From Moniliella sp. 'wahieum' (Eukaryota), in contig RSEE01000077.1 in assembly GCA_003971905.1 (NCBI GenBank), positions 62,001 through 126,000 on the forward strand: 64,000 nt of DNA, written 5' to 3'. Position numbers and translations under genes: made by a program. Below, one piece after another: positions 1 to 64,000 of this stretch; positions within the stretch are counted from its first letter, which is position 1, and each line of letters begins with the position of its first letter. The notes under the pieces are model-generated. The model was given only the letters and a program-made list of their open reading frames with translations. It was not told where the DNA came from and did no database searches.

Positions 1-28
1 GTGTATACCCCCGGATCCCCGCCGCCAC

Positions 29-3000
29 ATGCCATCTCTCACCGATGCCTCATCGTACTTGCTAACACCAGTGGCCACGTTCCGCCCCCACTGATCGTGC
101 GTAGATCCCCTTTGCCTCGCTGTCTCTGCGGCATACTAACCTCTCTGTGACTGCTTAGGGGGCGTCCGCAACTCTTGTTGATTCCGGTCCCGGCACATCA
201 GACCAAGGCGATGCCTGCCTCTACGTTTTCGGTGGCCGCCTGGTGGACCGGCGATTGACATCCTCCCTCTACGTTCTCAACCTCGAAACCCGGGTGTGGG
301 CATTTCTCGGACCGGATTCGGATGCCATCATCCAAACCGCTTCCAAAGCCGGAGAACAGGAGCCGCATGATGACATGGAGTCTTCCCCTTCTACGTGGCC
401 CCAGCACGGTACTTTCATGGGGCCAACGTCTGGCGTGGCCGCTTGATTATTTCTGGTGGCATGGCATTGAGCCACGGCGTCGATGGGGAACGTGAATCGT
501 CCGACACTGTCACTATGCGCACGCCTCGGGCCAGTGAGGCGCCTGACCCCGATGGGACCCTCGTCCCTCCATGGCATCAACTGGTTCCACGAGCGATGGG
601 CTTGTTGCTCTCTCCGAAGTTATTGCGTTCGACTTGCACACGCAACAGTGGGATTTAACGTTTGATCGTTTGCGATCCGATCAGGCCTTTCCCTCTTCCA
701 TTTCTTGCCGTCGTCCCCGCGCTCGCTATGCGCATCTATCCGCTATCACTGGCGACTTTCTTGTTCTCATAGGGGGACAAGATGTCCAGAACGAGTACAT
801 CCAGGACGCAAATGTCTACAGCTTGTGTGATGCTCGTTGGATTTGTACAGACCCCATCAAGGGCAAGGTGGGGTCGTACCGCTCTCGCTGCTGTTCCCCA
901 GTGGATGGTGGTGGATTCAACGGAGAATGAGGTGGGCGCATCATCATCACAAGACCATGGCTTCTGACAAGAGGGGAGCCCTGACTGCACCCCCGCGAGA
1001 ATTGCCTTGTTGGTTGGGTTCTTCTGTACCAGGAGGCCAATCAGATCTTCGTTCCACCCTCCGCTCCTTGTCATCGAATCATTCTGCCTCACCCCCTTTT
1101 TCTCCGCTCCCCTCGCGTTTGCTTCGACAGGCACCAAAAGCCTTCAATCGTCGCTCCTCATGCTGGAAAAGTTGCATCAACCGGAAACCCCTTCTCCCTC
1201 TACGGAGCCTGTGGTGAAGATGCATCCCCTCCCCACCAGTGTGCCCTTTGGTGCCAAACGTTTGCCTCCCATTTACGTTTACTCCAACTCGCGCTTCGCC
1301 AACGTTCAGCGCGTACTTCAAGTTTTCCATTACCAGCTTGATGCCGGGGAGGTGATCCCCCAGCTGTGCATCGAGGATGTGAGTCAGCGAATGGTGCAAG
1401 GGCGATCCACCCGACCGCACAGCAGTACTTCCAATGGGGAGGGAGGGCCTCTTCCCCCAGGTCTGCGCTTCCCGGCTGGCTACGTGGTAGGCAACTACCT
1501 CATCGTTTCCGGCACCTATCTCGGCGTCATGGCTCAAACTCATGCCATATGGGCTCTCCATTCCCGACCTTGACTTGGACCCATTTGGACGGCGGCGTGC
1601 TCATGTCGGCAGGCTCCTGGAACAAAGCGGTCCTGCATCCGTTGGGCGACCGGCTCCTCGTCCTCGGTGACCGTCAGCGCAGTTTGGCCGAGACTACCAA
1701 GCTCGCCATATCAACAGTAACCAGTTGGCCGCGTTGAGCTTAAGCGCCTGGGGTATTTACCAGCCCCCGGTAAAGCGTAGCACTTTAGTGTGCAGCTTGG
1801 CCTGGACGTGTTTTCGCCTGCTATCTCTGCTGCCGCATGTTCTTCTGGCCTGTCTAGCAACGCCAACCAACCGGTTTCTTCTGCCTTGCACGTTCTTGGG
1901 ATGCGAGGCGATTTTGAGATCATCTGTTTGGACGGGACCAAGTTGGGTGCCTCCCGAGCACTCCTGGAGCGTCGTTGGCCTTGGTTCCGTAACGCGATGA
2001 CGTACCGTGGCCGTGCTCTGCATCTCGCACGCACTTCGGCGACAGAAGGGGAGGAGGTGATGGTTTTGCGTCTGGGTAAGTCAGATGTGCGAGTGACCCC
2101 TCGGTGCTTGAGCTTGCACAGCCCTCCCGAGGTGGTCTCAGCATTCCTTTTGTACTTGTACACTGAATCGCTGGCCACACCTTTACAACGTCATCCCCGG
2201 ATTGCCGCTGCACTGCTGTGTATGTCCTATTTGTACGACATGCCTCAGTTGATGGCCTGGTGCAGGCATGCCCTTCACTATACTTTGACGGTGGGTTGAC
2301 CCTCTTCCTTCGAAGGCCAACGCAGGGAACAACCCGGCGTTACAGATGCTTCATACATCTCTTCCCAACGAGACACGGCTTGCCATTGCAGACGGGGTAC
2401 GAAGCCGCCGCTCTGACAGGGTGCCTTCCTCTACAGGTTCATGCCTGCGCACCGTGATCACGCTCAAAAAGGCCTTGGTCGCGCCTCGAGACAACGTAAA
2501 TCAGGATTTTCACTCCAAAGCAGAGGTTTTCACGCCCATCGCTCCTCCATCGGCCTCACTTCCCCTCGTCCACCGCTTCCCTCTGCAGGTGCACCAGGTA
2601 CGGACGATGCTTCTGACCCAAGTGCAATTCCCATCCCACCAGGCCCAATCGACAGACCAGCATCCCATCCATGGGCCAAGTCATGGGGAACACGGCACGA
2701 TTCTCCATCCAGGAGTATTTCCACCCCTCTCGCGTTCACGTCCGTTACGGATTCGCCCGTCTGTGTTGACCCTGTGGACGAAGCATACATGTCTGTGCCG
2801 AGCACCCCTCTTCTCCCTTTGACTCGTGCGGAAACAGAATCGAGTCATCAGAGTGTTGCTGCTCCGCACCGCGGCTCGCACTTTCCAACACGACCTCCCG
2901 ACTTAGGTCCGATGGGCCCGACCACCAGACAACCTTCATCTCACGTTTCATCGCCTGGAGTGTCCACCCCCGCGACCAGTGAGAGTTTCTCCTCCTACAG

Positions 3001-3043
3001 CGCATCCTCCGTATCCGGAGAACCCAACCTGCGGCCAAATTGA
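29..3043 (+). CDS. Kelch-repeat + BTB/POZ protein, Mds3/Pmd1-like (frameshifted; 3' end uncertain, may extend to ~3500)
   Basis: ATG at 29; MPSLTDASSY..SGHVPPPLI / intron 97-158 / GASATLV. Kelch blades APRYFHGANVW..LIISGG, RARYAHLSAITGDFLVLIGG, LPPGLRFP. BTB-like GDFEIICLDGTKLGASRALLERRWPWF..FLLYLYT. Low-complexity Ser/Pro tail. Confidence 0.8.
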
Positions 3044-3883
3044 AGCGTGTTGGGCGGCACACTCGCCTCCGTGCTGAGGTGGAGGTAGAGGTGGGGGCGG
3101 ACGCGCATGGCCATCCCTGCCTTCTCCGTCTAGGCAGGAGGACGCTTTGGCGTATGTTGCGGACCAGGGGGACGGAGGGTGGCTGGGTTCCCTGTCACTG
3201 ATTCACGGCCGAGCCTGTCCAGTCTCAGTAGTGACCGCAGTACGAGTTGCTTCTCCTCGGCCTCCTCGGCCTCGGGTAGCTGATCTAGCCATGTGGACCG
3301 GCATGGATCCTGCTTGTCCTGTTTTCCTACCCCTGCTCACCCGTCTCGTTGGTTTCTCTTCCCGTGGCACTGTCACATGTCACACCTACTTGCGTATACC
3401 CCCCTGTTCCAGGGCCTCCTACCCTCCGATCATCATACGCCCACAAGGCCGCCCGTGCGCTTGTCAGGGTGGCCTTGCGCTGGTGAGGTCGTGAGGCCGT
3501 GATACCCTTTGGTACTTTCCCTCCCCTGCTCTCGTGTTCCGTCTCTGCAGCCCCACCTTATCGATTATCTCCCTCCTTTCCTGGTTGAAGACGTTGGCAA
3601 GATGACATGCTCATGTGAATATGGATGGATCTGTCACGGGCCTGGCTGGGGACGTTGGCCATAGACAAAGCAGATGGGATTTTCAGAGCAAAGGAGAGCC
3701 AGATTTAGGAGCTGGGATGCCTGGTACGATATACGACCAGCTCCGACCGCAAGCCCGTGCCGGGAGCGGAACGCTGCGTTGTGTCGGCGTCTGTGCTTTG
3801 CTTGGACTGCTGGGTTCATCAAGTGCCCATAGGGAAAAATGGAGACAATGGTGCATCCTTGCCCCACCGCGGTCGGGTTGTGC

Positions 3884-4926
3884 TCACGCGACAAGCGACT
3901 TGGCCCGCACGAAGTGCGTCACATCCAGTGCTTCCGAACTGGGCTGGATCGCGCCGGCTTGGCGTAAAATCTCCACTGTCTTGGTCACCGTTTCGCTCGA
4001 CACGGTGGACGTGGTTGTGGCCTGGCCCGTGGTCGCCGCCGCACTTTCCGGGTTGGCACGAGGGTCCTGTACGTACCGCACCGAGGAAAACCAAGTGGCC
4101 ACGTCCTTGGCCTGGTACCCAAACCGTTTGGTCACCCACTCCTGTGGCTCATGGGCCAAAAAGCCCGCGATGCTCTGTTGCAGCTGGGACAGGAACGCGT
4201 CCAGTGCCGCCTCTTTTTCCCCACCATCCAGCACCTCCTTGGACACTGCAATGGACCACGACGGCCAGGGCGTAGGGATCGAGCCCAAGAAACGCACTTC
4301 GCCACTGTGCACAAATGGAAGCGTCGTCACTTTTTCCCACAGGAACGTACCCGTCTCCAAGCTAGTGGGAACAGGCGAGGTTAGCCAACGGGTTTGCCCC
4401 CAAAATAGACACAACCTAGAATCAGACGAATCAAGGCAAGATGGACGTACCCGGGAACTTGGTTGACGCCCTTGCGTAGGTTCTCAAACGTGTCATTCAC
4501 TTTAAACTCAGGCTTGGACTTCCACATGCATGGAAGGTAGTAGCCCATTGTTTGCGATCCCGAGCCAAGGCGGCTGATACCGATCGGCGCATGCTCCAGA
4601 TCGTCCACTTGCTGGAACCGGTCTGCCTTGGGGTCGGTGCCGGTAATAATGGCCCATTCGAGCGGACTGCGCACATAGCTGCCCACCAACACCAAGTCGT
4701 CCCGCCCATTCGCAATTGACGCGACCAACGCATCGGTCAGTGCGACGGCAACGTCGATGGTGCGTCCATGCGAAGGATCGGTGCGCAACGAGCTGACCAT
4801 CTGCCCCGTCCCGCTGTTTTGCCACACTAGCTCAAACGCCTCTTGGCCCCACGCCGTCTCGCTCAGCTGCCACAGCGGGGAAGAGAAGTGTTCTTGCACA
4901 GTACCCACCTTGAGCTTGAAGACCAT
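3884..4926 (-). CDS. Periplasmic-binding-protein-fold protein, Ca3427/NMT1-THI5-like
   Basis: LKVGTVQEHFSSPL, GTGQM, DVAVALTDALV, IGISRLGSGSQTM, FLWEKVTT, IPTPWPSW; one intron ~4363-4450 (GTACGT..CTAAC..TAG) joins the two ORFs in frame. Confidence 0.85.
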
Positions 4927-7305
4927 TGCGAACGATGGACAGTGCGGGCGAGACGGGCGAAGCGGAAAGAAGGCAGGAAAAGGGAAAGAGAGAGGAAGGA
5001 AGTCAGGTGGAAGAAGAGCAAGTGCGACCGTCCGCTTCGCCGGCCTCAGGCCTCACCGTCGACGCCAGCCCCGCCTGCGCTCTCCTTTCGTTCGCCAGCC
5101 CTGCTCCCCACCTTCCTGGCTTCCGCCTGGCTTTGCGCAATCGATATTCAATCTTCGGTAGTCCCTCCCCTGCGCCTTGTGGGAAGACAGGACTATCTCC
5201 GAATTGCATCATTGCACATCCGGCGGTACCTTCCCCGCACAAACCTACTTCGTTGGAATGAAATTGAAATATCATTGGCAAGCTGCACGAGGCCCGAGGG
5301 CTCTTTCCTACCAACAAAGAAATGGAGAGTCACTAGTCACTAGTAAGCTTGAAAGAGACAAAAATATGGTGTGTGGTCGTGTAGTAGACGCGCTCTGCCC
5401 GTACAAAGTCAGCAAGGCAAAACCGACTCCGGCAAGTTAGTAAACTTCCCATCTTATCGTTCCGGGGTATACCTGGCAAGGTGGTGTTGTTGGTCTCAGA
5501 TCATGATCTCCACCCTAAGGGATGATGACGATGATGGAAAGGGAAAAACCCATCACTGGCACCCCGCTCAAAAGTGGCGCCCTCTCCCCCCTTTCCTCCA
5601 CACGCGAGGGGCCCGGCTGGAAAGCCACACAACCCAGTCTTTCATTCTCGCCACACATCTGTGCGCTTGTAACATGTAAGGCGGGATAGGTCTGAGAAGG
5701 GCGCGCAATGAGCGCTGAACGTCCCATCGCCATCTCCACACTCCTCACGACTGTAGCCTTTAGTCTGCCCCGTCACTATGGCCCAATCATTTTTCCCAAA
5801 CAAAAAGGCGGGCAGCGAGGACGATCTGACCGTGAGAAACGCATGCAACAGAGGATGGAGGAATACAGCGGCGTGACGATGTACTGACCCACCAAACCGG
5901 TATGAGGTTGAGGTCCATCTCTTCCACGGAGAGCTTGAGGCCGCCCTCAGTAGCGTTTTCACCATATATATATATATATCTTTCACCTAAGCTTTGCTAG
6001 CTCTCTGGGGGCTCAATAACCCTGTTCGGTCGTCTCCCACACAGATCACAGGACGACTCTTCGTGTGTTGGTTTCCGAGAGGACAGGGAGGCGTCCCCGG
6101 CCGTAGGAGAAACTCCGTGTGGCGTCCATTACGCGGACCCGAGGGAGGAAATAGTACACCCCGAGTAGGTCATCGAACGTGCGTGTGCGGATTGCACCAG
6201 TCCATTATACCGGCTCCGTGCAATGCTGTAGAGACTAGGGTGTCAGCCGCCCAGAATAGGCACACAGGTGGGGGAAGTACACAGGGTCTAAACTCAAAAT
6301 GATTGATTAGGAAAGAAGGTTCGAAGGACTTTCATTAATCATTACCGAAAACGTACTAGATTATAGGACCTACATAGTATACTCAGTACGCAAGACTCAG
6401 GATTCAGCATGAAGGACACTCAGTACACCCAGTACTCGCCTATCATCAGGCCTGAGTCTCAGACCTCACAGGGCACATACTCCAACTGTGACCAGAACAT
6501 CTGCATGGTATCAAGGATATGCACTATAGTACACACTCTTTTGCTGGTGACTGTGTGAGTGACTACTTCTGGGGAGTAAAAACCAGTAACCGCAGTTCCC
6601 GGCAGAGGCAGTGTGGCTACTCCCTGCTCCCTCCTACTCACTGGTGCCGAGCGGGTGGCGACGGGAGAAGGTCAAGAGACACTAATGATTAAAGACGCGA
6701 GACAAACAACACACTCTGCTGCGTCTGTGTTTTGCGGCTGCGATGGTGGGTGCAAGCTGTCCATCATCAAGCTATGGCTGGCCAAGGTGCGGGGAAGGGA
6801 CGGGGTTAGTGTCGCCCTCGGCAGTACTGGTTGTGCGGCCTGGCGCGGAAGCCAGTTGTCACGTGACTGCAGAGGGCGCCCGAGTGGTTAGCGCTTAGCC
6901 GTGGCCAGCCTGGCTGCCCCCCCCCCCGGCTCGCCCGCCCTGTCCCCTGCCGCCCCTCAGTGGAAGCGTCTACCACCGTCACCCCTACTGCCTCTTTTCC
7001 TACCACCACCACCTCCCATTCAACCCCCACAGTATTCCTCCCCTCTTGGGCCACAGTGGATTCCCATTCCAAAGCTTTGGGGGTGTATATATACTCTTCT
7101 CTTCTCTCTGTGCAAGTCACGCCCCACCCATATCCTTACGCGGGAATCGCTGCACAGCACCTATCCCTTGCACCTCGGCAACGCCTCTCTCCTTCTGCGT
7201 GGCAACCCCACCCGCCCTTGGCCTTTTCAACTCCCCAGCCCACGTCTCCTTCAAATAATACGATATCAACATATATTTCGTCCCCCCCCCACGTCAACAC
7301 GCCAC

Positions 7306-8870
7306 ATGATGTCTGCCCAGCACGGCCGCTGCAGTCTCAGCCAGACACCCTATGTGCCTGTAGGAAACGACACGGGCCCCCTCAACAGTGATGTGCATTA
7401 CATCCACCAACGTCGCCTAGGTGCCGGTTATTTCGGAACAGTCTCTCTATCCAAGCGCTCGTCTGACCACGCTCTGGTGGCAATCAAGATCGTCCGGCTC
7501 AATGGACACAAAGGCGGACTACCGAGCAACATGGTGCGGCCGCAGCTGAAGGCGGAAATCCGTGCACTTTCTGCCCTCACCCCGCACGATAACATTATTG
7601 GCCTCAAAGCGACTTGGTTCAACTCTGTTCAAAAGTAAGCTTGACCTTCCTTTTCCCCCATTCCCTATAGGGACGGACTAAGTGAGAAAATGGTTCCTTC
7701 GGATGGCCGCTTCGTCTGCTCCTCCCACGTGTGTCCCCGTCGAGATGCTAACGAATTTTATTCAGCGCTTGCGCCCTTGTGTTGACTACGTTCCAGGTGG
7801 ATCTCTGGGCGACCTTATTGCTAAACACCGAGACACCAGGAACAGGAACACCCCATTGGGGTTGGATAGCAGCTTGGTGCAATCGTTGATGCACCAGCTA
7901 CTGCGCGCCATTGACGCTTGCCACAATTACACGGACCCCAATACTGGCAAACAGAGTACCATCGTTCACTGTTACCTCAAGCCCGGCAGTATACTCCTAG
8001 ACGAACGGATGCGACTCAAACTCGCCGACTTTGGTCTGAGCCGCTCCTACCCCCGCGGTACAGGAGGTGTCAAGAGTCTAGGTGGCCCGCTGCATTACCG
8101 CCCCCGAGTTGATCGGCTTCAACCTGAGGGAGCGCATCGTGTGTCCAGCGACGGACATGTATGCGATCGGGTGCATCTTGTACGAAATGTGTACCCTTAC
8201 AACACTCATTCTCCCTCATCCCGAGCGGCGGGAACTCCGTGTGCAGTGGCTCGCTCAAAGGAACTACAACCCGACCTTGCCCCCAGGCTACCCGGCCTGG
8301 TTGACAAAGGTGGTGCAACAGCTGGTCAGCAAACAAGCAAGTGACCGTCCCAGTGCGCGCCTGCTGTTGGCATTGGGCCAGATGACGGTCAGGGCACAAT
8401 CTACCTCCGAGGCTCAAGGCATGATTCCCAGGTCGGACATGCGCTTGCTTAATCCTGATATGACCCAGGGAGCAATCGTCCAAGGCCAGCACCAGCCCCG
8501 TGACGAAGAACAGCAGTTCCAATTGTCCAACGACCGTTTCGCCCACGTCGTGGACTCAATGATCTTGTACAAAAAGTCCAACACAGCCCTGTCGAATGAG
8601 TTAGGAAGGCATATCATGGATGGCCTCAACTCTGAGGCGGAATTGAAGGAACTGGAGAAGCAGGGCGAGGAACTGGACGCGTGGTTCAAGGCGCACTCTG
8701 ATGCCCAAGCTCGGAACCATGAGGAGTGGGCGGAAAAGGTCAATGCGACGTTGTACGATCAAGGGGCCAAGGGTGCGGAGGTGCTGATGTGGGAAGAGGA
8801 ACTTGGAGATGTTGCCCCGGGTGGCATCGTGCGAAGATCAAGTGCAGCGGGACGAATTGGTCATGCCTAA
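7306..8870 (+). CDS. Protein kinase-fold protein, catalytically degenerate (pseudokinase or pseudogene) with acidic coiled-coil tail
   Basis: LGAGYFGTV, VAIK, AEIRAL, HDNIIGL, intron ~7635-7766, DYVPGGSL, IVHCYLKPGSILL (HRD..N lost), LADFG, APE, DMYAIGCILYEM. Confidence 0.8.
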
Positions 8871-9152
8871 CCCCAAACTAGACTGACGGTCTCTCCGTCT
8901 ATCCCCCCCCCTTGTGGGTTTTTCTATCGGTTTTGTCCTGATCAACATCATTAGAGTATTGTCTTCAATTCAACAGCGCCTCTTTCCCACCCCCATGGCT
9001 TTGGCAAGCATCCTTTTTCTGTACGACAGCAACGTTACTGTTCTTATTCTTATCCATGACTTTTGTCCCTTGAAGAATCCATCTGTGGTCCACCAGTCCG
9101 ACTGAAATATTCCGCACTAAAAAAGGTAGAACAGAGAGGTAGAAATAAAAAG

Positions 9153-9247
9153 TGACTTCGCCCGGGATCGAACCGAGGACCTTATCCGTTAACTTGGGCA
9201 CTAGGCCAGTGTTAAGGATACGTGATAACCACCTACACCACGATGCC
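9153..9247 (-). tRNA. tRNA-Val(AAC) with 21-nt intron, copy 1
   Basis: Cloverleaf GGCATCG..TATCC-TTAACA[intron]C-GGATA..GGTTCGATCC..CGAAGTCA followed by a T-run Pol III terminator. Confidence 0.92.
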
Positions 9248-10642
9248 GTATGCTACTGGAAGATATCATGTTTTCAAGACATGGCATAGGTGCCGCTTGC
9301 GTCTCGCCAGGACTATCTCTGTGAGGGAATTGTGCACATGCAGACGCAGGCAAAAGGTGAAAACAGATGCTTCAGTTCATGAACAGAACAAAGGGCAGAA
9401 CCCCAGGCCGACGAACCGGGAACGGGATCCGGGCGTAATAGTCCGGAACCCGTGCTCGTTCGCACAGGAATATGTCGGAAGAGAGGCCGTCAATAATAAC
9501 CACCTTCAAGCTCTGCCCTAGGATCTTTTCCCGCGGACCTGCAGTATCCAATCCTATCCTTGCCTGTAGTGCGATATCGGTCGCTCCAAGCGGCCCAATA
9601 TGGTGTGGGAGAACGGTCCGTACGGTCTCGTGTCCCATCAATAACTGCCAGACTCTCTCGGCATGGAAAGCATCGTATTATTACCCTTTCGGGGCCCACA
9701 TCAATATTCAATTCCCTCTTCCGTCGTCACCACAACACCCTCCCGAAGGTACATGATGGCAGAGCCAGACGAGGATTCCCTGTGGACCTATATACACCGT
9801 ACTGGGTCCACCGGTCACTAGGTCACTAGCCATTGGCCCCCTCTACTGCCAACATTCTCGCAGCATCGAGTTGTTACCAAAACAATCAACAAGTTCGCAG
9901 GATGACCTTCAACTCGGCACTCTCTGTTGAAGTGTTGTTCTCCCCTCCGTCGTCGCAAAAAGAGTATGGGTAGTAGAGGGGAGCGCATCCTGCCGCTGCT
10001 GTGGCTTCTGCACATAATATACACGTCCACTGTACGGACTGACGAAGAGAGGATCCTTGAAACTGGCCAATGGCGGAGATGGCCCTGTAGACCAACGGTC
10101 GCTTTGTTCTAGTGGAGTGCCAAAGATCACCAATTCCCATTGGCCCTGGTGGGTCCGCTTGCCCTGGTAATGGAGTGAATGACCATCAGAATGAGAAGGA
10201 GATGTGAGATCTGACAGGCTGAGAACTACGAGAGGAGTGCTAGGGTTCCCATGCACGGCCCTATCAAGACGATCGGTGACCGGTGACCGGTCACCACGAG
10301 GTTGCTCGCTGCTCGGGCGAATGGACTGCGCTCGCAGGCTGCGCACTGGGGCACACTTGCCTGCGGGGGGACGTGGGGAGTGGTGCTGGTGACATGTGGG
10401 TGCTGTGACGTCAGCAAAGGCGGGGCTGCATGGTGGGTGAATGCATGATGCATGGTGCAGTGCATGATGGCTGGCGGATCGGCAGCCGCCTCCTGTTAGG
10501 ATTACGTCGATTGCGCCCCCCCGCCATGCATGTCGAAGGAGCGTCCATGTGGTCGGGCGCACCCCTTGTGCTTGCCCTCCACTAATATAGCCATAGCCGC
10601 ACGCACAGCTGCTGCTGCTGCTGCGCCCTCTCCCGCCTCGCC

Positions 10643-12461
10643 ATGCTTCCTGCCGCTACGCTCGCCCCCGTCGCCGCCACCGCCCTGGCCGTGGGCCTGG
10701 CCTTGCGCCCGTCACCGCCGCACGCACCGTCGCTTCCGCCGCGCCGGCAGCCCACAGCTACGCGGCCAACTCGGCGCCCGTGCCTCTGGACCACGTGCTG
10801 ACCTACACCGTCGCCTCACGCCGGGCAACCAGGACGGCCTGGACGCCAAGATGCTGGCCACCTCCCTCCATGGCGGCGCCTGGCTCTCCGAGGCTGAGCT
10901 CGCGCAGTACACACGCCCCAAGCCAGAGCACGTTGCCGCTGTCAAGGCCCACCTGCTTGCCCATGGCACGCACGAATCGGACATCAGCACCAGCAAGTGG
11001 GGGGACGAACTGCGGGTGCAGAGCACAGTAGTGCTGCCAATGCTGCCTGGAACACTTCGCTGCAGGCCTACACCATACTACCCAGGGCCACACCATCCTT
11101 CGTGCCGCGAAGGATATTCGATTCCTGACGGCATCCTGCACGAAGCGATTGTGAATGTACACCCTTTACTTCGTTCCCCAACGTGCGTACCTCGGCTCCC
11201 ATTCACCTGCAGGGCAACGCACAACCCGCAGCGATTGACGCTCAGGCTTGGGGCGCAGAGTGCGATGCATCGGCGGTGACAACCAAGTGCCTCAAACACT
11301 ATTACGGTGCGGGCAACTTCACCTGTTCCGCAAAAGGGGGGGGGAAACGGATGTGCTCGTGTTTGGGTTTTTGGCGAGTACGTCTCGCCGAGCGACCTGG
11401 CAACCTACATGAAAAACTATACCGACTACCCCAACTACACCATTCCTATCATTTCAGCCGGCAACTCGACCAACGACCCGACCAATCCCGGAGGCGAAGC
11501 AATGCTGGATGTTGACATGGTTGCTGGCTTGATTGCTCCCCTCCATGCCCAGTTTCTCTCCTTTGGCACAGACAACCAATCTGCCAACGAGCCGTTCCTG
11601 CAGGCCTTCAACTGGGTCCTGGACAACTACAATGACACCAGTCGACCGGGCGTGATTACTGCGTCGTACGTGGACGACGAGTCGTCTTACTCGCCTGCGG
11701 ATGCAGTTCAACTGTGCAACACGATTCAAAAGATGACTGCTTTGGGTACATCTGTCCTGTACGGTCAGGCGATAATGGCCTGAACGGGGTGCAGTCATAT
11801 GGAATTTGACCTGCCATGGGAAGTTCAACCCGACCCTGCCCGGTGACTGTCCTTATGTGCTATCGGTCGGGGGCACCCAGGGATTCCCCGAAGTCGTCGT
11901 CAACGGCAACTCGGCCGATGGCTTCTTTGGCGGAGCCGGATTCTCCAGCACAGGCTTCTTCGAGCGCCCTGCTACCAGGTACGTCCCTACTCTTCTCCGG
12001 CTCTTGTTGACTGTCACAGCGGACCTTGAATGACATGAGATGTGGACTGTTATAGAACGCATCCGTCACAAGTATTTGGAACAGATTAACTATGCCCATT
12101 CGTCGTCCTACTACAATGCCAGTAACCGTGCCTACCCGGACGTGTCGGCCATGTCGCTCAACCTGCCGGGTACTGAATAACGAGCTGCAACTGATTGGCG
12201 GAACAAGTGCTGCGACGCCCATCTTTGCCAGTATGATTGCTTTGCTCAACAACCAGCGCAAACTCGAGGCAAGGCACGGGTGGGATGGGTCAATCCGGCG
12301 TTTTACGCCAAGCCAGACTGCCTGTGCGCGACATTACCTCGGGCGACGTGGGTGGGTGCCCCCAGCATGGACTCACGTTTAACGCGACGACAGGCTGGGA
12401 CCTGCCGTCCGGCTTGGGTAGCCCCCTGTTTGCAAATGGAGCGAGCTGCCGTAAGGCGTAA
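10643..12461 (+). CDS. Secreted sedolisin / tripeptidyl-peptidase (MEROPS S53), frameshifted
   Basis: Hydrophobic N-terminus and prodomain; GGEAMLDVD (catalytic E/D), SGDNG across a frameshift, PGDCPYVLSVGGT, RAYPDVSA, GGTSAATP (catalytic Ser), GWDLPSGLGSP Ca-site. Confidence 0.9.
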
Positions 12462-12967
12462 GGCCCAAGGCCGAGTGGCACGCGATCAAATGGAAGAAAC
12501 GCTGATCTACTTTTCTCTCTTTCCTCTTTCTTTTCTGGTGTTATGCGGATCTACATGAAATATAATGAATCTTGGATCTTGACTCTTGAATCTTGATCTG
12601 TGGTGCAGATGCGCGACTCACCCTTACTTGGCCTACCCCCACATTGACGCAACGTCTTTGACGAGGCTCACTCGCAACCATTCTTGCCACATCTCTTCCT
12701 TTTTTTGCACACAAAGCTGGGGCCGCCCGCGCACTATCTTTCTCGTTTTGCTCTCTCGTTGACAGAGTCTGGTTCTTGGGGCGACGCTCATAGGACGACG
12801 AGGTGTACTTTAATGTAGCATCTTTAGGATACAGCAGACGGGGTTGGATATTGAAGCACATAGTGTAACGTCTGTCCATTGTCTGGTGATGGTAGATATG
12901 GTACACCTTTTGCGCACCTGGTTGAATGGTGAGGCCGGTGAAGTTGAATTGCAATAGGCATGCCTCT

Positions 12968-12997
12968 TGAAGCTTGAAGCTTGAAGCTGATCGATGA
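12968..12997. repeat. Heptamer array TGA-AGCT x2-3 running into TGA-TCGA-TGA
   Basis: TGAAGCTTGAAGCTTGAAGCTGATCGATGA. Confidence 0.9.
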
Positions 12998-14403
12998 TGT
13001 TACTCTTGAGATCTGAACAGAGCGCCTCCGATGCCGAAGCCAGAATTCGTTCGAGGGCAGCCGCGCAGGGTCGCCCAGTACAGCCACTGCGCCGCCGCTC
13101 CAAGCGCGTCACTGACGCGTGCTTGGCAAATCAAACTCTAACCGGCACTCCATTCCCATTCACCCGCACATGTCCCACTACCTACCTCCTGTTCTCTCCC
13201 TTGCGCTGGGCGAACGAAATCGGCTGTACATTCAGGTTGAAGCATGAGCCACGAGTACTGAGTTGATACGAACAAGGCATGTTCGAATCTTCGCTTCTCT
13301 CATGGCCCCGCCAGGGGGCTCGCTCGAGTTGTGGGTGGTACGATCCCTTAGGGGACGGTACTAGGGAGAGAGAGGTCTTTGGTGGGGCGGCTGCACGTGT
13401 GGCAAAAGGCTGTATCTGCACCGGCTTGGGCCGTAGTAATGTGTCTGAAGCCTTCGGGACTTAGGGACGGGAGGAGGCAGTGGTAGACAAACACTGCCTT
13501 AACTGAGACCGGATAGAGACTGGAAATCGATCGCGGCTGAAGGAGGGCTCGCGCGACTGGACCGATGGCGTGCTGGAGGACGAGATCGGAAGAGGAGTCG
13601 GAAGCTAAGAAGGGAGGATGCTGCCTTACTGGATCAATTGGCTGGAAAACGGGCAGGAGTCGGACAGGATAGGCGGGAGGGACGGGAGGGTGGACAAGGA
13701 CAAGAGTGAAGACGAGAATGGAAGAGTGGGGGAAAGGATCCCCATCAACCGAGGTACAGGCAAGATTAATAGGGAAAACGGATACAAGAGGGGGGTATAG
13801 AAAGGAAGAACGTCAAAAGAGGGGTTGGTCGCTACAGAGGCGCGCGACCGAGAAGGAAAAGGACGCGGGGATAGGCGACGGTCGTCACAAAATACTGTGG
13901 CCTTATTTGGGCCGACGGCCGGGCGGGGGGCGACTCTTGTCGCGAGGATGCATGGCCCCACGGCCACGTACCTAATTTAAAAGTTAACCAACCATCATCA
14001 CATTCACATGTCATGCATGTCACACTTGGTTGGACTGCGGAGCACGCTCCACTGGGCATGTGCAGAGCAGGCGGGGCTTGGCTTGGATCGGACCATCTCA
14101 TGTCCAACGGCATCAACGTCATCAACAGCCGTGGACTTGCCAGGCCCCGCGCCATTTCGCTGGCCAGCCACAGCACTGTAAGTCAGAGCTGCGTCCGGCG
14201 CGTGTCGGAACAAGCGTCACGCGCGTCACGCGTCAAGGTTCAAGGTTCAAGACGAGCTGGTCCCGCCTCTGGAATGCAGCTGTGAATTGGTGCGCCGGCC
14301 GGCGGATCGACTGGACAAGTTGATCAAATGGGTCAAGCGGATCAAGCGCAAGCTCTGGATTCGGAGCGCTGCATGATGGAAATGGAGCGGATCGACAGAC
14401 AAC

Positions 14404-14428
14404 GTACTAAGTACTAAGTACTAAGTAC
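14404..14428. repeat. Heptamer array GTAC-TAA x3
   Basis: GTACTAAGTACTAAGTACTAAGTAC. Confidence 0.9.
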
Positions 14429-14692
14429 ACTAAGTACCAACAGAGGTAGTAAAACAAGGAAATAAATTGTCACGTGGCCGGGGGCATGTCACATGCCCGC
14501 CTGCACGAGGAAGACAACTAGCTATATTACCTTCGCACTGCGTTTACACGTTTACCTCTCTGCTCTTTCCTCCTTCCCCTCCACCACATAGGGGTCCCCC
14601 AGCAACCGCATGCGTCCCCCCAAGACGCGCTCGCGTCCCAATCCGATGTGGTCGACAACGACGCCCCAATCTACCTCCATCAAATCCGCATC

Positions 14693-15839
14693 ATGGTTCC
14701 ATTCCTTTACAGGATCGTTCGCCAGCCATCCCGCACCGCTGATACCGCCTTGCCTTGGACGCAGTCCTTGGCCTACCATTACCTCCACGACGACGATTCG
14801 GGGAGCGTGTGCGCATCGGATGCATCTGACACCAGCGTCCGATCCAGCAAGAACTGCATCAGCACCAAGTCCTCCCCCCTGCCCTCCCCCCTTCTCCCCC
14901 CCGCTCTCCCCTCGCCTTCCCTTTGGTCCGAACCTTTGAGGTCGACTCTGATGTCACAAGCCCATCCCTTTCTCGCCCTCTCGGGTGTCCCTTCTCTTCT
15001 CTCCCCAGCGATGGGGTTGAGTCGACCACAACAAATAGCTTGTTTTGCCGCATGGTACGTCTCTCTTTCTTGTCGCCTCTGCTGAGGCTCTAACGATCCA
15101 AGTATACTGGTTTCTAATGTTCTGACCTAACTGGCGTTTTGACACAGTTCCTTGTGGGATCGAGTGTGTCCATGGCGGCAGCCGTGCTGTATCTGTTTGA
15201 CACGAGATACGAGCCGGTGTTTGACGTTTTTTACCCAATAGGCTCCTTTTGCTCTTTTGTTGGATCTGGATTCTTGATGGACGTAAGCAAACACCCAACC
15301 CCTCCCTTCTCCTCTTTGTTTGGACCCTAATGACGTTTTATTGGAACGAAATACTAACACTAACACTGCTCTGATCTGTCCTGCACCAACGTTGTTCTGT
15401 TCGGCGGCTGGGTCCCCAGTACGTAGACCAGCTGAAGATCATGTTCAAACCGGTCCGGATTGTCCCCTCCATCTTCATGCTCACTGCGTTTGTGATGATC
15501 GGGGTCAGCGCATACAACTTGGGTGTGTTTATTGCCATCATTTGCAACGCCGTCATGAACGGCGCGTACCTCTGGTATGCACTTTCTCTCGTACCCAGCA
15601 TACAAAATTGTACGTGCTCGTGGCAGCGATTCGCTTTTCCTTCTCCATCATCCGATATGTCTAGCGACTCTGTACTGACGCTGATACGTCCCGAATGGTT
15701 CATTCGCTCTTATCTTTCTCTTGCCTCTCGATGGTTGTGGTTCTTGATGGACGATTTTGACTCTGCCTTGGCTGATGGGTTTGACGGTTATGTTCCCCTC
15801 CCTTTTTTGCTCTCTGTTCGCAGTCTTCACATGTCGTAA
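14693..15839 (+). CDS. SFT2: SFT2-domain vesicle transport membrane protein (multi-intron; ends approximate)
   Basis: GLSRPQQIACFAAW, IGSFCSFVGSGFL, QLKIMFKPVRIVPS, AYLWYALS; exons bounded by GTACGT/GTAAGC..AG. Confidence 0.72.
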
Positions 15840-16472
15840 AAGGAGATGAGCCGAACCTCTCACACTCTCTATCACTTTTCTATCTCCCTCGATCCCTTCT
15901 TTATCGAGCGTTATCCTTATCTTTCCTACATCGTTCCTTACCCTCCTTACCCTTACCGTGTTGCTGTCCCTCCTTCGTGTCCCATCTCCAACAATCAGCA
16001 CCTACTAGTACTATTAACGTATATCTGTTGTGTCTGTGTCTGTGTCTGTGTCACACATTGTACGTGAATTCTTTTTCCTTCTTCAGACCTGGCACCTGCA
16101 TCTCGTTCCTTCATTATGCCCACCATTGCACTCCAGTGTTCCACGCCGCGTACAGAACCATCCAAAGCTCGCTCATTAAGCATTCCTATACCCCAACCAA
16201 TACAGCTAGAACATCATGTAAGGGAAAGTGTTGGTGGCTCATCATAAGTACCGACCATCCTGGCAAAAAAATATGACCGATCCAGATCCACAAACGATCA
16301 GATCTGGACGGCGTATCGGGCCCCGGGACCTGGATTGAGTTCTCTTTAGAGTTAAGGCGGGATGGAGAGGACGAAAGGACGAAAAACAACTGACATCGTT
16401 CATCCCGCCTTTGGGGACGGCGGATATATGTGGTATATGAGGTAGATGTACGTTGGACAAAGCAAAGCAAAT

Positions 16473-16567
16473 GGCATCGTGGTGTAGTTGGTTATCACGT
16501 ATCCTTAACACTGGTCTAGTGCCCAAGTTAACGGATAAGGTCCTCGGTTCGATCCCGGGCGAAGTCA
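16473..16567 (+). tRNA. tRNA-Val(AAC) with 21-nt intron (16511-16531), copy 2
   Basis: Same cloverleaf as copy 1 with 2 substitutions; TTTTTT terminator directly downstream. Confidence 0.93.
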
Positions 16568-16929
16568 CTTTTTTGGTTGCTTGTTTGGCCGGTTGGTCCC
16601 ACCCAACAAACCCAACCGACCAGGCCGAGGTGGTCTTTCTTTGGCCGCCACGCAGCAATGAAGTTAATGAAGCCTCATTACTACGGCCTGCTGGCCCTCC
16701 ATCCGTCATTCGTCGTCATCCGCGTCATCTACCACAGCCACCCGGGACGAAGCTGTTCGTCAACGTTCATCGTTCATCGTTCATCGTTCATCGACATGCA
16801 ACTCATGAGCGCCCACTGCGATGAGCACGGAGCCGATACGAAGGCATTAAGCATTCGTATCCCGTAACGCGTAACACATACCCCGCCAATTGCGCCCGCG
16901 GTCCAACCGTACACCCAAGCCGCGACTTG

Positions 16930-18125
16930 GTCTCCGTTCTCCGTTCTCCGTTCTCCGTTCATCTTTCAGCACGCTCAATGTTCACCCCGCCTGCCCCTGG
17001 CTGCCCCTCATTGATCACTAGTCACTCCCTCCCCGCCTACTAAACCAATTCTAGCCAAAGTAGCCCCCTCCAATTCCCCGCGTCGTACGAGCCACTAAGT
17101 AGCGAAGCTACTAGCCCCCTAGCCCCCTAGCCCACAACCATCTGCAATTTTTCGCGACGAACCGCGGCGCGGGGATCTGTTTGGCCAACGCGAGGCCGCG
17201 AGCCAACCGCGTAGCCAACCGCGTAGCCAACCACGTAGCCAACCAGCTAACCAGCGAGAAGAAACCGACCGGGATACCGAGATGGACAGATATTACTAGT
17301 GCGCGCGCAAGCCCAAGATAATACATGTACAACCTCCTCCGACATTGCCACCACGTCGTAGTGGAGGAGTCTCCCGGTAGCCACCCCCGAAGCGTACGAC
17401 TATTAACGGCCCAGCATGCGACACGGGGCAAAGCGCTCAGCACGTGGCACACGGTACACGTACACGGTACACGGTACACGGTACACAGCATGCAGCATGC
17501 AGCAAGAGGTGCGTGAGAGCGGGGTCGCGGTCGCACGCGCGCGTGGCCGAGTCCAGGAACAAAGGGAGAAGAAGAGAGAGGAGCAGGATCGAAATCGCGA
17601 TCGAAATCGCGATAGAGACCGAAATCGCGATGGAGATGAAGACGAAGATGGGGATGGAGATGGAGATGGAGATGGAGATTGAGAACGAAACAAAGCAAAA
17701 CGAAACGAAACAAATCAAAACAAATCAAAACAAAACAACACCCAGCGGCGAAGGGGGAAGGGGGAAGGGGAAGGCCTAAGGGAGAACAAGGGCGTGGGAA
17801 AGGAACAGAGGAAGATCAAAGACCAAAGACCAAAACCCTCCTCTTAGTACGCACAGTACCGACCCGAGGTACGACGCACGACGGAGGACGCACGACGCAC
17901 AAGGCAACAGGCACGAAGCACAAGGCACGAAGCACGAGGCGCGAGGCAACAGGCACGACGCAAGAAAGGAAAAAAAATAAACACCACCCAGCCACCCAGC
18001 CAATCGAAAGGGACTGAACGAATATTGAATCCGCAACCGCTACCCCGCCCATGCGTTCCATCGGGTTTAGGTCTCCCCCTGGCCCTGGCCCTTATCCCCT
18101 CCCACACCCACACCCACACCCACAC
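16930..18125. repeat. Cluster of short tandem repeats downstream of OPI1
   Basis: (CTCCGTT)n ~16932, (GCGTAGCCAACC)n ~17200-17243, (CACGGTA)n ~17450-17485, (GGAGAT)n ~17655, (CAAAA/CGAAA)n ~17690-17735, (CACACC)n ~18103. Confidence 0.85.
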
Positions 18126-18134
18126 GGGCAGACC

Positions 18135-20484
18135 TCAAACCTCATCTCCCCTAGGGCTCGACTTGAGGTTCGACGTAGGGTTAGGTGAGGGACTGGCCAA
18201 GCGCGTGCCCGCGGCGCGCGCAGCAGCGGGCAAAGTCGGATCAAACGTCGACGATGGCGGGGTAGGATGCGTTCCTGTTCCCGGTCCAGAGCCGGATATG
18301 GGCAGGGGGAAGGAACTACGTGGCGGCTCGGCTGAGCCCAATCGGCCTTGCGCATGCGAAGCGGAAGAGATACTGAGTCGGTGGGCATGGGAGTGCGCAT
18401 GGGAGTGCGCATGGGGGGGAGTGGGACAGCGAGTGGGATTGGGAAGGACCCCTTCGTCGTCCCAAAGGCGGGAGTAAGGGTACTCCGAAGCGGATGCCGA
18501 TGCCGAGGTGGAAGCGGACAAAGATAAGGTACCTGAGAGTGTATGTGCGTACGGTCGGTTGGGCCTTGTTCGTCGTCGTTTGGACCCGGCAGTGGTGGTG
18601 GACCGGTCGCTGACTTGGCTGGGACTTAGTGCGCGCGTGGCCCTGTCTGCGTCGGCGTCCATGTCCGGTTCCGCGTCGTCCATCTTGCCCTTGCCCTCTG
18701 CCCCGGTCGGGCCTGCGCCGTTGGAGGGATAAGACGGGTGAGAGGGATGGGAAGAGGCGTAGGACCTCGTAGGGTGGTAGGACAAATGTCCCGAGACGCC
18801 AGCAGCCGATGAAGACTCGATCGCTAAAGCGTGTCTCGTGTCTGAAGCAGAAGGATTCGGGCCTACCGTCAAAGTTTCCTCGTGTGCGCGTTTACGCTGC
18901 AAGCCCACGGCGCGTAACCGGTCGACCCACAAATCCACCCGGTCCAGTGACTCGCCAAACACGACAGTCCGTTACGTAGAATGTCGAGGCTCTCGACCGT
19001 CAGGGTAAACACCTTGTTCGCTGCTGCTGCCGTACGTTCCGTCTCGTCTCGCCCGACCGATGGGCGCACTGTTGACGGACGTCCACCGGGCCGGGAGGGA
19101 AAGTATGAACCCTTTGACTGTTGTACGTGCGGCAGAGGGTAAAGCGGCACCAGCGTACTTTGATACCACATCTACCACTCCCCGAATGGTATTCACCACA
19201 TCGCCCTTGATCTGGACCAAGTTCGCTGCGATCGGGGCTTGAGCCAATGCCGACGTATCCAATTCCCCATGGTTGATTTGGACCATCACGTCACGCAGCG
19301 CAGTAATGTGGTGCTCAAGGTGCGCCGTGGCATATTGCAGCCACTGGAGACAATACTTGAGCGATTTGATCGACTCGGGTCGCGCAGCAATCGCACCTGT
19401 CAACCCTCCTGCCGTCACACCCGCTTCGACCAGCATGCCTGTCAGCCCCGATCGCCCCGACGGCTGCACACGGCGCGAAGAGAGCAGAGCGGCAGCCTGG
19501 GCAGGTGCACCGTCAGCGTCCATGGCAGAAGGGGGCAAGTCCGCCGAGGTAGGTAGGCACCCGGTGCGACCCCGCTGGGATCCGGACTCAGTGCGGGGCC
19601 GCGGTAGCGCAGCCCGGAATGGTCCGGCTGGGGCGTGAGCGTGTGGGAAGGCGGGGAGGCGGATGGGGCAGCAGAGTTGAGCGGGTGAGGTAAGCGGCCC
19701 ATGCTTGCGTCCAGCTCGCGGCCCGTCGACGACGAGAGTGCAGGCCGAGCCAAATCGGGCCGACGGGCATGCAGCACATACAACCATGCTTGACGTTCTT
19801 GCACGTCTTGGTCAGCGGGAGATAGGTGGGCCCAGGTGGTAGCCCGCTGTTCGGCGACAGTGGCTTGAATTTGTTTCGCCTCGTGCGGGGCGAGGACGAG
19901 GTCGAGGGCGGCGGCCAGGTCGGGGCCCGAAGGACCAGTGAGAAGGTCGGTAGGACGGTCGAGGGAGGAGGAAGGGTAAATCCAATCCAGTTGGCGGCGC
20001 GCAAAGCCATCTAGCTGTTGCACGTTCGATTCGCCCAGCACGCCCCCCCACGCGTGCGATGACAGGCCGGCCAAGAGACTCGACGAGGCCAGCACTGTAT
20101 TTGACCAGGACGCTGTTTTGTTTGGCGCGGGCATAGGCGTCGAGGGTGCCGCGCACGAGCGGATGGCCACCAACACGTCGGGGGGAGCGTCCGAGTCCGA
20201 GTGGGCCGGGGCGGTGGAGGTGACGCAGCTGGGGAGGGTGAGGGAGGGCGGGTCCGAGTCGACGGTGGTGGAGGAGGTGGTGGCGGCGGGAGGTGGAGGA
20301 GGGCGCCCAGGAGGCGGTGCGCATGCTGCCGAGGGCGGAGGCGGCGAGGCGGACATTGTCGGGGTCGTCGGGCTGGTCGAGCTCGTCGAGGCGGAGGGCG
20401 GACATTTGGCGGGGAGGTGCTGGACGGAGGCCGGGTGGAGACATGGTGGAGGTCCATGCGTTTTGCGCCGCGGGGGGACGCCAT
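18135..20484 (-). CDS. OPI1: Opi1-family transcriptional repressor (frameshifted)
   Basis: DNVRLAASALGSMR, AYARAKQNSVLVKYSAGLVES, SLKYCLQWLQYATAHL, KGDVVNTIRGVVDVVSKYAGAALP, KVFTLTVESLDIL, FGESLDRVDLWVDRL. Confidence 0.88.
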
Positions 20485-21189
20485 GGTGGGGGGGCAGACG
20501 GGTGGTGGTGGTGGTGGTGGTGTGGCGGCGTGGTGGCGGTGGTGAGGGGCAGAGGGGCTGGCGCTGCGGCAGACGGCGGCGGGTGCGGGTGGATGGATGC
20601 GGTTGGATGCTGGGGTGTTGCTGGCTGGGGCTGCTGATGTAATGCGCAGCTGGTGTGTGGCGGGGTGCCTGCGTGCGCTGCGCTGTGGAGGAGGCGGGGA
20701 CAACCCATGCGAGGGGCGCTTGCCTGCGTTGGCCACTCGCTGCTTGCGCCGGCTGATTAATGATTAATGGGTAGTACGCTTAGTCCTTAGCCGTTGCGAA
20801 ACGGCGCCCACGGTGGCCATCTGTCTCGCCCCGTCCCGTCCCGTCCGTCCCAGCCCACGCGCAGCTGCGAGGGGAGCGTGCACACAGACAGCACCCACAG
20901 CGCGATGGGGCGCCGTGCCAGCCAACTGGCAACCCAAACAAACGCAGCGCCTCTCCGCCTCCCCCGCTGTGCCTGGGTCTGGCCGTGGCAGCATGACATG
21001 CATGACATGTGGCAGCCGAGCGGCGACCATCGCATCATCCGTCATCGCTCATCGCTCACGCATCATCATGTGACCCACTCGTTCACGTCCGCTTGTCATG
21101 CATGCCATGTCATCCATCATCACACGTCACGCGCAGACAGGCCTCCAGCCAGACTCATCCTCCGGCGTCGGGGGATTCAAGCTTCAGCT

Positions 21190-21231
21190 TCACGCATCAC
21201 GCGTCACGCATCACGCATCACGCATCAAGCA
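21190..21231. repeat. Heptamer array TCA-CGCA/CGCG x6
   Basis: TCACGCATCACGCGTCACGCATCACGCATCACGCATCAAGCA. Confidence 0.9.
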
Positions 21232-22018
21232 CCCAGTCCCTGGGCCTAGCAAGCGCCCCCTACTAAACCGCAGGTGGCCGCCTCGGGCCTCCCCACTCGG
21301 ACGTGGGGCAGCGTCCGCTTTCACACGCCCCGCCCCGCCCCGCCGCTGGCCCAACCATTTGATCTGGCCAGCGGCCACCGCGCTCCCCCGTCCGCCGTCC
21401 AACGTCCAACACGCTTCCACCGCCCAATCTCATCCCCCTCCCAACACTCTCAGAACCGAGGGGGTGCCACACTGGCGCCACCCCATCGTGGCCATCGCCT
21501 CTCCTGCCTGCCTTGTTGGCCTTGGCCTTGTCTGTCACGACGTCGCCTGTAGCTCGTAGTGACACCGACCACTAGTGTCGATAGCTTGCCCTTGAGATCG
21601 ACCCACAAACCTGCCTGCGGCGTCGCCTGGCTCTGAACGTGGAACGTTGAGCGCCAGGCCGCAGCAGCAACCCTAGCAGCGAGCATGCCATGCCCATCGC
21701 ATTTGCTCGTTTCAACTTGCAACTTCCACAATAAGGGCGGTGACGTGGCAGCGTGTGGGCTTTCTGCGCGCACTTGGCGCTTTCTGTCTCGTTCGGTTCA
21801 ACGCGTGGTGCAACGGTGCGCTTGAACGTTCAAGAAGGCGGAGGATCGCTTGGAGCGTCCCTCTGCCACGGCTTCCGCGGGCGGGCGTGGGTTGCCCCAC
21901 TCGGCCTCGGCTAGCCTGGGCGTGGCTGCGGCTGGGCTTTGGTGCTTCCCGCGCTCTTGGACTTTGCCCTGCGCTTGCGCTTGCCCCTCCTCCTGCTTCT
22001 TCCCGCCGCCGCAGCCGC

Positions 22019-23305
22019 ATGGAGCGTTTCTCCAAGTTCCGTGACCCCGGCACGGGGATCCAAGTCTTCCTCCCGCCCGTCGCCACGGGCCAAGGCGTGG
22101 CGGCCGTGCTGCTGGCGCCGCTTTGCTGGGTGGTCGGGGCAGTGCGTGCGCTGCTCCTGCTGCTCGTGGCTGGTGGGTACTTAGTTCTGCACCACACGCT
22201 TGGCCAAACCCATGCGCAACTAGACCGGCGCGTAACGCAGTGTTCTGCCCGTGCCGCCCTCGCTTGCCTCGGCTACCTCCGCCTGCACCCCGAAACAGCT
22301 TCGGTGTACCGGAAAGGTCCGCGCGCGTTGTCTGCCCTCCCGCCCGCGGCGACGGTGCAGCCTCAGCCAGGCGACTTGGTCGTGTCCAACTACTCGTCCT
22401 GGATCGACGTGTTGATCCTCATGGCGTGGTGGGCTCCGCAGTTTGTCGTTCCGGTTGTTTCGCCGAGCGCGGCGCGTGGCGTGAGCGCCATGGCGTCCGC
22501 AGCTAGTGCTGGTGCTGGTCCCACGGGCGCAGCGGCACGGCGAGCGGCCAAGCGCGATCCAGCGCGCAACACCAGTGCGAATTCCAGTGCTAGTGCCAGC
22601 ACATCTACCGGTGCCGGTGGCAGTGTGCCCACCGAGTCGGGCGTACTGGGGTGGCGCATCGTATCGTGGTGGGAAGTGGTACGGAGCACGGGGTGTGCAG
22701 CCTCGTCGTCTGCGCCAGCCGGGTCGGGACGTATGTTCCCCAATGCGGTTGAGGCAGCCGAGAGTCTCAGTAAGAAAAGTACGCCTGCGCACGAACGAAC
22801 GCCATTGGTCTTGTTCCCTGAACTGGTTACGTCCAACAACCGCGCCCTGCTAGCTCCGGCACCTTGCTTCCCCGTTTCGTGGCGTGGATTTTTACGTGTG
22901 CAAGGGCACTTGCGTTTGGGTGCGGGGCAACCGGGCCTGACGCTCGTAGGGATCAAACATGCACCTCCTTCGTCACTTTCGTGCTCAGCAGTAATGAGTG
23001 TCCCGGACGAAACGGCGTCGCCAGCGAGACACGCATGGAAGTTGTGCTGCAGCCTGACCTGGTCACGTGGCGTCGTGGTGCGCATCTTGGCCCCTGACGA
23101 GGTACCTACAGCCGAAGGGTTTTCCCTCGCCCACGTTCTTGGACCCGAAGGCGCAAGGGAAATCGTTTCTAATGCACCTACCTCGCCCAGCCGCGACGCA
23201 GTGGCAGAGACGTGCATGTCGCTCGTCTCGGCTATGGCGCGCTTGCGCCGCACACGTTTGTCCTGGCAGGACAAACAGGCGTTCTTGGCCATGTACCGGC
23301 ACTAG
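22019..23305 (+). CDS. LOA1: Lysophosphatidic acid acyltransferase, Loa1/Vps66-like
   Basis: MERFSKFRDPGTGIQVFLP N-terminus typical of Vps66/Loa1; SNYSSWID and LFPELVTSNNRALL acyltransferase motifs; intact ORF. Confidence 0.85.
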   Translation: MERFSKFRDPGTGIQVFLPPVATGQGVAAVLLAPLCWVVGAVRALLLLLVAGGYLVLHHTLGQTHAQLDRRVTQCSARAALACLGYLRLHPETASVYRKGPRALSALPPAATVQPQPGDLVVSNYSSWIDVLILMAWWAPQFVVPVVSPSAARGVSAMASAASAGAGPTGAAARRAAKRDPARNTSANSSASASTSTGAGGSVPTESGVLGWRIVSWWEVVRSTGCAASSSAPAGSGRMFPNAVEAAESLSKKSTPAHERTPLVLFPELVTSNNRALLAPAPCFPVSWRGFLRVQGHLRLGAGQPGLTLVGIKHAPPSSLSCSAVMSVPDETASPARHAWKLCCSLTWSRGVVVRILAPDEVPTAEGFSLAHVLGPEGAREIVSNAPTSPSRDAVAETCMSLVSAMARLRRTRLSWQDKQAFLAMYRH

Positions 23306-24324
23306 GCACTAGGCACTAGCGCGCAGATGGCAAGTTGGATACGGGCATGTATCCTCCCCAGTCTGCTGGGGACCGATTCGTTCCCCTCCATTCCATTTTC
23401 ACCCCCCATTGCCTTCCCTTCCATCCCACGTTCCTACCCTACCCTGCTACGGGTACAAACAATTTCTGTTTCCCATGGCGCACGGAGCGAAAACGTACCC
23501 CACGCACTTAGGTGAGCGTGCAGTGTACGTGTACAGCACAGACCAGACGGTTGTAATGCCGCCCCACCAGAGTGGGCAAAACACACTCTCCCACACAGTT
23601 GCAGGTACTTCCCCTCCTGCCTGCCAGTCACCAGTCACAAGTCATACATCCTAACGCCCAGCTGCGAACGGAGGGAGAGGCTGTCCCCACGTACCTACTG
23701 AGAACTGATCGATGATCGTCCTACTACAGGTGCCCGTTCCGCGGGAAACGGGGGCGCAGGCAGATCCCTCAGGGGGCGCCTGTGAGGTCGGAAGTCGGAG
23801 GGTAAGCACAAGAACCGAAGACGAAGCAGGACACGAACTTGGCTGCACAGCCGGCTATGCTGCCATACAAGGCACCCCGGGGAAGTCGTGGTCGTTGTGG
23901 CGGCACTGGCTGCTGCCCGTGGGAAAGTCCAATATGGTGGATAAGGTTGTGCTGGGCGCCGCGCGTGACCAAACGACCGGCTTGGCAGAGTGAAATGGTG
24001 AGGTGCGATGGGCGCGTCTGGAGACCTTTTTTGAAGTGGTGCATGGTGCATGGTGCATGGTGTATGGGTGCATGGTGTATGGACATGATGCGCGTGCTGG
24101 CAGAACGTCTCGTACTTAGCTTGATTGGTCACCCTGCCCCCTGAGCCTCAGACCTGAGCTTCAGGCCTCATCCTTCCCCGTGGCAGTGGCCAAGTGAGCT
24201 GGCCCGACGGCTGGCCCGACGGCTGGCCCGACGGCCACAGTGGGACCAGTAGCCTGGGAGAGGGGTCAAAACTGGTACTACACTGCTGCACGGTACTCTG
24301 GTTCACACACGTATATGGTCTTCT

Positions 24325-24552
24325 GAGAAGAGAGAGAAGAGAAGAGAAGAGAAGAGAAGAGAGAGAAGAGAAGAGAAAGAGAAGAGAAGAGAAGAGAAGA
24401 GAAGAGAAGAGAGAAGAAGAGAAGAGAAGAGAAGAGAAGAGAAGAGAGAGAAGAGAAGAAGAGAAGAGAAGAGAAGAAGAGAAGAGAGAGAAGAGAAGAG
24501 AAGAGAAGAGAAGAAGAGAAGAGAAGAGAAGAAGAGAAGAGAAGAGAAAGGG
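24325..24552. repeat. ~228-bp pure polypurine (GAGAA/GAA) tract
   Basis: Only A and G on the + strand across the interval. Confidence 0.97.
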
Positions 24553-25989
24553 CTGGCATAAATCCTAACAACCTCAAGCCATGTACCATGTACCGGTATC
24601 TTCTCTGTGTGGGGCTGCCCAAGCTGGTCAGAACAGAAGGACCAATGAACGATGATCGATCAGAACGGCAAGGACACAGGGCGCATCCTCTGGTGCATAT
24701 TGCATCCAACCTGCCTATGGGTGTGGTAACGTGTACGATGGATAACGCGGGTATTGTAGCTCGCGTCGAGGACGCGCGTGGGAGTGCGAGATCCGAGTGC
24801 CGCGACTGGGATCAAATCTCAGAACTGTCAAGCTTCAAGCTCTCTCAAGCTTCAAGCTCGATCTTAAGAGACGAGCGGGGGGCTGCTGGTCGCGCTGATC
24901 TGGGGACGAGCACGAGTACTGAAGCTTGAAGCATGAAGCTTGAGTACGTTTAGTACTCAGGCGGAGTGAACTGTGTATATTCAAGGCAGCCACCATGTAA
25001 CTTCGGACTTAAATCGTGCGGGGAGCGGATGATCGATTTGATGAGCGCAACGATGTGCGCCAGTGAGTCGGCGTGGCTGGCTGGCCAGGGTGGAAGTGGA
25101 TGTGAGATGTGATGATTGGATGTGATAGGTCCAACACCGTGGCTGGGAAGGGCTGGGATGCAGGATGGACGCGATGGAATCTGGAGCGATCAGAGGAGGT
25201 AAAAGGTGGTAAGCGAGAAAGGGTAGTCTCCGGTACATGTCGTAGCGAAAAGCCGTGGTAATGCAAACGTAACCATGGCGGCGCGAGGCCTGAGTGAGAC
25301 GTTGGCGTTGCGGACCATGGACAGGAGGGTGGGGGGTGAGTGGTACGGTGTACTGGTGGTGGGGAAACGGGGGCGCAGGGGGGATGGGTGGGAGATCTTG
25401 GACCAGAAGCAGAATCCAATTACTTGGGTGTGACGTGTGGCAGGTGACATTACCGCGTACGGGGGATAAGTTGGTTGAACGTTGAAAGTTTGACTAAGGA
25501 CTGCGTATCCAATCAGTTTGATCAGCTTAGCGCGTACTCAGCAACAGCACACCAGGTACGTGGTAGGGTTAGGAAAGGGTGGCCATTACGTCAGATGGAT
25601 CTTAGCCGTCCGTGTTTAGTCAGGCTGAGCGGCTACTGCCTGTTGAGCGAAATAAATGGAGCAGGCACCAGGGCGGCGGCTACCGGGTGCTAGTTTACGT
25701 TCACTGGGCAGCTGAGGCCTTGCCTGTTATACGCCAGTTGGGCGCACGGGCAGCAGGGCATCCCGACACCCCAGGCCGTTTGATTTGAAGCGCTGGCTGA
25801 GCCGCGCCGACTGGGACCGCGCTGAGTTACTCCGTGCGCTCGCACCAGGGCTGCGACTCAGCCTGAGCCAGGTCCAGCCAGAGCTCCTGGGTGTCTGAAT
25901 CTGAATCTGAATAGTGCGTAGTGCGTAGTGCGTCGTGCCTAGTGCTGACTGGTTCCGATTATCAACGCAGCACAGAGAGGGGCGAGCGA

Positions 25990-26040
25990 TGATCGATGAT
26001 CGATGATGGCGATGATATCGATAATCGATAATCGATAATC
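25990..26040. repeat. Heptamer array TGA-TCGA / TAA-TCGA
   Basis: TGATCGATGATCGATGA..TCGATAATCGATAATCGATAATC. Confidence 0.9.
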
Positions 26041-26569
26041 GGCACTGGTCGTGCTCGGGCTGGCACTGGCGCAGAGCGAGGCAGGCGGGACCGAGGGGAC
26101 GCACCCGGCGGAAGCCTCAAATGGTTGATGGTCGATGATCGATGAGCGCTTTCTTCGCGCTCTGGATGTGGATGTGGATGAGGAGTGGGCTCTGGTTCTG
26201 GCTCTGGCTTGGAATCTGAGTCTGGGTCTGAGTCTGAGTCTGACTCTGTGAGAGTCAGGCACGCGGCGTGGGAGGGGCGGTGGCACACAGCCGCCATGCG
26301 GGCCGCTCGACTGCCGCATGGCTAGCATGGCTGCTCGTGGGAGTGACCAGTACTCAGTACTCAGTATGGTCATGTCACATGCACATGTCCTCGGCCTCAC
26401 CGCCCTAACCCTCACATCGCCCATCGCACCCTCCATCTCATCATCCCAGACGGCAGCCCAGCTGGGTTGGTTTGACTCTCTCTCGTTCTCCCCGTGCTCG
26501 TCCCTCTCGTCTCCCACCCGCCACGCACCGCCGCTTCGTACCGCCCCACGGCTCTCTCTGCGCCGCGCC

Positions 26570-29413
26570 CATGCACGCCGCCGCCGCCCTCCAGCGGCCC
26601 CTCCCCACCCCCATCAGCCCCGCCAGCACCCCCGCCGCCGCCCCCGCGCCCAAGCACCCCATCCTCCGTGCCCAGCCCCCCGCCGCCGCCTCCGCCCCTG
26701 CCTCGCCCGCGCCGACACACGCGCCATGGCCACACCCACCCGTCGCACCCCCCTCGCCTCCCGCTCCCGCTCCCGCTCCCACTCCGCCGCCTCCGTCTCG
26801 GCCCGTCGCCTCCCGCCCCTCGAAGCGCCTCGCCACCACACAACAAGAACACCAACAAGGAGCCTGCCATGGAGTGTGTCAACTGCGGCACCGACACCCC
26901 CCCTCTGGCGCAGAGACGAAGACGGCAAGCCCAACTGCAACGCGTGTGGCTTGTTTTACAAGTTGCACGGCATCCAGCGCCCAATCAATATGAAAAAGCC
27001 AGTGATCAAGCGGCGCAAACGCACCCCAGCTAAGGACTCCACTGCTGCTGCCTCTGCCTCTGCTTCCATCTCTGCCTCTGCATCTGCCTCCGCCAACAAC
27101 CACCCCGCCTCAGCCTCCCCCGCTACCCCGCTCTCCCCCAGCCTCGCATCCGATAACCTTCCTGCCAGCGACGGTGGCAGTGGCAGTAGCAGCGACAGTC
27201 CCCTGGCCCTGCAGCACCTGTCCCAGCACCATCCTACTCGCGTCCAATCTCCCGCGCCTCCTCCCTCCTCCTCTTCCTCGCCACCTCTGCCCTCTGGCAC
27301 GCGCTGGCAAACTGCCCAACGCCCAACACCTCTCTCCACCATCCCGATCGCGACCGAGAAGCGGCCATGGTGCTGATGGAGGTGGGCAGCGGAGCTGCCC
27401 GACGGCCTGCCCCCCTCCGCCCGATACTGTCCCCGCCTCGAGCACGGGCACAGGAACGGGACCTGAACCTGGATCCGAAATCTGCTACCCACAACTCCAC
27501 GCCGGTCAGGTTCCGGCGGCGGTACGACACGGGGCCCCTTTGCCTGGGTACCCGTACGTGCAGCAGGAGCCGGCAGTACCGATCGGGTCGGAGTATGACT
27601 CGCACTACCGGCCCCCCTCTGCCCCGCCGGGCTCTCAGCCCTCCACACCAGCCGCAGTCGCAATGGAGGTGGACTACGAGGTGGAGCGGACGTCCAAACG
27701 AGCGCGGGCATCAGCCGAGACTTACGGATCTGGCGAACCTAGCCAACCTCGCGACCCTGGTGGACCTGGTGGACCTGGTGGACCTGGTGGACCTGGTGGA
27801 CCTGCTTCTATAGCCCTAGGCCCTACCGACCCGTTTAGTACTCGCCTTACTGGTCGACCAGGCATTCGCAACTCCACCATTCGCTCCACGTCCCAACCGG
27901 CCACACGACTGCGCTCGCGTCTCTTACCCGACTCGTCGCCCGTGCTAGGCCGACGCACCCTGGCGCGTCTCCCTGGCGCACGGACCAGCCACTCACCTGA
28001 ATTACCTTGCACCTCCACCGGCCCAGCGTCGTACTACGCCCCCAGCTGGCCCGTGCACGGACACCTTGCCTACCCATACCCATACCCGCACTCGCACTCG
28101 CACTCGCACTCACACTCGCACTCGCACTCTCACCCAGCTCATTTCGGCTCAGTCCCGGCCCCCGGGGACAGGACCATTTACCTCCGCTTCCTGCGCTCTC
28201 CTTCCCGCCGTACCGGGTGCACCCTTCCCACCCTGCCCACCTTGCTCACCGGCGCGACCGAAGCGTGGACGCGTTCCCACCTCCCTCACTGCACACACTT
28301 CCCGAAGCGCCTTCCCGGACCGGAAGCGGTACAGCCAGCACCTTGTCCCACTCCGGTTCCGTTTCCGTCTCGGGCTTGGCTGCGGTACCTAGCGCACTTC
28401 CTCCGCTTCCTCCGCCCGGAGCGCCCGTGGACGACTGGGTGGGCACACTCGCTCTGGCATGCGAAGAGTTACGTGCAGAGCAGCACCGGATCGATACCTT
28501 ACTAGCACAGTACCATACGCTTTTGGCCTATGCACGCGCGAGCGTACCGGGACCGGGACGGGAAGTGGGAGTGGGAGTGGGATTGCGTTCGGGTGTGCCG
28601 GGTGCGGGTCCGGGTACGGAAATGGAAGTAAGTTGGGCTTCCCATGGGGTCCCACCACGTCGAGCTTTCTCCCAGGCTCCAACTTTATCTTCCTCTTGCT
28701 CTTCTTCGTCGTGTGCAGGACGGAGGTTACCCCCGCTCGCGGTCGCGCTCGATCCGTTGGTATCCGACTCGCATCCCCGTAGTCCTACCGCGCTCTTTCG
28801 GCCTGCCCCTGCCCCTGCCCCTGCGCCCGCACCCAGTTCCAGTCCCAGTTCCAGTTCCAGCCCCACCACCCACACTCACACTCACACTCACGCTCACACG
28901 CGCAACCCCCCCCATGCCCATGCTAGTGCCCAGGGTAGTACCAACCTAACGTGTTGCACGCGCCTCGCTTCCCCGCGCGCGCCGTTCCAACCTCCATTCA
29001 ACTCTAGCTCTATCTCTAGCTCTATCTCTGGCTCTGGCGCTACCGCTAGCGGGCCGGGTGGGACGGTAGCCCCGCGCACCTGGGACGGCGATACGTACAT
29101 GGCCGAACCCGAGGGCGAAGCTAAGAGCGAAGCTAAGGGCGAAACCGAGGACGACCGTACCGTGGACCGTGGTCGGTCGCTCGGCCGAACGAGGGAGGAA
29201 CGTACGAGTGCAGGATCACCTTGCCCGCCTGGCTCACGGTTAGCGTGGCAAGGTGCGCCGCCGACGAGTGTCGATGTTCCAGTCTCTGCAGGTAAGGGGA
29301 TGCAGACCGGGACGGGAATACAGATCGGGACGGGGACGGGGACGGGCATGTCGTTGCCGCCCATTCGGTCGCGTCCGTTATCTCCCACCGAGGCGGGGCA
29401 ACTGGCTTCGTAA
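26570..29413 (+). CDS. GATA zinc-finger transcription factor, SreA/Urbs1-type finger, long low-complexity tail (frameshifted; ends approximate)
   Basis: CVNCGT..(frameshift)..[41 protein letters not shown] at ~26875-27022; coiled-coil [15 protein letters not shown] ~28460. Confidence 0.85.
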
Positions 29414-30469
29414 CTCGTACCTCGTACGTGGTACTTTGTACCTAGGAACTAGGGATGGGAACCAGTACCGAGTACTGAGTACCGAGCAATGGGAAGCTTG
29501 GGTGTGGTCTATGCCCACGGCCACGGCCAAGGGTAGTACCTTTGTCCTTTATTTGCGTGGGACGGGGTGGGGTAGTGAGAAGAGCGTGGTACCTGAGGCC
29601 CGAGGCCTAGGGAGAGATTCGAACGAGCCTCAGGCCTCAGGCCTCGGGCCTCAGGTTTCCCGTGTCTGGTGTCCCTCGCCCCATCCTGTCTGGTCTATTC
29701 ATGATTGCTGATTTTGCTTGGAGATGAGGTCCTGGCAGGTCACCGCCACGGTAGGCACAGCAGGTTGCAAGTAGCTTGCTACCCAAACCAGCAGAGCAGA
29801 GCAGAGCAGAGCAGAGCAACCAAGGCTGGTGGATATGTGACAGCAGAGGTCACAATCTACTCTACTCTATCGCCTCTCCACTTTGCTCCGCGTCCCCCGT
29901 CCTGCGTCTCATCTGTCATACTTATATAGCGCGCCTACGAGCGGTTCGGCCATCTACGCGTGTAGTGTGTTGGGCGAGTGTAGGTGCTGAGTTGCTTGGC
30001 GCAAGCGGGGAACGGGGGACGGGGGACGGGGGGCGAGCTAACCAGAGTGAACCATCAGCGCAGTGAAGCTTGAAGTTGGATAGATGGATGGACCCATTAA
30101 CCAGTCAGATCTGTGTCGAGACCGACGCTAGCAACCGTACAGCTACGTCTGCAACGGATACGCCTGTGCGTCCGAGGTTAGGAATGAACTACGGCACTGA
30201 CATGTGACATGTGCTGAGAAGACGGGAGGGAGACGAGAACAGAATGGTATGGATGGTAGGACGAGCGATGATATGATTGTGATATAGTTTAGAGTGGGAG
30301 CTCGAAACACGCAGTGGGCATGCGGGCGTAAGGGACAAGCCACCGCGACACCATGGCTCTTCAAGGTGGAAAGAACAAGCCAAGATGGCAAGGGAGAAGA
30401 GGGTGTCGGAACAGATGGGAGAGGGGGAAGCCGAACCCATTGCGCAGGTTCGTACGGGTAAGTTTTTGG

Positions 30470-32169
30470 CTAGAGGGGGTTGGGCGCATCAATGTTGATT
30501 GAAACCGCCTTGACCTGGACATAATTTTCCAGCGCATAACTTGCGTTTTCCCGGCCAATCCCCGACGCTTTGTATCCGCCAAAGGGGACTTGGGCCGAAA
30601 GGGCATTGTACGTGTTGACCCATACCGATCCGGCCTGGAGCGCGTGCGCCGTCTTGAGCGCATTGGAAACGTCTCGAGAAAATACGCCAGCGGCCAAGCC
30701 GTACATGGAATCGTTGGCCTTGTGCAACAACTCTTCTTGGTCTTTAAATTTGTGCACCACGACCACGGGGCCAAAGATTTCTTCGCGACTGATAACCGAG
30801 TCTCGGCACAGTCGGTAAAGATGGTGGGTTCAATAAACCACCCGGATGGCGTGCCTTGGCCTACGTACCGCGTGGCCGGCAAGGCTCGGCCACCAGTCAC
30901 GAGGCGCCCTTCGGTCTTGCCAATGGCAATGTAATGCAGAATGCGGTCGTACTGCGCTTCGTTGATTTGCGGTCCGAGGTAGGTATCCTTGTCAAATGGG
31001 TCGCCTACCTTGATGGCCTCAAACTTGGCTTTCAGGCCAGAGAGAAAGCGGTCGTAGATCTTTTCGTGCACGTAAATTCGCGTGCCGGCGCAACAAGTTT
31101 GTCCCATGTTAAAGTTAACGCCCATCGTGCACCAGGACACGGCTTGCTCCAAGTCAGCATCCTCCAAGACCACCGAAGGTGACTTGCCACCCAACTCGAG
31201 CGTGACTTTTTTCAAGTTGGTGTTGGCCGCTGCCTTCATCACGATTCGACCCACACGCGTCGAGCCCGTAAAGGAGATCTTGTCAATATCCATGTGCTCC
31301 GCCATGGCGTTCCCTGCGCCCGTGCCGAGACCGGTGACGAGGTTGACCACCCCAGGTGGGAAACCAGCTTGGTGGATCAACTGGACCAACTTGAGTGCCG
31401 ACAAGGGCGTAGCTTCCGCCGATTTGAGCACCACCGTATTGCCCGTTGCCAAGGCCGGGCCCAATTTCCATGCGGTCAACATTAAAGGGTAGTTCCATGG
31501 CACGATCGCCCCGCACACCCCAACGGTTCAAGACGAGTGTACTGGAACAAGTGTGGGTTTTCCCCGACAAGACTTGACCCGAATGTTTATCGGCCCAGCC
31601 GGCAAAGTACCGAATCGCTTCCAACAGTTGCGCCACATCGAACGCTTTCGCAATCGATAACGGTTTCCCATTGTCCATCGCCTCGATCGCTGCTAGCTCA
31701 TCCACGTTGTCCTCGATGAGACGGACGAGACGATGGAGCATCACGGCGCGCTGGGGACCCGTCGTGTTCAGGCCCCAGGTCGTCTTGAACGCCCGTCGGG
31801 CCGCTTGCACCGCCAAATCAACATCGTACCCATCCCCTTGGGCTATCTCGGCAATCTTTTCTTTGGTCGCGGGATTGTATACCGCAAGCAACTCGCCCGT
31901 CATGGCGGAAACCCATTGTCCACTGTGGTACGTGCGTACCCACGGGAACAGAAACCAACGGTTCCGGCGGTCTCCGTCAGCATCCATGCCAGACAAGCAA
32001 AACGTAGTAACAGGTAACAAAGAGAGGGAGAAGGAAAAGAAAACGAAACGAAAGATACGTACTCAATGTACAGACCTCCGCTGAAATTGGACTTGGTTCC
32101 GTCGGGGAAGGCAAGGTTGACTGTTGGCACAGGGGCCGAACCGTATGGGGCGCTGGAAGCAGGAGTCAT
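30470..32169 (-). CDS. Aldehyde dehydrogenase (ALDH1/2-like), frameshifted, intron near 5' end
   Basis: GAIVPWNYPL, KSAEATPLSA, SFTGSTRVG, LELGGKSP, GQTCCAG, YGLAAGVF, PFGGYKASGIGRE. Confidence 0.95.
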
Positions 32170-32264
32170 TGTGTGTATCCCGAGACGAACAAAGACGAAA
32201 AGGAAGGAGATGGAAAGACAGTGGGATGACAGAACGAGATAGGGGAGAGGGCAGCTAGCCAACC

Positions 32265-32273
32265 TTATATATA
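32265..32273 (-). promoter_or_regulatory. Probable TATA box of ALDH
   Basis: TATATATAA on the minus strand ~100 bp upstream of the ATG, followed by a CT-rich leader. Confidence 0.5.
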
Positions 32274-33670
32274 GCTTTTGCTCACCAGAGGCATAATATG
32301 CATGCGACATGCCCAGGAAGGGGGACAAGGGCACAGCGACAATTGTAGGTCACCGACGACCCACCGGAAGGTAACAACACTGTGGGATGGGGGAGAGAGT
32401 AGTTGCGCCCTGTGTGGCATGCTGCATCGCATCTCAGATCTCATGTCTCATGCCTAATCGCAATCCTTTCGAGGGGCCACGGTGGGGGGGGGGCTTGGCA
32501 GATCATGATGACCGATGACAGGGAAGGTTCGTGCGTAGTGGAGACTGGCGGATCGAGCATGGCTGTTAGGTCGCTGGGGCGTCGCGCTGTAGGCCCAACA
32601 ATGTGTGTGGGCAGAAGAAAAGAGAGCCTCCGTCGCGCTGGGATGGGTTGGGATGATTCATGAAGCATGAAGCATGAAGCTTGTGAAGCTTGAAGGAAGG
32701 AATGACAACGGGGGTGAGCGCTGGGCTGCCCTGAGGCCTGACGAGGCTTGCCTGTACTAAAACGCAAACGAGCGGACGCAGCGGTCGGACGGAAAGAAGG
32801 CTGGTTCGTCCGTCGGTCGTCGCTGTGGGTTTTGGAGTGGGAAGAACAAAAGTTGTTCTCGGTGTCGTTGCTCATCGCGCCCAAGCGGGGTGCCCAGCGA
32901 GTGACGTCAATACCCAGTTGAGTACTCAGTGTACTCAGGACTCAGTGCGGGCCAAGCGGGTCAGCGCGGTGCTTGGGGCCGAGCTTGGCGCGTCGGCTTG
33001 CGCCCGTGCGGCTCCGGCGGGAGGGGGAGGGGGTTGGTCGTGCGCAACCCGTCGGTGCTCCTCGTCCCACACTCGCGTTGGGCTGAATATTGAGTGGCGC
33101 ACGTCTCACATAACCCGCTTCTTTTGCCTCGGTTCCGACCATCTCAAGCGACTAGTCACTGCTGAGCCGCCGCTGAGTCCTTGGATCATCGATCAACCAC
33201 CATGCATCTCATGCATCATTCCGCTGATTCAGCCTATTATGCAGCTTGCGTAATCAAATCAGCGCGCCATGGTTAAACGCTAACCGTAGACGGGTGGCCA
33301 AGCGACCATTTGACCCGAGAGGGGAGGGGAGGGGGGGTGGCATGCGCGAGCTAGAGAGGAGCAGAGAGGCGCCAACGGACGGATGCTCTGTCTCTCTCCC
33401 TTAGCTTGATGGTAAGTGTTTGCTGGTTTCATATACCCCCTCTCTCGTCCCGCTTGTTTACATAAACCCAGCGAAGGGTATGAAAGTTTTAGGACCCACC
33501 CACAATCGATTGCCACTGCTCAGACGATCGATCTGATCGATGATCAATGAATGATCGATGAGCCAGATGGACCTCATTAGCTCACTGGTCAGCGCCTGAG
33601 CGTGAATTTTTTTCAAGCGACAATCGGGACAAGTGCACCCATTGGAGCCACGCATTCCACCACCCGATCC

Positions 33671-35350
33671 ATGTCGAGTCTGCAAGAGCGTCTGGCGGGG
33701 CTGGAAGGCGTACCGAATCGCGTTCCGCGCTACGTGTTTCACAGACCCCAGATCAAGTCAACGTGAGGGTATGGTGTCCTGGGGCGGAGGCGGAGCCGCG
33801 GGTGCAGGTGGAAGGGAGGGCGTTCGGGGTCGTGGTGGGTCCTTACTACCTCCCCCTGTTCTTGCCTGACCTGGTCAAGTCGGACGTACGCCTTGAACGT
33901 GGTGAAGAGCAGGGAGAATGGAACGTGGTATTGACCAAACAAACTTCCCGCCCTTTCTCTGGACTCGACACGCTCCAACCTGAAATTCTTCCCGTCGAAG
34001 GAATTGAGGCCTGGCCAAGGCTGGCCAGGCTGGCTTGCAGGCACCTTCGGGACCCAGTGGTAGTGGCACCCCCGACCAAGCTGCGACCGAGGCGATGCTG
34101 ACGCGTGCGCTGCAACGGGAAAACGCATCGCGGTCGTCGCTGCACCAACCAGGGTTGGTGCTCACGTCGGACGAGGAGATGCGCGCGGTGGATGGTCATC
34201 GGGAGGCTGAAGAGAAAGTGTTGCATGCGCTGAGACAAGAGGCCCTCTCGGGGCCTGAGCCTGGCGCTGGTCCTGCAGTAGGGCCATCTACGTTGTGCAC
34301 GTCGCCCAATGGGCCACGATACGGGTACGGTTTGGGCCAGGCGTTTGACCATCCTCTCGCACCACACTGGTCCAGCTCACCAAGGTGTACCAGCTACAAC
34401 AATCGACCCCTCTGCGCTCCCCTTGGGCCAGAGAGACGCGATGGCAACCGCGAGGAAAATGAAAAGTGGGATGAAGACTATTACTTGTACGTCCCCTCCG
34501 CTTCTTCAGCCTCTGCGTTGGACTTGGTGTGCTGACTGCCCTACCTGTGGCGGGGAACCTTTCAGGACTGTATGGTCGACGAGGACGGCGAAATCCAGAG
34601 TCTGATTCAACTTTTGCCTCCACTCACTTCTTTGCCCGAGGTGACCGTGTCGATGCACCGCCGCGTTGCCGCTCAGTAAGGAGACTGGCGATGTAGGGTG
34701 GCGAAGGAGGAGGGAGGTGGAAAGTATGCTGGTGAGCTTATTGTTCGGGTACGCCTACGACCGCCGCACTACCCTCGCCGAGCCTACCGTCCAAAGTGCC
34801 TGGACAATTTCCCAGCTCTCGCGCGCGCTGACTCACTTTGCCCCGGCGGCAGGTGCCAGCATTGTTGCTCCTGCCACAGCGCCCCTACCGGCGGTCTTGG
34901 CGCAGCATCCACTTCTCCCTGCTTGCTGGCCAGTTTCCGACGCAGTCTCACCGTGCCGCTCTACCGCTCCTATCTGTTGAGCTGCGCCGTGGTGCAAGAT
35001 GTGGAGCAACTTTTGGCCGCGGGCGTGGCGACGACTGTCACGGCCCTGGCTGCCGTACGAGCCATCTTCTTTGCCGCGGCGGGAGAAGAGAGGAAGAGGA
35101 TGACAAAGGCACCGTCTTACCGGACCAAGACCCGTTCCTGCTTGTCTTTGTGCGTGTCGCGCTAGATCCACTTTTGGCCTTGCTCCAATCGAGCGAAGGG
35201 GAGCCCTGGTGGCCCAGCTTTGGCTCACCTGCGGCTCAGTTGAACCATCCCGATTGGGACCCGCGCAAACAAGGGTTCAAGGAGCAAGTAGGTGGTCTAG
35301 ACCAGTGGGATCTCTTGACTCTGGACCTTTTGCTCCAGGACAACAACTAA
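33671..35350 (+). CDS. SHQ1: H/ACA snoRNP assembly factor SHQ1 (frameshifted)
   Basis: N-terminal CS-like PYYLPLFLP; YGYG, ENEKWDEDYY, LLFGYAYDRRTTLAEPTVQSAWTI, ASFRRSLTVPLYR. Confidence 0.88.
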
Positions 35351-35461
35351 AAAGAATACCAGTTTCCAGCCTAGGGAGGATCAAACAATCGCACCAAACT
35401 GTTATCTTATTTGCATGGTGGAGGAGAGGGGGAGAGGAGGAAATAAACGTCCTCATTGTCT

Positions 35462-36447
35462 TTAGAACTTGTATACCTTCAATCGTGTAGCCCAGCTCCT
35501 TGAGGATACCCGACAGCTCGCCCTGGGTAAAGTTCTTGCCCTTGGGGCCCGACAGGGCCTTCATCTGCGGGGGCGGGCCACAGACAAAGACGTGGACCTT
35601 GTCGGCGCGGGCCGGGTCAGGGAGGTACTTCTTGGCAATGTCGGCCGTAAGGTACCCTGGAAGCCAGTCCAGTTAGTCGGCACCTCGTCCAAACCGTACA
35701 CCACCTTGAACTGCTCCGGGTTGCTCTTGGCCAAGGCGTCGAACTTCTCCGCAGCAGAATGTCCTTCTCGGTCTTGTTGGTGTAGATGAGAGTCACCTTG
35801 GTCTTGTCCGCCTTGTCAGACGCAATGTGGTCAATCAGCTGCCACATGGGAGTGATCCCACTACCACCGGCCAGCAGCGCAATCTCCTCAAACTGGTTCG
35901 TCTCGTACTTCCACTTGGGGATCGGGCCCTTGATCGCAATCTGGTCCCCGGCCTTGAGCTCACCGACATGCTTGCTCATGTTGCCCGTCGGGTACGACTT
36001 GATCAAAAAGTCAAGCTCGCCCACCTTGTCGGGCGAGCTGATGGGCGTGTAAGGACGAATGACCTCGCGGCCCTTGTCGTCCTTCAAGCCTTCGGCCGCC
36101 TTGAACACACAGCCGAGGCGGTGAAGGTACCGGCCTTAGCCCCCTTGGGCAAGTCAAACACGACCACGTGCGAGTCGTGGTTGTAGGTTTGATGCTCTTG
36201 ACAGTAAACGTGCGGAACTCCTCGGGACTGAGTGCGTCGGGAACGGGCTCAGCGGGCGTCTGGGTGTAGTAGTAGTACCCGCCGCCCAGCGCCAGAGCAC
36301 CGAGCACAAACGGAACGGGACTCGACTTGGCAGGAGCAGGGGCGGACGAGTTGAACCGCACCTGGCGCAGCGCGGCGCGGGGCGCAGCAGGACGGACGCT
36401 AGCACGGGCACGACAGGACGCTGGAGGCGACGGGGACGGCCAAGCAT
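35462..36447 (-). CDS. MCR1: Mitochondrial NADH-cytochrome b5 reductase
   Basis: Arg-rich presequence plus TM (ALGGGYYYY), RPYTPIS, GNMSKH, AGGSGITPMWQ, VFVCGPP, GELSGILKELGY..VYKF*. Confidence 0.92.
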
Positions 36448-37269
36448 ATGTGGATCGTTGGTGGTGGTGGGGGGGGAGAAAGTCGTCAACGGAGCTAGAC
36501 GGCGGGTCCATTTCTAATGCGCCTACGACCGAAGAAGCTTAGCTGCTGGGCGCTGCGCGCCGCACGGACCACGGAACCCGCGTTGCGTCAGTGCTCCGGA
36601 GCGTCACGCGTCATGAGCGCCGCGGAAACACGCAAGACCGGCCTGGTGCCGCCGATTGCTCCGGTCCGTGGGCCAGCGTCAGGCACACGGGCACTGATGG
36701 GGCTGATGACGCAGACGCTGTCATAACCCTAGCGGGTCCGCTGACATTTTCGTTGCCAGTCCGGCTTCGTATTGCATCACATCCTCGGCACAGAGCGAGG
36801 GCGCAGACTAATAACGCGAATCACGCTCCATAACCCACCCCCCCGTCGGATGACGAGCCTGAGAGCATCCCCATCGCCATCCACTTCGCTTATGCTTCAC
36901 CAGCGTCCCCGATGCTGATTAAGCTGTTTTAGGGTTGCAGTTCATCCAATGCATGGCATCTTGCGTATCGATCCTGCTCTGCAATGTGGGCGCGAAAGAT
37001 GGCTGCCCGCTCTCTTGCACCACTGGAAATGAGAACCCCCATCGCCTGGGGGCTGACCTCAGCGCCTTGAGCTGAGCCCGATCCGAGGGAAAGGACGAAG
37101 AGCCAAAGGGAAACTTCGTCAAGACGAATTCCAAAACATGCGTTTTCTGGTCGTACATTTCCACATCAACAAGAACGAAGAGGGCAAAGATTAGAGGCAA
37201 GGGGCGAAAAAGACAAGGGGGTTAGGGGGGAAGAGAAGGAGGGGAAGGGTACGCGGGGAAAATGAAGAC

Positions 37270-39352
37270 CTAGAAGAAAAAGTCGAGGATCTTCTTCCAC
37301 CAGGGAAGCCGGCGGGCTTCTTCCCGCTCGGCCTGGAGCTGCGCGGGTAGGAGCCTCCCGACGCCCCGTGTCAATGTCAATGTTCCTGCCGAACCCAGGA
37401 ATTAAGCCACCAGCGGCGGGTCCGTACCAGACCGGTGTCTTGCCCCAGTACTTGACCTGCCACCGAGTGCAGAAGACAGAGTCCCAGTCCATCTCCCCAA
37501 AGAATAGGAAGACCATCACCACAGGTACCGCAAGGTACGCTTGGAAGAAGGTGACTGCCCGCTCGCTGTCCGTGTCAGCGTCGGCGCCAATGGGGGCAAT
37601 CGCAATGATCGCCTGAAAGACGAGCACGGCAAAGTTGACAACAAGGCCATATACTGCCCCGATAATCCCAACGGGCGAGCGCCAGGAATCAGCTCGACTG
37701 GCCGGCCAGCCGCCTTCCAGGCAGCACGGAAACGGAGGTGGCAAATACAGATCGTGCCTGAACAGCGAAACCAATGCGACGGAACGGGTCAGTAGGAATG
37801 GTAAGGGAAGGGGTCTATAGCAAGAAAGGGGAGCCTGCAACGTACCCCATGAGAAATGACAGCCAGACCACTGAGAGCCAAGAGCCAGTTGAAAACGTTG
37901 CCTTCGCTGGTGGAATAGACGAGGAAAGCAAGGAAGCCAAAGGCCAGCGTAAGGGCAACGGCAGGCATGGGGCGACCTTCCCGGTCAATGTAGGCAAACC
38001 ACGGGGGCCTGACCATTCTGGGCAAGGGCAACCAGTACGAGACGAGCCGTACACACTCGTATTGGCCACCGAGAGGGATGAGATGAGGATAACAGCGTTG
38101 ACAATCGAGGGCAAGGCGTGGATTTGGGCGTGTTGATCACCAACACAAAGGGAGAGCTGTTGGGATCGTTGCTGCTGGTTCCTGACGAGAGCTTGATCGG
38201 CAGGACTGAGGTTGAGAGTGATGATAAAGAGCGAGCCAATGTAAAAGAGCATGATTCGCATAAAGATCTGACGTGACGCCTTGGGCACCGCCTTGCGAGG
38301 ATTGATTGTTTCGGCCCGCTGTAATGCCAATCATCTCTGTACCAGAGAAACTGAATGCAGCACTGACCAGGACGGAGCAGAAGCCCTTGAACCCATTAAG
38401 GAAAGCGCCGCCATGGTGCCAGTACTGCAAGCCCACCGTGGTGTGGTTGGGGGCACCGCCTGCTGTGATGACAATGCCCGCCACAATGAAGCCGAGCGTC
38501 ATGCTGCCAAAGGACAAAGGAAGTGCGTAGTTAGTTGGAGATTTGGCGTCAAAGGAGGATACCACATACATGATCTTGAGCACCGAGCCAAATACCTCAA
38601 AGTCGGCATACCCACGGACGCCAAAGATGTTGATGACTGCAATGACTACCCAAGCAATGATGACCCAGACACCAGGGGAGATGTGCTTGTTGGGATCCCA
38701 GTAACCAATGATAATGGTCGCTGCCACCAATCGAGAGGTAGGGTGACGAACCATTGCATCCAGTCTGTGCAGAGAAAGGTAGAGTCAGTTCCTTGCTTGC
38801 CGAATCGAACTCATGAGGGCGGGGAAGGACGACGTACAGTTCCAGCCCATAGCGAAGCCCCAGGCGGGTGAGATGAAGCGGGTCGAGTAGGTAGAGAAGG
38901 AGCCAGACACAGGAAAGATAACCGCCAGTTCACCGAGGCACATGACGACACAATACAACATGGAGCCAATTAAGCAATAATCGATAATCAAAAAGCCTGG
39001 CCCGCCACTAGCGTAGACCGTACCAGAACCGATGTAGAGACCCGTACCAATGCTACCGCCAAAGGCGATCATCTGAATGTGGAACTGGCTTAGTTTGCGC
39101 TTGAGGCCCTCGGGGGGCGGTGTGATGTCCTGGATGGAGGAAGTGCCATCATGGTCGTCTGTTCGTGGACGTAGGGAGAATTGGCGCTTTCGACGATCGA
39201 GGTCTTCTCGGCAGGGCGGTCGGTGGTAGAGGCCTTGGCGATGTCAGGGTACTCGGCCGGGCGGGACTGGGCCGCGGCGGACTCGGGGGTGTCGACGAGG
39301 GGGCCGGATGCAGCCGAAAGCCCTCCAGCCAGTGGCGGACAGCGCTGGCCAT
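37270..39352 (-). CDS. Amino acid permease (YAT/APC family, Gap1-like), introns and frameshifts
   Basis: LKRKLSQFHIQMIAFGGSIGTGL, GELAVIFPVSGSF, AAFSFSGTE, NPRKAVPKA, FFQAYLAVP, IDIDTGRRE. Confidence 0.93.
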
Positions 39353-41483
39353 GGTGGGTTAAGGCGAGGAGGGGAGGGGGGTAGTGGGGAAGAACAAGAG
39401 AGACGAGCGCGGCGGTGGACTGCAGGGACGGTGGGGGGGATGGGAGACGGGCACAGGTGCACAGGTGCAGGTGATGGAGGTCGTTTGTCCCACGGCCCAG
39501 CGAGGCGGCAGGCGTTCAGGCTGAACTTCACCCGTTAGGCGTTAGGGGGCCGGTCGAGGCAGCACGGTTCCTGGCACGGCGTCAGTGCTTGTTTGCGGCA
39601 ACCACCTGTGGGGTTCGGAGTGTAGTCGGGCGCTGGGCTGCGAGCGCCCAGGGCACTGCGACACACTGCCGGCCGGGCCATGTTGGGCGCCGAGGACGAG
39701 TGCTGGCGAGCGTGTGGTGGCGGGGGGCAACACTGCCCGCGTGGCCCATGCGCCGGTTCAGCCCTGCCGCACCACGCCGCCCCTGCATGCAATGACTAGG
39801 CTGCTAGTGCTGGTGAGTGACTGCGCCGGTGAGAGATTTGAAACTGGACTGCGGATGCTGGCCCTGTGCCCGCTGCCCGTTACGCGATCCTCGGTGCTCG
39901 TTGGCTGGGCGCTGCAGTTGGGACTTGCTCTACCGAGTATGCAGCCGCCGTTCGGGTCTGACGCGTGACGTATTGCCCTGTCTAGTACCTGTTTCTGCGA
40001 TAGCTGCGATAGGACGAGAACAGCCGTGCTGGCTGCGCTACTGGCTTGCCCCCGATAAGCACTACGCCGCACACGGCAGACGAAGGGCTCTGGCCAACAG
40101 CGCAACCCTAGGATTTCGATTACCAGGCACTAGCATAGTCCCTTTTTGGATGCTTTAGTCACTCTGCTACCCCATGGCGTTGCTCCGCTATTCGACCGGT
40201 TTTTGCCCGGCGAACTATTAGCCTGCGAAGCGACCAGGATCAACTCGGGACTGGTGCCGAATCAATTAATCACCATCACCAGATGTCAGACGCTCAGTCA
40301 ATGGCCTCTTCAGCACCTCAGCCTCAGGCCTCAGTAGGGCCTCAGGCATCACAGTCCCACAGCCCAGCGCCTCAGGGCTCCAGCGTTAAGTTCACCATGA
40401 TGCATGACGCCATGCTCGAGCTAAGAATTCACTCTGAGTCGTCCGACGTCAGCGCGTCAGATCTCAGAGCTTCAGCGCCAGCTGAACGCCCGAAGCTCAA
40501 ATGGTTCTCTCGCAGTGTAACACAACCCACGTCTTATCAATCTTATCAGTGGATCGTTGGTCGAATATAGGCACATGCATAATCGATGATCGCGTTCAAG
40601 ACACCCCTACCATGTGCGGCCAAGTGCGCTGACCCCGACATGGGGTCCAGGGGAAGAAAGGAGCAGGGAGGAGCCCCTGTGCCTCTCTTTCCTTTTACAC
40701 GTGGGAGTGGCCAGTGGGCATGGTATCCCCACCTGTCCCTCTCAGGAGCTTTATGACGGAGTCACACTAGTCAGGCCTCGGCTGGGTCCTCGTGCTCGTC
40801 AAGCGCCAAGCTCCAATGAATGGTAACGTCGAACGTTGAACATTCTGGCATCCTTGCCATCCTTACTGGTGGTGCGCTTTTACCCAGGTCTCAGCCTCTA
40901 CCTTTACAGTCTCGCCACCATCTTTGACATCTTCTGGGGCATGCGATGCATCCCGGACGATGATTCTCACACCGTGATGAGAGCTAAACCCACTTTTTCG
41001 TTGCCGACCGCCTGCCTTATCTCGTCTGTCTAGACCTTTTACGTTTCCCATCAACTGTATTTACCAGTCCCCAGCTGACCGCTGACCGTCAGCCTTCTGC
41101 CCGCCATGTGCACCAACCCCACCGTGACAACTGCATGATGGCTGTGATGGAGAGCGGCGAGAGCAAGGACGAACATAAGTCCGCCACTCCATAACCCGTG
41201 GAAAGGCTTCGGTACTTAACTAACCCTCATCTTTTCCCATGAACTGTGATGCTCTGCAGCCTCGCCCTGCTATCCCACTTCCGTGGTTTCCTTTCTCACT
41301 TGAGGTTGTTCTCTTGGTTAGAGCGACTGCCCGAGAACAAGGCCTACCAGATCAGCCCACGAAGTACTCCCCTTCTATTCGTCTTTCCGCATGCCAAATA
41401 TCCCCTCGGGGGTAACCGATTATGCATGACAAACGTCAGGACGAGGTTTCATGCCCATTGTTGCACTGTCCATGAGGTTTTGC

Positions 41484-42482
41484 CTAGAGGGCATGAACTG
41501 CCAGCGTCTGAGAAGTGGTCCACTAGGCAAGGATAAGCGGTCAGGACAATGGGTAGGAAGCAGCCACGACAAAACCAGGGGGGGGTTAGTACGTACCACT
41601 CGGTCCGGTAGGAGATGAACAAAGTCGACCAGGTGGCCTGGTGCAATCGCAAGGTACTCCGGTCCGCCAGGTGCAGAAAACTTTCCTGTGGTAGACACTG
41701 CCAAGTCGCCCAGGTCGGGACCACGGTGCATCTCCACTTTGCGTGCACTCGCCGGATCCTCAAAGGTGACGATGCGGCTTTCGAGCTGGGGGTAGATGCG
41801 GTGGGTGCTTTCGTGGTCAAGGCCGCACGCCAGGGTGATCTTGGGTTCTTCGTCTACTTTGGTCGCGCGCTGGGGTCCTTCAAGGTAAGTGGAGTGCTCC
41901 AAGCCTGTGACCCCAGCCTGGTCGGGCAGAGGGGTGAAAAGGTGATTGACAAACGCGGCGTTAAACAGGGCCGGGTGGCCCGTAAGACCATCACCCTGAC
42001 CAGGCAAATGACGAACGCGGAAAATGGTCTTGAGCGTAGCGTCCGTGTCGGAGATGATGACCAACAGTTCGAGCAACACGTGCCACGGGTACGCAGCGTG
42101 CCAACGCGAATCGCTGCGCGAGTCGAAGCTCATGCCCAATTGCACCTCGCCCGCAGCTGCGTCGCACTCATGCGGCAGCTCTGCCAACTCAAACGTGCTC
42201 GTCCGTGCAAGACCATGCACTGGAAGCGAGGCAAGTTGCTCCCGTGTCTCCTGCGGTGCGTCCATCAGTGCCTGAACATTGGGGTTCGCGGCATCCCCCA
42301 GACAGGAAAGATGAGTCCCAGACCACCACGGATGGGCTGGGAGCCATCTAGGGTGGCCGTGTCAGGGGTAAAGAGCTGTTCTTGGCCGTCGCGGACCCAT
42401 GACAGGATGGTACCCACGAGGGTATGGATCTTGATGGCCGAGCGGCCTTGGTGGTGGCGACTTCGATGATTTCTTGGGTCAT
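41484..42482 (-). CDS. Galactose-mutarotase-superfamily protein, glucose-6-phosphate 1-epimerase-like, divergent active site
   Basis: GTILSWVRDGQEQLF..ATLDGSQPIRGGLGLIFP, LPVHGLARTS, VTGLEHSTYL; 74-nt intron 41523-41596 gives an in-frame C-terminus ..PDRV|WTTSQTLAVHAL*. Confidence 0.75.
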
Positions 42483-43366
42483 GGTAGTGTTTGCACCAAA
42501 ACTGTGGGAGGCCGTGAGGGATGGGCGCTGAGCAGTGGGAAGAAGAGAGAGAGGCGGTGGTGGGACGGTGGAGAGCATGCGCATCCTCCTTTAGCATCTC
42601 GACCGCCCCAGCTGAGGCACCACTCAATGCCTCAATGCCTCAATGCCTCTGCGCCTCGGGCCTCAGCATGGATGTTGTGATGGGGACGCTGGTGTGTTGT
42701 GCGCGGTGCTGAATCAATTAATCAACGTTCAACACAACACGGCCCTGTCTGCCACCGCGCCTGTTTCTCTCGGGCCTTTCCGCCCGCCCGGGCCAGCGCA
42801 GCGCAGGGCGGGGTTAAACGTTAAACGTTAATTAACCCAAGCGAAGGACTCATGCGAAATGATTTTCATGTCATGCTGCATGCCGGGCCGAAGCTCCCTG
42901 ACATATTGCGTCATTGGGGCTCTAGGGCTGTGCCTCCGTGGAGTGTGCGATTGGACGAAGGCTTTGGAAAATAAACGAGACGGACGCTCGCGTTCGGCTC
43001 TCTTCCTCTTCACCTTCTCGTCTTAGATCTTATCGCCCAAGACTCCGCCGGCCTTCCCTTCGTCCTTTTTGCCGGCGGTTAACGCTTGTGGCTTCAAGCT
43101 TCAAGCTTCCAAGTGAGGCTTCACCCCTCAAAGGATTGCCCGTTCCATTTTTTCTCCTTAGTTGTTGGTGCCAGCCTTGTTGGGGGCCCTGCGCTTTAGG
43201 CCACCTATTACAACAAACGATCAATGTTCACAACGTACTGCAACGAGGACGTTGCTGACGCGTTGAAGCTCAGCCTGAGCCCTCAGCCTGAGGCGACTTC
43301 TAGAGCGGAATTATGCATCCAGAGAGCCAAAACATCAAAAAGTAGCGCGACTGAGAACCAAAAAAG

Positions 43367-43460
43367 TGACTTCGCCCGGATCGAACCGAGGACCTTATCC
43401 GTTAACATGGGCACTAGGCCAGTGTTAAGGATACGTGATAACCACCTACACCACGATGCC
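43367..43460 (-). tRNA. tRNA-Val(AAC) with intron, copy 3 (one base missing in T-stem, possibly an assembly error)
   Basis: Near-identical to copy 1; CCCGGA vs CCCGGGA; T-run terminator. Confidence 0.85.
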
Positions 43461-44743
43461 TTATGAGAGTGCAATGTGGTATGCAAAATGGGGTACATTC
43501 TACACTCTCTGCTGTTCTCTGATACAGGATTCGGACCTTGCCTTGTGCTCTTGGCGCCTCGTCCATCCTTTGGAGGTATATGGAATAGACTGAAGACCTC
43601 CGTCCACCTTCACCAGTCACCTCTGTATTTCCGCGCACCCAGTCTCCCACCCTATATGCCCTAGCATCGAGCATCCCTGTCTGTATCCGTAGCATCCAGC
43701 GCGGCCAATCGGGGGGAAACAACTGTATACTATTTACTGACGTTGGTCGAACATCACGGGAAGGAGAGGGTGAAGCTATGATGTAGTGCCAGAGACACCG
43801 TATCTAAAGTGCGAATGCTGCTTCGTCTCGGATGGAAGTAACTAATGCACGGGGCTTAGTGAACAACGCTGTGGTGCATTTGTGCTGGCTACTAACAGCT
43901 CGGACAGCATGGACATGTCGGGGGCGCGGGCCGGAGTGCGGGCGTCTTCGTGTCATGGGCGAGCCCGGTTCCGGCGAGGGGGGCGGGAGGCCGCCAGAGT
44001 GGCTGAGGTGGTGTTTGACTTATTTATACGGGAAATACCGAGGCGGGGCTGCGATGGGGGTGTGGGAGAAGTCTCTCTTGTCACCATGAGGGAGACGAGC
44101 AAGGCAGGGGTCAGAATGGTGGGGATGCAATCATGGGGGAGGCAGCCCGGAGGCGCAGCGAAGGAGCGGAACAGAGGCGGATCGGGACCACCTCGCACAA
44201 TGCTCCCAACAACCGTTACTAGTTACTACTCTCATGCAGGCACATGCCTTGCGTCTGGTGTTCGGCGGGCGGCGGCGCAGAGGCTGCCCCAGTGGCGGGA
44301 TCGACGTGAGGCCTGAGGCCTGAGGCAAGACAGGATCCGAGACACCCAGAGGCTATATCCATGTCTCAGGATTTTAAAACCCCGCTGCGCCGGCCACCCA
44401 CGACGCTCGTCCAGCGGCAGTGTGGTGATCCAGGTTAGTCAACGTGCGGGGAAGGCACGGGGGCAGTGTTGCAGCGGTGGTCGGGCAGGCGCACAAACAG
44501 TGTGCGGTGCTGGGCTAGGATTTGGAGGCCAGATGCAGCGGCCAGCGCCTAGCCTGACTCCCGCTCCCACCGCGCCGTCCCTTCCCCCCCCCCCTTAAAA
44601 GACCAGATCAGTGCCGGCACTGCTTTCACTTTTATCACCTCCACTTCCAGCTGCAAGAGCATTTTCCCTGCCTTTCAACCACAGGGCATCGGACGCCTAC
44701 AAGGCCACCTCCCCCAGTAAGAACGACCAGCTATCGAACCGTC

Positions 44744-45850
44744 ATGGTGCCTGCCCACGGCCGCTCCAGCCTTCGTCAAATACCCTACGTCCTCATGGGG
44801 GACGACACCGGCCCCCACAATAGCAACGTGCGCTACATCCCCCAGCATCGCCGCCTTGGCCAGGGTGGATTCGGCACAGTCTCCCTGGCCAAGCGCTCAT
44901 CCGACCAGGCTCTGGTTGCGATAAGTGTCATCCTCTGCACTGCGAGCTAAAAAGAGCCTTCTGGACCAGCCGATGCGACTCAAGCTCGCCAACTTTGGTA
45001 TGAGCCTCGCGTGCCCGCGCGACTCCCCCTGCGCCACGTGGATCGGTGGCACAGATTGCTACGTTGCCCCGGAGCTGGTCGATCCTCCGGCCTGGTCCCC
45101 GAGGCTTGCATCCACGGCAACGGACATGTACGCGATCGGGAGCATCGTACGAAATGTGTGCGCCCTCTCCCGCTTGATTTATCCCGGGCCCGATGGCCGA
45201 CCACGGCGTGCCGAGCCGATCTTGCCCCAAGCGTACCCACCCTGGCTGGGCCAGGTGGCGCAGTACCAAGTGAAAACGCAGCCGAGTGAACGTCCCCCCC
45301 GCGCCAGATCTTGGCGCTGGACGTGATGGTAGCAGAGGCACAGCAACTTGCCCTCGCCGAGCCCAAGGCCGAAGCTGAACACCGGATTGCTCCACCTGGA
45401 GCAAATGGGCCGTCACCACCAAACAATTATGCCCCCGCCCGCGACCCCGAAGGTACCGGCCGAGCTGGACATGAACGAGAACGCACTTCTGTACTCGCTC
45501 ACCGACGGGTCTAGCAGCGACGACTGCGACCGCGCCTATGACGATGATGCGTCACTCACGACCCTCCGGCTCGAGCTTGCGAAGTACATCAAGGCGAATG
45601 ACAAAGTAGAGGAGCAGCTCGAGGCGCTGGACGAAGTGGAGGAGGAAATGGCGCCGCTTGCAGGCGGCCGTCTTCCACGGACGCCTTGGTAATGAATGGA
45701 TCGAAAGGGTCCGGGCCAAGTTGGACAATGAACGGGCCACGGCCCAGGAGGCCCGAGACCCTCTGTATAGAGCAGGTACTGGGCGATATGTCCCGCCGAC
45801 TTGACTGGATCGAAGATAATGTGTGCTGCAGCAGGAATTTGCCCTGCCTG
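44744..45850 (+). pseudogene. Internally deleted paralog of the 7306-8870 kinase
   Basis: PYVLMGDDTGPHNSNVRY..LGQGGFGTVSLAKRSSDQALVAI, then a stop and a jump to LLDQPMRLKLANFG..YVAPE..TDMYAIG; subdomains III-VIb absent. Confidence 0.8.
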
Positions 45851-46453
45851 ACGTGGACTAGACATCCTTCATTCATTCCTTACTACTACTAATCATATAC
45901 TCCATCCCATGGTTCAGGTTGGGCTTTGGCTTGACCTGCATCCCTTTTTTGTGAACCACACACCATGCCAGTGTTCTTTCTATACATATTAGCTGTTCCC
46001 CTATATACTGTGGAAAGGGCGAAGGTTTGCAGGCAGTACTCCGCTACCACTCCGCGCCACTTGATGATCGAGGCCTGAGTGTGAAGTGTGGTACGTGTAC
46101 TATACGCCACCAAACACAACACACGATTCGTGTGGGTGGAACAGCACTGATGGGTATTACGCACAGAGGAGCAGGCAACTATAACTCGAGATCATCGAAG
46201 TACAAGTTTCGTGCCCACCCGTCCTAAACGACCTCGCACGGTGTAGCGCTTACACCAACCTGGTTTATAAGAAAAAGGGTATCAAGACAGAAAAGATGGG
46301 AAACAAAGTGATTGCGGATGCGGGTAAAAAGCGGACACAGATGGTGAACACAGAGCTTGCAAAAGAGGGATGTATAGGGGGTATGGATGTGGATGTGGGT
46401 GTGGGTATGGATCCGCACAGCGTGCATCACACAGTGGGGAGGGATCACGCCAA

Positions 46454-49400
46454 TCAATAAGGCGGACGGAGATGGGAAGGGTCGTGATACGGGCCGGGGG
46501 GGTACTGTTGGTACCCATGCATCGAGGGGGCGGCGGAGGGAGGAAGAGAAGGTGCACCGTCGGGCGCAAATGTACTGGGAGCGTAGGTGCGGTCGGCGGG
46601 GTAAGCGGATGGTTCATGGCCAGGTTGGATTGCGTAAGAAGTGGAGTCGGCCTGGGTGTAGGTACCTTCGTAGTAGGTAGAGGGATCGGGGTACCGTGGC
46701 AGCGTGGTGTCCGAGTGCAACGAGCTGGTGCTCGCTCCGCCCGGTCCAAGTGGGGGTCGAAGGGTGCCCACAGCACTGGGCGCGCGGGAGGGTAGGTCAT
46801 CGGGGCGCGCTGGCGGTGCGCGAGCCATATAACAAGTCCAGTTGCGAGACCATCCCCCTTTCTCGGGATCGTACGTGTCGGCCAGGGTACTTGATCCGCC
46901 CTTTGAGTCCCCACGGGCCATGGAGAGAGCCATGCCAGAATCAGGGTAGAGCAACCTTTCCTTGGATTCGCCCCATGCCCCTTGTCCCACGGCCGTGTGG
47001 GTGGGAGCATGCATTGCCCTCTCGTACTCCTCTGTCGGGGCACCGGGGCCGCCAGCAAGGTACTTGGTGTACTGCTGTTGGAACTGGTCTTGGTAGTACC
47101 CGGCGCCCAAGGGCGACGGTCCGGTGGGCTGGCGCGATGGTCCGAGAGCAGTAGAAAGTGTAGTGGAAGACATGATGGAACGAGTGTCGTCGTCCTTTTG
47201 TGGGTCGTACTCCAACTGGTCCTCCTCCACAAACGCAATCTTGATCCCGCCACCAATGGCAGCTGTCTCGACTTGGCGTCCATCGACCATGGCCATTTTC
47301 GTCTCGTCCAGCCGTCCATGGTACACTTGCGAAAGCAGGTCTTGCATCCGAGCGTGTACCATAGGCGTCCAGAGTTTTCCGGTCAAGTAAGGGTGACCAA
47401 AACGACGTTCGAGACGGTGATGCCGCTGGTCGCCCTTGTGCACCCGCACTTGAGCCGCCTCCTCCGTATCGGGATGTACCACTCAAACTTGCGTTCAAAA
47501 GTTCGGCGGATGTAGATTTTGAAAATGAGGACAAACAAAATAGGAGGCAGACAAGCTACTGCGCGGTAACCCGTCTTGATGTCTTCCAGCAGAACGGCCA
47601 AGACGAGGATGACTTGCATGAACAGCACATTGATCAAAAACCGATTGGAGGCAGCCGGCCAGAGAGCGCCACCGGCCTCATGCTTGGTTTGGTTGACGTA
47701 CATGAGCTGGTACTTGTTGGCGACGCTGTACGTCCAGCACACAATGGCGCCCAGCACCACGATCAGCGGCGAAAGCGTTGCATATACCATCGCCACCGCA
47801 CCGACAAAGAGGACGTTGGCATAGTAGTTGCTGTATTCAAAAAAGGGTGGTTCCGTTAGCTCCCGCACGTCGCGGGAGTCTTGCTAAACAGGCCTTTATG
47901 TAGCCACACAAACATGAGCTTGATGACCTGAGCCAGATCGAGAAAGACGAGCATGACTTTCAGCGGCATCCAGGTCAGCCAGTAGTTGCCCAACATAAAG
48001 TACTGCTGTTTGATTGTCTGGGGAAGTTGCATTCTGTCCATAATCACCTTGAACTTGACCGACTTTTGTACCGAGGAGACAATCAGTGCAATCAAGTTGA
48101 TGACCACTCCAATCAGGGTAAAGACGATGAGCTGGGAAATGACGAGGTAGCCATAGTACTGCCCCAAAATCACCCGATCCGTCTTGATTTTGGACGTAAT
48201 GCCGCGGTACTTGGCCAAACGGCGCATAGAAATGGGCAGCAGCCACCCGGCCACGGCTGAGATCAACGGGGGCAGGATACCGGCGACAGCAGCAAAGGAC
48301 AGGTGGCTGGAGGTGTACCAGGTATGAGGAAGGGAATCAAGGCATGGTGTGCCGTCGTGTCGTCTGTCGTCTGGCCCGACCCGCTGCCCGTCCACTGCAC
48401 ATGATCACTGGCAAAGAGACTCATGTTGGAGATCAAGTTAACCCCGGTCAAGGGAACTGCGTTGACGAACAAGAGAACGGTAAGCAACACGAATCCCAGT
48501 GCACTAGATCGGAAACGTTGCCACGAGTCCAGTGTCAAGTTGCGCCAGATGATCGCGTTGGGGGGAGGGGCGAGTTGAATCTTGAGACCATGAGGGCGCT
48601 TGTGCCTCAAACTGCGGGCAGCGGCATGCGCATAATGCACAGCCCCGGTACTGGCAAACCCGTAGCCGATCGGCCGCTTTTCTGTAATGCGTTGGCGCCA
48701 TTCTTGAATCGAGCTCTCGACCTGCTCGATCTGTTCCGAGTAGTAATCGATCGCGTCGACCTTACGACCACCCATACCGAGGAACCCGCCTAGGCGCGCG
48801 GTTGGCCGTCGAGTGCGAACTGTGGTGGGGGTGCGAAGGTACCAGACCAAAGCACGCTCCAGCTTCCGCACCAGAATCTTGTGCCTGTCGATCAGGTCTG
48901 GAAGGAGCCCCATGTCGCGTCCGATAAAGACTTCGGTGGTGGGATAGGGCATCTTTAGCGCTGCAACACTCCGTATAAAGCCTCGTCGGACCGCATCGAG
49001 GATTGAACATGGGTAATGAGGAGAGTACGGGCGTACAAGGCGTCTTGGTATTCAGGCGATCGGAACCAGTCCCATCGCAAGCGCAACATGTGACGCCAGT
49101 TGAACCACAAAAAGACCATGGCAACCAATGTTCCAAAGTAGCTCATCACCACATGCGCCCACAAATCACTGCCATGCACGTCGCGCATGGTAATCATGAA
49201 GAGAAAGTTGTGTTGATTGTCGTCAGAAGAATTGCTGCTGGAGTCACGATCATCCACATTGAACATCACGTCAATGGGGATGAGCACGGCGCACATAACG
49301 AGACCAATGACAGTCAGGCACCAGCGCATCATGTGGACAAAGCGGAGGTAAGCGACGGCGTCCAGCCCAATGATCGGAAGCAGGTCCTTCTCCTTCATCT

Positions 49401-49758
49401 CCACAGGGGGGGCAGCCAGCCAAAGGGGTTCCTGCCCATGGCTGGGCAGGCAGGTCGGCCGTCGGCGTATTTGAGTTTGGGTTCGTACACTATTCGGTTG
49501 CTGGGGCGCATGAACTGGAAAAGAGCAGCATGGCTGCGGCTGCAGCGGCATAGGTGGCGACGGCAATACCAACCTGGGGGGCACTGATGGAGGACTGGGA
49601 GTTCTGGGGGCGGGAAGGGACGTCAGCGCAGCAGATCGTCAGCATGTGGAGGGCAGGTGGGGGAGGAAGCGTACCAAGGCACAGATGATGATGGCACCCA
49701 GCTGCTTGAGGTTGCCTGAGACCTCTTGGCAGGAGCCGGGCTGGTTGGAGGTAGACAT
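46454..49758 (-). CDS. OSCA/TMEM63/CSC1 (DUF221/RSN1) stress-gated cation channel, frameshifted
   Basis: GLDAVAYLRF, LWAHVV, ARTLLIT, KVDAIDYY, LAPPPNAIIWRNL, FEYSNYY, KYQLMYV..KHEAGGALWP. Confidence 0.93.
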
Positions 49759-49934
49759 GGTCGTCTGGAGGAGGGAGAATGTGGGGGCGGGATGGTAGGA
49801 GGCGGTCAAATGGGCATGGCGTGGGGGTGCCCACGAGCTAGCGAGAGGGAGTGGGGGCGGAGTGCGCTGGGTGGTGATGGAGGTGGTGGTGGGAGTAGGA
49901 CAGAGGAGTAGGTGTGGATGGGAGTAGCAGAGCG

Positions 49935-49969
<35 letters not shown>

Positions 49970-50263
49970 TCTGATCCAGCTGATCCACCGGTTCCTTTGG
50001 GGTCTCCACCACCGCCCCCTTGGGTCTGGCCAGGCAAAAGTGCAAAACCAGCTCGGATGTGCCGCGCGGTGCGGTGTGCGGAGCATCCAGCACGGGGGCT
50101 CTGTCGTGTCACGTGGCCATCCCATCAACTAGCGATCGCCACTGTCACCTGTCACAGATGCCATGCCACACCCAGCACCAGCCGCACGGCGCCAGTCACC
50201 GTTTCACCGGTCGCCTGCTATTGGCCACCGGGCCGGCCAAGGCTGCCGCAGCCACACTGCCAG

Positions 50264-50304
50264 TCACTAGTCACTAGTCACTAGTCTAGCACTAGTCATC
50301 GATC
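50264..50304. repeat. Heptamer array TCA-CTAG x3+
   Basis: TCACTAGTCACTAGTCACTAGTCTAGCACTAGTCATCGATC. Confidence 0.9.
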
Positions 50305-50519
50305 ATTGCATGACTCTAGGCACGGTCACATGCCACGTGTCACATGTCACAGCCAATCGCCTGTCCAAGCAGATGCTGATACCACAGCAGACACGCACAG
50401 TGCCATGCGGCTGCCATGGCACCTTGGCTTGCAGCGTTGGACGTCCAGCTGGACGGGTGTCTGGTGGATCCTTCCATAGTCCTTTGCCCACACTCGGCAA
50501 CCTTCGCCTTCTGCGCCCC

Positions 50520-52178
50520 CCTAATACATCCCTTCCTGCATGTCCGACGAGAACAGCACCCCCGAAGAATCCACCCCCGACCCACACGTCGAGCAGGGGG
50601 AGAAGGATGGGTCGACCGACTTGGGAATCAAGCCATCCTCCAGACGCGGCTCCAGCGTCATGTCCGACAGCGCCACCGTCTCCTCATCCCACCACGAACG
50701 GGAACGGTAATCGGTTTCGACCCTTCCCCTGCTACTGCTCGTCTTCCCACGGCAGGAGAGGCAGGGTCGTACCCAATCCTGCATTCGTCGAATCATATGG
50801 TGGTGGGGTGGAGGAGAGGCGCGGCACTTCCATGTCGGCCGTCGTGTCCCAGCGGTCAAAACAGGTCGCCACCAAGGCAGAGGGTAGCCGGCAGACGATT
50901 GAGAAGGGACACTAGCCCAGGAACATGCGGCACAGACAACGTAGTTGTCGAGCCAGCAGACGGAGCCCAGGTTGTCATTGGAAAATGAAAGGTTGGCGAT
51001 GGGTTTGGACTGGGCCGCCGAGTCTGTAACGCGAGAGAGATGCGGTTAGTGTGTCATACTTGGACACGCGTCTTCATCATCGTTTTGTTTTGATCGGACC
51101 GTCTCAAAATGGTTAAACACTCACTGTGAACTGTCCTGGTGTATATTCCCTCTCAGAGCAGGGACTGCCGTGGTGAGTTTTCCCTTTCCGAATAAAGGAA
51201 CCGGTCACGGAAATCTATCAATGGAGACGCATCCATCATAGACGAGGGTTCGGACGGGGCAACGAGCTTGCGAAGGGGAACACGCTCCACCGAAGAGTAA
51301 TTCACACTTGCCCCACGACATGGCCTGTAAGGAGGTATTAGGCAGGTCATCGGCATGGCTTTGCCAGTTGTGCGCCCTCCCCGAGCGGCTGCATCAACCG
51401 AGTCCACATCGTGCAAGACCGCTGTATGATGCGCATGAGATGGTACGGCTTTCTCCCTGCCCATTCCATCCATGAATGCGTCGGCAAGCACACGCTTTTG
51501 CCTGCCTTTCCTCCTCGGCTGCCTGGGATTGGACCGAACGCGACGAGTTTGAAGCAACCCCACAATATCTAGGTCGGGCGCAGCGAACCCTGCTTGGGGG
51601 TCGTGTGTGCTTCAGGACGTGCCAGTTGTCTGGTGTCTTTCCAAGGGGGATCGATGTAGGTTGAGGCGTGTGTGGAAGCGAGCGCCCATTGGGAGCGAGT
51701 TGTCAAAACTTGGGAATCTGACAGAGAAATCAGTGACCGCGAGCGAAAGTGGGAGGGAGAGGGGCGAAGAAAGTGAAGCATACCGCGCTGCGCTTGCCGT
51801 CGGCTTGGGTGGATGGGAAAGTGTACAGGCGCCCGGCCGTACCCGCCCTGTAAGCATGCCCACGATCAGCCGCCTCGGCTTCTTTTCAAAGGCAAAAAGG
51901 AAAGAGTGAAGGGGAGGGGGTTCAAAGCTAACGCACGTGAGACTCCTCCTAGCTTCTTCCTGTTGCCCACCCTTGTGGAGAGGCACCCTCGGGTGGTACT
52001 TTGTACGGAGCGACGGGCAAAGAAGAGTGTGGGAATGGTGGGGCCTCGTTGCGTCCGCTGCGGGTGCGCGTGCAGAGGGTGAGGGGATGGGACGGGTGTT
52101 GCTGTGCTGCTGATGCTGCTGCTGTCGGTGCTTCCGGCGCTGCTCAAAATGAAACACGGCCTTGGGCTGAGGCGGCAT
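50520..52178 (-). CDS. Possible hypothetical protein (fragmented ORFs, no recognised domain)
   Basis: Successive minus-strand ORFs (51612-52178, 51153-51563, 50521-50859) in a gene-sized gap; no motif recognised. Confidence 0.3.
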
Positions 52179-53065
52179 TTTTCTGGTAGGGCCCGCTCCG
52201 TGCTAAACCGGGGTGGTAATCAGGCGAGAGAGGGGGCGGGAAGGAACGAGCCGGGAGGGGGAAGGGGAGGGGGGGTGGTCGTGAGTGGTTGTGGGTCGGT
52301 AATAGTGTGGGTACCAGGTAGTACTGACTAGGGGACTAGGGTGGCTATGCGGCAGATGCTTGCTATGCGCTTGAACGTTCAACTCGGCTTAATTTGCGGC
52401 TTGCTGGCTACGGCAGGGTCTGTCGCCGGACTTCGGCATAATCGATCATCCAACGATGGACGCATCACCCAGTCACGCCAGGGCACCTCCAGACAGCGCC
52501 AGGGTTAGGTGGGCGCATGACGCGTGAGGCCGTGAGGCGTGACGCATCACGTGACGAGGACTGTGGTGGCAGGTCGTGTGCCACATGTCAGCGATGATTA
52601 ATGAGCGAACAGATTGGACGGTGCAACCTCGCATGAAACGTGAAACAATGAAAATGAAAGATGAACAGTTCTTGCAGGACGCAGGAATTTTGTTACGGGG
52701 GCTGGTCCAGCAAGCAGTGGCGCTGCCTGGCAAGTCGTCACGCGTCAGCGTCAGGGCTCTCCGATCCGAAGGCGCTGACTTGGGCCGCTCAACCAGACGG
52801 CCCAAGAAGTTGCTCGTTTCGCTACCAACTTTCCTTCGGTAGCTGGCGCGCGCGTACAACACCCTCCACATGCCTCGCCTCTTCCCTTCTCTTTGCACAT
52901 CCGCCGGTGTTTCCCACACCTCGCTCGGCCTCCATCCCACCTCCCTCGCCGGGCCGTCTCCAGCATTAGTACTCACAACGACAGCCGCCACTCCCCCCCA
53001 AGATCCATCCATCCACACACATCACACCTCCACCAAATCGTGGCGGCCAATGTGAACATGATCCT

Positions 53066-54121
53066 GTGGGTGGTAGTGAAGAACCAAGTGACGGCCCCAG
53101 TGTGGTGGCAGCCACACCTTCTGAAGACGTGCACACCATGCCTGGCAAAGCGGCCAACCCATCGCCTCCGATCCAGCATACAGGCGCTAGCCACCTTTTG
53201 CCCCTTTGTCCCTCCCTGATTCCATCACCGAGCAGTCCGCCTTCTTCTTCCACTTCTGTCCCATCCAACACTCGACCTCCACCCTTGTACAGCTACCTCA
53301 CCGTCTTGAAGCGTGGCCGACTCCATGCGCCCAAAGGCCACAGTCTCAATCTTTGGAACGTGAAGAAGGTACCAACTTTGTCGTACCTGACCACGGCGGA
53401 AGCTGTGACTGAAGAACTTCGCTTTTTCAACTTGCTTGAACCGATTGGTTTTGATCTCGAGTGGAATCCCAACTTTGTCAAGGGCCAGCCGGTGAATCCG
53501 GTGGCATTGATCCAAATCGCTTCGCGCCAGCGCATCGTCCTAATCCAGCTCCCTCCGAGATCACCCCTGCCGCCTTCGTTGGTGGAACTACTAGCGAATC
53601 CGGCTGTACTCAAAGTGGGTGTGGGCATCGACTATGATGTCAAGAAGTTGCTCCAGGACAATGGTGCGCGTGTGGAGGGTGCAGTGGACTTGTCCGCCAT
53701 GGCGATCCGTCTGTTCCCTTCCCACTGGGAGACCGCAGAGGGTCTACCTCAGGCCGTCAGCCTCGCCCGTTTGACTCAGCACTACCTTCAATCTCCGATG
53801 CGCAAGGGCAGGGTACGTCGCAGCACATGGTCCGCTACGTTGAAGTCCAACCAGCAAGAATACGCGGCGAACGACGCGTATGCTTCGCTAGAGATCCTGT
53901 ACCGCTTTCTTTCTGCCATGGATCGGTCCACGCCAGACTCTTCCCGCGCCTCTCTCAGTCCATCCGAACAATCAGGTTATGGCACTGTCCAGAACCAACG
54001 TATCTTCCGCCTGATGCACACTTACTTTGCTGATCTCTTGACCCCGCTCACTCTGCCTCCCGATGTGGTGCCTTCCGATGACGCTATTTCTAATGTTGAC
54101 CGGATTCAGACTGGAAGCTGA
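53066..54121 (+). CDS. WRN/EXD-like DEDDy 3'-5' exonuclease (start uncertain)
   Basis: IGFDLEW (ExoI), VALIQIAS, KVGVGIDYDVKKL (ExoII), SLARLTQHYL, EYAANDAY (ExoIII). Confidence 0.9.
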   Translation: MGGSEEPSDGPSVVAATPSEDVHTMPGKAANPSPPIQHTGASHLLPLCPSLIPSPSSPPSSSTSVPSNTRPPPLYSYLTVLKRGRLHAPKGHSLNLWNVKKVPTLSYLTTAEAVTEELRFFNLLEPIGFDLEWNPNFVKGQPVNPVALIQIASRQRIVLIQLPPRSPLPPSLVELLANPAVLKVGVGIDYDVKKLLQDNGARVEGAVDLSAMAIRLFPSHWETAEGLPQAVSLARLTQHYLQSPMRKGRVRRSTWSATLKSNQQEYAANDAYASLEILYRFLSAMDRSTPDSSRASLSPSEQSGYGTVQNQRIFRLMHTYFADLLTPLTLPPDVVPSDDAISNVDRIQTGS

Positions 54122-54199
54122 GGCAGGCTTCACTGCCGCGTGCCCTGGCCAAGCTTGTGACATGTGTGTGAGGCGGGATTGACATGGTCTCTCTCTCCA

Positions 54200-54647
54200 T
54201 ATGACTTTGGCTGTGCCCAGTACTGGCGTGTTGGTGGCCTCTCTCTCCATCTACCTCGCATGTCACGATTTTTCCCCTTGCTGGTATTGTGGACGCGTGG
54301 TAGGAGTCTCCTGCATGCGACAACACGCGGTCTGTAGCTGGGAAATCACTAGCGTAGGGAGACTAGTCACTAGTCTGGGGTCATTTGGTCTCCCCCCCCT
54401 TGGCATGGCAGTGAATGTGGCCCAAGCGGGTATGCGGGGGTATTGGTTTCGACACAAGGCATAAGAGGATACAGCGGATACCACAAAGGAACCTCCGAGG
54501 GAATCGGTGGGCATAGGGCGTGATCTGTTTAGGCTGCCCTCTGCCTTGAGCGCAGCCATTCCTTGCCGCGGATCGCACACCAATGGGCAGGAAGGGGTAT
54601 TTTTGCCAAAAGGGAGATGCAGCGTTCGTACTCGGTACTTCTGACAT
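54200..54647 (-). CDS. Possible small intron-containing membrane protein
   Basis: ATG MSEVPSTNAASPFWQKYPFLPI then hydrophobic GGSFVVSAVSSYAL..PAWATFTAM in another frame; divergent from UBP6. Confidence 0.25.
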
Positions 54648-54988
54648 CTTTCGGGCGTGGACCTCCTGTGAGCGCTTTGATAGTGCGGTGGGCGCGGCGA
54701 GAGCTACATTAACCTCCCGCTCTCCCCACTGGCTGGGCTGGGCAGCGACATGGGGGCGGATCAATGTTTTCCATGGAGATGGCGTATATACGCGTCGAGC
54801 GGGAGGGACTCGACGCACCGCTCCTGCCGCCGATGGGGCTCATCACGTGCACAGACCTCTGCCCAGGCAGCTTTGAAAGATTGGAGGTTGAATTGGAGCG
54901 CCGGATCGCCTATCTGCGCATCCTATTTGCCCCAAAGCGACCCCCACACCGACACGCACCACTCCGCTCGGTCTGCCTGTCGGGCCCA

Positions 54989-56717
54989 ATGCGCTGCGCC
55001 CAAGTGCGCCACCAGGGCCAGCTGTACCATGTTTCCTACGACGCTGCCCAGCCACTGCCTGTCTTCCAGCACGCCGTCTTCACCGCCACTGGCGTGGCCG
55101 TCGAGCGGCAGAAGCTGCTGGCCAAGGGCCGGCTGCTGAAGGATATGAGTGCCTTGGCGGCGCCCCACCCCCGCCGCCGCCCCTGCTGCTGGTTGGCACA
55201 TCCAGCCCGCTTCCCCGCCTCCACCGGCACTCACGACGACCGGTATGCAGGACGACACAGGCGCCCCGATGACCGAGGAGGAAGCCTTTGATCCCTCCCG
55301 CACAGGCCTGGTCAACTTGGGCCATACGTGCTACCTTAACTCCACCCTGCAGGTCTTGCGCGCGATCGCAGAGCTGCAGACCGCCTTGAACCTGGCCCAA
55401 CTCGAGGGCAAGGACAGTCCCGATACCTCCCTGGCATGCGGCCTGCGTGACTTGTACCAACGCATGAACAGCCAGCCAGATGCCATTCCCCCTTCTGCCT
55501 TTCTTGCGGTCAGTCCACCGCTGTCCTCCTTCTCTTGTTCGAATGGGCCCGGCTGACGTTTGGTCCCTGCCGGGGGTCTGCATCGTACCAGGCGCTGCGT
55601 ACCTTGGCTCCTCAGTTTTCCGAGCGAGCACCAGAGTCGCAAGGGGGCGAGTACCTCCCTCAAGACGCGTCCGAAGTCTGGGCGGTGACGATGGACGCAC
55701 TGGAATCCAGCTTGCCTGCTTTGGTCGTTGGCGAGACGGGCGAGAAGACGGCAAGCGCTCATGCCGTCACCCCGACCCACAACTTTGTCTCTCAGTTCTT
55801 AACTGGCCGCTTGGTTGTGACTCGATCGTGCCCCAAGCGCCTGAAGAAGCGCCGAGCCAAAGCGAGGAAGCATTTACGCTGCTCCCATGCCCCATCACCG
55901 GGGATACCAAGGAGCTAATGCAAGCTATCCTCGCTGGCTTGAGCCAAGAGATTGAGAAGCACAGTCCCTCCCTTGGTCGGACAGTGCCGTATGAGGAGTG
56001 TAGTCGAATTGCCCGCTTGCCCGCCTACCTCCCCATCCACCTGAACCGCTTTTATTGGCGGCGGGAGGTGGGACAGAAAACTAAGATCGTGCGTAAAGTC
56101 CAGTTCCCTCTCAACCTGGATACCTGGCCCTTGCTCAGCGACGATCTCCGACGTCGCACCCGGCCCGCAGCCATAACGTTGCGCCAAATTGAATGGGACC
56201 GACGCGAACGTGCGCTGGACCAGGCCAGGGCACGCGCACGCCTCCATCGTCGTCAGCTTGCCCTGCGCTCGTGGGACGAGGAGCGGGATGGCACTCTGCC
56301 CAGTCCCGACGAATGGGATACCGCGGCCGGCTTGCCTGCCACAGCGCTTCTCACCCCTCAACAAGAGCAACAGCTACGGGAGCAGGAACGACTCGCTTTC
56401 CGTGCCAGTCTCGATCCCGACCTCGCAGCCGACATAGGGTGCAACCCCACAGGACTCTACGAACTCCTGGGCCTCGTGACGCACAAAGGGGGGCGACGGA
56501 GAATGGGCATTATATGGGGTGGGTCAGGCAGGACCCCCAGCAGGACAGCCAGCAGGATAGCCAGTCGGGCGAGTCGGGCCAGGCACCCAAGTGGTACCGC
56601 TTCAACGACCAGACGGTCGACGAGTTCTCGCAAAACGCGATTGTTGATCTGGAGGGGGGCACGACAGGCAACTCTCTGGCCTACATTTTACTGTATCGGC
56701 GCAAGACACTAGAATGA
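54989..56717 (+). CDS. UBP6: Ubiquitin-specific protease with N-terminal UBL domain, Ubp6/USP14-like (frameshifted)
   Basis: UBL: TGVAVERQKLLAKG; Cys box GLVNLGHTCYLNSTLQ; QDASE; RFYWRRE..KIVRKVQFP; His box THKG..GHYMGWV; WYRFND. Confidence 0.9.
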
Positions 56718-56980
56718 CGACGAACGGGTATCCTTGTTAATGAGCTGCGCGTAGACAGTAGACACGGGAACGGCACAGCGGCTGACAACAAAATCCATTA
56801 GGCGTCCGTCTTATACGCTCAGTCTCTAGCCAGCCCTTCTCTATATACTACGTCGGCATTGCTTGGTTCCCCGCGTCGAGCAAGTCGAGCTATCTCAGTC
56901 GATTTCAGCGGAGGGAGGCGCCATTGGACCAGAGCACCAGAAGCAACGGCACCAGGGAGAAATAGCAGTGCAGGAAAGAG

Positions 56981-59419
56981 TTAGGAGGGACTGCACATTT
57001 GGGCCGCTAACGCGAAGTGTGGTGCGCAGACAAGGCGTTTTGCATGCGACAGCTCGGCATGCGATGGCCCCATCGAGTCACGCATGTTGGCCGCAGCAGC
57101 CCGAGCCGCCAAAGCAGCCGCGGCGCCTGGGGTAGAGGCACCACTCATCGTACCGCGGCGAGAGTAAGCCGGCTTGACGGCAATAGGAAAGCGGAACCGT
57201 TCCTCGTCCTCGTCCTCCGCTTCAGGTTGGCCAATGCTGCGCCAGAACTGGCTATGGCCCGACTCGCTTCGCGATAACGGCACCCCCTCCTCTCCACCGT
57301 TCCAGCCCATTTTGCCCAGCGAGTCGGTGAGCGTACCAAAGTCCCCTGGCGTGCGCAGTCCCGAGAACCTGGGCGAGCTGGGGACGCTCAACACCCCGTA
57401 CCGCTCCAGCGGGTCCATCTCGGATCCCTCCTGTGTGCCCAACTGGAAGAAAGGGTCGTCGTCATCATCAAAGCTGTCTGGGTACGCGCGACGGAGAGCG
57501 AGTTGGCGTGCCTTGGCGTACTCCAGCCCCAACTTTTTCCAGTCGAGCAATTCAGACAGACGCTCGGTGCGGTTGCGCTGGTTGATGCGTTGGCGCCGAG
57601 TTTTGGTCACAAATGATGTCATCTTGTCCGTCAACATCTCCACCGATTCCTCCACACTCTTCTGGCGCCGATCCACAATGTAAATCCCATAATCCTCTGC
57701 ATCCTCAATCATATCCTCCATAAAACACCCAAAGCCCGAAAGGTTGCTGGTGATGCTTGGGATTCCGAGCACAGCACACTCGGCCGGCGTGTACCCCCAA
57801 GGTTCGTAGTACGAGGGGAATACACCCAGGTGGCATCCTCGGACAAAGTCCTCATAGTCCATCCCCAAGATGGGGTTGTTGGCATTGAGGAACTCGGGAT
57901 GAAAGATAACCTTCACCCGGTCTTCCGGTCGATTGAAGAGGTGTACGCGGCGAATCTGGCTTAGGATCGGGTCCTTGGCATCATCCACCATATTGTGGGT
58001 GACAACGGGGGGGAACGTCGTGCGGCGCATGGCAAACAGACGCCGCTTGAGCGCAATCTTGTCCTTGTCATCCAACAAGGATTCCGGATCAATCTGCTCC
58101 AAGTTGGCCGATGCTGAGCCGGCAGAACGTGCAGTGCGCTCAAGCAACCGTTGTCCGATCCGTGTGCTAATCTGATCCACCGTCTCTTTGAGTGCCTTGG
58201 TCACCGCCTGACCTTTCAGCGCTTCGGTCGTATAGCTTGTGGTGGCCGCCGGCATAATAATAAATGCCACCACCGTCGTTTTGGACCCCGACGCTTTCAG
58301 TCGCCCATTGAGGCGAGCCAGCGACTCGATAAACATGTCCACACCCTTGTTCCGGAACTCGTACCGCCCCGCCGTGAACATGAGAATTGTGTTGTCCAGA
58401 TCAAAGTCATAGTGGCCGTAAAAGTGGCCGCGGACAAACTCGTTGATCTTGGCTTTAGAAAGAGCATGCAAGTTTTGGAACTCGTGCATGGCCGAGTACT
58501 TTACCACATTGAGACCGTTGGGCGTCACGCCATCTGGACGGCGCTTGAGGAGGTGCTCAGCTTCGTACGCCGTAATGTCACTGACAGTGGTAAATACATC
58601 GGCGCAGTGTGCCGCACCGCGCTCAATGCAGTACCGATGGTAGATCCCCCGCTTGCCGGCTTCGGCATCCACATCAAAGTACTGCAAGTTGTTGTAAAAG
58701 TCTTCCGAGCCCGCACACAGATACCGACCGAGCAACGTGGCGTGGGTAGTAAAGATAGTTGTCACGTCCAGCCTGCGCTTGCGGATGAGGGGGATGGCGA
58801 GGCCGGCCTGCCACTCGTGGAACTGGGCAATGATCGCATGTTGGCGTTCGTGGAAGGCAAACTCGCCCAAGAACCAGGCGACAAGGTACCCCAAAAGCAC
58901 TGTGTCATTCGTCTCCTGGTCATGCTGCGGCGTGGGAATCTGAGCCACGTGCCACAAATCTTGCTTCCACTCGTCCATCCTGTACGCGACCGAGGCCAGA
59001 TCAAACAAGAGCACATGGGGGGTACGATCAATCAGCCAGCGACCATACAGTAGTCGCACCCCGCGCTCCCGCATCGAGGCAATAGTCGCCTTCATGGCCG
59101 CATTGCTCGGCTCGGCTTCCTCCACCTCCATCGACGCGCTCTTGTAGGACAGGGGACCGAGCAAAGTGTAGCGCCCCCCATTGTACTCTTGCTCCGTGAT
59201 GGGCGCCTTGGTCTTGATAACAGTGTAGATACCACCGACTGGGCAGGGGCGTAGGAACGTGCGGCCCAAGGTCACATTCAGGTCAGTCCGGCGAACCCTC
59301 AGGATCACGGACGGGGGCAGGGGAGAGGAACATAGGAACATACCCTTGTTGGCCACTTCCCAGGCGCACTCAAAGAGGATGGGGGCGTGGACGTCCCGAG
59401 TAGGGCTGGACAAAGCCAT
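56981..59419 (-). CDS. GSY1: Glycogen synthase (GT3), with 105-nt intron 59239-59343
   Basis: [77 protein letters not shown]. Confidence 0.97.
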
Positions 59420-60419
59420 GGACGCGAGCTACGTGCGAATGGAGGGTGGAAGACGGGGCAAATGATACGGATGCGTCGGAGAGTTAGTGGGGCACTGTGC
59501 GGCGGCGACCCACTGTCGACGTCGACTCTAGCTCCAGCACAGGTGCAGCCGGGAGGGCGGAGCGGGCAGATAGATGGGGGAGGAAGGCAGCGAGCCGGCC
59601 GGGCGGACTGGCAGACAGTGGGAGGCAGCCGCAGACAGACGCTCCTACTCGGGCTGGGCCGGAGCGTGCCGGAGCAGGCTGCCCAGCACATCACATGATG
59701 TGTCACAGACGCCCGCCAGACGACGCAGGGAGCTCGTCGCGTTCATCAGCATGCCGGTGATGGATGATGTCGATGACGCCGTATCTCGTATCGCTTCTGC
59801 ATTCTGCAAATAGATTGGCTATGATGTCATACATGCATGATGGATGATGGGTACCGCCAGGTGCTGTCGCCTGCTGCCGTTGTCTACACCTGACGCGTGA
59901 CGCGTGACGGCTGACTGGATGGAGTGTGCTGAGAGATATCCAGGGAGTGCCGAGTGCTGGCCGATATCAATACTTCGAACCGGCAGCTCCTAGATGCAGT
60001 GCGCCGCCCAGGTGATCACCTGTGCTCCGAGTCTCCTCCAGCGGAGGCCAGAATGTGGCCCGCGCACATGCGAGTTGCCACACCAGTGTGTATATGTCGG
60101 GCGACTAGGGACTACAGTTACATGTTATAGTGTAGCACACAGAAGTCATCCGCACAACACAACACATCCGCGTGTATCGGAACAACGTTTCTTGGTCCAT
60201 TCAAGCTCGGCACGGGTATTTGGAGCTCGTGTTCATTAATCATTGCGCCGTGAGCTGTTCTGTTTCTGTTGCGCTGTGGGTTAAAGCTTAAGGGCCCCTC
60301 TTCAGTTTCACAGGTTGAGACTTGCTTTAGTGAGAGTACCATAGCGGTCCCATATATACTCACACTTGTGCTGCTGGCGACCTACGGTGATACATCAAGG
60401 CAATGAGTGCGAAATGACA

Positions 60420-62018
60420 TCTATTCACGACGTTCACACACGATTCGCGAACGTGCTTACGCAGACCACTTTTCTGTACGGGATCCCTGGGAAGAGCTCC
60501 TCGGCGTCGGTACCGCGTTCAGAATTCATTCGGCGTTTAACTTCGGGAGCAGGAGCGACCAATGCGGATACGAGCTCACCGCACTGTCTTCAATCCCCAG
60601 AATCCTCCGCAACACGTTCACGTACGAGGCGGTTGGGTGGGTGGGTGTGCCCGCCACTTGACAAGTCGGCCTCCACCTGCTCCCAAACTTTGACTTCCCC
60701 CTGGGTCGTGCGGTTATCTTTTGGGAAAGCGCCAGAGCGCACCATGGCCAAATGGACAAGCACAAACTTTTACTTCCACGGCGCATACCGGAATTTGGGC
60801 CGGGGCCCGATGCGCATATTAGTCCAACTTGTTCCAAGTATCGTCAAGGTAGTAGCTTAGTCATACAATAAGGTCATGTTCGACCTTGTCGGAGGAGGAC
60901 TTATTCGATTGCGGTACTGCACGGGGTCATAGGAGAGGTTAGCCGCGATCCTGGGCATTGTGGGAGATGAGGCGCACTTGATTCAGTAGATCATGCCGAA
61001 GAGTGTTCCAATGGGGGTCAGGACCTTCTTGAGCTCAAGGAGAAAGTCGTCCAAAGGTCCTTCTGGTTGAGGTTAAGAGGGATGCGTAGGCGCTGCCGAT
61101 CCTCAGCACGCAGTAGGAAGCGCTGCACACGAGACCACAGGTAGGTATTGTCGGTAATGGACACACCCGGGGCACACCGCACACCGAGATCGCGAGGGCA
61201 GAAACCCACGGCTTCAGGGACCGACGTTAGTCAGATAATAGCCAACAAGGAATCCGAAGAGGCCAACATACCTTGTTCACGTCCAAGAATGACCGGTAAC
61301 GCTTCTGCGGGGTCTTCACGGAAACTGATATCAACTCCCGATGATTAGTCTCCATGCGATCTATCCCAAAGCATCAAGCGCCTGACGTAGTCGACTGCCT
61401 CCCAACCGTCCGACCGTCGCAGGTTCGTCTAAATCTTGTTCGTCGAGCAAGCCCTGTTCGAGCATTGGGGGAATGTCTGGAAACTGGTGCGTTGCTCCGG
61501 GCGATGTGTCGTCCCCGTCCCGGATAAAGTCGGCCACTCGAAACTGCGGCCGGGATTGCCCGCCACGCTACCAATGGCAAGTTCTCGGGAGTGTCTTGGT
61601 TGCGGACTTGCTCCACACGCTCATCCGGAGCGCGCGTGGGCCGTCCGCTGGCAGGCCGCCGGCGTCACGAGCGGACACTTTGCGATGGAGCACGGGCACG
61701 CTGGGCTGCGCTGGGCCTGGCTTGACCTCGGCCATGGTCGTCTTGTTTGCACTCGAGGGTGCTTCGGGTGGCCGGAGGTTGCTCGTACTCTGCGCCACCT
61801 CATCCACGGCGTGACAAAGCTCAATATGGCGATGTAACACGGTATTGATGTGCTTGTCTGCCCTCGCATGCTTGAGCGCGTTCCCCTGGTGCATCGGTCG
61901 AACTGTGCAAGCTAGGCACTGGTACCACATTGTTCCCGTCAGCTTCAGTGGGTGCAGACCGGGTAAAAGGCACCTCAGATGCCCTCGTCCTCTCGTGCAA
62001 CGCGCGAGCCGTTGCCAT
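60420..62018 (-). pseudogene. Degenerate zinc-finger gene, possibly a DNA-transposon relic
   Basis: WYQCLACTVRPMHQGNALKHARADKH (C-x2-C..H-x5-H); intron GTATGT..CTAAC..AG ~61212-61271; downstream fragments TPIGTLFGMI / MPRIAANLSYDP with stops. Confidence 0.4.
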
Positions 62019-62109
62019 CCGTTGGGTCCGAGAATCGACGTAGAGGTGCGGTGGTGACTTTGATATTAGTCACTGGGGATGGGTTACTTTGGTGGTGGTG
62101 GCAGCGGGA

Positions 62110-62133
62110 TAAGCGCTAAGCGCTAAGCGCTAA
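62110..62133. repeat. Heptamer array TAA-GCGC x3
   Basis: TAAGCGCTAAGCGCTAAGCGCTAA. Confidence 0.9.
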
Positions 62134-62887
62134 GCCAGCCAACGATACTATTCTTATAGGGACAGCAAACAGCCAGGGGTCAACGGCCCTGGCGTCAGTA
62201 GCCCCTGGATACGGGGAGGGACAAGGAAAACAAAGGCAGTGAAAGGGAAAGAACACGTCCGAGCTCCTATATAGACCTGTTCACGGGGGAAGCGATGGTC
62301 TTTGGTCGATGGCCCCTGGTCCAAGCGCACGAGCCAACGAGCCACCCTGTGGCTCGTCATCGCGCCACACGCGTCATCGGCCATCTCTATAGTCATATCA
62401 TTTGCAGGGCACAAGGCTGGGGCAAAAATGCTGCGCCCAAACCGACCTGAGCATCAGGCCTTGGTTGTTGGTGCCAAAACCGCTCCTGTAGTAAAAAACG
62501 AGTGAGCTGGCACCTGCCGATGAGGCGTCGGTGTGGGAGTGGGGCATGTCGGAGCGTGAAACAAGTCGAGCGTGAAGAAACGTTAGTGGAGCGCTGCAAC
62601 TTGAAACTTGGAGCAGGCCGAAGAAACGCGTCGCGTGCAATCCGTCGACGCTGGCGCCGTGCCGGAGGCTTGACGCGTGAACGCGTGAACGTTGAACGTT
62701 CAACTCTCCGCAGTACGTCGACCCGCCTAGGGTTACGCGTCGACGCGCCCCACACTGGCGCGGTGCCGCCTGCTCGAGGCGCCATGCGGGGGCGGGCGAT
62801 GGCCGGCGCATTCGCCACCCTCAGCCAACACGCGCATTCACCGCCCTCGCACACCAGCCATCGTCCTCTGCCCCCTCCCCCGCGGCC

Positions 62888-64000
62888 ATGTCTGCTGTCC
62901 GCCGCCAGGCACCCGTCGGCAGCGACCCATCTGCCCCACGCAGCAAGCGCAAACGCCTCGCCACCGCTGCCTCCGTCCCTGCCTCTCCCCCCCCGGCAAT
63001 GCGACACAGGAGGAGGAAGACGAAGACGAGGAGCACGACGGAGAGAAGAGAGAAGGAAGAGACACAAGGGGACGAGTGGGACGATAACGATGACGAAAAC
63101 GACGCTATCCCTCACTACGAAGAAGAGGCCGAACAGGACTTGGACGAGAATGGTGGGCCGAGCAGCGCGAAGCCAGTGCCGACGCGCAGAGAGCGTGATC
63201 CTGTGGATGAGTATGTTCCCTCCCTCCCCCCCTTCGCCCACCTTTGCCCTCCCGCCCTCGTGGCCACGGATTCGAGGTTCCCGGGCTGACATAGTCTGCG
63301 CAGGTACTTGCCCGGCTCGATTGTGCGGGTGAAGCTACAGCATTTCGTCACGTACGATCATGTCGAGTTCCGCCCCGGTCCTTATCTCAACATGATCATC
63401 GGCCCCAATGGCACAGGCAAGAGTACCATCTCGTGTGCCATTGCGCTCTGTCTGGGATACAAGCCCTCGCTGCTGGTCGTGCTACCGACGTGTCGTCCTT
63501 TGTCAACAAGGCTACGAACTAGGCTACGCCGAGATTGAACTCAAGGGTCTGCCCGGCGAACGGAACGCGGTGGTGCGCCGCTACCTCTCCACAGGCAAAC
63601 TGAACGCCAGCAAGACCTTTTACCTCAACGGAAAGGCCGTGCCGGGCAAGACGATTGCTGAGTTGATGCACAGCCTCCACATTCAGATTGACAATCTCTG
63701 TTCCTTCCTTCCTCAGGACAAGGTGACCGAGTTTGCGCGCATGACACCGGCCAAGCTCTTGCTCGAGACAGAAAAGGCATCTACCGAAGGGGATGCGTTG
63801 GTGGTGCGTCATGGCCGACTCATTGAGCACTCGAAAAGCTTGCGTGCCCTTTTAAGCGACCTGCGGCGTGAGAAGGAAGAGTTGGCAGCGGTCATGGCCC
63901 AGACCAACCGACTGCAAGGCGATGCGGATCGGCACGAGCGCCGTCGTGCGTTGGAGCAGCGCGTCAAGGTGTTGCAGACCGCTCGGCGTTTTGCCCGCTT
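62888..64000 (+). CDS. SMC5: Structural maintenance of chromosomes protein 5 (5' part, runs off window)
   Basis: PGSIVRVKLQHFVTYDHVEFRPGPYLNMIIGPNGTGKST (Walker A), IQIDNLCSFLPQDKVTEFA (Q-loop); intron ~63211-63303. Confidence 0.95.

Follow-up and report, generated by a model that had tools for sequence, protein, structure and literature searches.

The non-coding DNA of this window, a 64-kb stretch of one basidiomycete nuclear genome from which all counts were taken, is dotted with 7-base insertions that repeat a TNA triplet around a 4-bp palindrome, some of which have grown into short tandem repeats. We read these units as 7-bp scars left at T-N-A by a cut-and-paste element that excises through hairpins, with arrays formed by repeated hits and slippage, a reading to which we give a probability of roughly 45%. 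No description of such TNA-palindrome scars was found in the literature searched.

The repeat grammar of TNA plus a 4-bp palindrome, proposed in an earlier note on this DNA, is real and strong. All 30 coordinates cited there carry the motif, though several sites described as arrays proved to be solo or imperfect instead (e.g., 6887, 32434, 40457, 52518). The 10-mer with a 4-bp palindrome between two TNAs of the same N occurred 80 times, compared to 2.01 ± 1.44 (maximum 6) in 100 dinucleotide-preserving shuffles, and with any N it occurred 94 times, compared to 7.2 in dinucleotide shuffles. Both TNAs had the same N in 80 of these 94 sites, indicating that TNA is a direct repeat, and N was complementary (TGA..TCA or TCA..TGA) in 7. 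Between identical TNAs, 4-nt palindromic cores numbered 80 against 2.15 expected, while those of 2 nt (8 against 7.7) and 6 nt (3 against 0.7) were not enriched, so that the geometry is fixed; non-palindromic 4-nt cores numbered 80 against 32 expected, TNAs without a core 43 against 34, and other spacings were near background. By triplet class, T.A gave 80 against 2.2 expected and the runner-up, G.G, 18 against 7.0, with no enrichment in the window for A.T, C.G and G.C (4 against 1.8, 4 against 7.6, and 6 against 6.5). The remaining triplet classes, the other core lengths and the non-palindromic cores all fell well short of this level. The N of TNA tracked background triplet frequencies, TGA and TCA forms numbered 32 and 30, and no base preference was seen at other flank positions; since T.A alone was enriched, the target is TNA alone. 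Fourteen of the 16 tetramer palindromes served as cores, at similar frequencies, one more than the 13 noted earlier, as ATAT is present at 9701 and 33084; AATT and TATA were indeed absent from the window (0 against 3.7 and 2.6 expected).

Exact period-7 arrays of at least two copies numbered 67 in the window, with 122, 83 and 17 arrays at periods 5, 6 and 8. The repeat unit can equivalently be written as a 6-bp palindrome, A-xyy'x'-T, plus one base, and 29 of the 67 arrays were of the 6-bp palindrome plus one nucleotide type, 28 of them A....T and the exception a single GCATGC+A array. These 28 of 67 compare to a uniform expectation of 2.7% (binomial p = 3.5e-26); the remaining 39 comprised 9 with a 4-bp palindrome only, 29 without a palindrome, and the GCATGC+A array. 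With the TNA-palindrome arrays taken out, period 7 was no longer anomalous. The loci are given below by window coordinates, with triplet and core, units, run length, and the flank that matches a core half.

3371..3384: TCA+CATG, 1 unit, 14 bp, both flanks
3558..3569: TTA+TCGA, 1 unit, 12 bp, right flank
5042..5055: TCA+GGCC, 1 unit, 14 bp, left flank
5328..5344: TCA+CTAG, 1 unit, 17 bp, both flanks
5668..5679: TAA+CATG, 1 unit, 12 bp, left flank
5709..5718: TGA+GCGC, 1 unit, 10 bp, neither flank
6332..6344: TCA+TTAA, 1 unit, 13 bp, right flank
6888..6899: TTA+GCGC, 1 unit, 12 bp, right flank
9701..9712: TCA+ATAT, 1 unit, 12 bp, right flank
10205..10214: TGA+GATC, 1 unit, 10 bp, neither flank
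10274..10291: TGA+CCGG with TCA at the end, 18 bp, both flanks; 14-bp perfect palindrome GGTGACCGGTCACC
12966..12988: TGA+AGCT, 2 units, 23 bp, left flank CT equal to the core's last half
12988..12998: TGA+TCGA, 1 unit, 11 bp, adjoining the AGCT array to form a two-core locus
13007..13016: TGA+GATC, 1 unit, 10 bp, neither flank
14004..14013: TCA+CATG, 1 unit, 10 bp, neither flank
14222..14251: two-core locus CG-TCA-CGCG-TCA-(AGGT-TCA)x2-AG; left core CGCG derived from left-flank CG, right core AGGT (a single substitution off AGCT) from right-flank AG
14404..14428: TAA+GTAC, 2 units, 25 bp, both flanks
16760..16793: TCA+ACGT solo, then (TCA+TCGT)x4.3, TCGT being one substitution from TCGA and expanded as such (slippage)
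16863..16875: TAA+CGCG, 1 unit, 13 bp, left flank
17015..17026: TCA+CTAG, 1 unit, 12 bp, right flank
20754..20769: TGA+TTAA, 16 bp, right flank
21176..21227: mixed TCA+AGCT, TCA+CGCA, TCA+CGCG, (TCA+CGCA)x3, a decayed core multiplied by slippage
23706..23718: TGA+TCGA, 1 unit, 13 bp, right flank
24161..24170: TCA+GGCC, 1 unit, 10 bp, neither flank
24828..24858: TCA+AGCT, two 14-bp runs with CTC between
24920..24943: TGA+AGCT, TGA+AGCA, TGA+AGCT
25474..25486: TGA+ACGT, 1 unit, 13 bp, left flank
25987..26041: (TGA+TCGA)x2 ... (TAA+TCGA)x2, core continued by flanks CGA and TCG
26132..26145: TGA+TCGA, 1 unit, 14 bp, left flank
26348..26366: TCA+GTAC, 19 bp, both flanks
29591..29656: 18-nt perfect inverted repeat, its right arm the TCA+GGCC array at 29627-29645 and its left arm the reverse complement of that array
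30064..30075: TGA+AGCT, 1 unit, 12 bp, right flank
30198..30213: TGA+CATG, 16 bp, right flank
32431..32452: TCA+GATC (left flank TC), then TCA+TGTC x2
32659..32695: (TGA+AGCA)x3, then TGA+AGCT solo (right flank AG)
32730..32741: TGA+GGCC, 1 unit, 12 bp, left flank
33084..33093: TGA+ATAT, 1 unit, 10 bp, neither flank
33184..33219: solos TCA+TCGA (left flank) and TCA+TGCA
33534..33561: TGA+TCGA, TGA+TCAA, TGA+TCGA
36601..36613: TCA+CGCG, 1 unit, 13 bp, left flank
38977..38989: TAA+TCGA within a Pfam-matched amino-acid-permease exon, probably a chance match rather than a scar
39959..39970: TGA+CGCG, 1 unit, 12 bp, right flank
40321..40334: TCA+GGCC, 1 unit, 14 bp, left flank
40396..40407: TGA+TGCA, 1 unit, 12 bp, left flank
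40457..40468: TCA+GATC, 1 unit, 12 bp, right flank
42722..42733: TCA+ACGT, 1 unit, 12 bp, right flank
42813..42831: TAA+ACGT, 2 units, 19 bp, left flank
43021..43032: TTA+GATC, 1 unit, 12 bp, left flank
43091..43109: TCA+AGCT, 19 bp, both flanks
44215..44228: TTA+CTAG, 1 unit, 14 bp, right flank
44307..44326: TGA+GGCC, 2 units, 20 bp, right flank
50262..50306: (TCA+CTAG)x2-3 (left flank AG) ... TCA+TCGA solo
50338..50351: TCA+CATG, 1 unit, 14 bp, both flanks
52518..52545: TGA+CGCG, then degenerate TGA-spaced units (GGCCG, GGCG, CGCA)
52594..52604: TGA+TTAA, 1 unit, 11 bp
52736..52747: TCA+CGCG, 1 unit, 12 bp, left flank
54362..54375: CTAG-TCA-CTAG, core-TNA-core form
59891..59909: TGA+CGCG, 2 units, 19 bp, right flank
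60117..60127: TTA+CATG, 1 unit, 11 bp
60233..60244: TCA+TTAA, 1 unit, 12 bp, right flank
60281..60291: TAA+AGCT, 1 unit, 11 bp
62110..62135: TAA+GCGC, 3 units, 26 bp (5 + 3x7), right flank GC
62671..62702: TGA+CGCG, then (TGA+ACGT)x2 with TCA-AC at the end; 14-bp perfect palindrome GTTGAACGTTCAAC

The earlier note described tandem arrays, but most loci are solo units, a new finding: 60 of the 70 runs hold one unit, 9 hold two and 1 holds three. The commonest run length was 12 bp (17 runs), equal to TNAxy-y'x'-TNAxy, with no peak at 14 and with the series 12, 19, 26 populated. Solos of the form TNA-core-TNA were abundant, compared to only five core-TNA-core solos without flanking TNA; decayed 14-mers ((1,2)+(2,1)) numbered only three. 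The dominance of TNA-core-TNA solos and the peak at 12 bp indicate that the event is an insertion of the core plus a TNA. Coding-like sequence makes up 35.6% of the window but holds 4 of the 80 sites, as expected of frameshifting scars. Among about 1360 non-coding TNA sites, roughly 5% bear a scar (70 runs), a level at which repeated hits predict roughly 7 two-unit loci; 10 were seen.

At 52 of the 70 loci, one half of the core repeats the dinucleotide that adjoins TNA and the other half is the reverse complement of that dinucleotide (25 right flank, 16 left, 11 both; 8.5 expected, p = 5e-33), indicating that the core is templated from flanking host DNA and not from transposon ends. The change read from the sequence is TNAxy to TNAxy-y'x'-TNAxy, a gain of 7 bp. 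At the two-core loci 14222-14251 and 12966-12998, each core, left and right, is built from the flank on its own side. Cores matched neither flank in 18 of the 70 runs, and about 7-8 of 10 pure 10-mers, judged by eye, retain the outer base, which suggests later substitution. Flank-matching non-palindromic cores were one substitution off a palindrome in 21 of 29 cases, compared to 40% expected, and form a decay series; arrays with mutated cores show slippage acting.

A flank-templated palindrome is, by analogy with the P-nucleotides of hAT/Ac footprints, the signature of hairpin-capped breaks. We infer that a cut-and-paste element would insert at a staggered cut with TNA in the middle and so duplicate 7 bp of target (nnTNAnn), an outcome that is indistinguishable from a 5-bp duplication plus two P-nucleotides because the distinguishing bases are lost. 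Excision would form hairpins on the flanking DNA, as with hAT, Mutator-like and Transib/RAG enzymes, and opening of a hairpin 2 nt off its tip would leave a 4-nt palindromic 3' overhang. End joining would retain one of the two overhangs, converting ancestral ...l2l1-TNA-xy... into ...l2l1-TNA-xyy'x'-TNA-xy... or, with the left flank as template, into its mirror form; either product would add 7 bp and regenerate TNA targets. The both-overhang product, TNA-pal4-pal4-TNA, occurred once, with flanks that do not fit. Later hits at a locus would add further units of the existing core when they fall on internal sites, or bring in a second core at the boundary site; arrays, those of mutated cores included, would then lengthen by replication slippage and erode by point substitution. 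The best reading therefore merges two models of the earlier note: stacked excision footprints, which fit the same-N repeat, the TNA-core-TNA solos and the number of multi-unit loci, and hairpin repair, brought in by the host-flank origin of the palindrome.

The responsible enzyme or element would lie outside the window. The terminal-inverted-repeat element with a TNA duplication envisaged in the earlier note was not found in the window, nor was one with a 3-, 5-, 7-, 8- or 9-bp duplication, and no transposase domain was present among the window's 240 ORFs of at least 110 aa. Two further features count against hairpin excision: the density of scars, very high given that no transposon copy remains in 64 kb, and a uniformity of outcome that is unusual for end joining.

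The same scar could arise without a mobile element, from an endogenous nuclease or polymerase error at TNA, which we consider rather doubtful. TNAxy-y'x'-TNAxy would result if staggered cleavage and fill-in were followed by a short turn-around synthesis, or if strand-displacing synthesis from a nick in TNA switched to the displaced flap and then returned. The lack of element and transposase in 64 kb, the very uniform product and a hit rate of ~5%, more like that of an intrinsic mutational process, favour such a route, and if Axy were copied backwards as y'x'T, the final T of the copy could anneal again at the T of TNA. That complementarity would, however, serve ANT, CNG and GNC equally, and these classes showed no enrichment, so that a TNA-specific enzyme would still be required. 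A polymerase would also not be expected to turn back invariably at 2 nt beyond the A, yet 2-nt and 6-nt palindromes are at background, and a direct duplication with inverted nucleotides is the classic result of insertion followed by hairpin excision (PMC4561436, PMC5499845).

Excision footprints in the literal form first proposed, with a 3-bp TNA duplication of PIF/Harbinger type and a palindrome made of 2 bp from each inverted terminus, predict precisely the observed TNA direct repeat and 4-bp palindrome, and PIF/Harbinger elements do target TNA with a 3-bp duplication (PMC4561436). This anatomy is nonetheless very unlikely: to account for 14 cores at comparable frequencies, some 14 families would have to differ in their terminal dinucleotides, no such element was found in the window, the flank match in 52 of 70 runs is inexplicable by element termini, and mPing/PIF excision is reported in that source as precise and footprint-free. 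The flank match of the cores largely refutes it.

Still less probable are selected cis-regulatory sites, whether for a factor reading TGA/TCA half-sites at 7-bp spacing, as the earlier note suggested, or as three-frame stop codons. In their favour, non-coding DNA holds most of the sites, some of them clustered between divergent genes (9 loci in 32.4-33.6 kb, 6 in 52.3-53.0 kb), and TGA and TAA at a 7-bp period arithmetically hit all three frames. Yet the cores are arbitrary copies of adjoining bases, N follows background, TGA and TCA are equally common and can stand together upstream of one gene, loci are mostly single units, and there are sites between convergent gene ends too (29630, 30064, 30198). 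Ordinary microsatellites, born by chance, grown by slippage and favoured as palindromes through hairpins, are the least credible explanation, for although short tandem repeats of many different periods abound in the window (183 TRF rows) and slippage is evident in mutated-core arrays, duplication of a 7-mer cannot yield runs of 10-13 bp, the arrays had no folding advantage over shuffles (z between -0.8 and -1.8), the more stable C....G and G....C palindromes made up only 1 of 29, and enrichment is confined to T.A. Solo 12-mers contradict it.

TNA is also the target of IS5-type elements. No superfamily known to us unites TNA targeting with a 7-bp duplication and flank hairpins, which likewise counts against the hairpin-excision reading. 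PIF/Harbinger shares the TNA target with the scars but differs by its 3-bp duplication and by excision reported as precise, without footprints (PMC4561436). Galileo makes a 7-bp target duplication with an odd-palindromic consensus (PMC2775673). Flank hairpins, opened by host enzymes, are formed by hAT, Transib, RAG1 and a MULE (PMC5499845). The P-nucleotide footprints of hAT/Ac resemble the flank-templated palindromes of this window.

The heptamer motif that the earlier note had listed for the intergenic DNA of this window, a TNA triplet (TCA, TGA, TAA or TTA) alternating with a 4-bp palindromic core, was present at 30 of the 30 coordinates claimed for it. A search for the 10-mer TNA-core-TNA with the same middle base in both triplets returned 80 sites, compared to 2.0 in 100 dinucleotide-preserving shuffles (sd 1.4, maximum 6), so the enrichment anticipated for these palindromic-core 10-mers was borne out. 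Exact arrays of at least two copies numbered 122, 83, 67, 17, and 13 for periods of 5, 6, 7, 8, and 9 bp, respectively. Among the 67 period-7 arrays, 29 consisted of a 6-bp palindrome plus one base, 28 of these 29 having the A....T form equivalent to TNA plus a palindromic core, while nine others held only a 4-bp palindrome and 29 held none. The chance of a random heptamer being TNA plus a palindromic core is 2.7%, giving p = 3.5e-26 for 28 of 67 arrays, and once these 28 are set aside, period 7 is in line with the smooth fall across the other periods.

Controls with other periods, other triplets and non-palindromic cores were clear, none producing anything comparable to palindromic 4-bp cores between T.A triplets. 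Identical TNA triplets with no core between them occurred 43 times versus 34 expected, with palindromic 2-bp cores 8 versus 7.7, with palindromic 6-bp cores 3 versus 0.7, and with non-palindromic 4-bp cores 80 versus 32. When the 16 triplet classes were compared, T.A alone stood out (80 versus 2.2), followed by G.G (18 versus 7.0), with A.T, C.G, and G.C, which like T.A are self-complementary, at background. Both outer bases are required (T..A 80, C..A 12, T..G 11, remaining combinations at most 5). The middle base (C in 29 runs, G in 28, A in 8, and T in 5) follows the background of the window (TCA 980, TGA 978, TAA 383, TTA 380), and TGA and TCA forms are equally common among the sites. The wide range of cores described previously as 13 of the 16 possible palindromes also held, except that ATAT cores, not spotted in the earlier note, do occur, which brings the number to 14 of 16. 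Core usage showed no clear relation to the background frequency of TNAxy, where xy is the first half of the core (Spearman 0.18, p = 0.49), with TCGA, AGCT, and CGCG about 2-fold over background and CCGG, TGCA, and GCGC under it.

The 80 sites resolve into 70 maximal period-7 stretches, or runs, of which 60 have one unit, nine have two, and one has three; most loci are thus not arrays. Only five one-unit loci have a core-TNA-core structure without an outer TNA, indicating that the TNA is the duplicated part and the core the inserted part. By length, there were 10 runs of 10 bp, 8 of 11 bp, 17 of 12 bp, 9 of 13 bp, 9 of 14 bp, 5 of 19 bp, and 1 of 26 bp, the peak at 12 bp corresponding to TNAxy-y'x'-TNAxy or its mirror image. 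Extension patterns (left, right) of (0,2) and (2,0) were seen 11 and 6 times, respectively, and (1,2) and (2,1) together only 3 times, so the 12-mers are not eroded 14-mers, and heptamer duplication cannot yield them. A direct repeat is kept on either side of the scar, as a TNA with the same middle base at 80 of 94 sites and reaching as far as TNAxy in 52 of the 70 runs. One half of the core equals the adjacent flank dinucleotide in 52 of 70 runs against 8.5 expected (p = 5e-33). Of these, 25 match the right flank alone, 16 the left alone, and 11 both flanks, and the other 18 runs match neither. Counted by site, the adjacent dinucleotide matches the core at 62 of 80, compared to 18 of 80 for the dinucleotide two bases further out, a control whose own count is raised by cores with internal self-similarity, CGCG being an example. 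The match in 52 of 70 runs indicates that the palindrome derives from the flanking host DNA, a native dinucleotide being joined to its own reverse complement, and a direct duplication with flank-templated inverted nucleotides is thus directly legible in the DNA. Ancestral sites reconstructed from the periodicity showed no base preference beyond T-N-A. An unbiased scan over periods and lengths of the inverted flank copy (P-nucleotides) was confounded by general tandem repeats and is used here only for the result that 83 of its 146 matches at period 7 and length 2 are T.A.

Triplets with complementary middle bases (TGA..TCA or TCA..TGA) were found at 7 of 94 sites, TGA..TCA alone (6) being above chance, and an inverted duplication of TNAxy, which predicts TGA..TCA, was rejected as fitting these 7 sites only. 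The two palindromic forms are unequal in number, with six TGA-core-TCA and one TCA-core-TGA. Two arrays, at 10277-10295 and 62686-62704, switch from TGA to TCA at their end and form perfect 14-bp palindromes, which could reflect an opposite-strand event or a variant with inverted templating. Separately, an identical 16-mer at 21818-21833 and 52367-52382 holds the perfect 10-bp palindrome TGAACGTTCA, whose nGAAnnTTCn layout resembles a heat-shock element.

A direct duplication enclosing flank-templated inverted nucleotides is the classic mark of a break with covalently closed hairpin ends. Flank hairpins are described for hAT, Transib, RAG1, and one Mutator-like transposase, with opening by host enzymes followed by end joining (PMC5499845). 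In the simplest complete scheme that we infer, an element would insert at a staggered cut of 7 bp with TNA at its centre, so that l2l1TNAxy (l2l1 being the left flank) is duplicated, and its excision would leave two hairpins, each of which would then be opened 2 nt from the tip. Opening of hairpins 2 nt off the tip with a 4-nt overhang is known from work on Artemis. The resulting duplex would end exactly at ...TNA and TNA..., with the 4-nt palindromic overhangs xyy'x' and l1'l2'l2l1, and retention of one overhang would give the two mirror products observed, each adding 7 bp. The version in which both overhangs are kept was rejected, as its product TNA-pal4-pal4-TNA (pal4, a 4-bp palindrome) has a single instance, at 46065, whose flanks are not those required. 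A 5-bp duplication with two P-nucleotides is a possible substitute for the 7-bp duplication and gives an identical sequence outcome. The most likely reading of the repeats is that hairpin scars templated from the flank have stacked up at TNA sites, in the simplest case as footprints of a transposon with a 7-bp duplication, to which we give a probability of roughly 0.45 on an evidence base of one window in one genome. The earlier interpretation is in this way supported in part, its underlying observation being confirmed and sharpened.

Several results bear on whether a transposon was involved. Neither a search for inverted ends beside 3-, 5-, 7-, 8-, and 9-bp direct repeats nor a general inverted-repeat list gave anything convincing in the 64-kb window, and elements with inverted ends and TNA target duplications matching the cores, which the earlier note had suggested looking for, were not found within it. 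A Pfam scan of all 240 stop-to-stop open-reading frames of at least 110 aa returned housekeeping domains only and no transposase, so that no family combining inverted ends, the same target duplication and a transposase was seen in these 64 kb. A product more uniform than usual end joining, the lack of a convincing product with both overhangs and a very high scar density also count against a transposon, and we know of no superfamily in which flank hairpins go together with a TNA target and a 7-bp duplication. A transposon-independent process acting at TNA is consequently a serious rival. Such a process would still need a TNA-specific enzyme, since complementarity alone would equally favour ANT, CNG, and GNC, and it leaves the fixed 2-nt distance unexplained.

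Pure slippage is disfavoured as the source of the repeats, since 44 of the 70 runs, those of 10-13 bp, cannot be whole-unit products and array folding energies (29591-29656 apart) are no better than those of shuffles (z -0.8 to -1.8). Slippage does fit the growth of arrays with mutated cores. Among flank-matching non-palindromic TNA-N4-TNA cores, 21 of 29 lie one substitution from the expected palindrome versus 40% expected (p = 4e-4), as do 10 of the 13 that are true tandem arrays, and in the following arrays the mutated core is itself repeated:

21190-21227, (TCACGCA)n, mutated core repeated
16764-16793, (TCATCGT)n, mutated core repeated
32659-32680, (TGAAGCA)n, mutated core repeated

A core that has mutated could not be made anew by templating from the flank, and the arrays therefore expand by slippage after birth. 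An intact scar is present at ~5% of non-coding TNA sites (70 runs at ~1360 sites), and with two targets per scarred locus, repeated hits would predict, as a rough estimate, ~7 two-unit loci, compared to 10 observed with at least two units. Two loci carry two different cores and fit births on both sides of a single TNA:

14222-14251, two-core locus, CG-TCA-CGCG-TCA-AGGT-TCA-AGGT-TCA-AG
12966-12998, two-core locus, CT-(TGA-AGCT)n-TGA-TCGA-TGA

The sole strongly folding array locus, 29591-29656 (-26.6 kcal/mol as single-stranded DNA, z = -6.1), is a perfect inverted repeat with 18-nt arms around a 30-nt spacer. The arms consist of oppositely oriented TGA/TCA+GGCC heptamer arrays, and the locus may have arisen by inverted duplication of an array.

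Transposon footprints in the literal form first proposed, with 2 bp contributed by each inverted end, conflict both with the match to the flank and with the occurrence of 14 core types. An array of binding sites for a factor reading TGA/TCA half-sites is contradicted by the arbitrary cores, the free middle base and the equal TGA and TCA counts, T-N-A alone being constant and neither a constant recognition sequence nor an orientation relative to genes being found.

Coding-like sequence, flagged over 35.6% of the window by a crude codon-usage model trained on Pfam-supported open-reading frames, holds 4 of the 80 TNA-pal4-TNA sites, and the one at 38977, which falls in the permease exon recognized by Pfam, is probably due to chance. 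Sites are carried by promoter regions of divergent genes, nine loci falling between aldehyde dehydrogenase and SHQ1, and also lie between convergent gene ends (29630, 30064, 30198). The window has a G+C content of 58% and contains ordinary intron-broken fungal nuclear genes (glycogen synthase, aldehyde dehydrogenase, amino-acid permease, Opi1, SHQ1), along with a CSC1/RSN1-type channel, kinases, a UCH protease and a 3'-5' exonuclease. One frame was placed by database protein comparison:

56981-59428, minus strand, glycogen synthase open-reading frame

It shares 67% identity with the best named matches (Tilletiaria, Ustilago, Ceraceosorus), 62-66% with other basidiomycetes, and 79% with one unnamed protein, which places the source among the basidiomycetes, probably close to the Ustilaginomycotina. 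The aldehyde dehydrogenase (30364-32062, minus strand) is split over three overlapping open-reading frames that differ in reading frame and cover Pfam positions 1-118, 127-362, and 360-461, implying very short introns or frame changes. An intron-containing tRNA gene is present in two copies, 9153-9247 and ~43366-43460, both on the minus strand and with 93-97% identity over ~100 nt; it scored 39.5 bits against Rfam tRNA in a local search and was missed by ARAGORN and by the whole-window Rfam search, in which no match reached the gathering threshold. The TTA-TCCG-TTA matches within both copies are tRNA sequence and not scars. ARAGORN also reported a 96-nt tRNA-Val (anticodon AAC, 16473-16568, plus strand), presumably intron-containing, directly upstream of TCA+ACGT / TCATCGT arrays.

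Short tandem repeats of many periods are unusually frequent in the window (183 TRF rows with a score of at least 30), the largest simple repeat being (GAGAA) in ~47 copies at 24325-24548 with 87% matches. Between 26200 and 29450, many period-6, -9, and -12 repeats lie inside long open-reading frames, one of them with a GATA zinc finger (for example CGCACT x7.8, CCTGGTGGA x5.4, and CTCTAG x8.2), and probably encode low-complexity protein repeats, a class distinct from the heptamers. The block at 17449-17962, with dense unrelated repeats of periods 5, 6, 7, 12, 20, 21, and 24 such as (AACAA)11 and (CGAGGCA)14, shows that many short duplications are tolerated or generated by this genome.

If the hairpin-scar reading is correct, the motif would be a mutational signature that is clean and countable, the scar itself revealing the ancestral sequence, and DNA breakage at a target of three bases would be a dominant source of small insertions in this fungus. 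A concrete route would also be provided for the birth of microsatellites, beyond mere expansion, with 7-bp steps steadily reshaping promoter regions. The motif would further point to a transposase or derived nuclease that forms flank hairpins and has a 7-bp stagger at a TNA target, a combination that we know from no superfamily. In dating and strain typing, the scars could then serve as characters that are neutral and polarised. The stronger proposal, an undescribed lineage of hairpin-forming cut-and-paste transposons, or a domesticated nuclease derived from it, with a TNA-only target and 7-bp duplication, that leaves scars at ~1/20 of non-coding TNA sites, seeds heptamer microsatellites and continually remodels promoters, strikes us as doubtful.

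The full-text literature that was searched, most subscription journals being outside its coverage, contained no account of fungal palindromic heptamers anchored by TNA, which given that coverage is weak evidence of novelty. Palindromic microsatellites of Fusarium mitochondria are described as (A)n-(T)n structures and are unrelated (PMC7218506). Abr1 of Agaricus bisporus, a basidiomycete class II non-autonomous element, is termed hAT-type (PMC10051438). Nothing resembling Abr1 was seen in the window. Abr1 has a 7-bp target duplication with a consensus. Galileo, of the P superfamily, is described with a 7-bp target duplication of odd-palindromic consensus GTAGTAC (PMC2775673). A 7-bp odd-palindromic duplication is common to Galileo and the scheme proposed here, the centre being A-N-T in Galileo and T-N-A here. 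P-type excision leaves element-derived 3' overhangs, not flank hairpins, and to our knowledge the family is not known in basidiomycetes.

PIF/Harbinger elements share with the scars the target T-N-A with its free middle base, and the bacterial IS5/IS1031 group also uses TNA target sites. mPing constructs carried TTA, TAA, TCA, and TGA duplications, and PIF/Harbinger elements are described as making a 3-bp duplication and excising precisely via complementary 5' overhangs, with no footprint when the duplications match (PMC4561436). TNA-TNA is not enriched here (43 versus 34), and a PIF/Harbinger footprint was rejected since, despite the TNA duplication, the core is host-flank-derived and of 14 types.

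The scars resemble hAT (Ac/Ds) footprints and the P-nucleotides of V(D)J coding joints in that both copies of the duplication are kept with flank-templated palindromic nucleotides between them, which in those systems are explained by off-centre opening of hairpin-capped flanks (PMC4561436, PMC5499845). Unlike hAT footprints, the scars have a period of 7, specify only the central T-N-A, and are almost invariant in outcome. The hAT target duplication is 8 bp with consensus nTnnnnAn, and the hAT hairpin leaves complement-switched single bases. Period-8 arrays number only 17 in this window, and a reversed hAT-like geometry (odd hairpin, 8-bp duplication) was rejected, as it predicts core-TNA-core, of which there are only the five one-unit loci. 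The canonical Tc1/mariner footprint is, for example, TA-CWG-TA. The scars share with such footprints the two retained duplications and the form of a 7-bp odd palindrome. Stowaway/Mariner footprints are described in PMC4561436, and such footprints can disrupt genes and accumulate. Unlike Tc1/mariner, whose inserted bases are element ends and constant per family, the bases inserted here vary with the flank.
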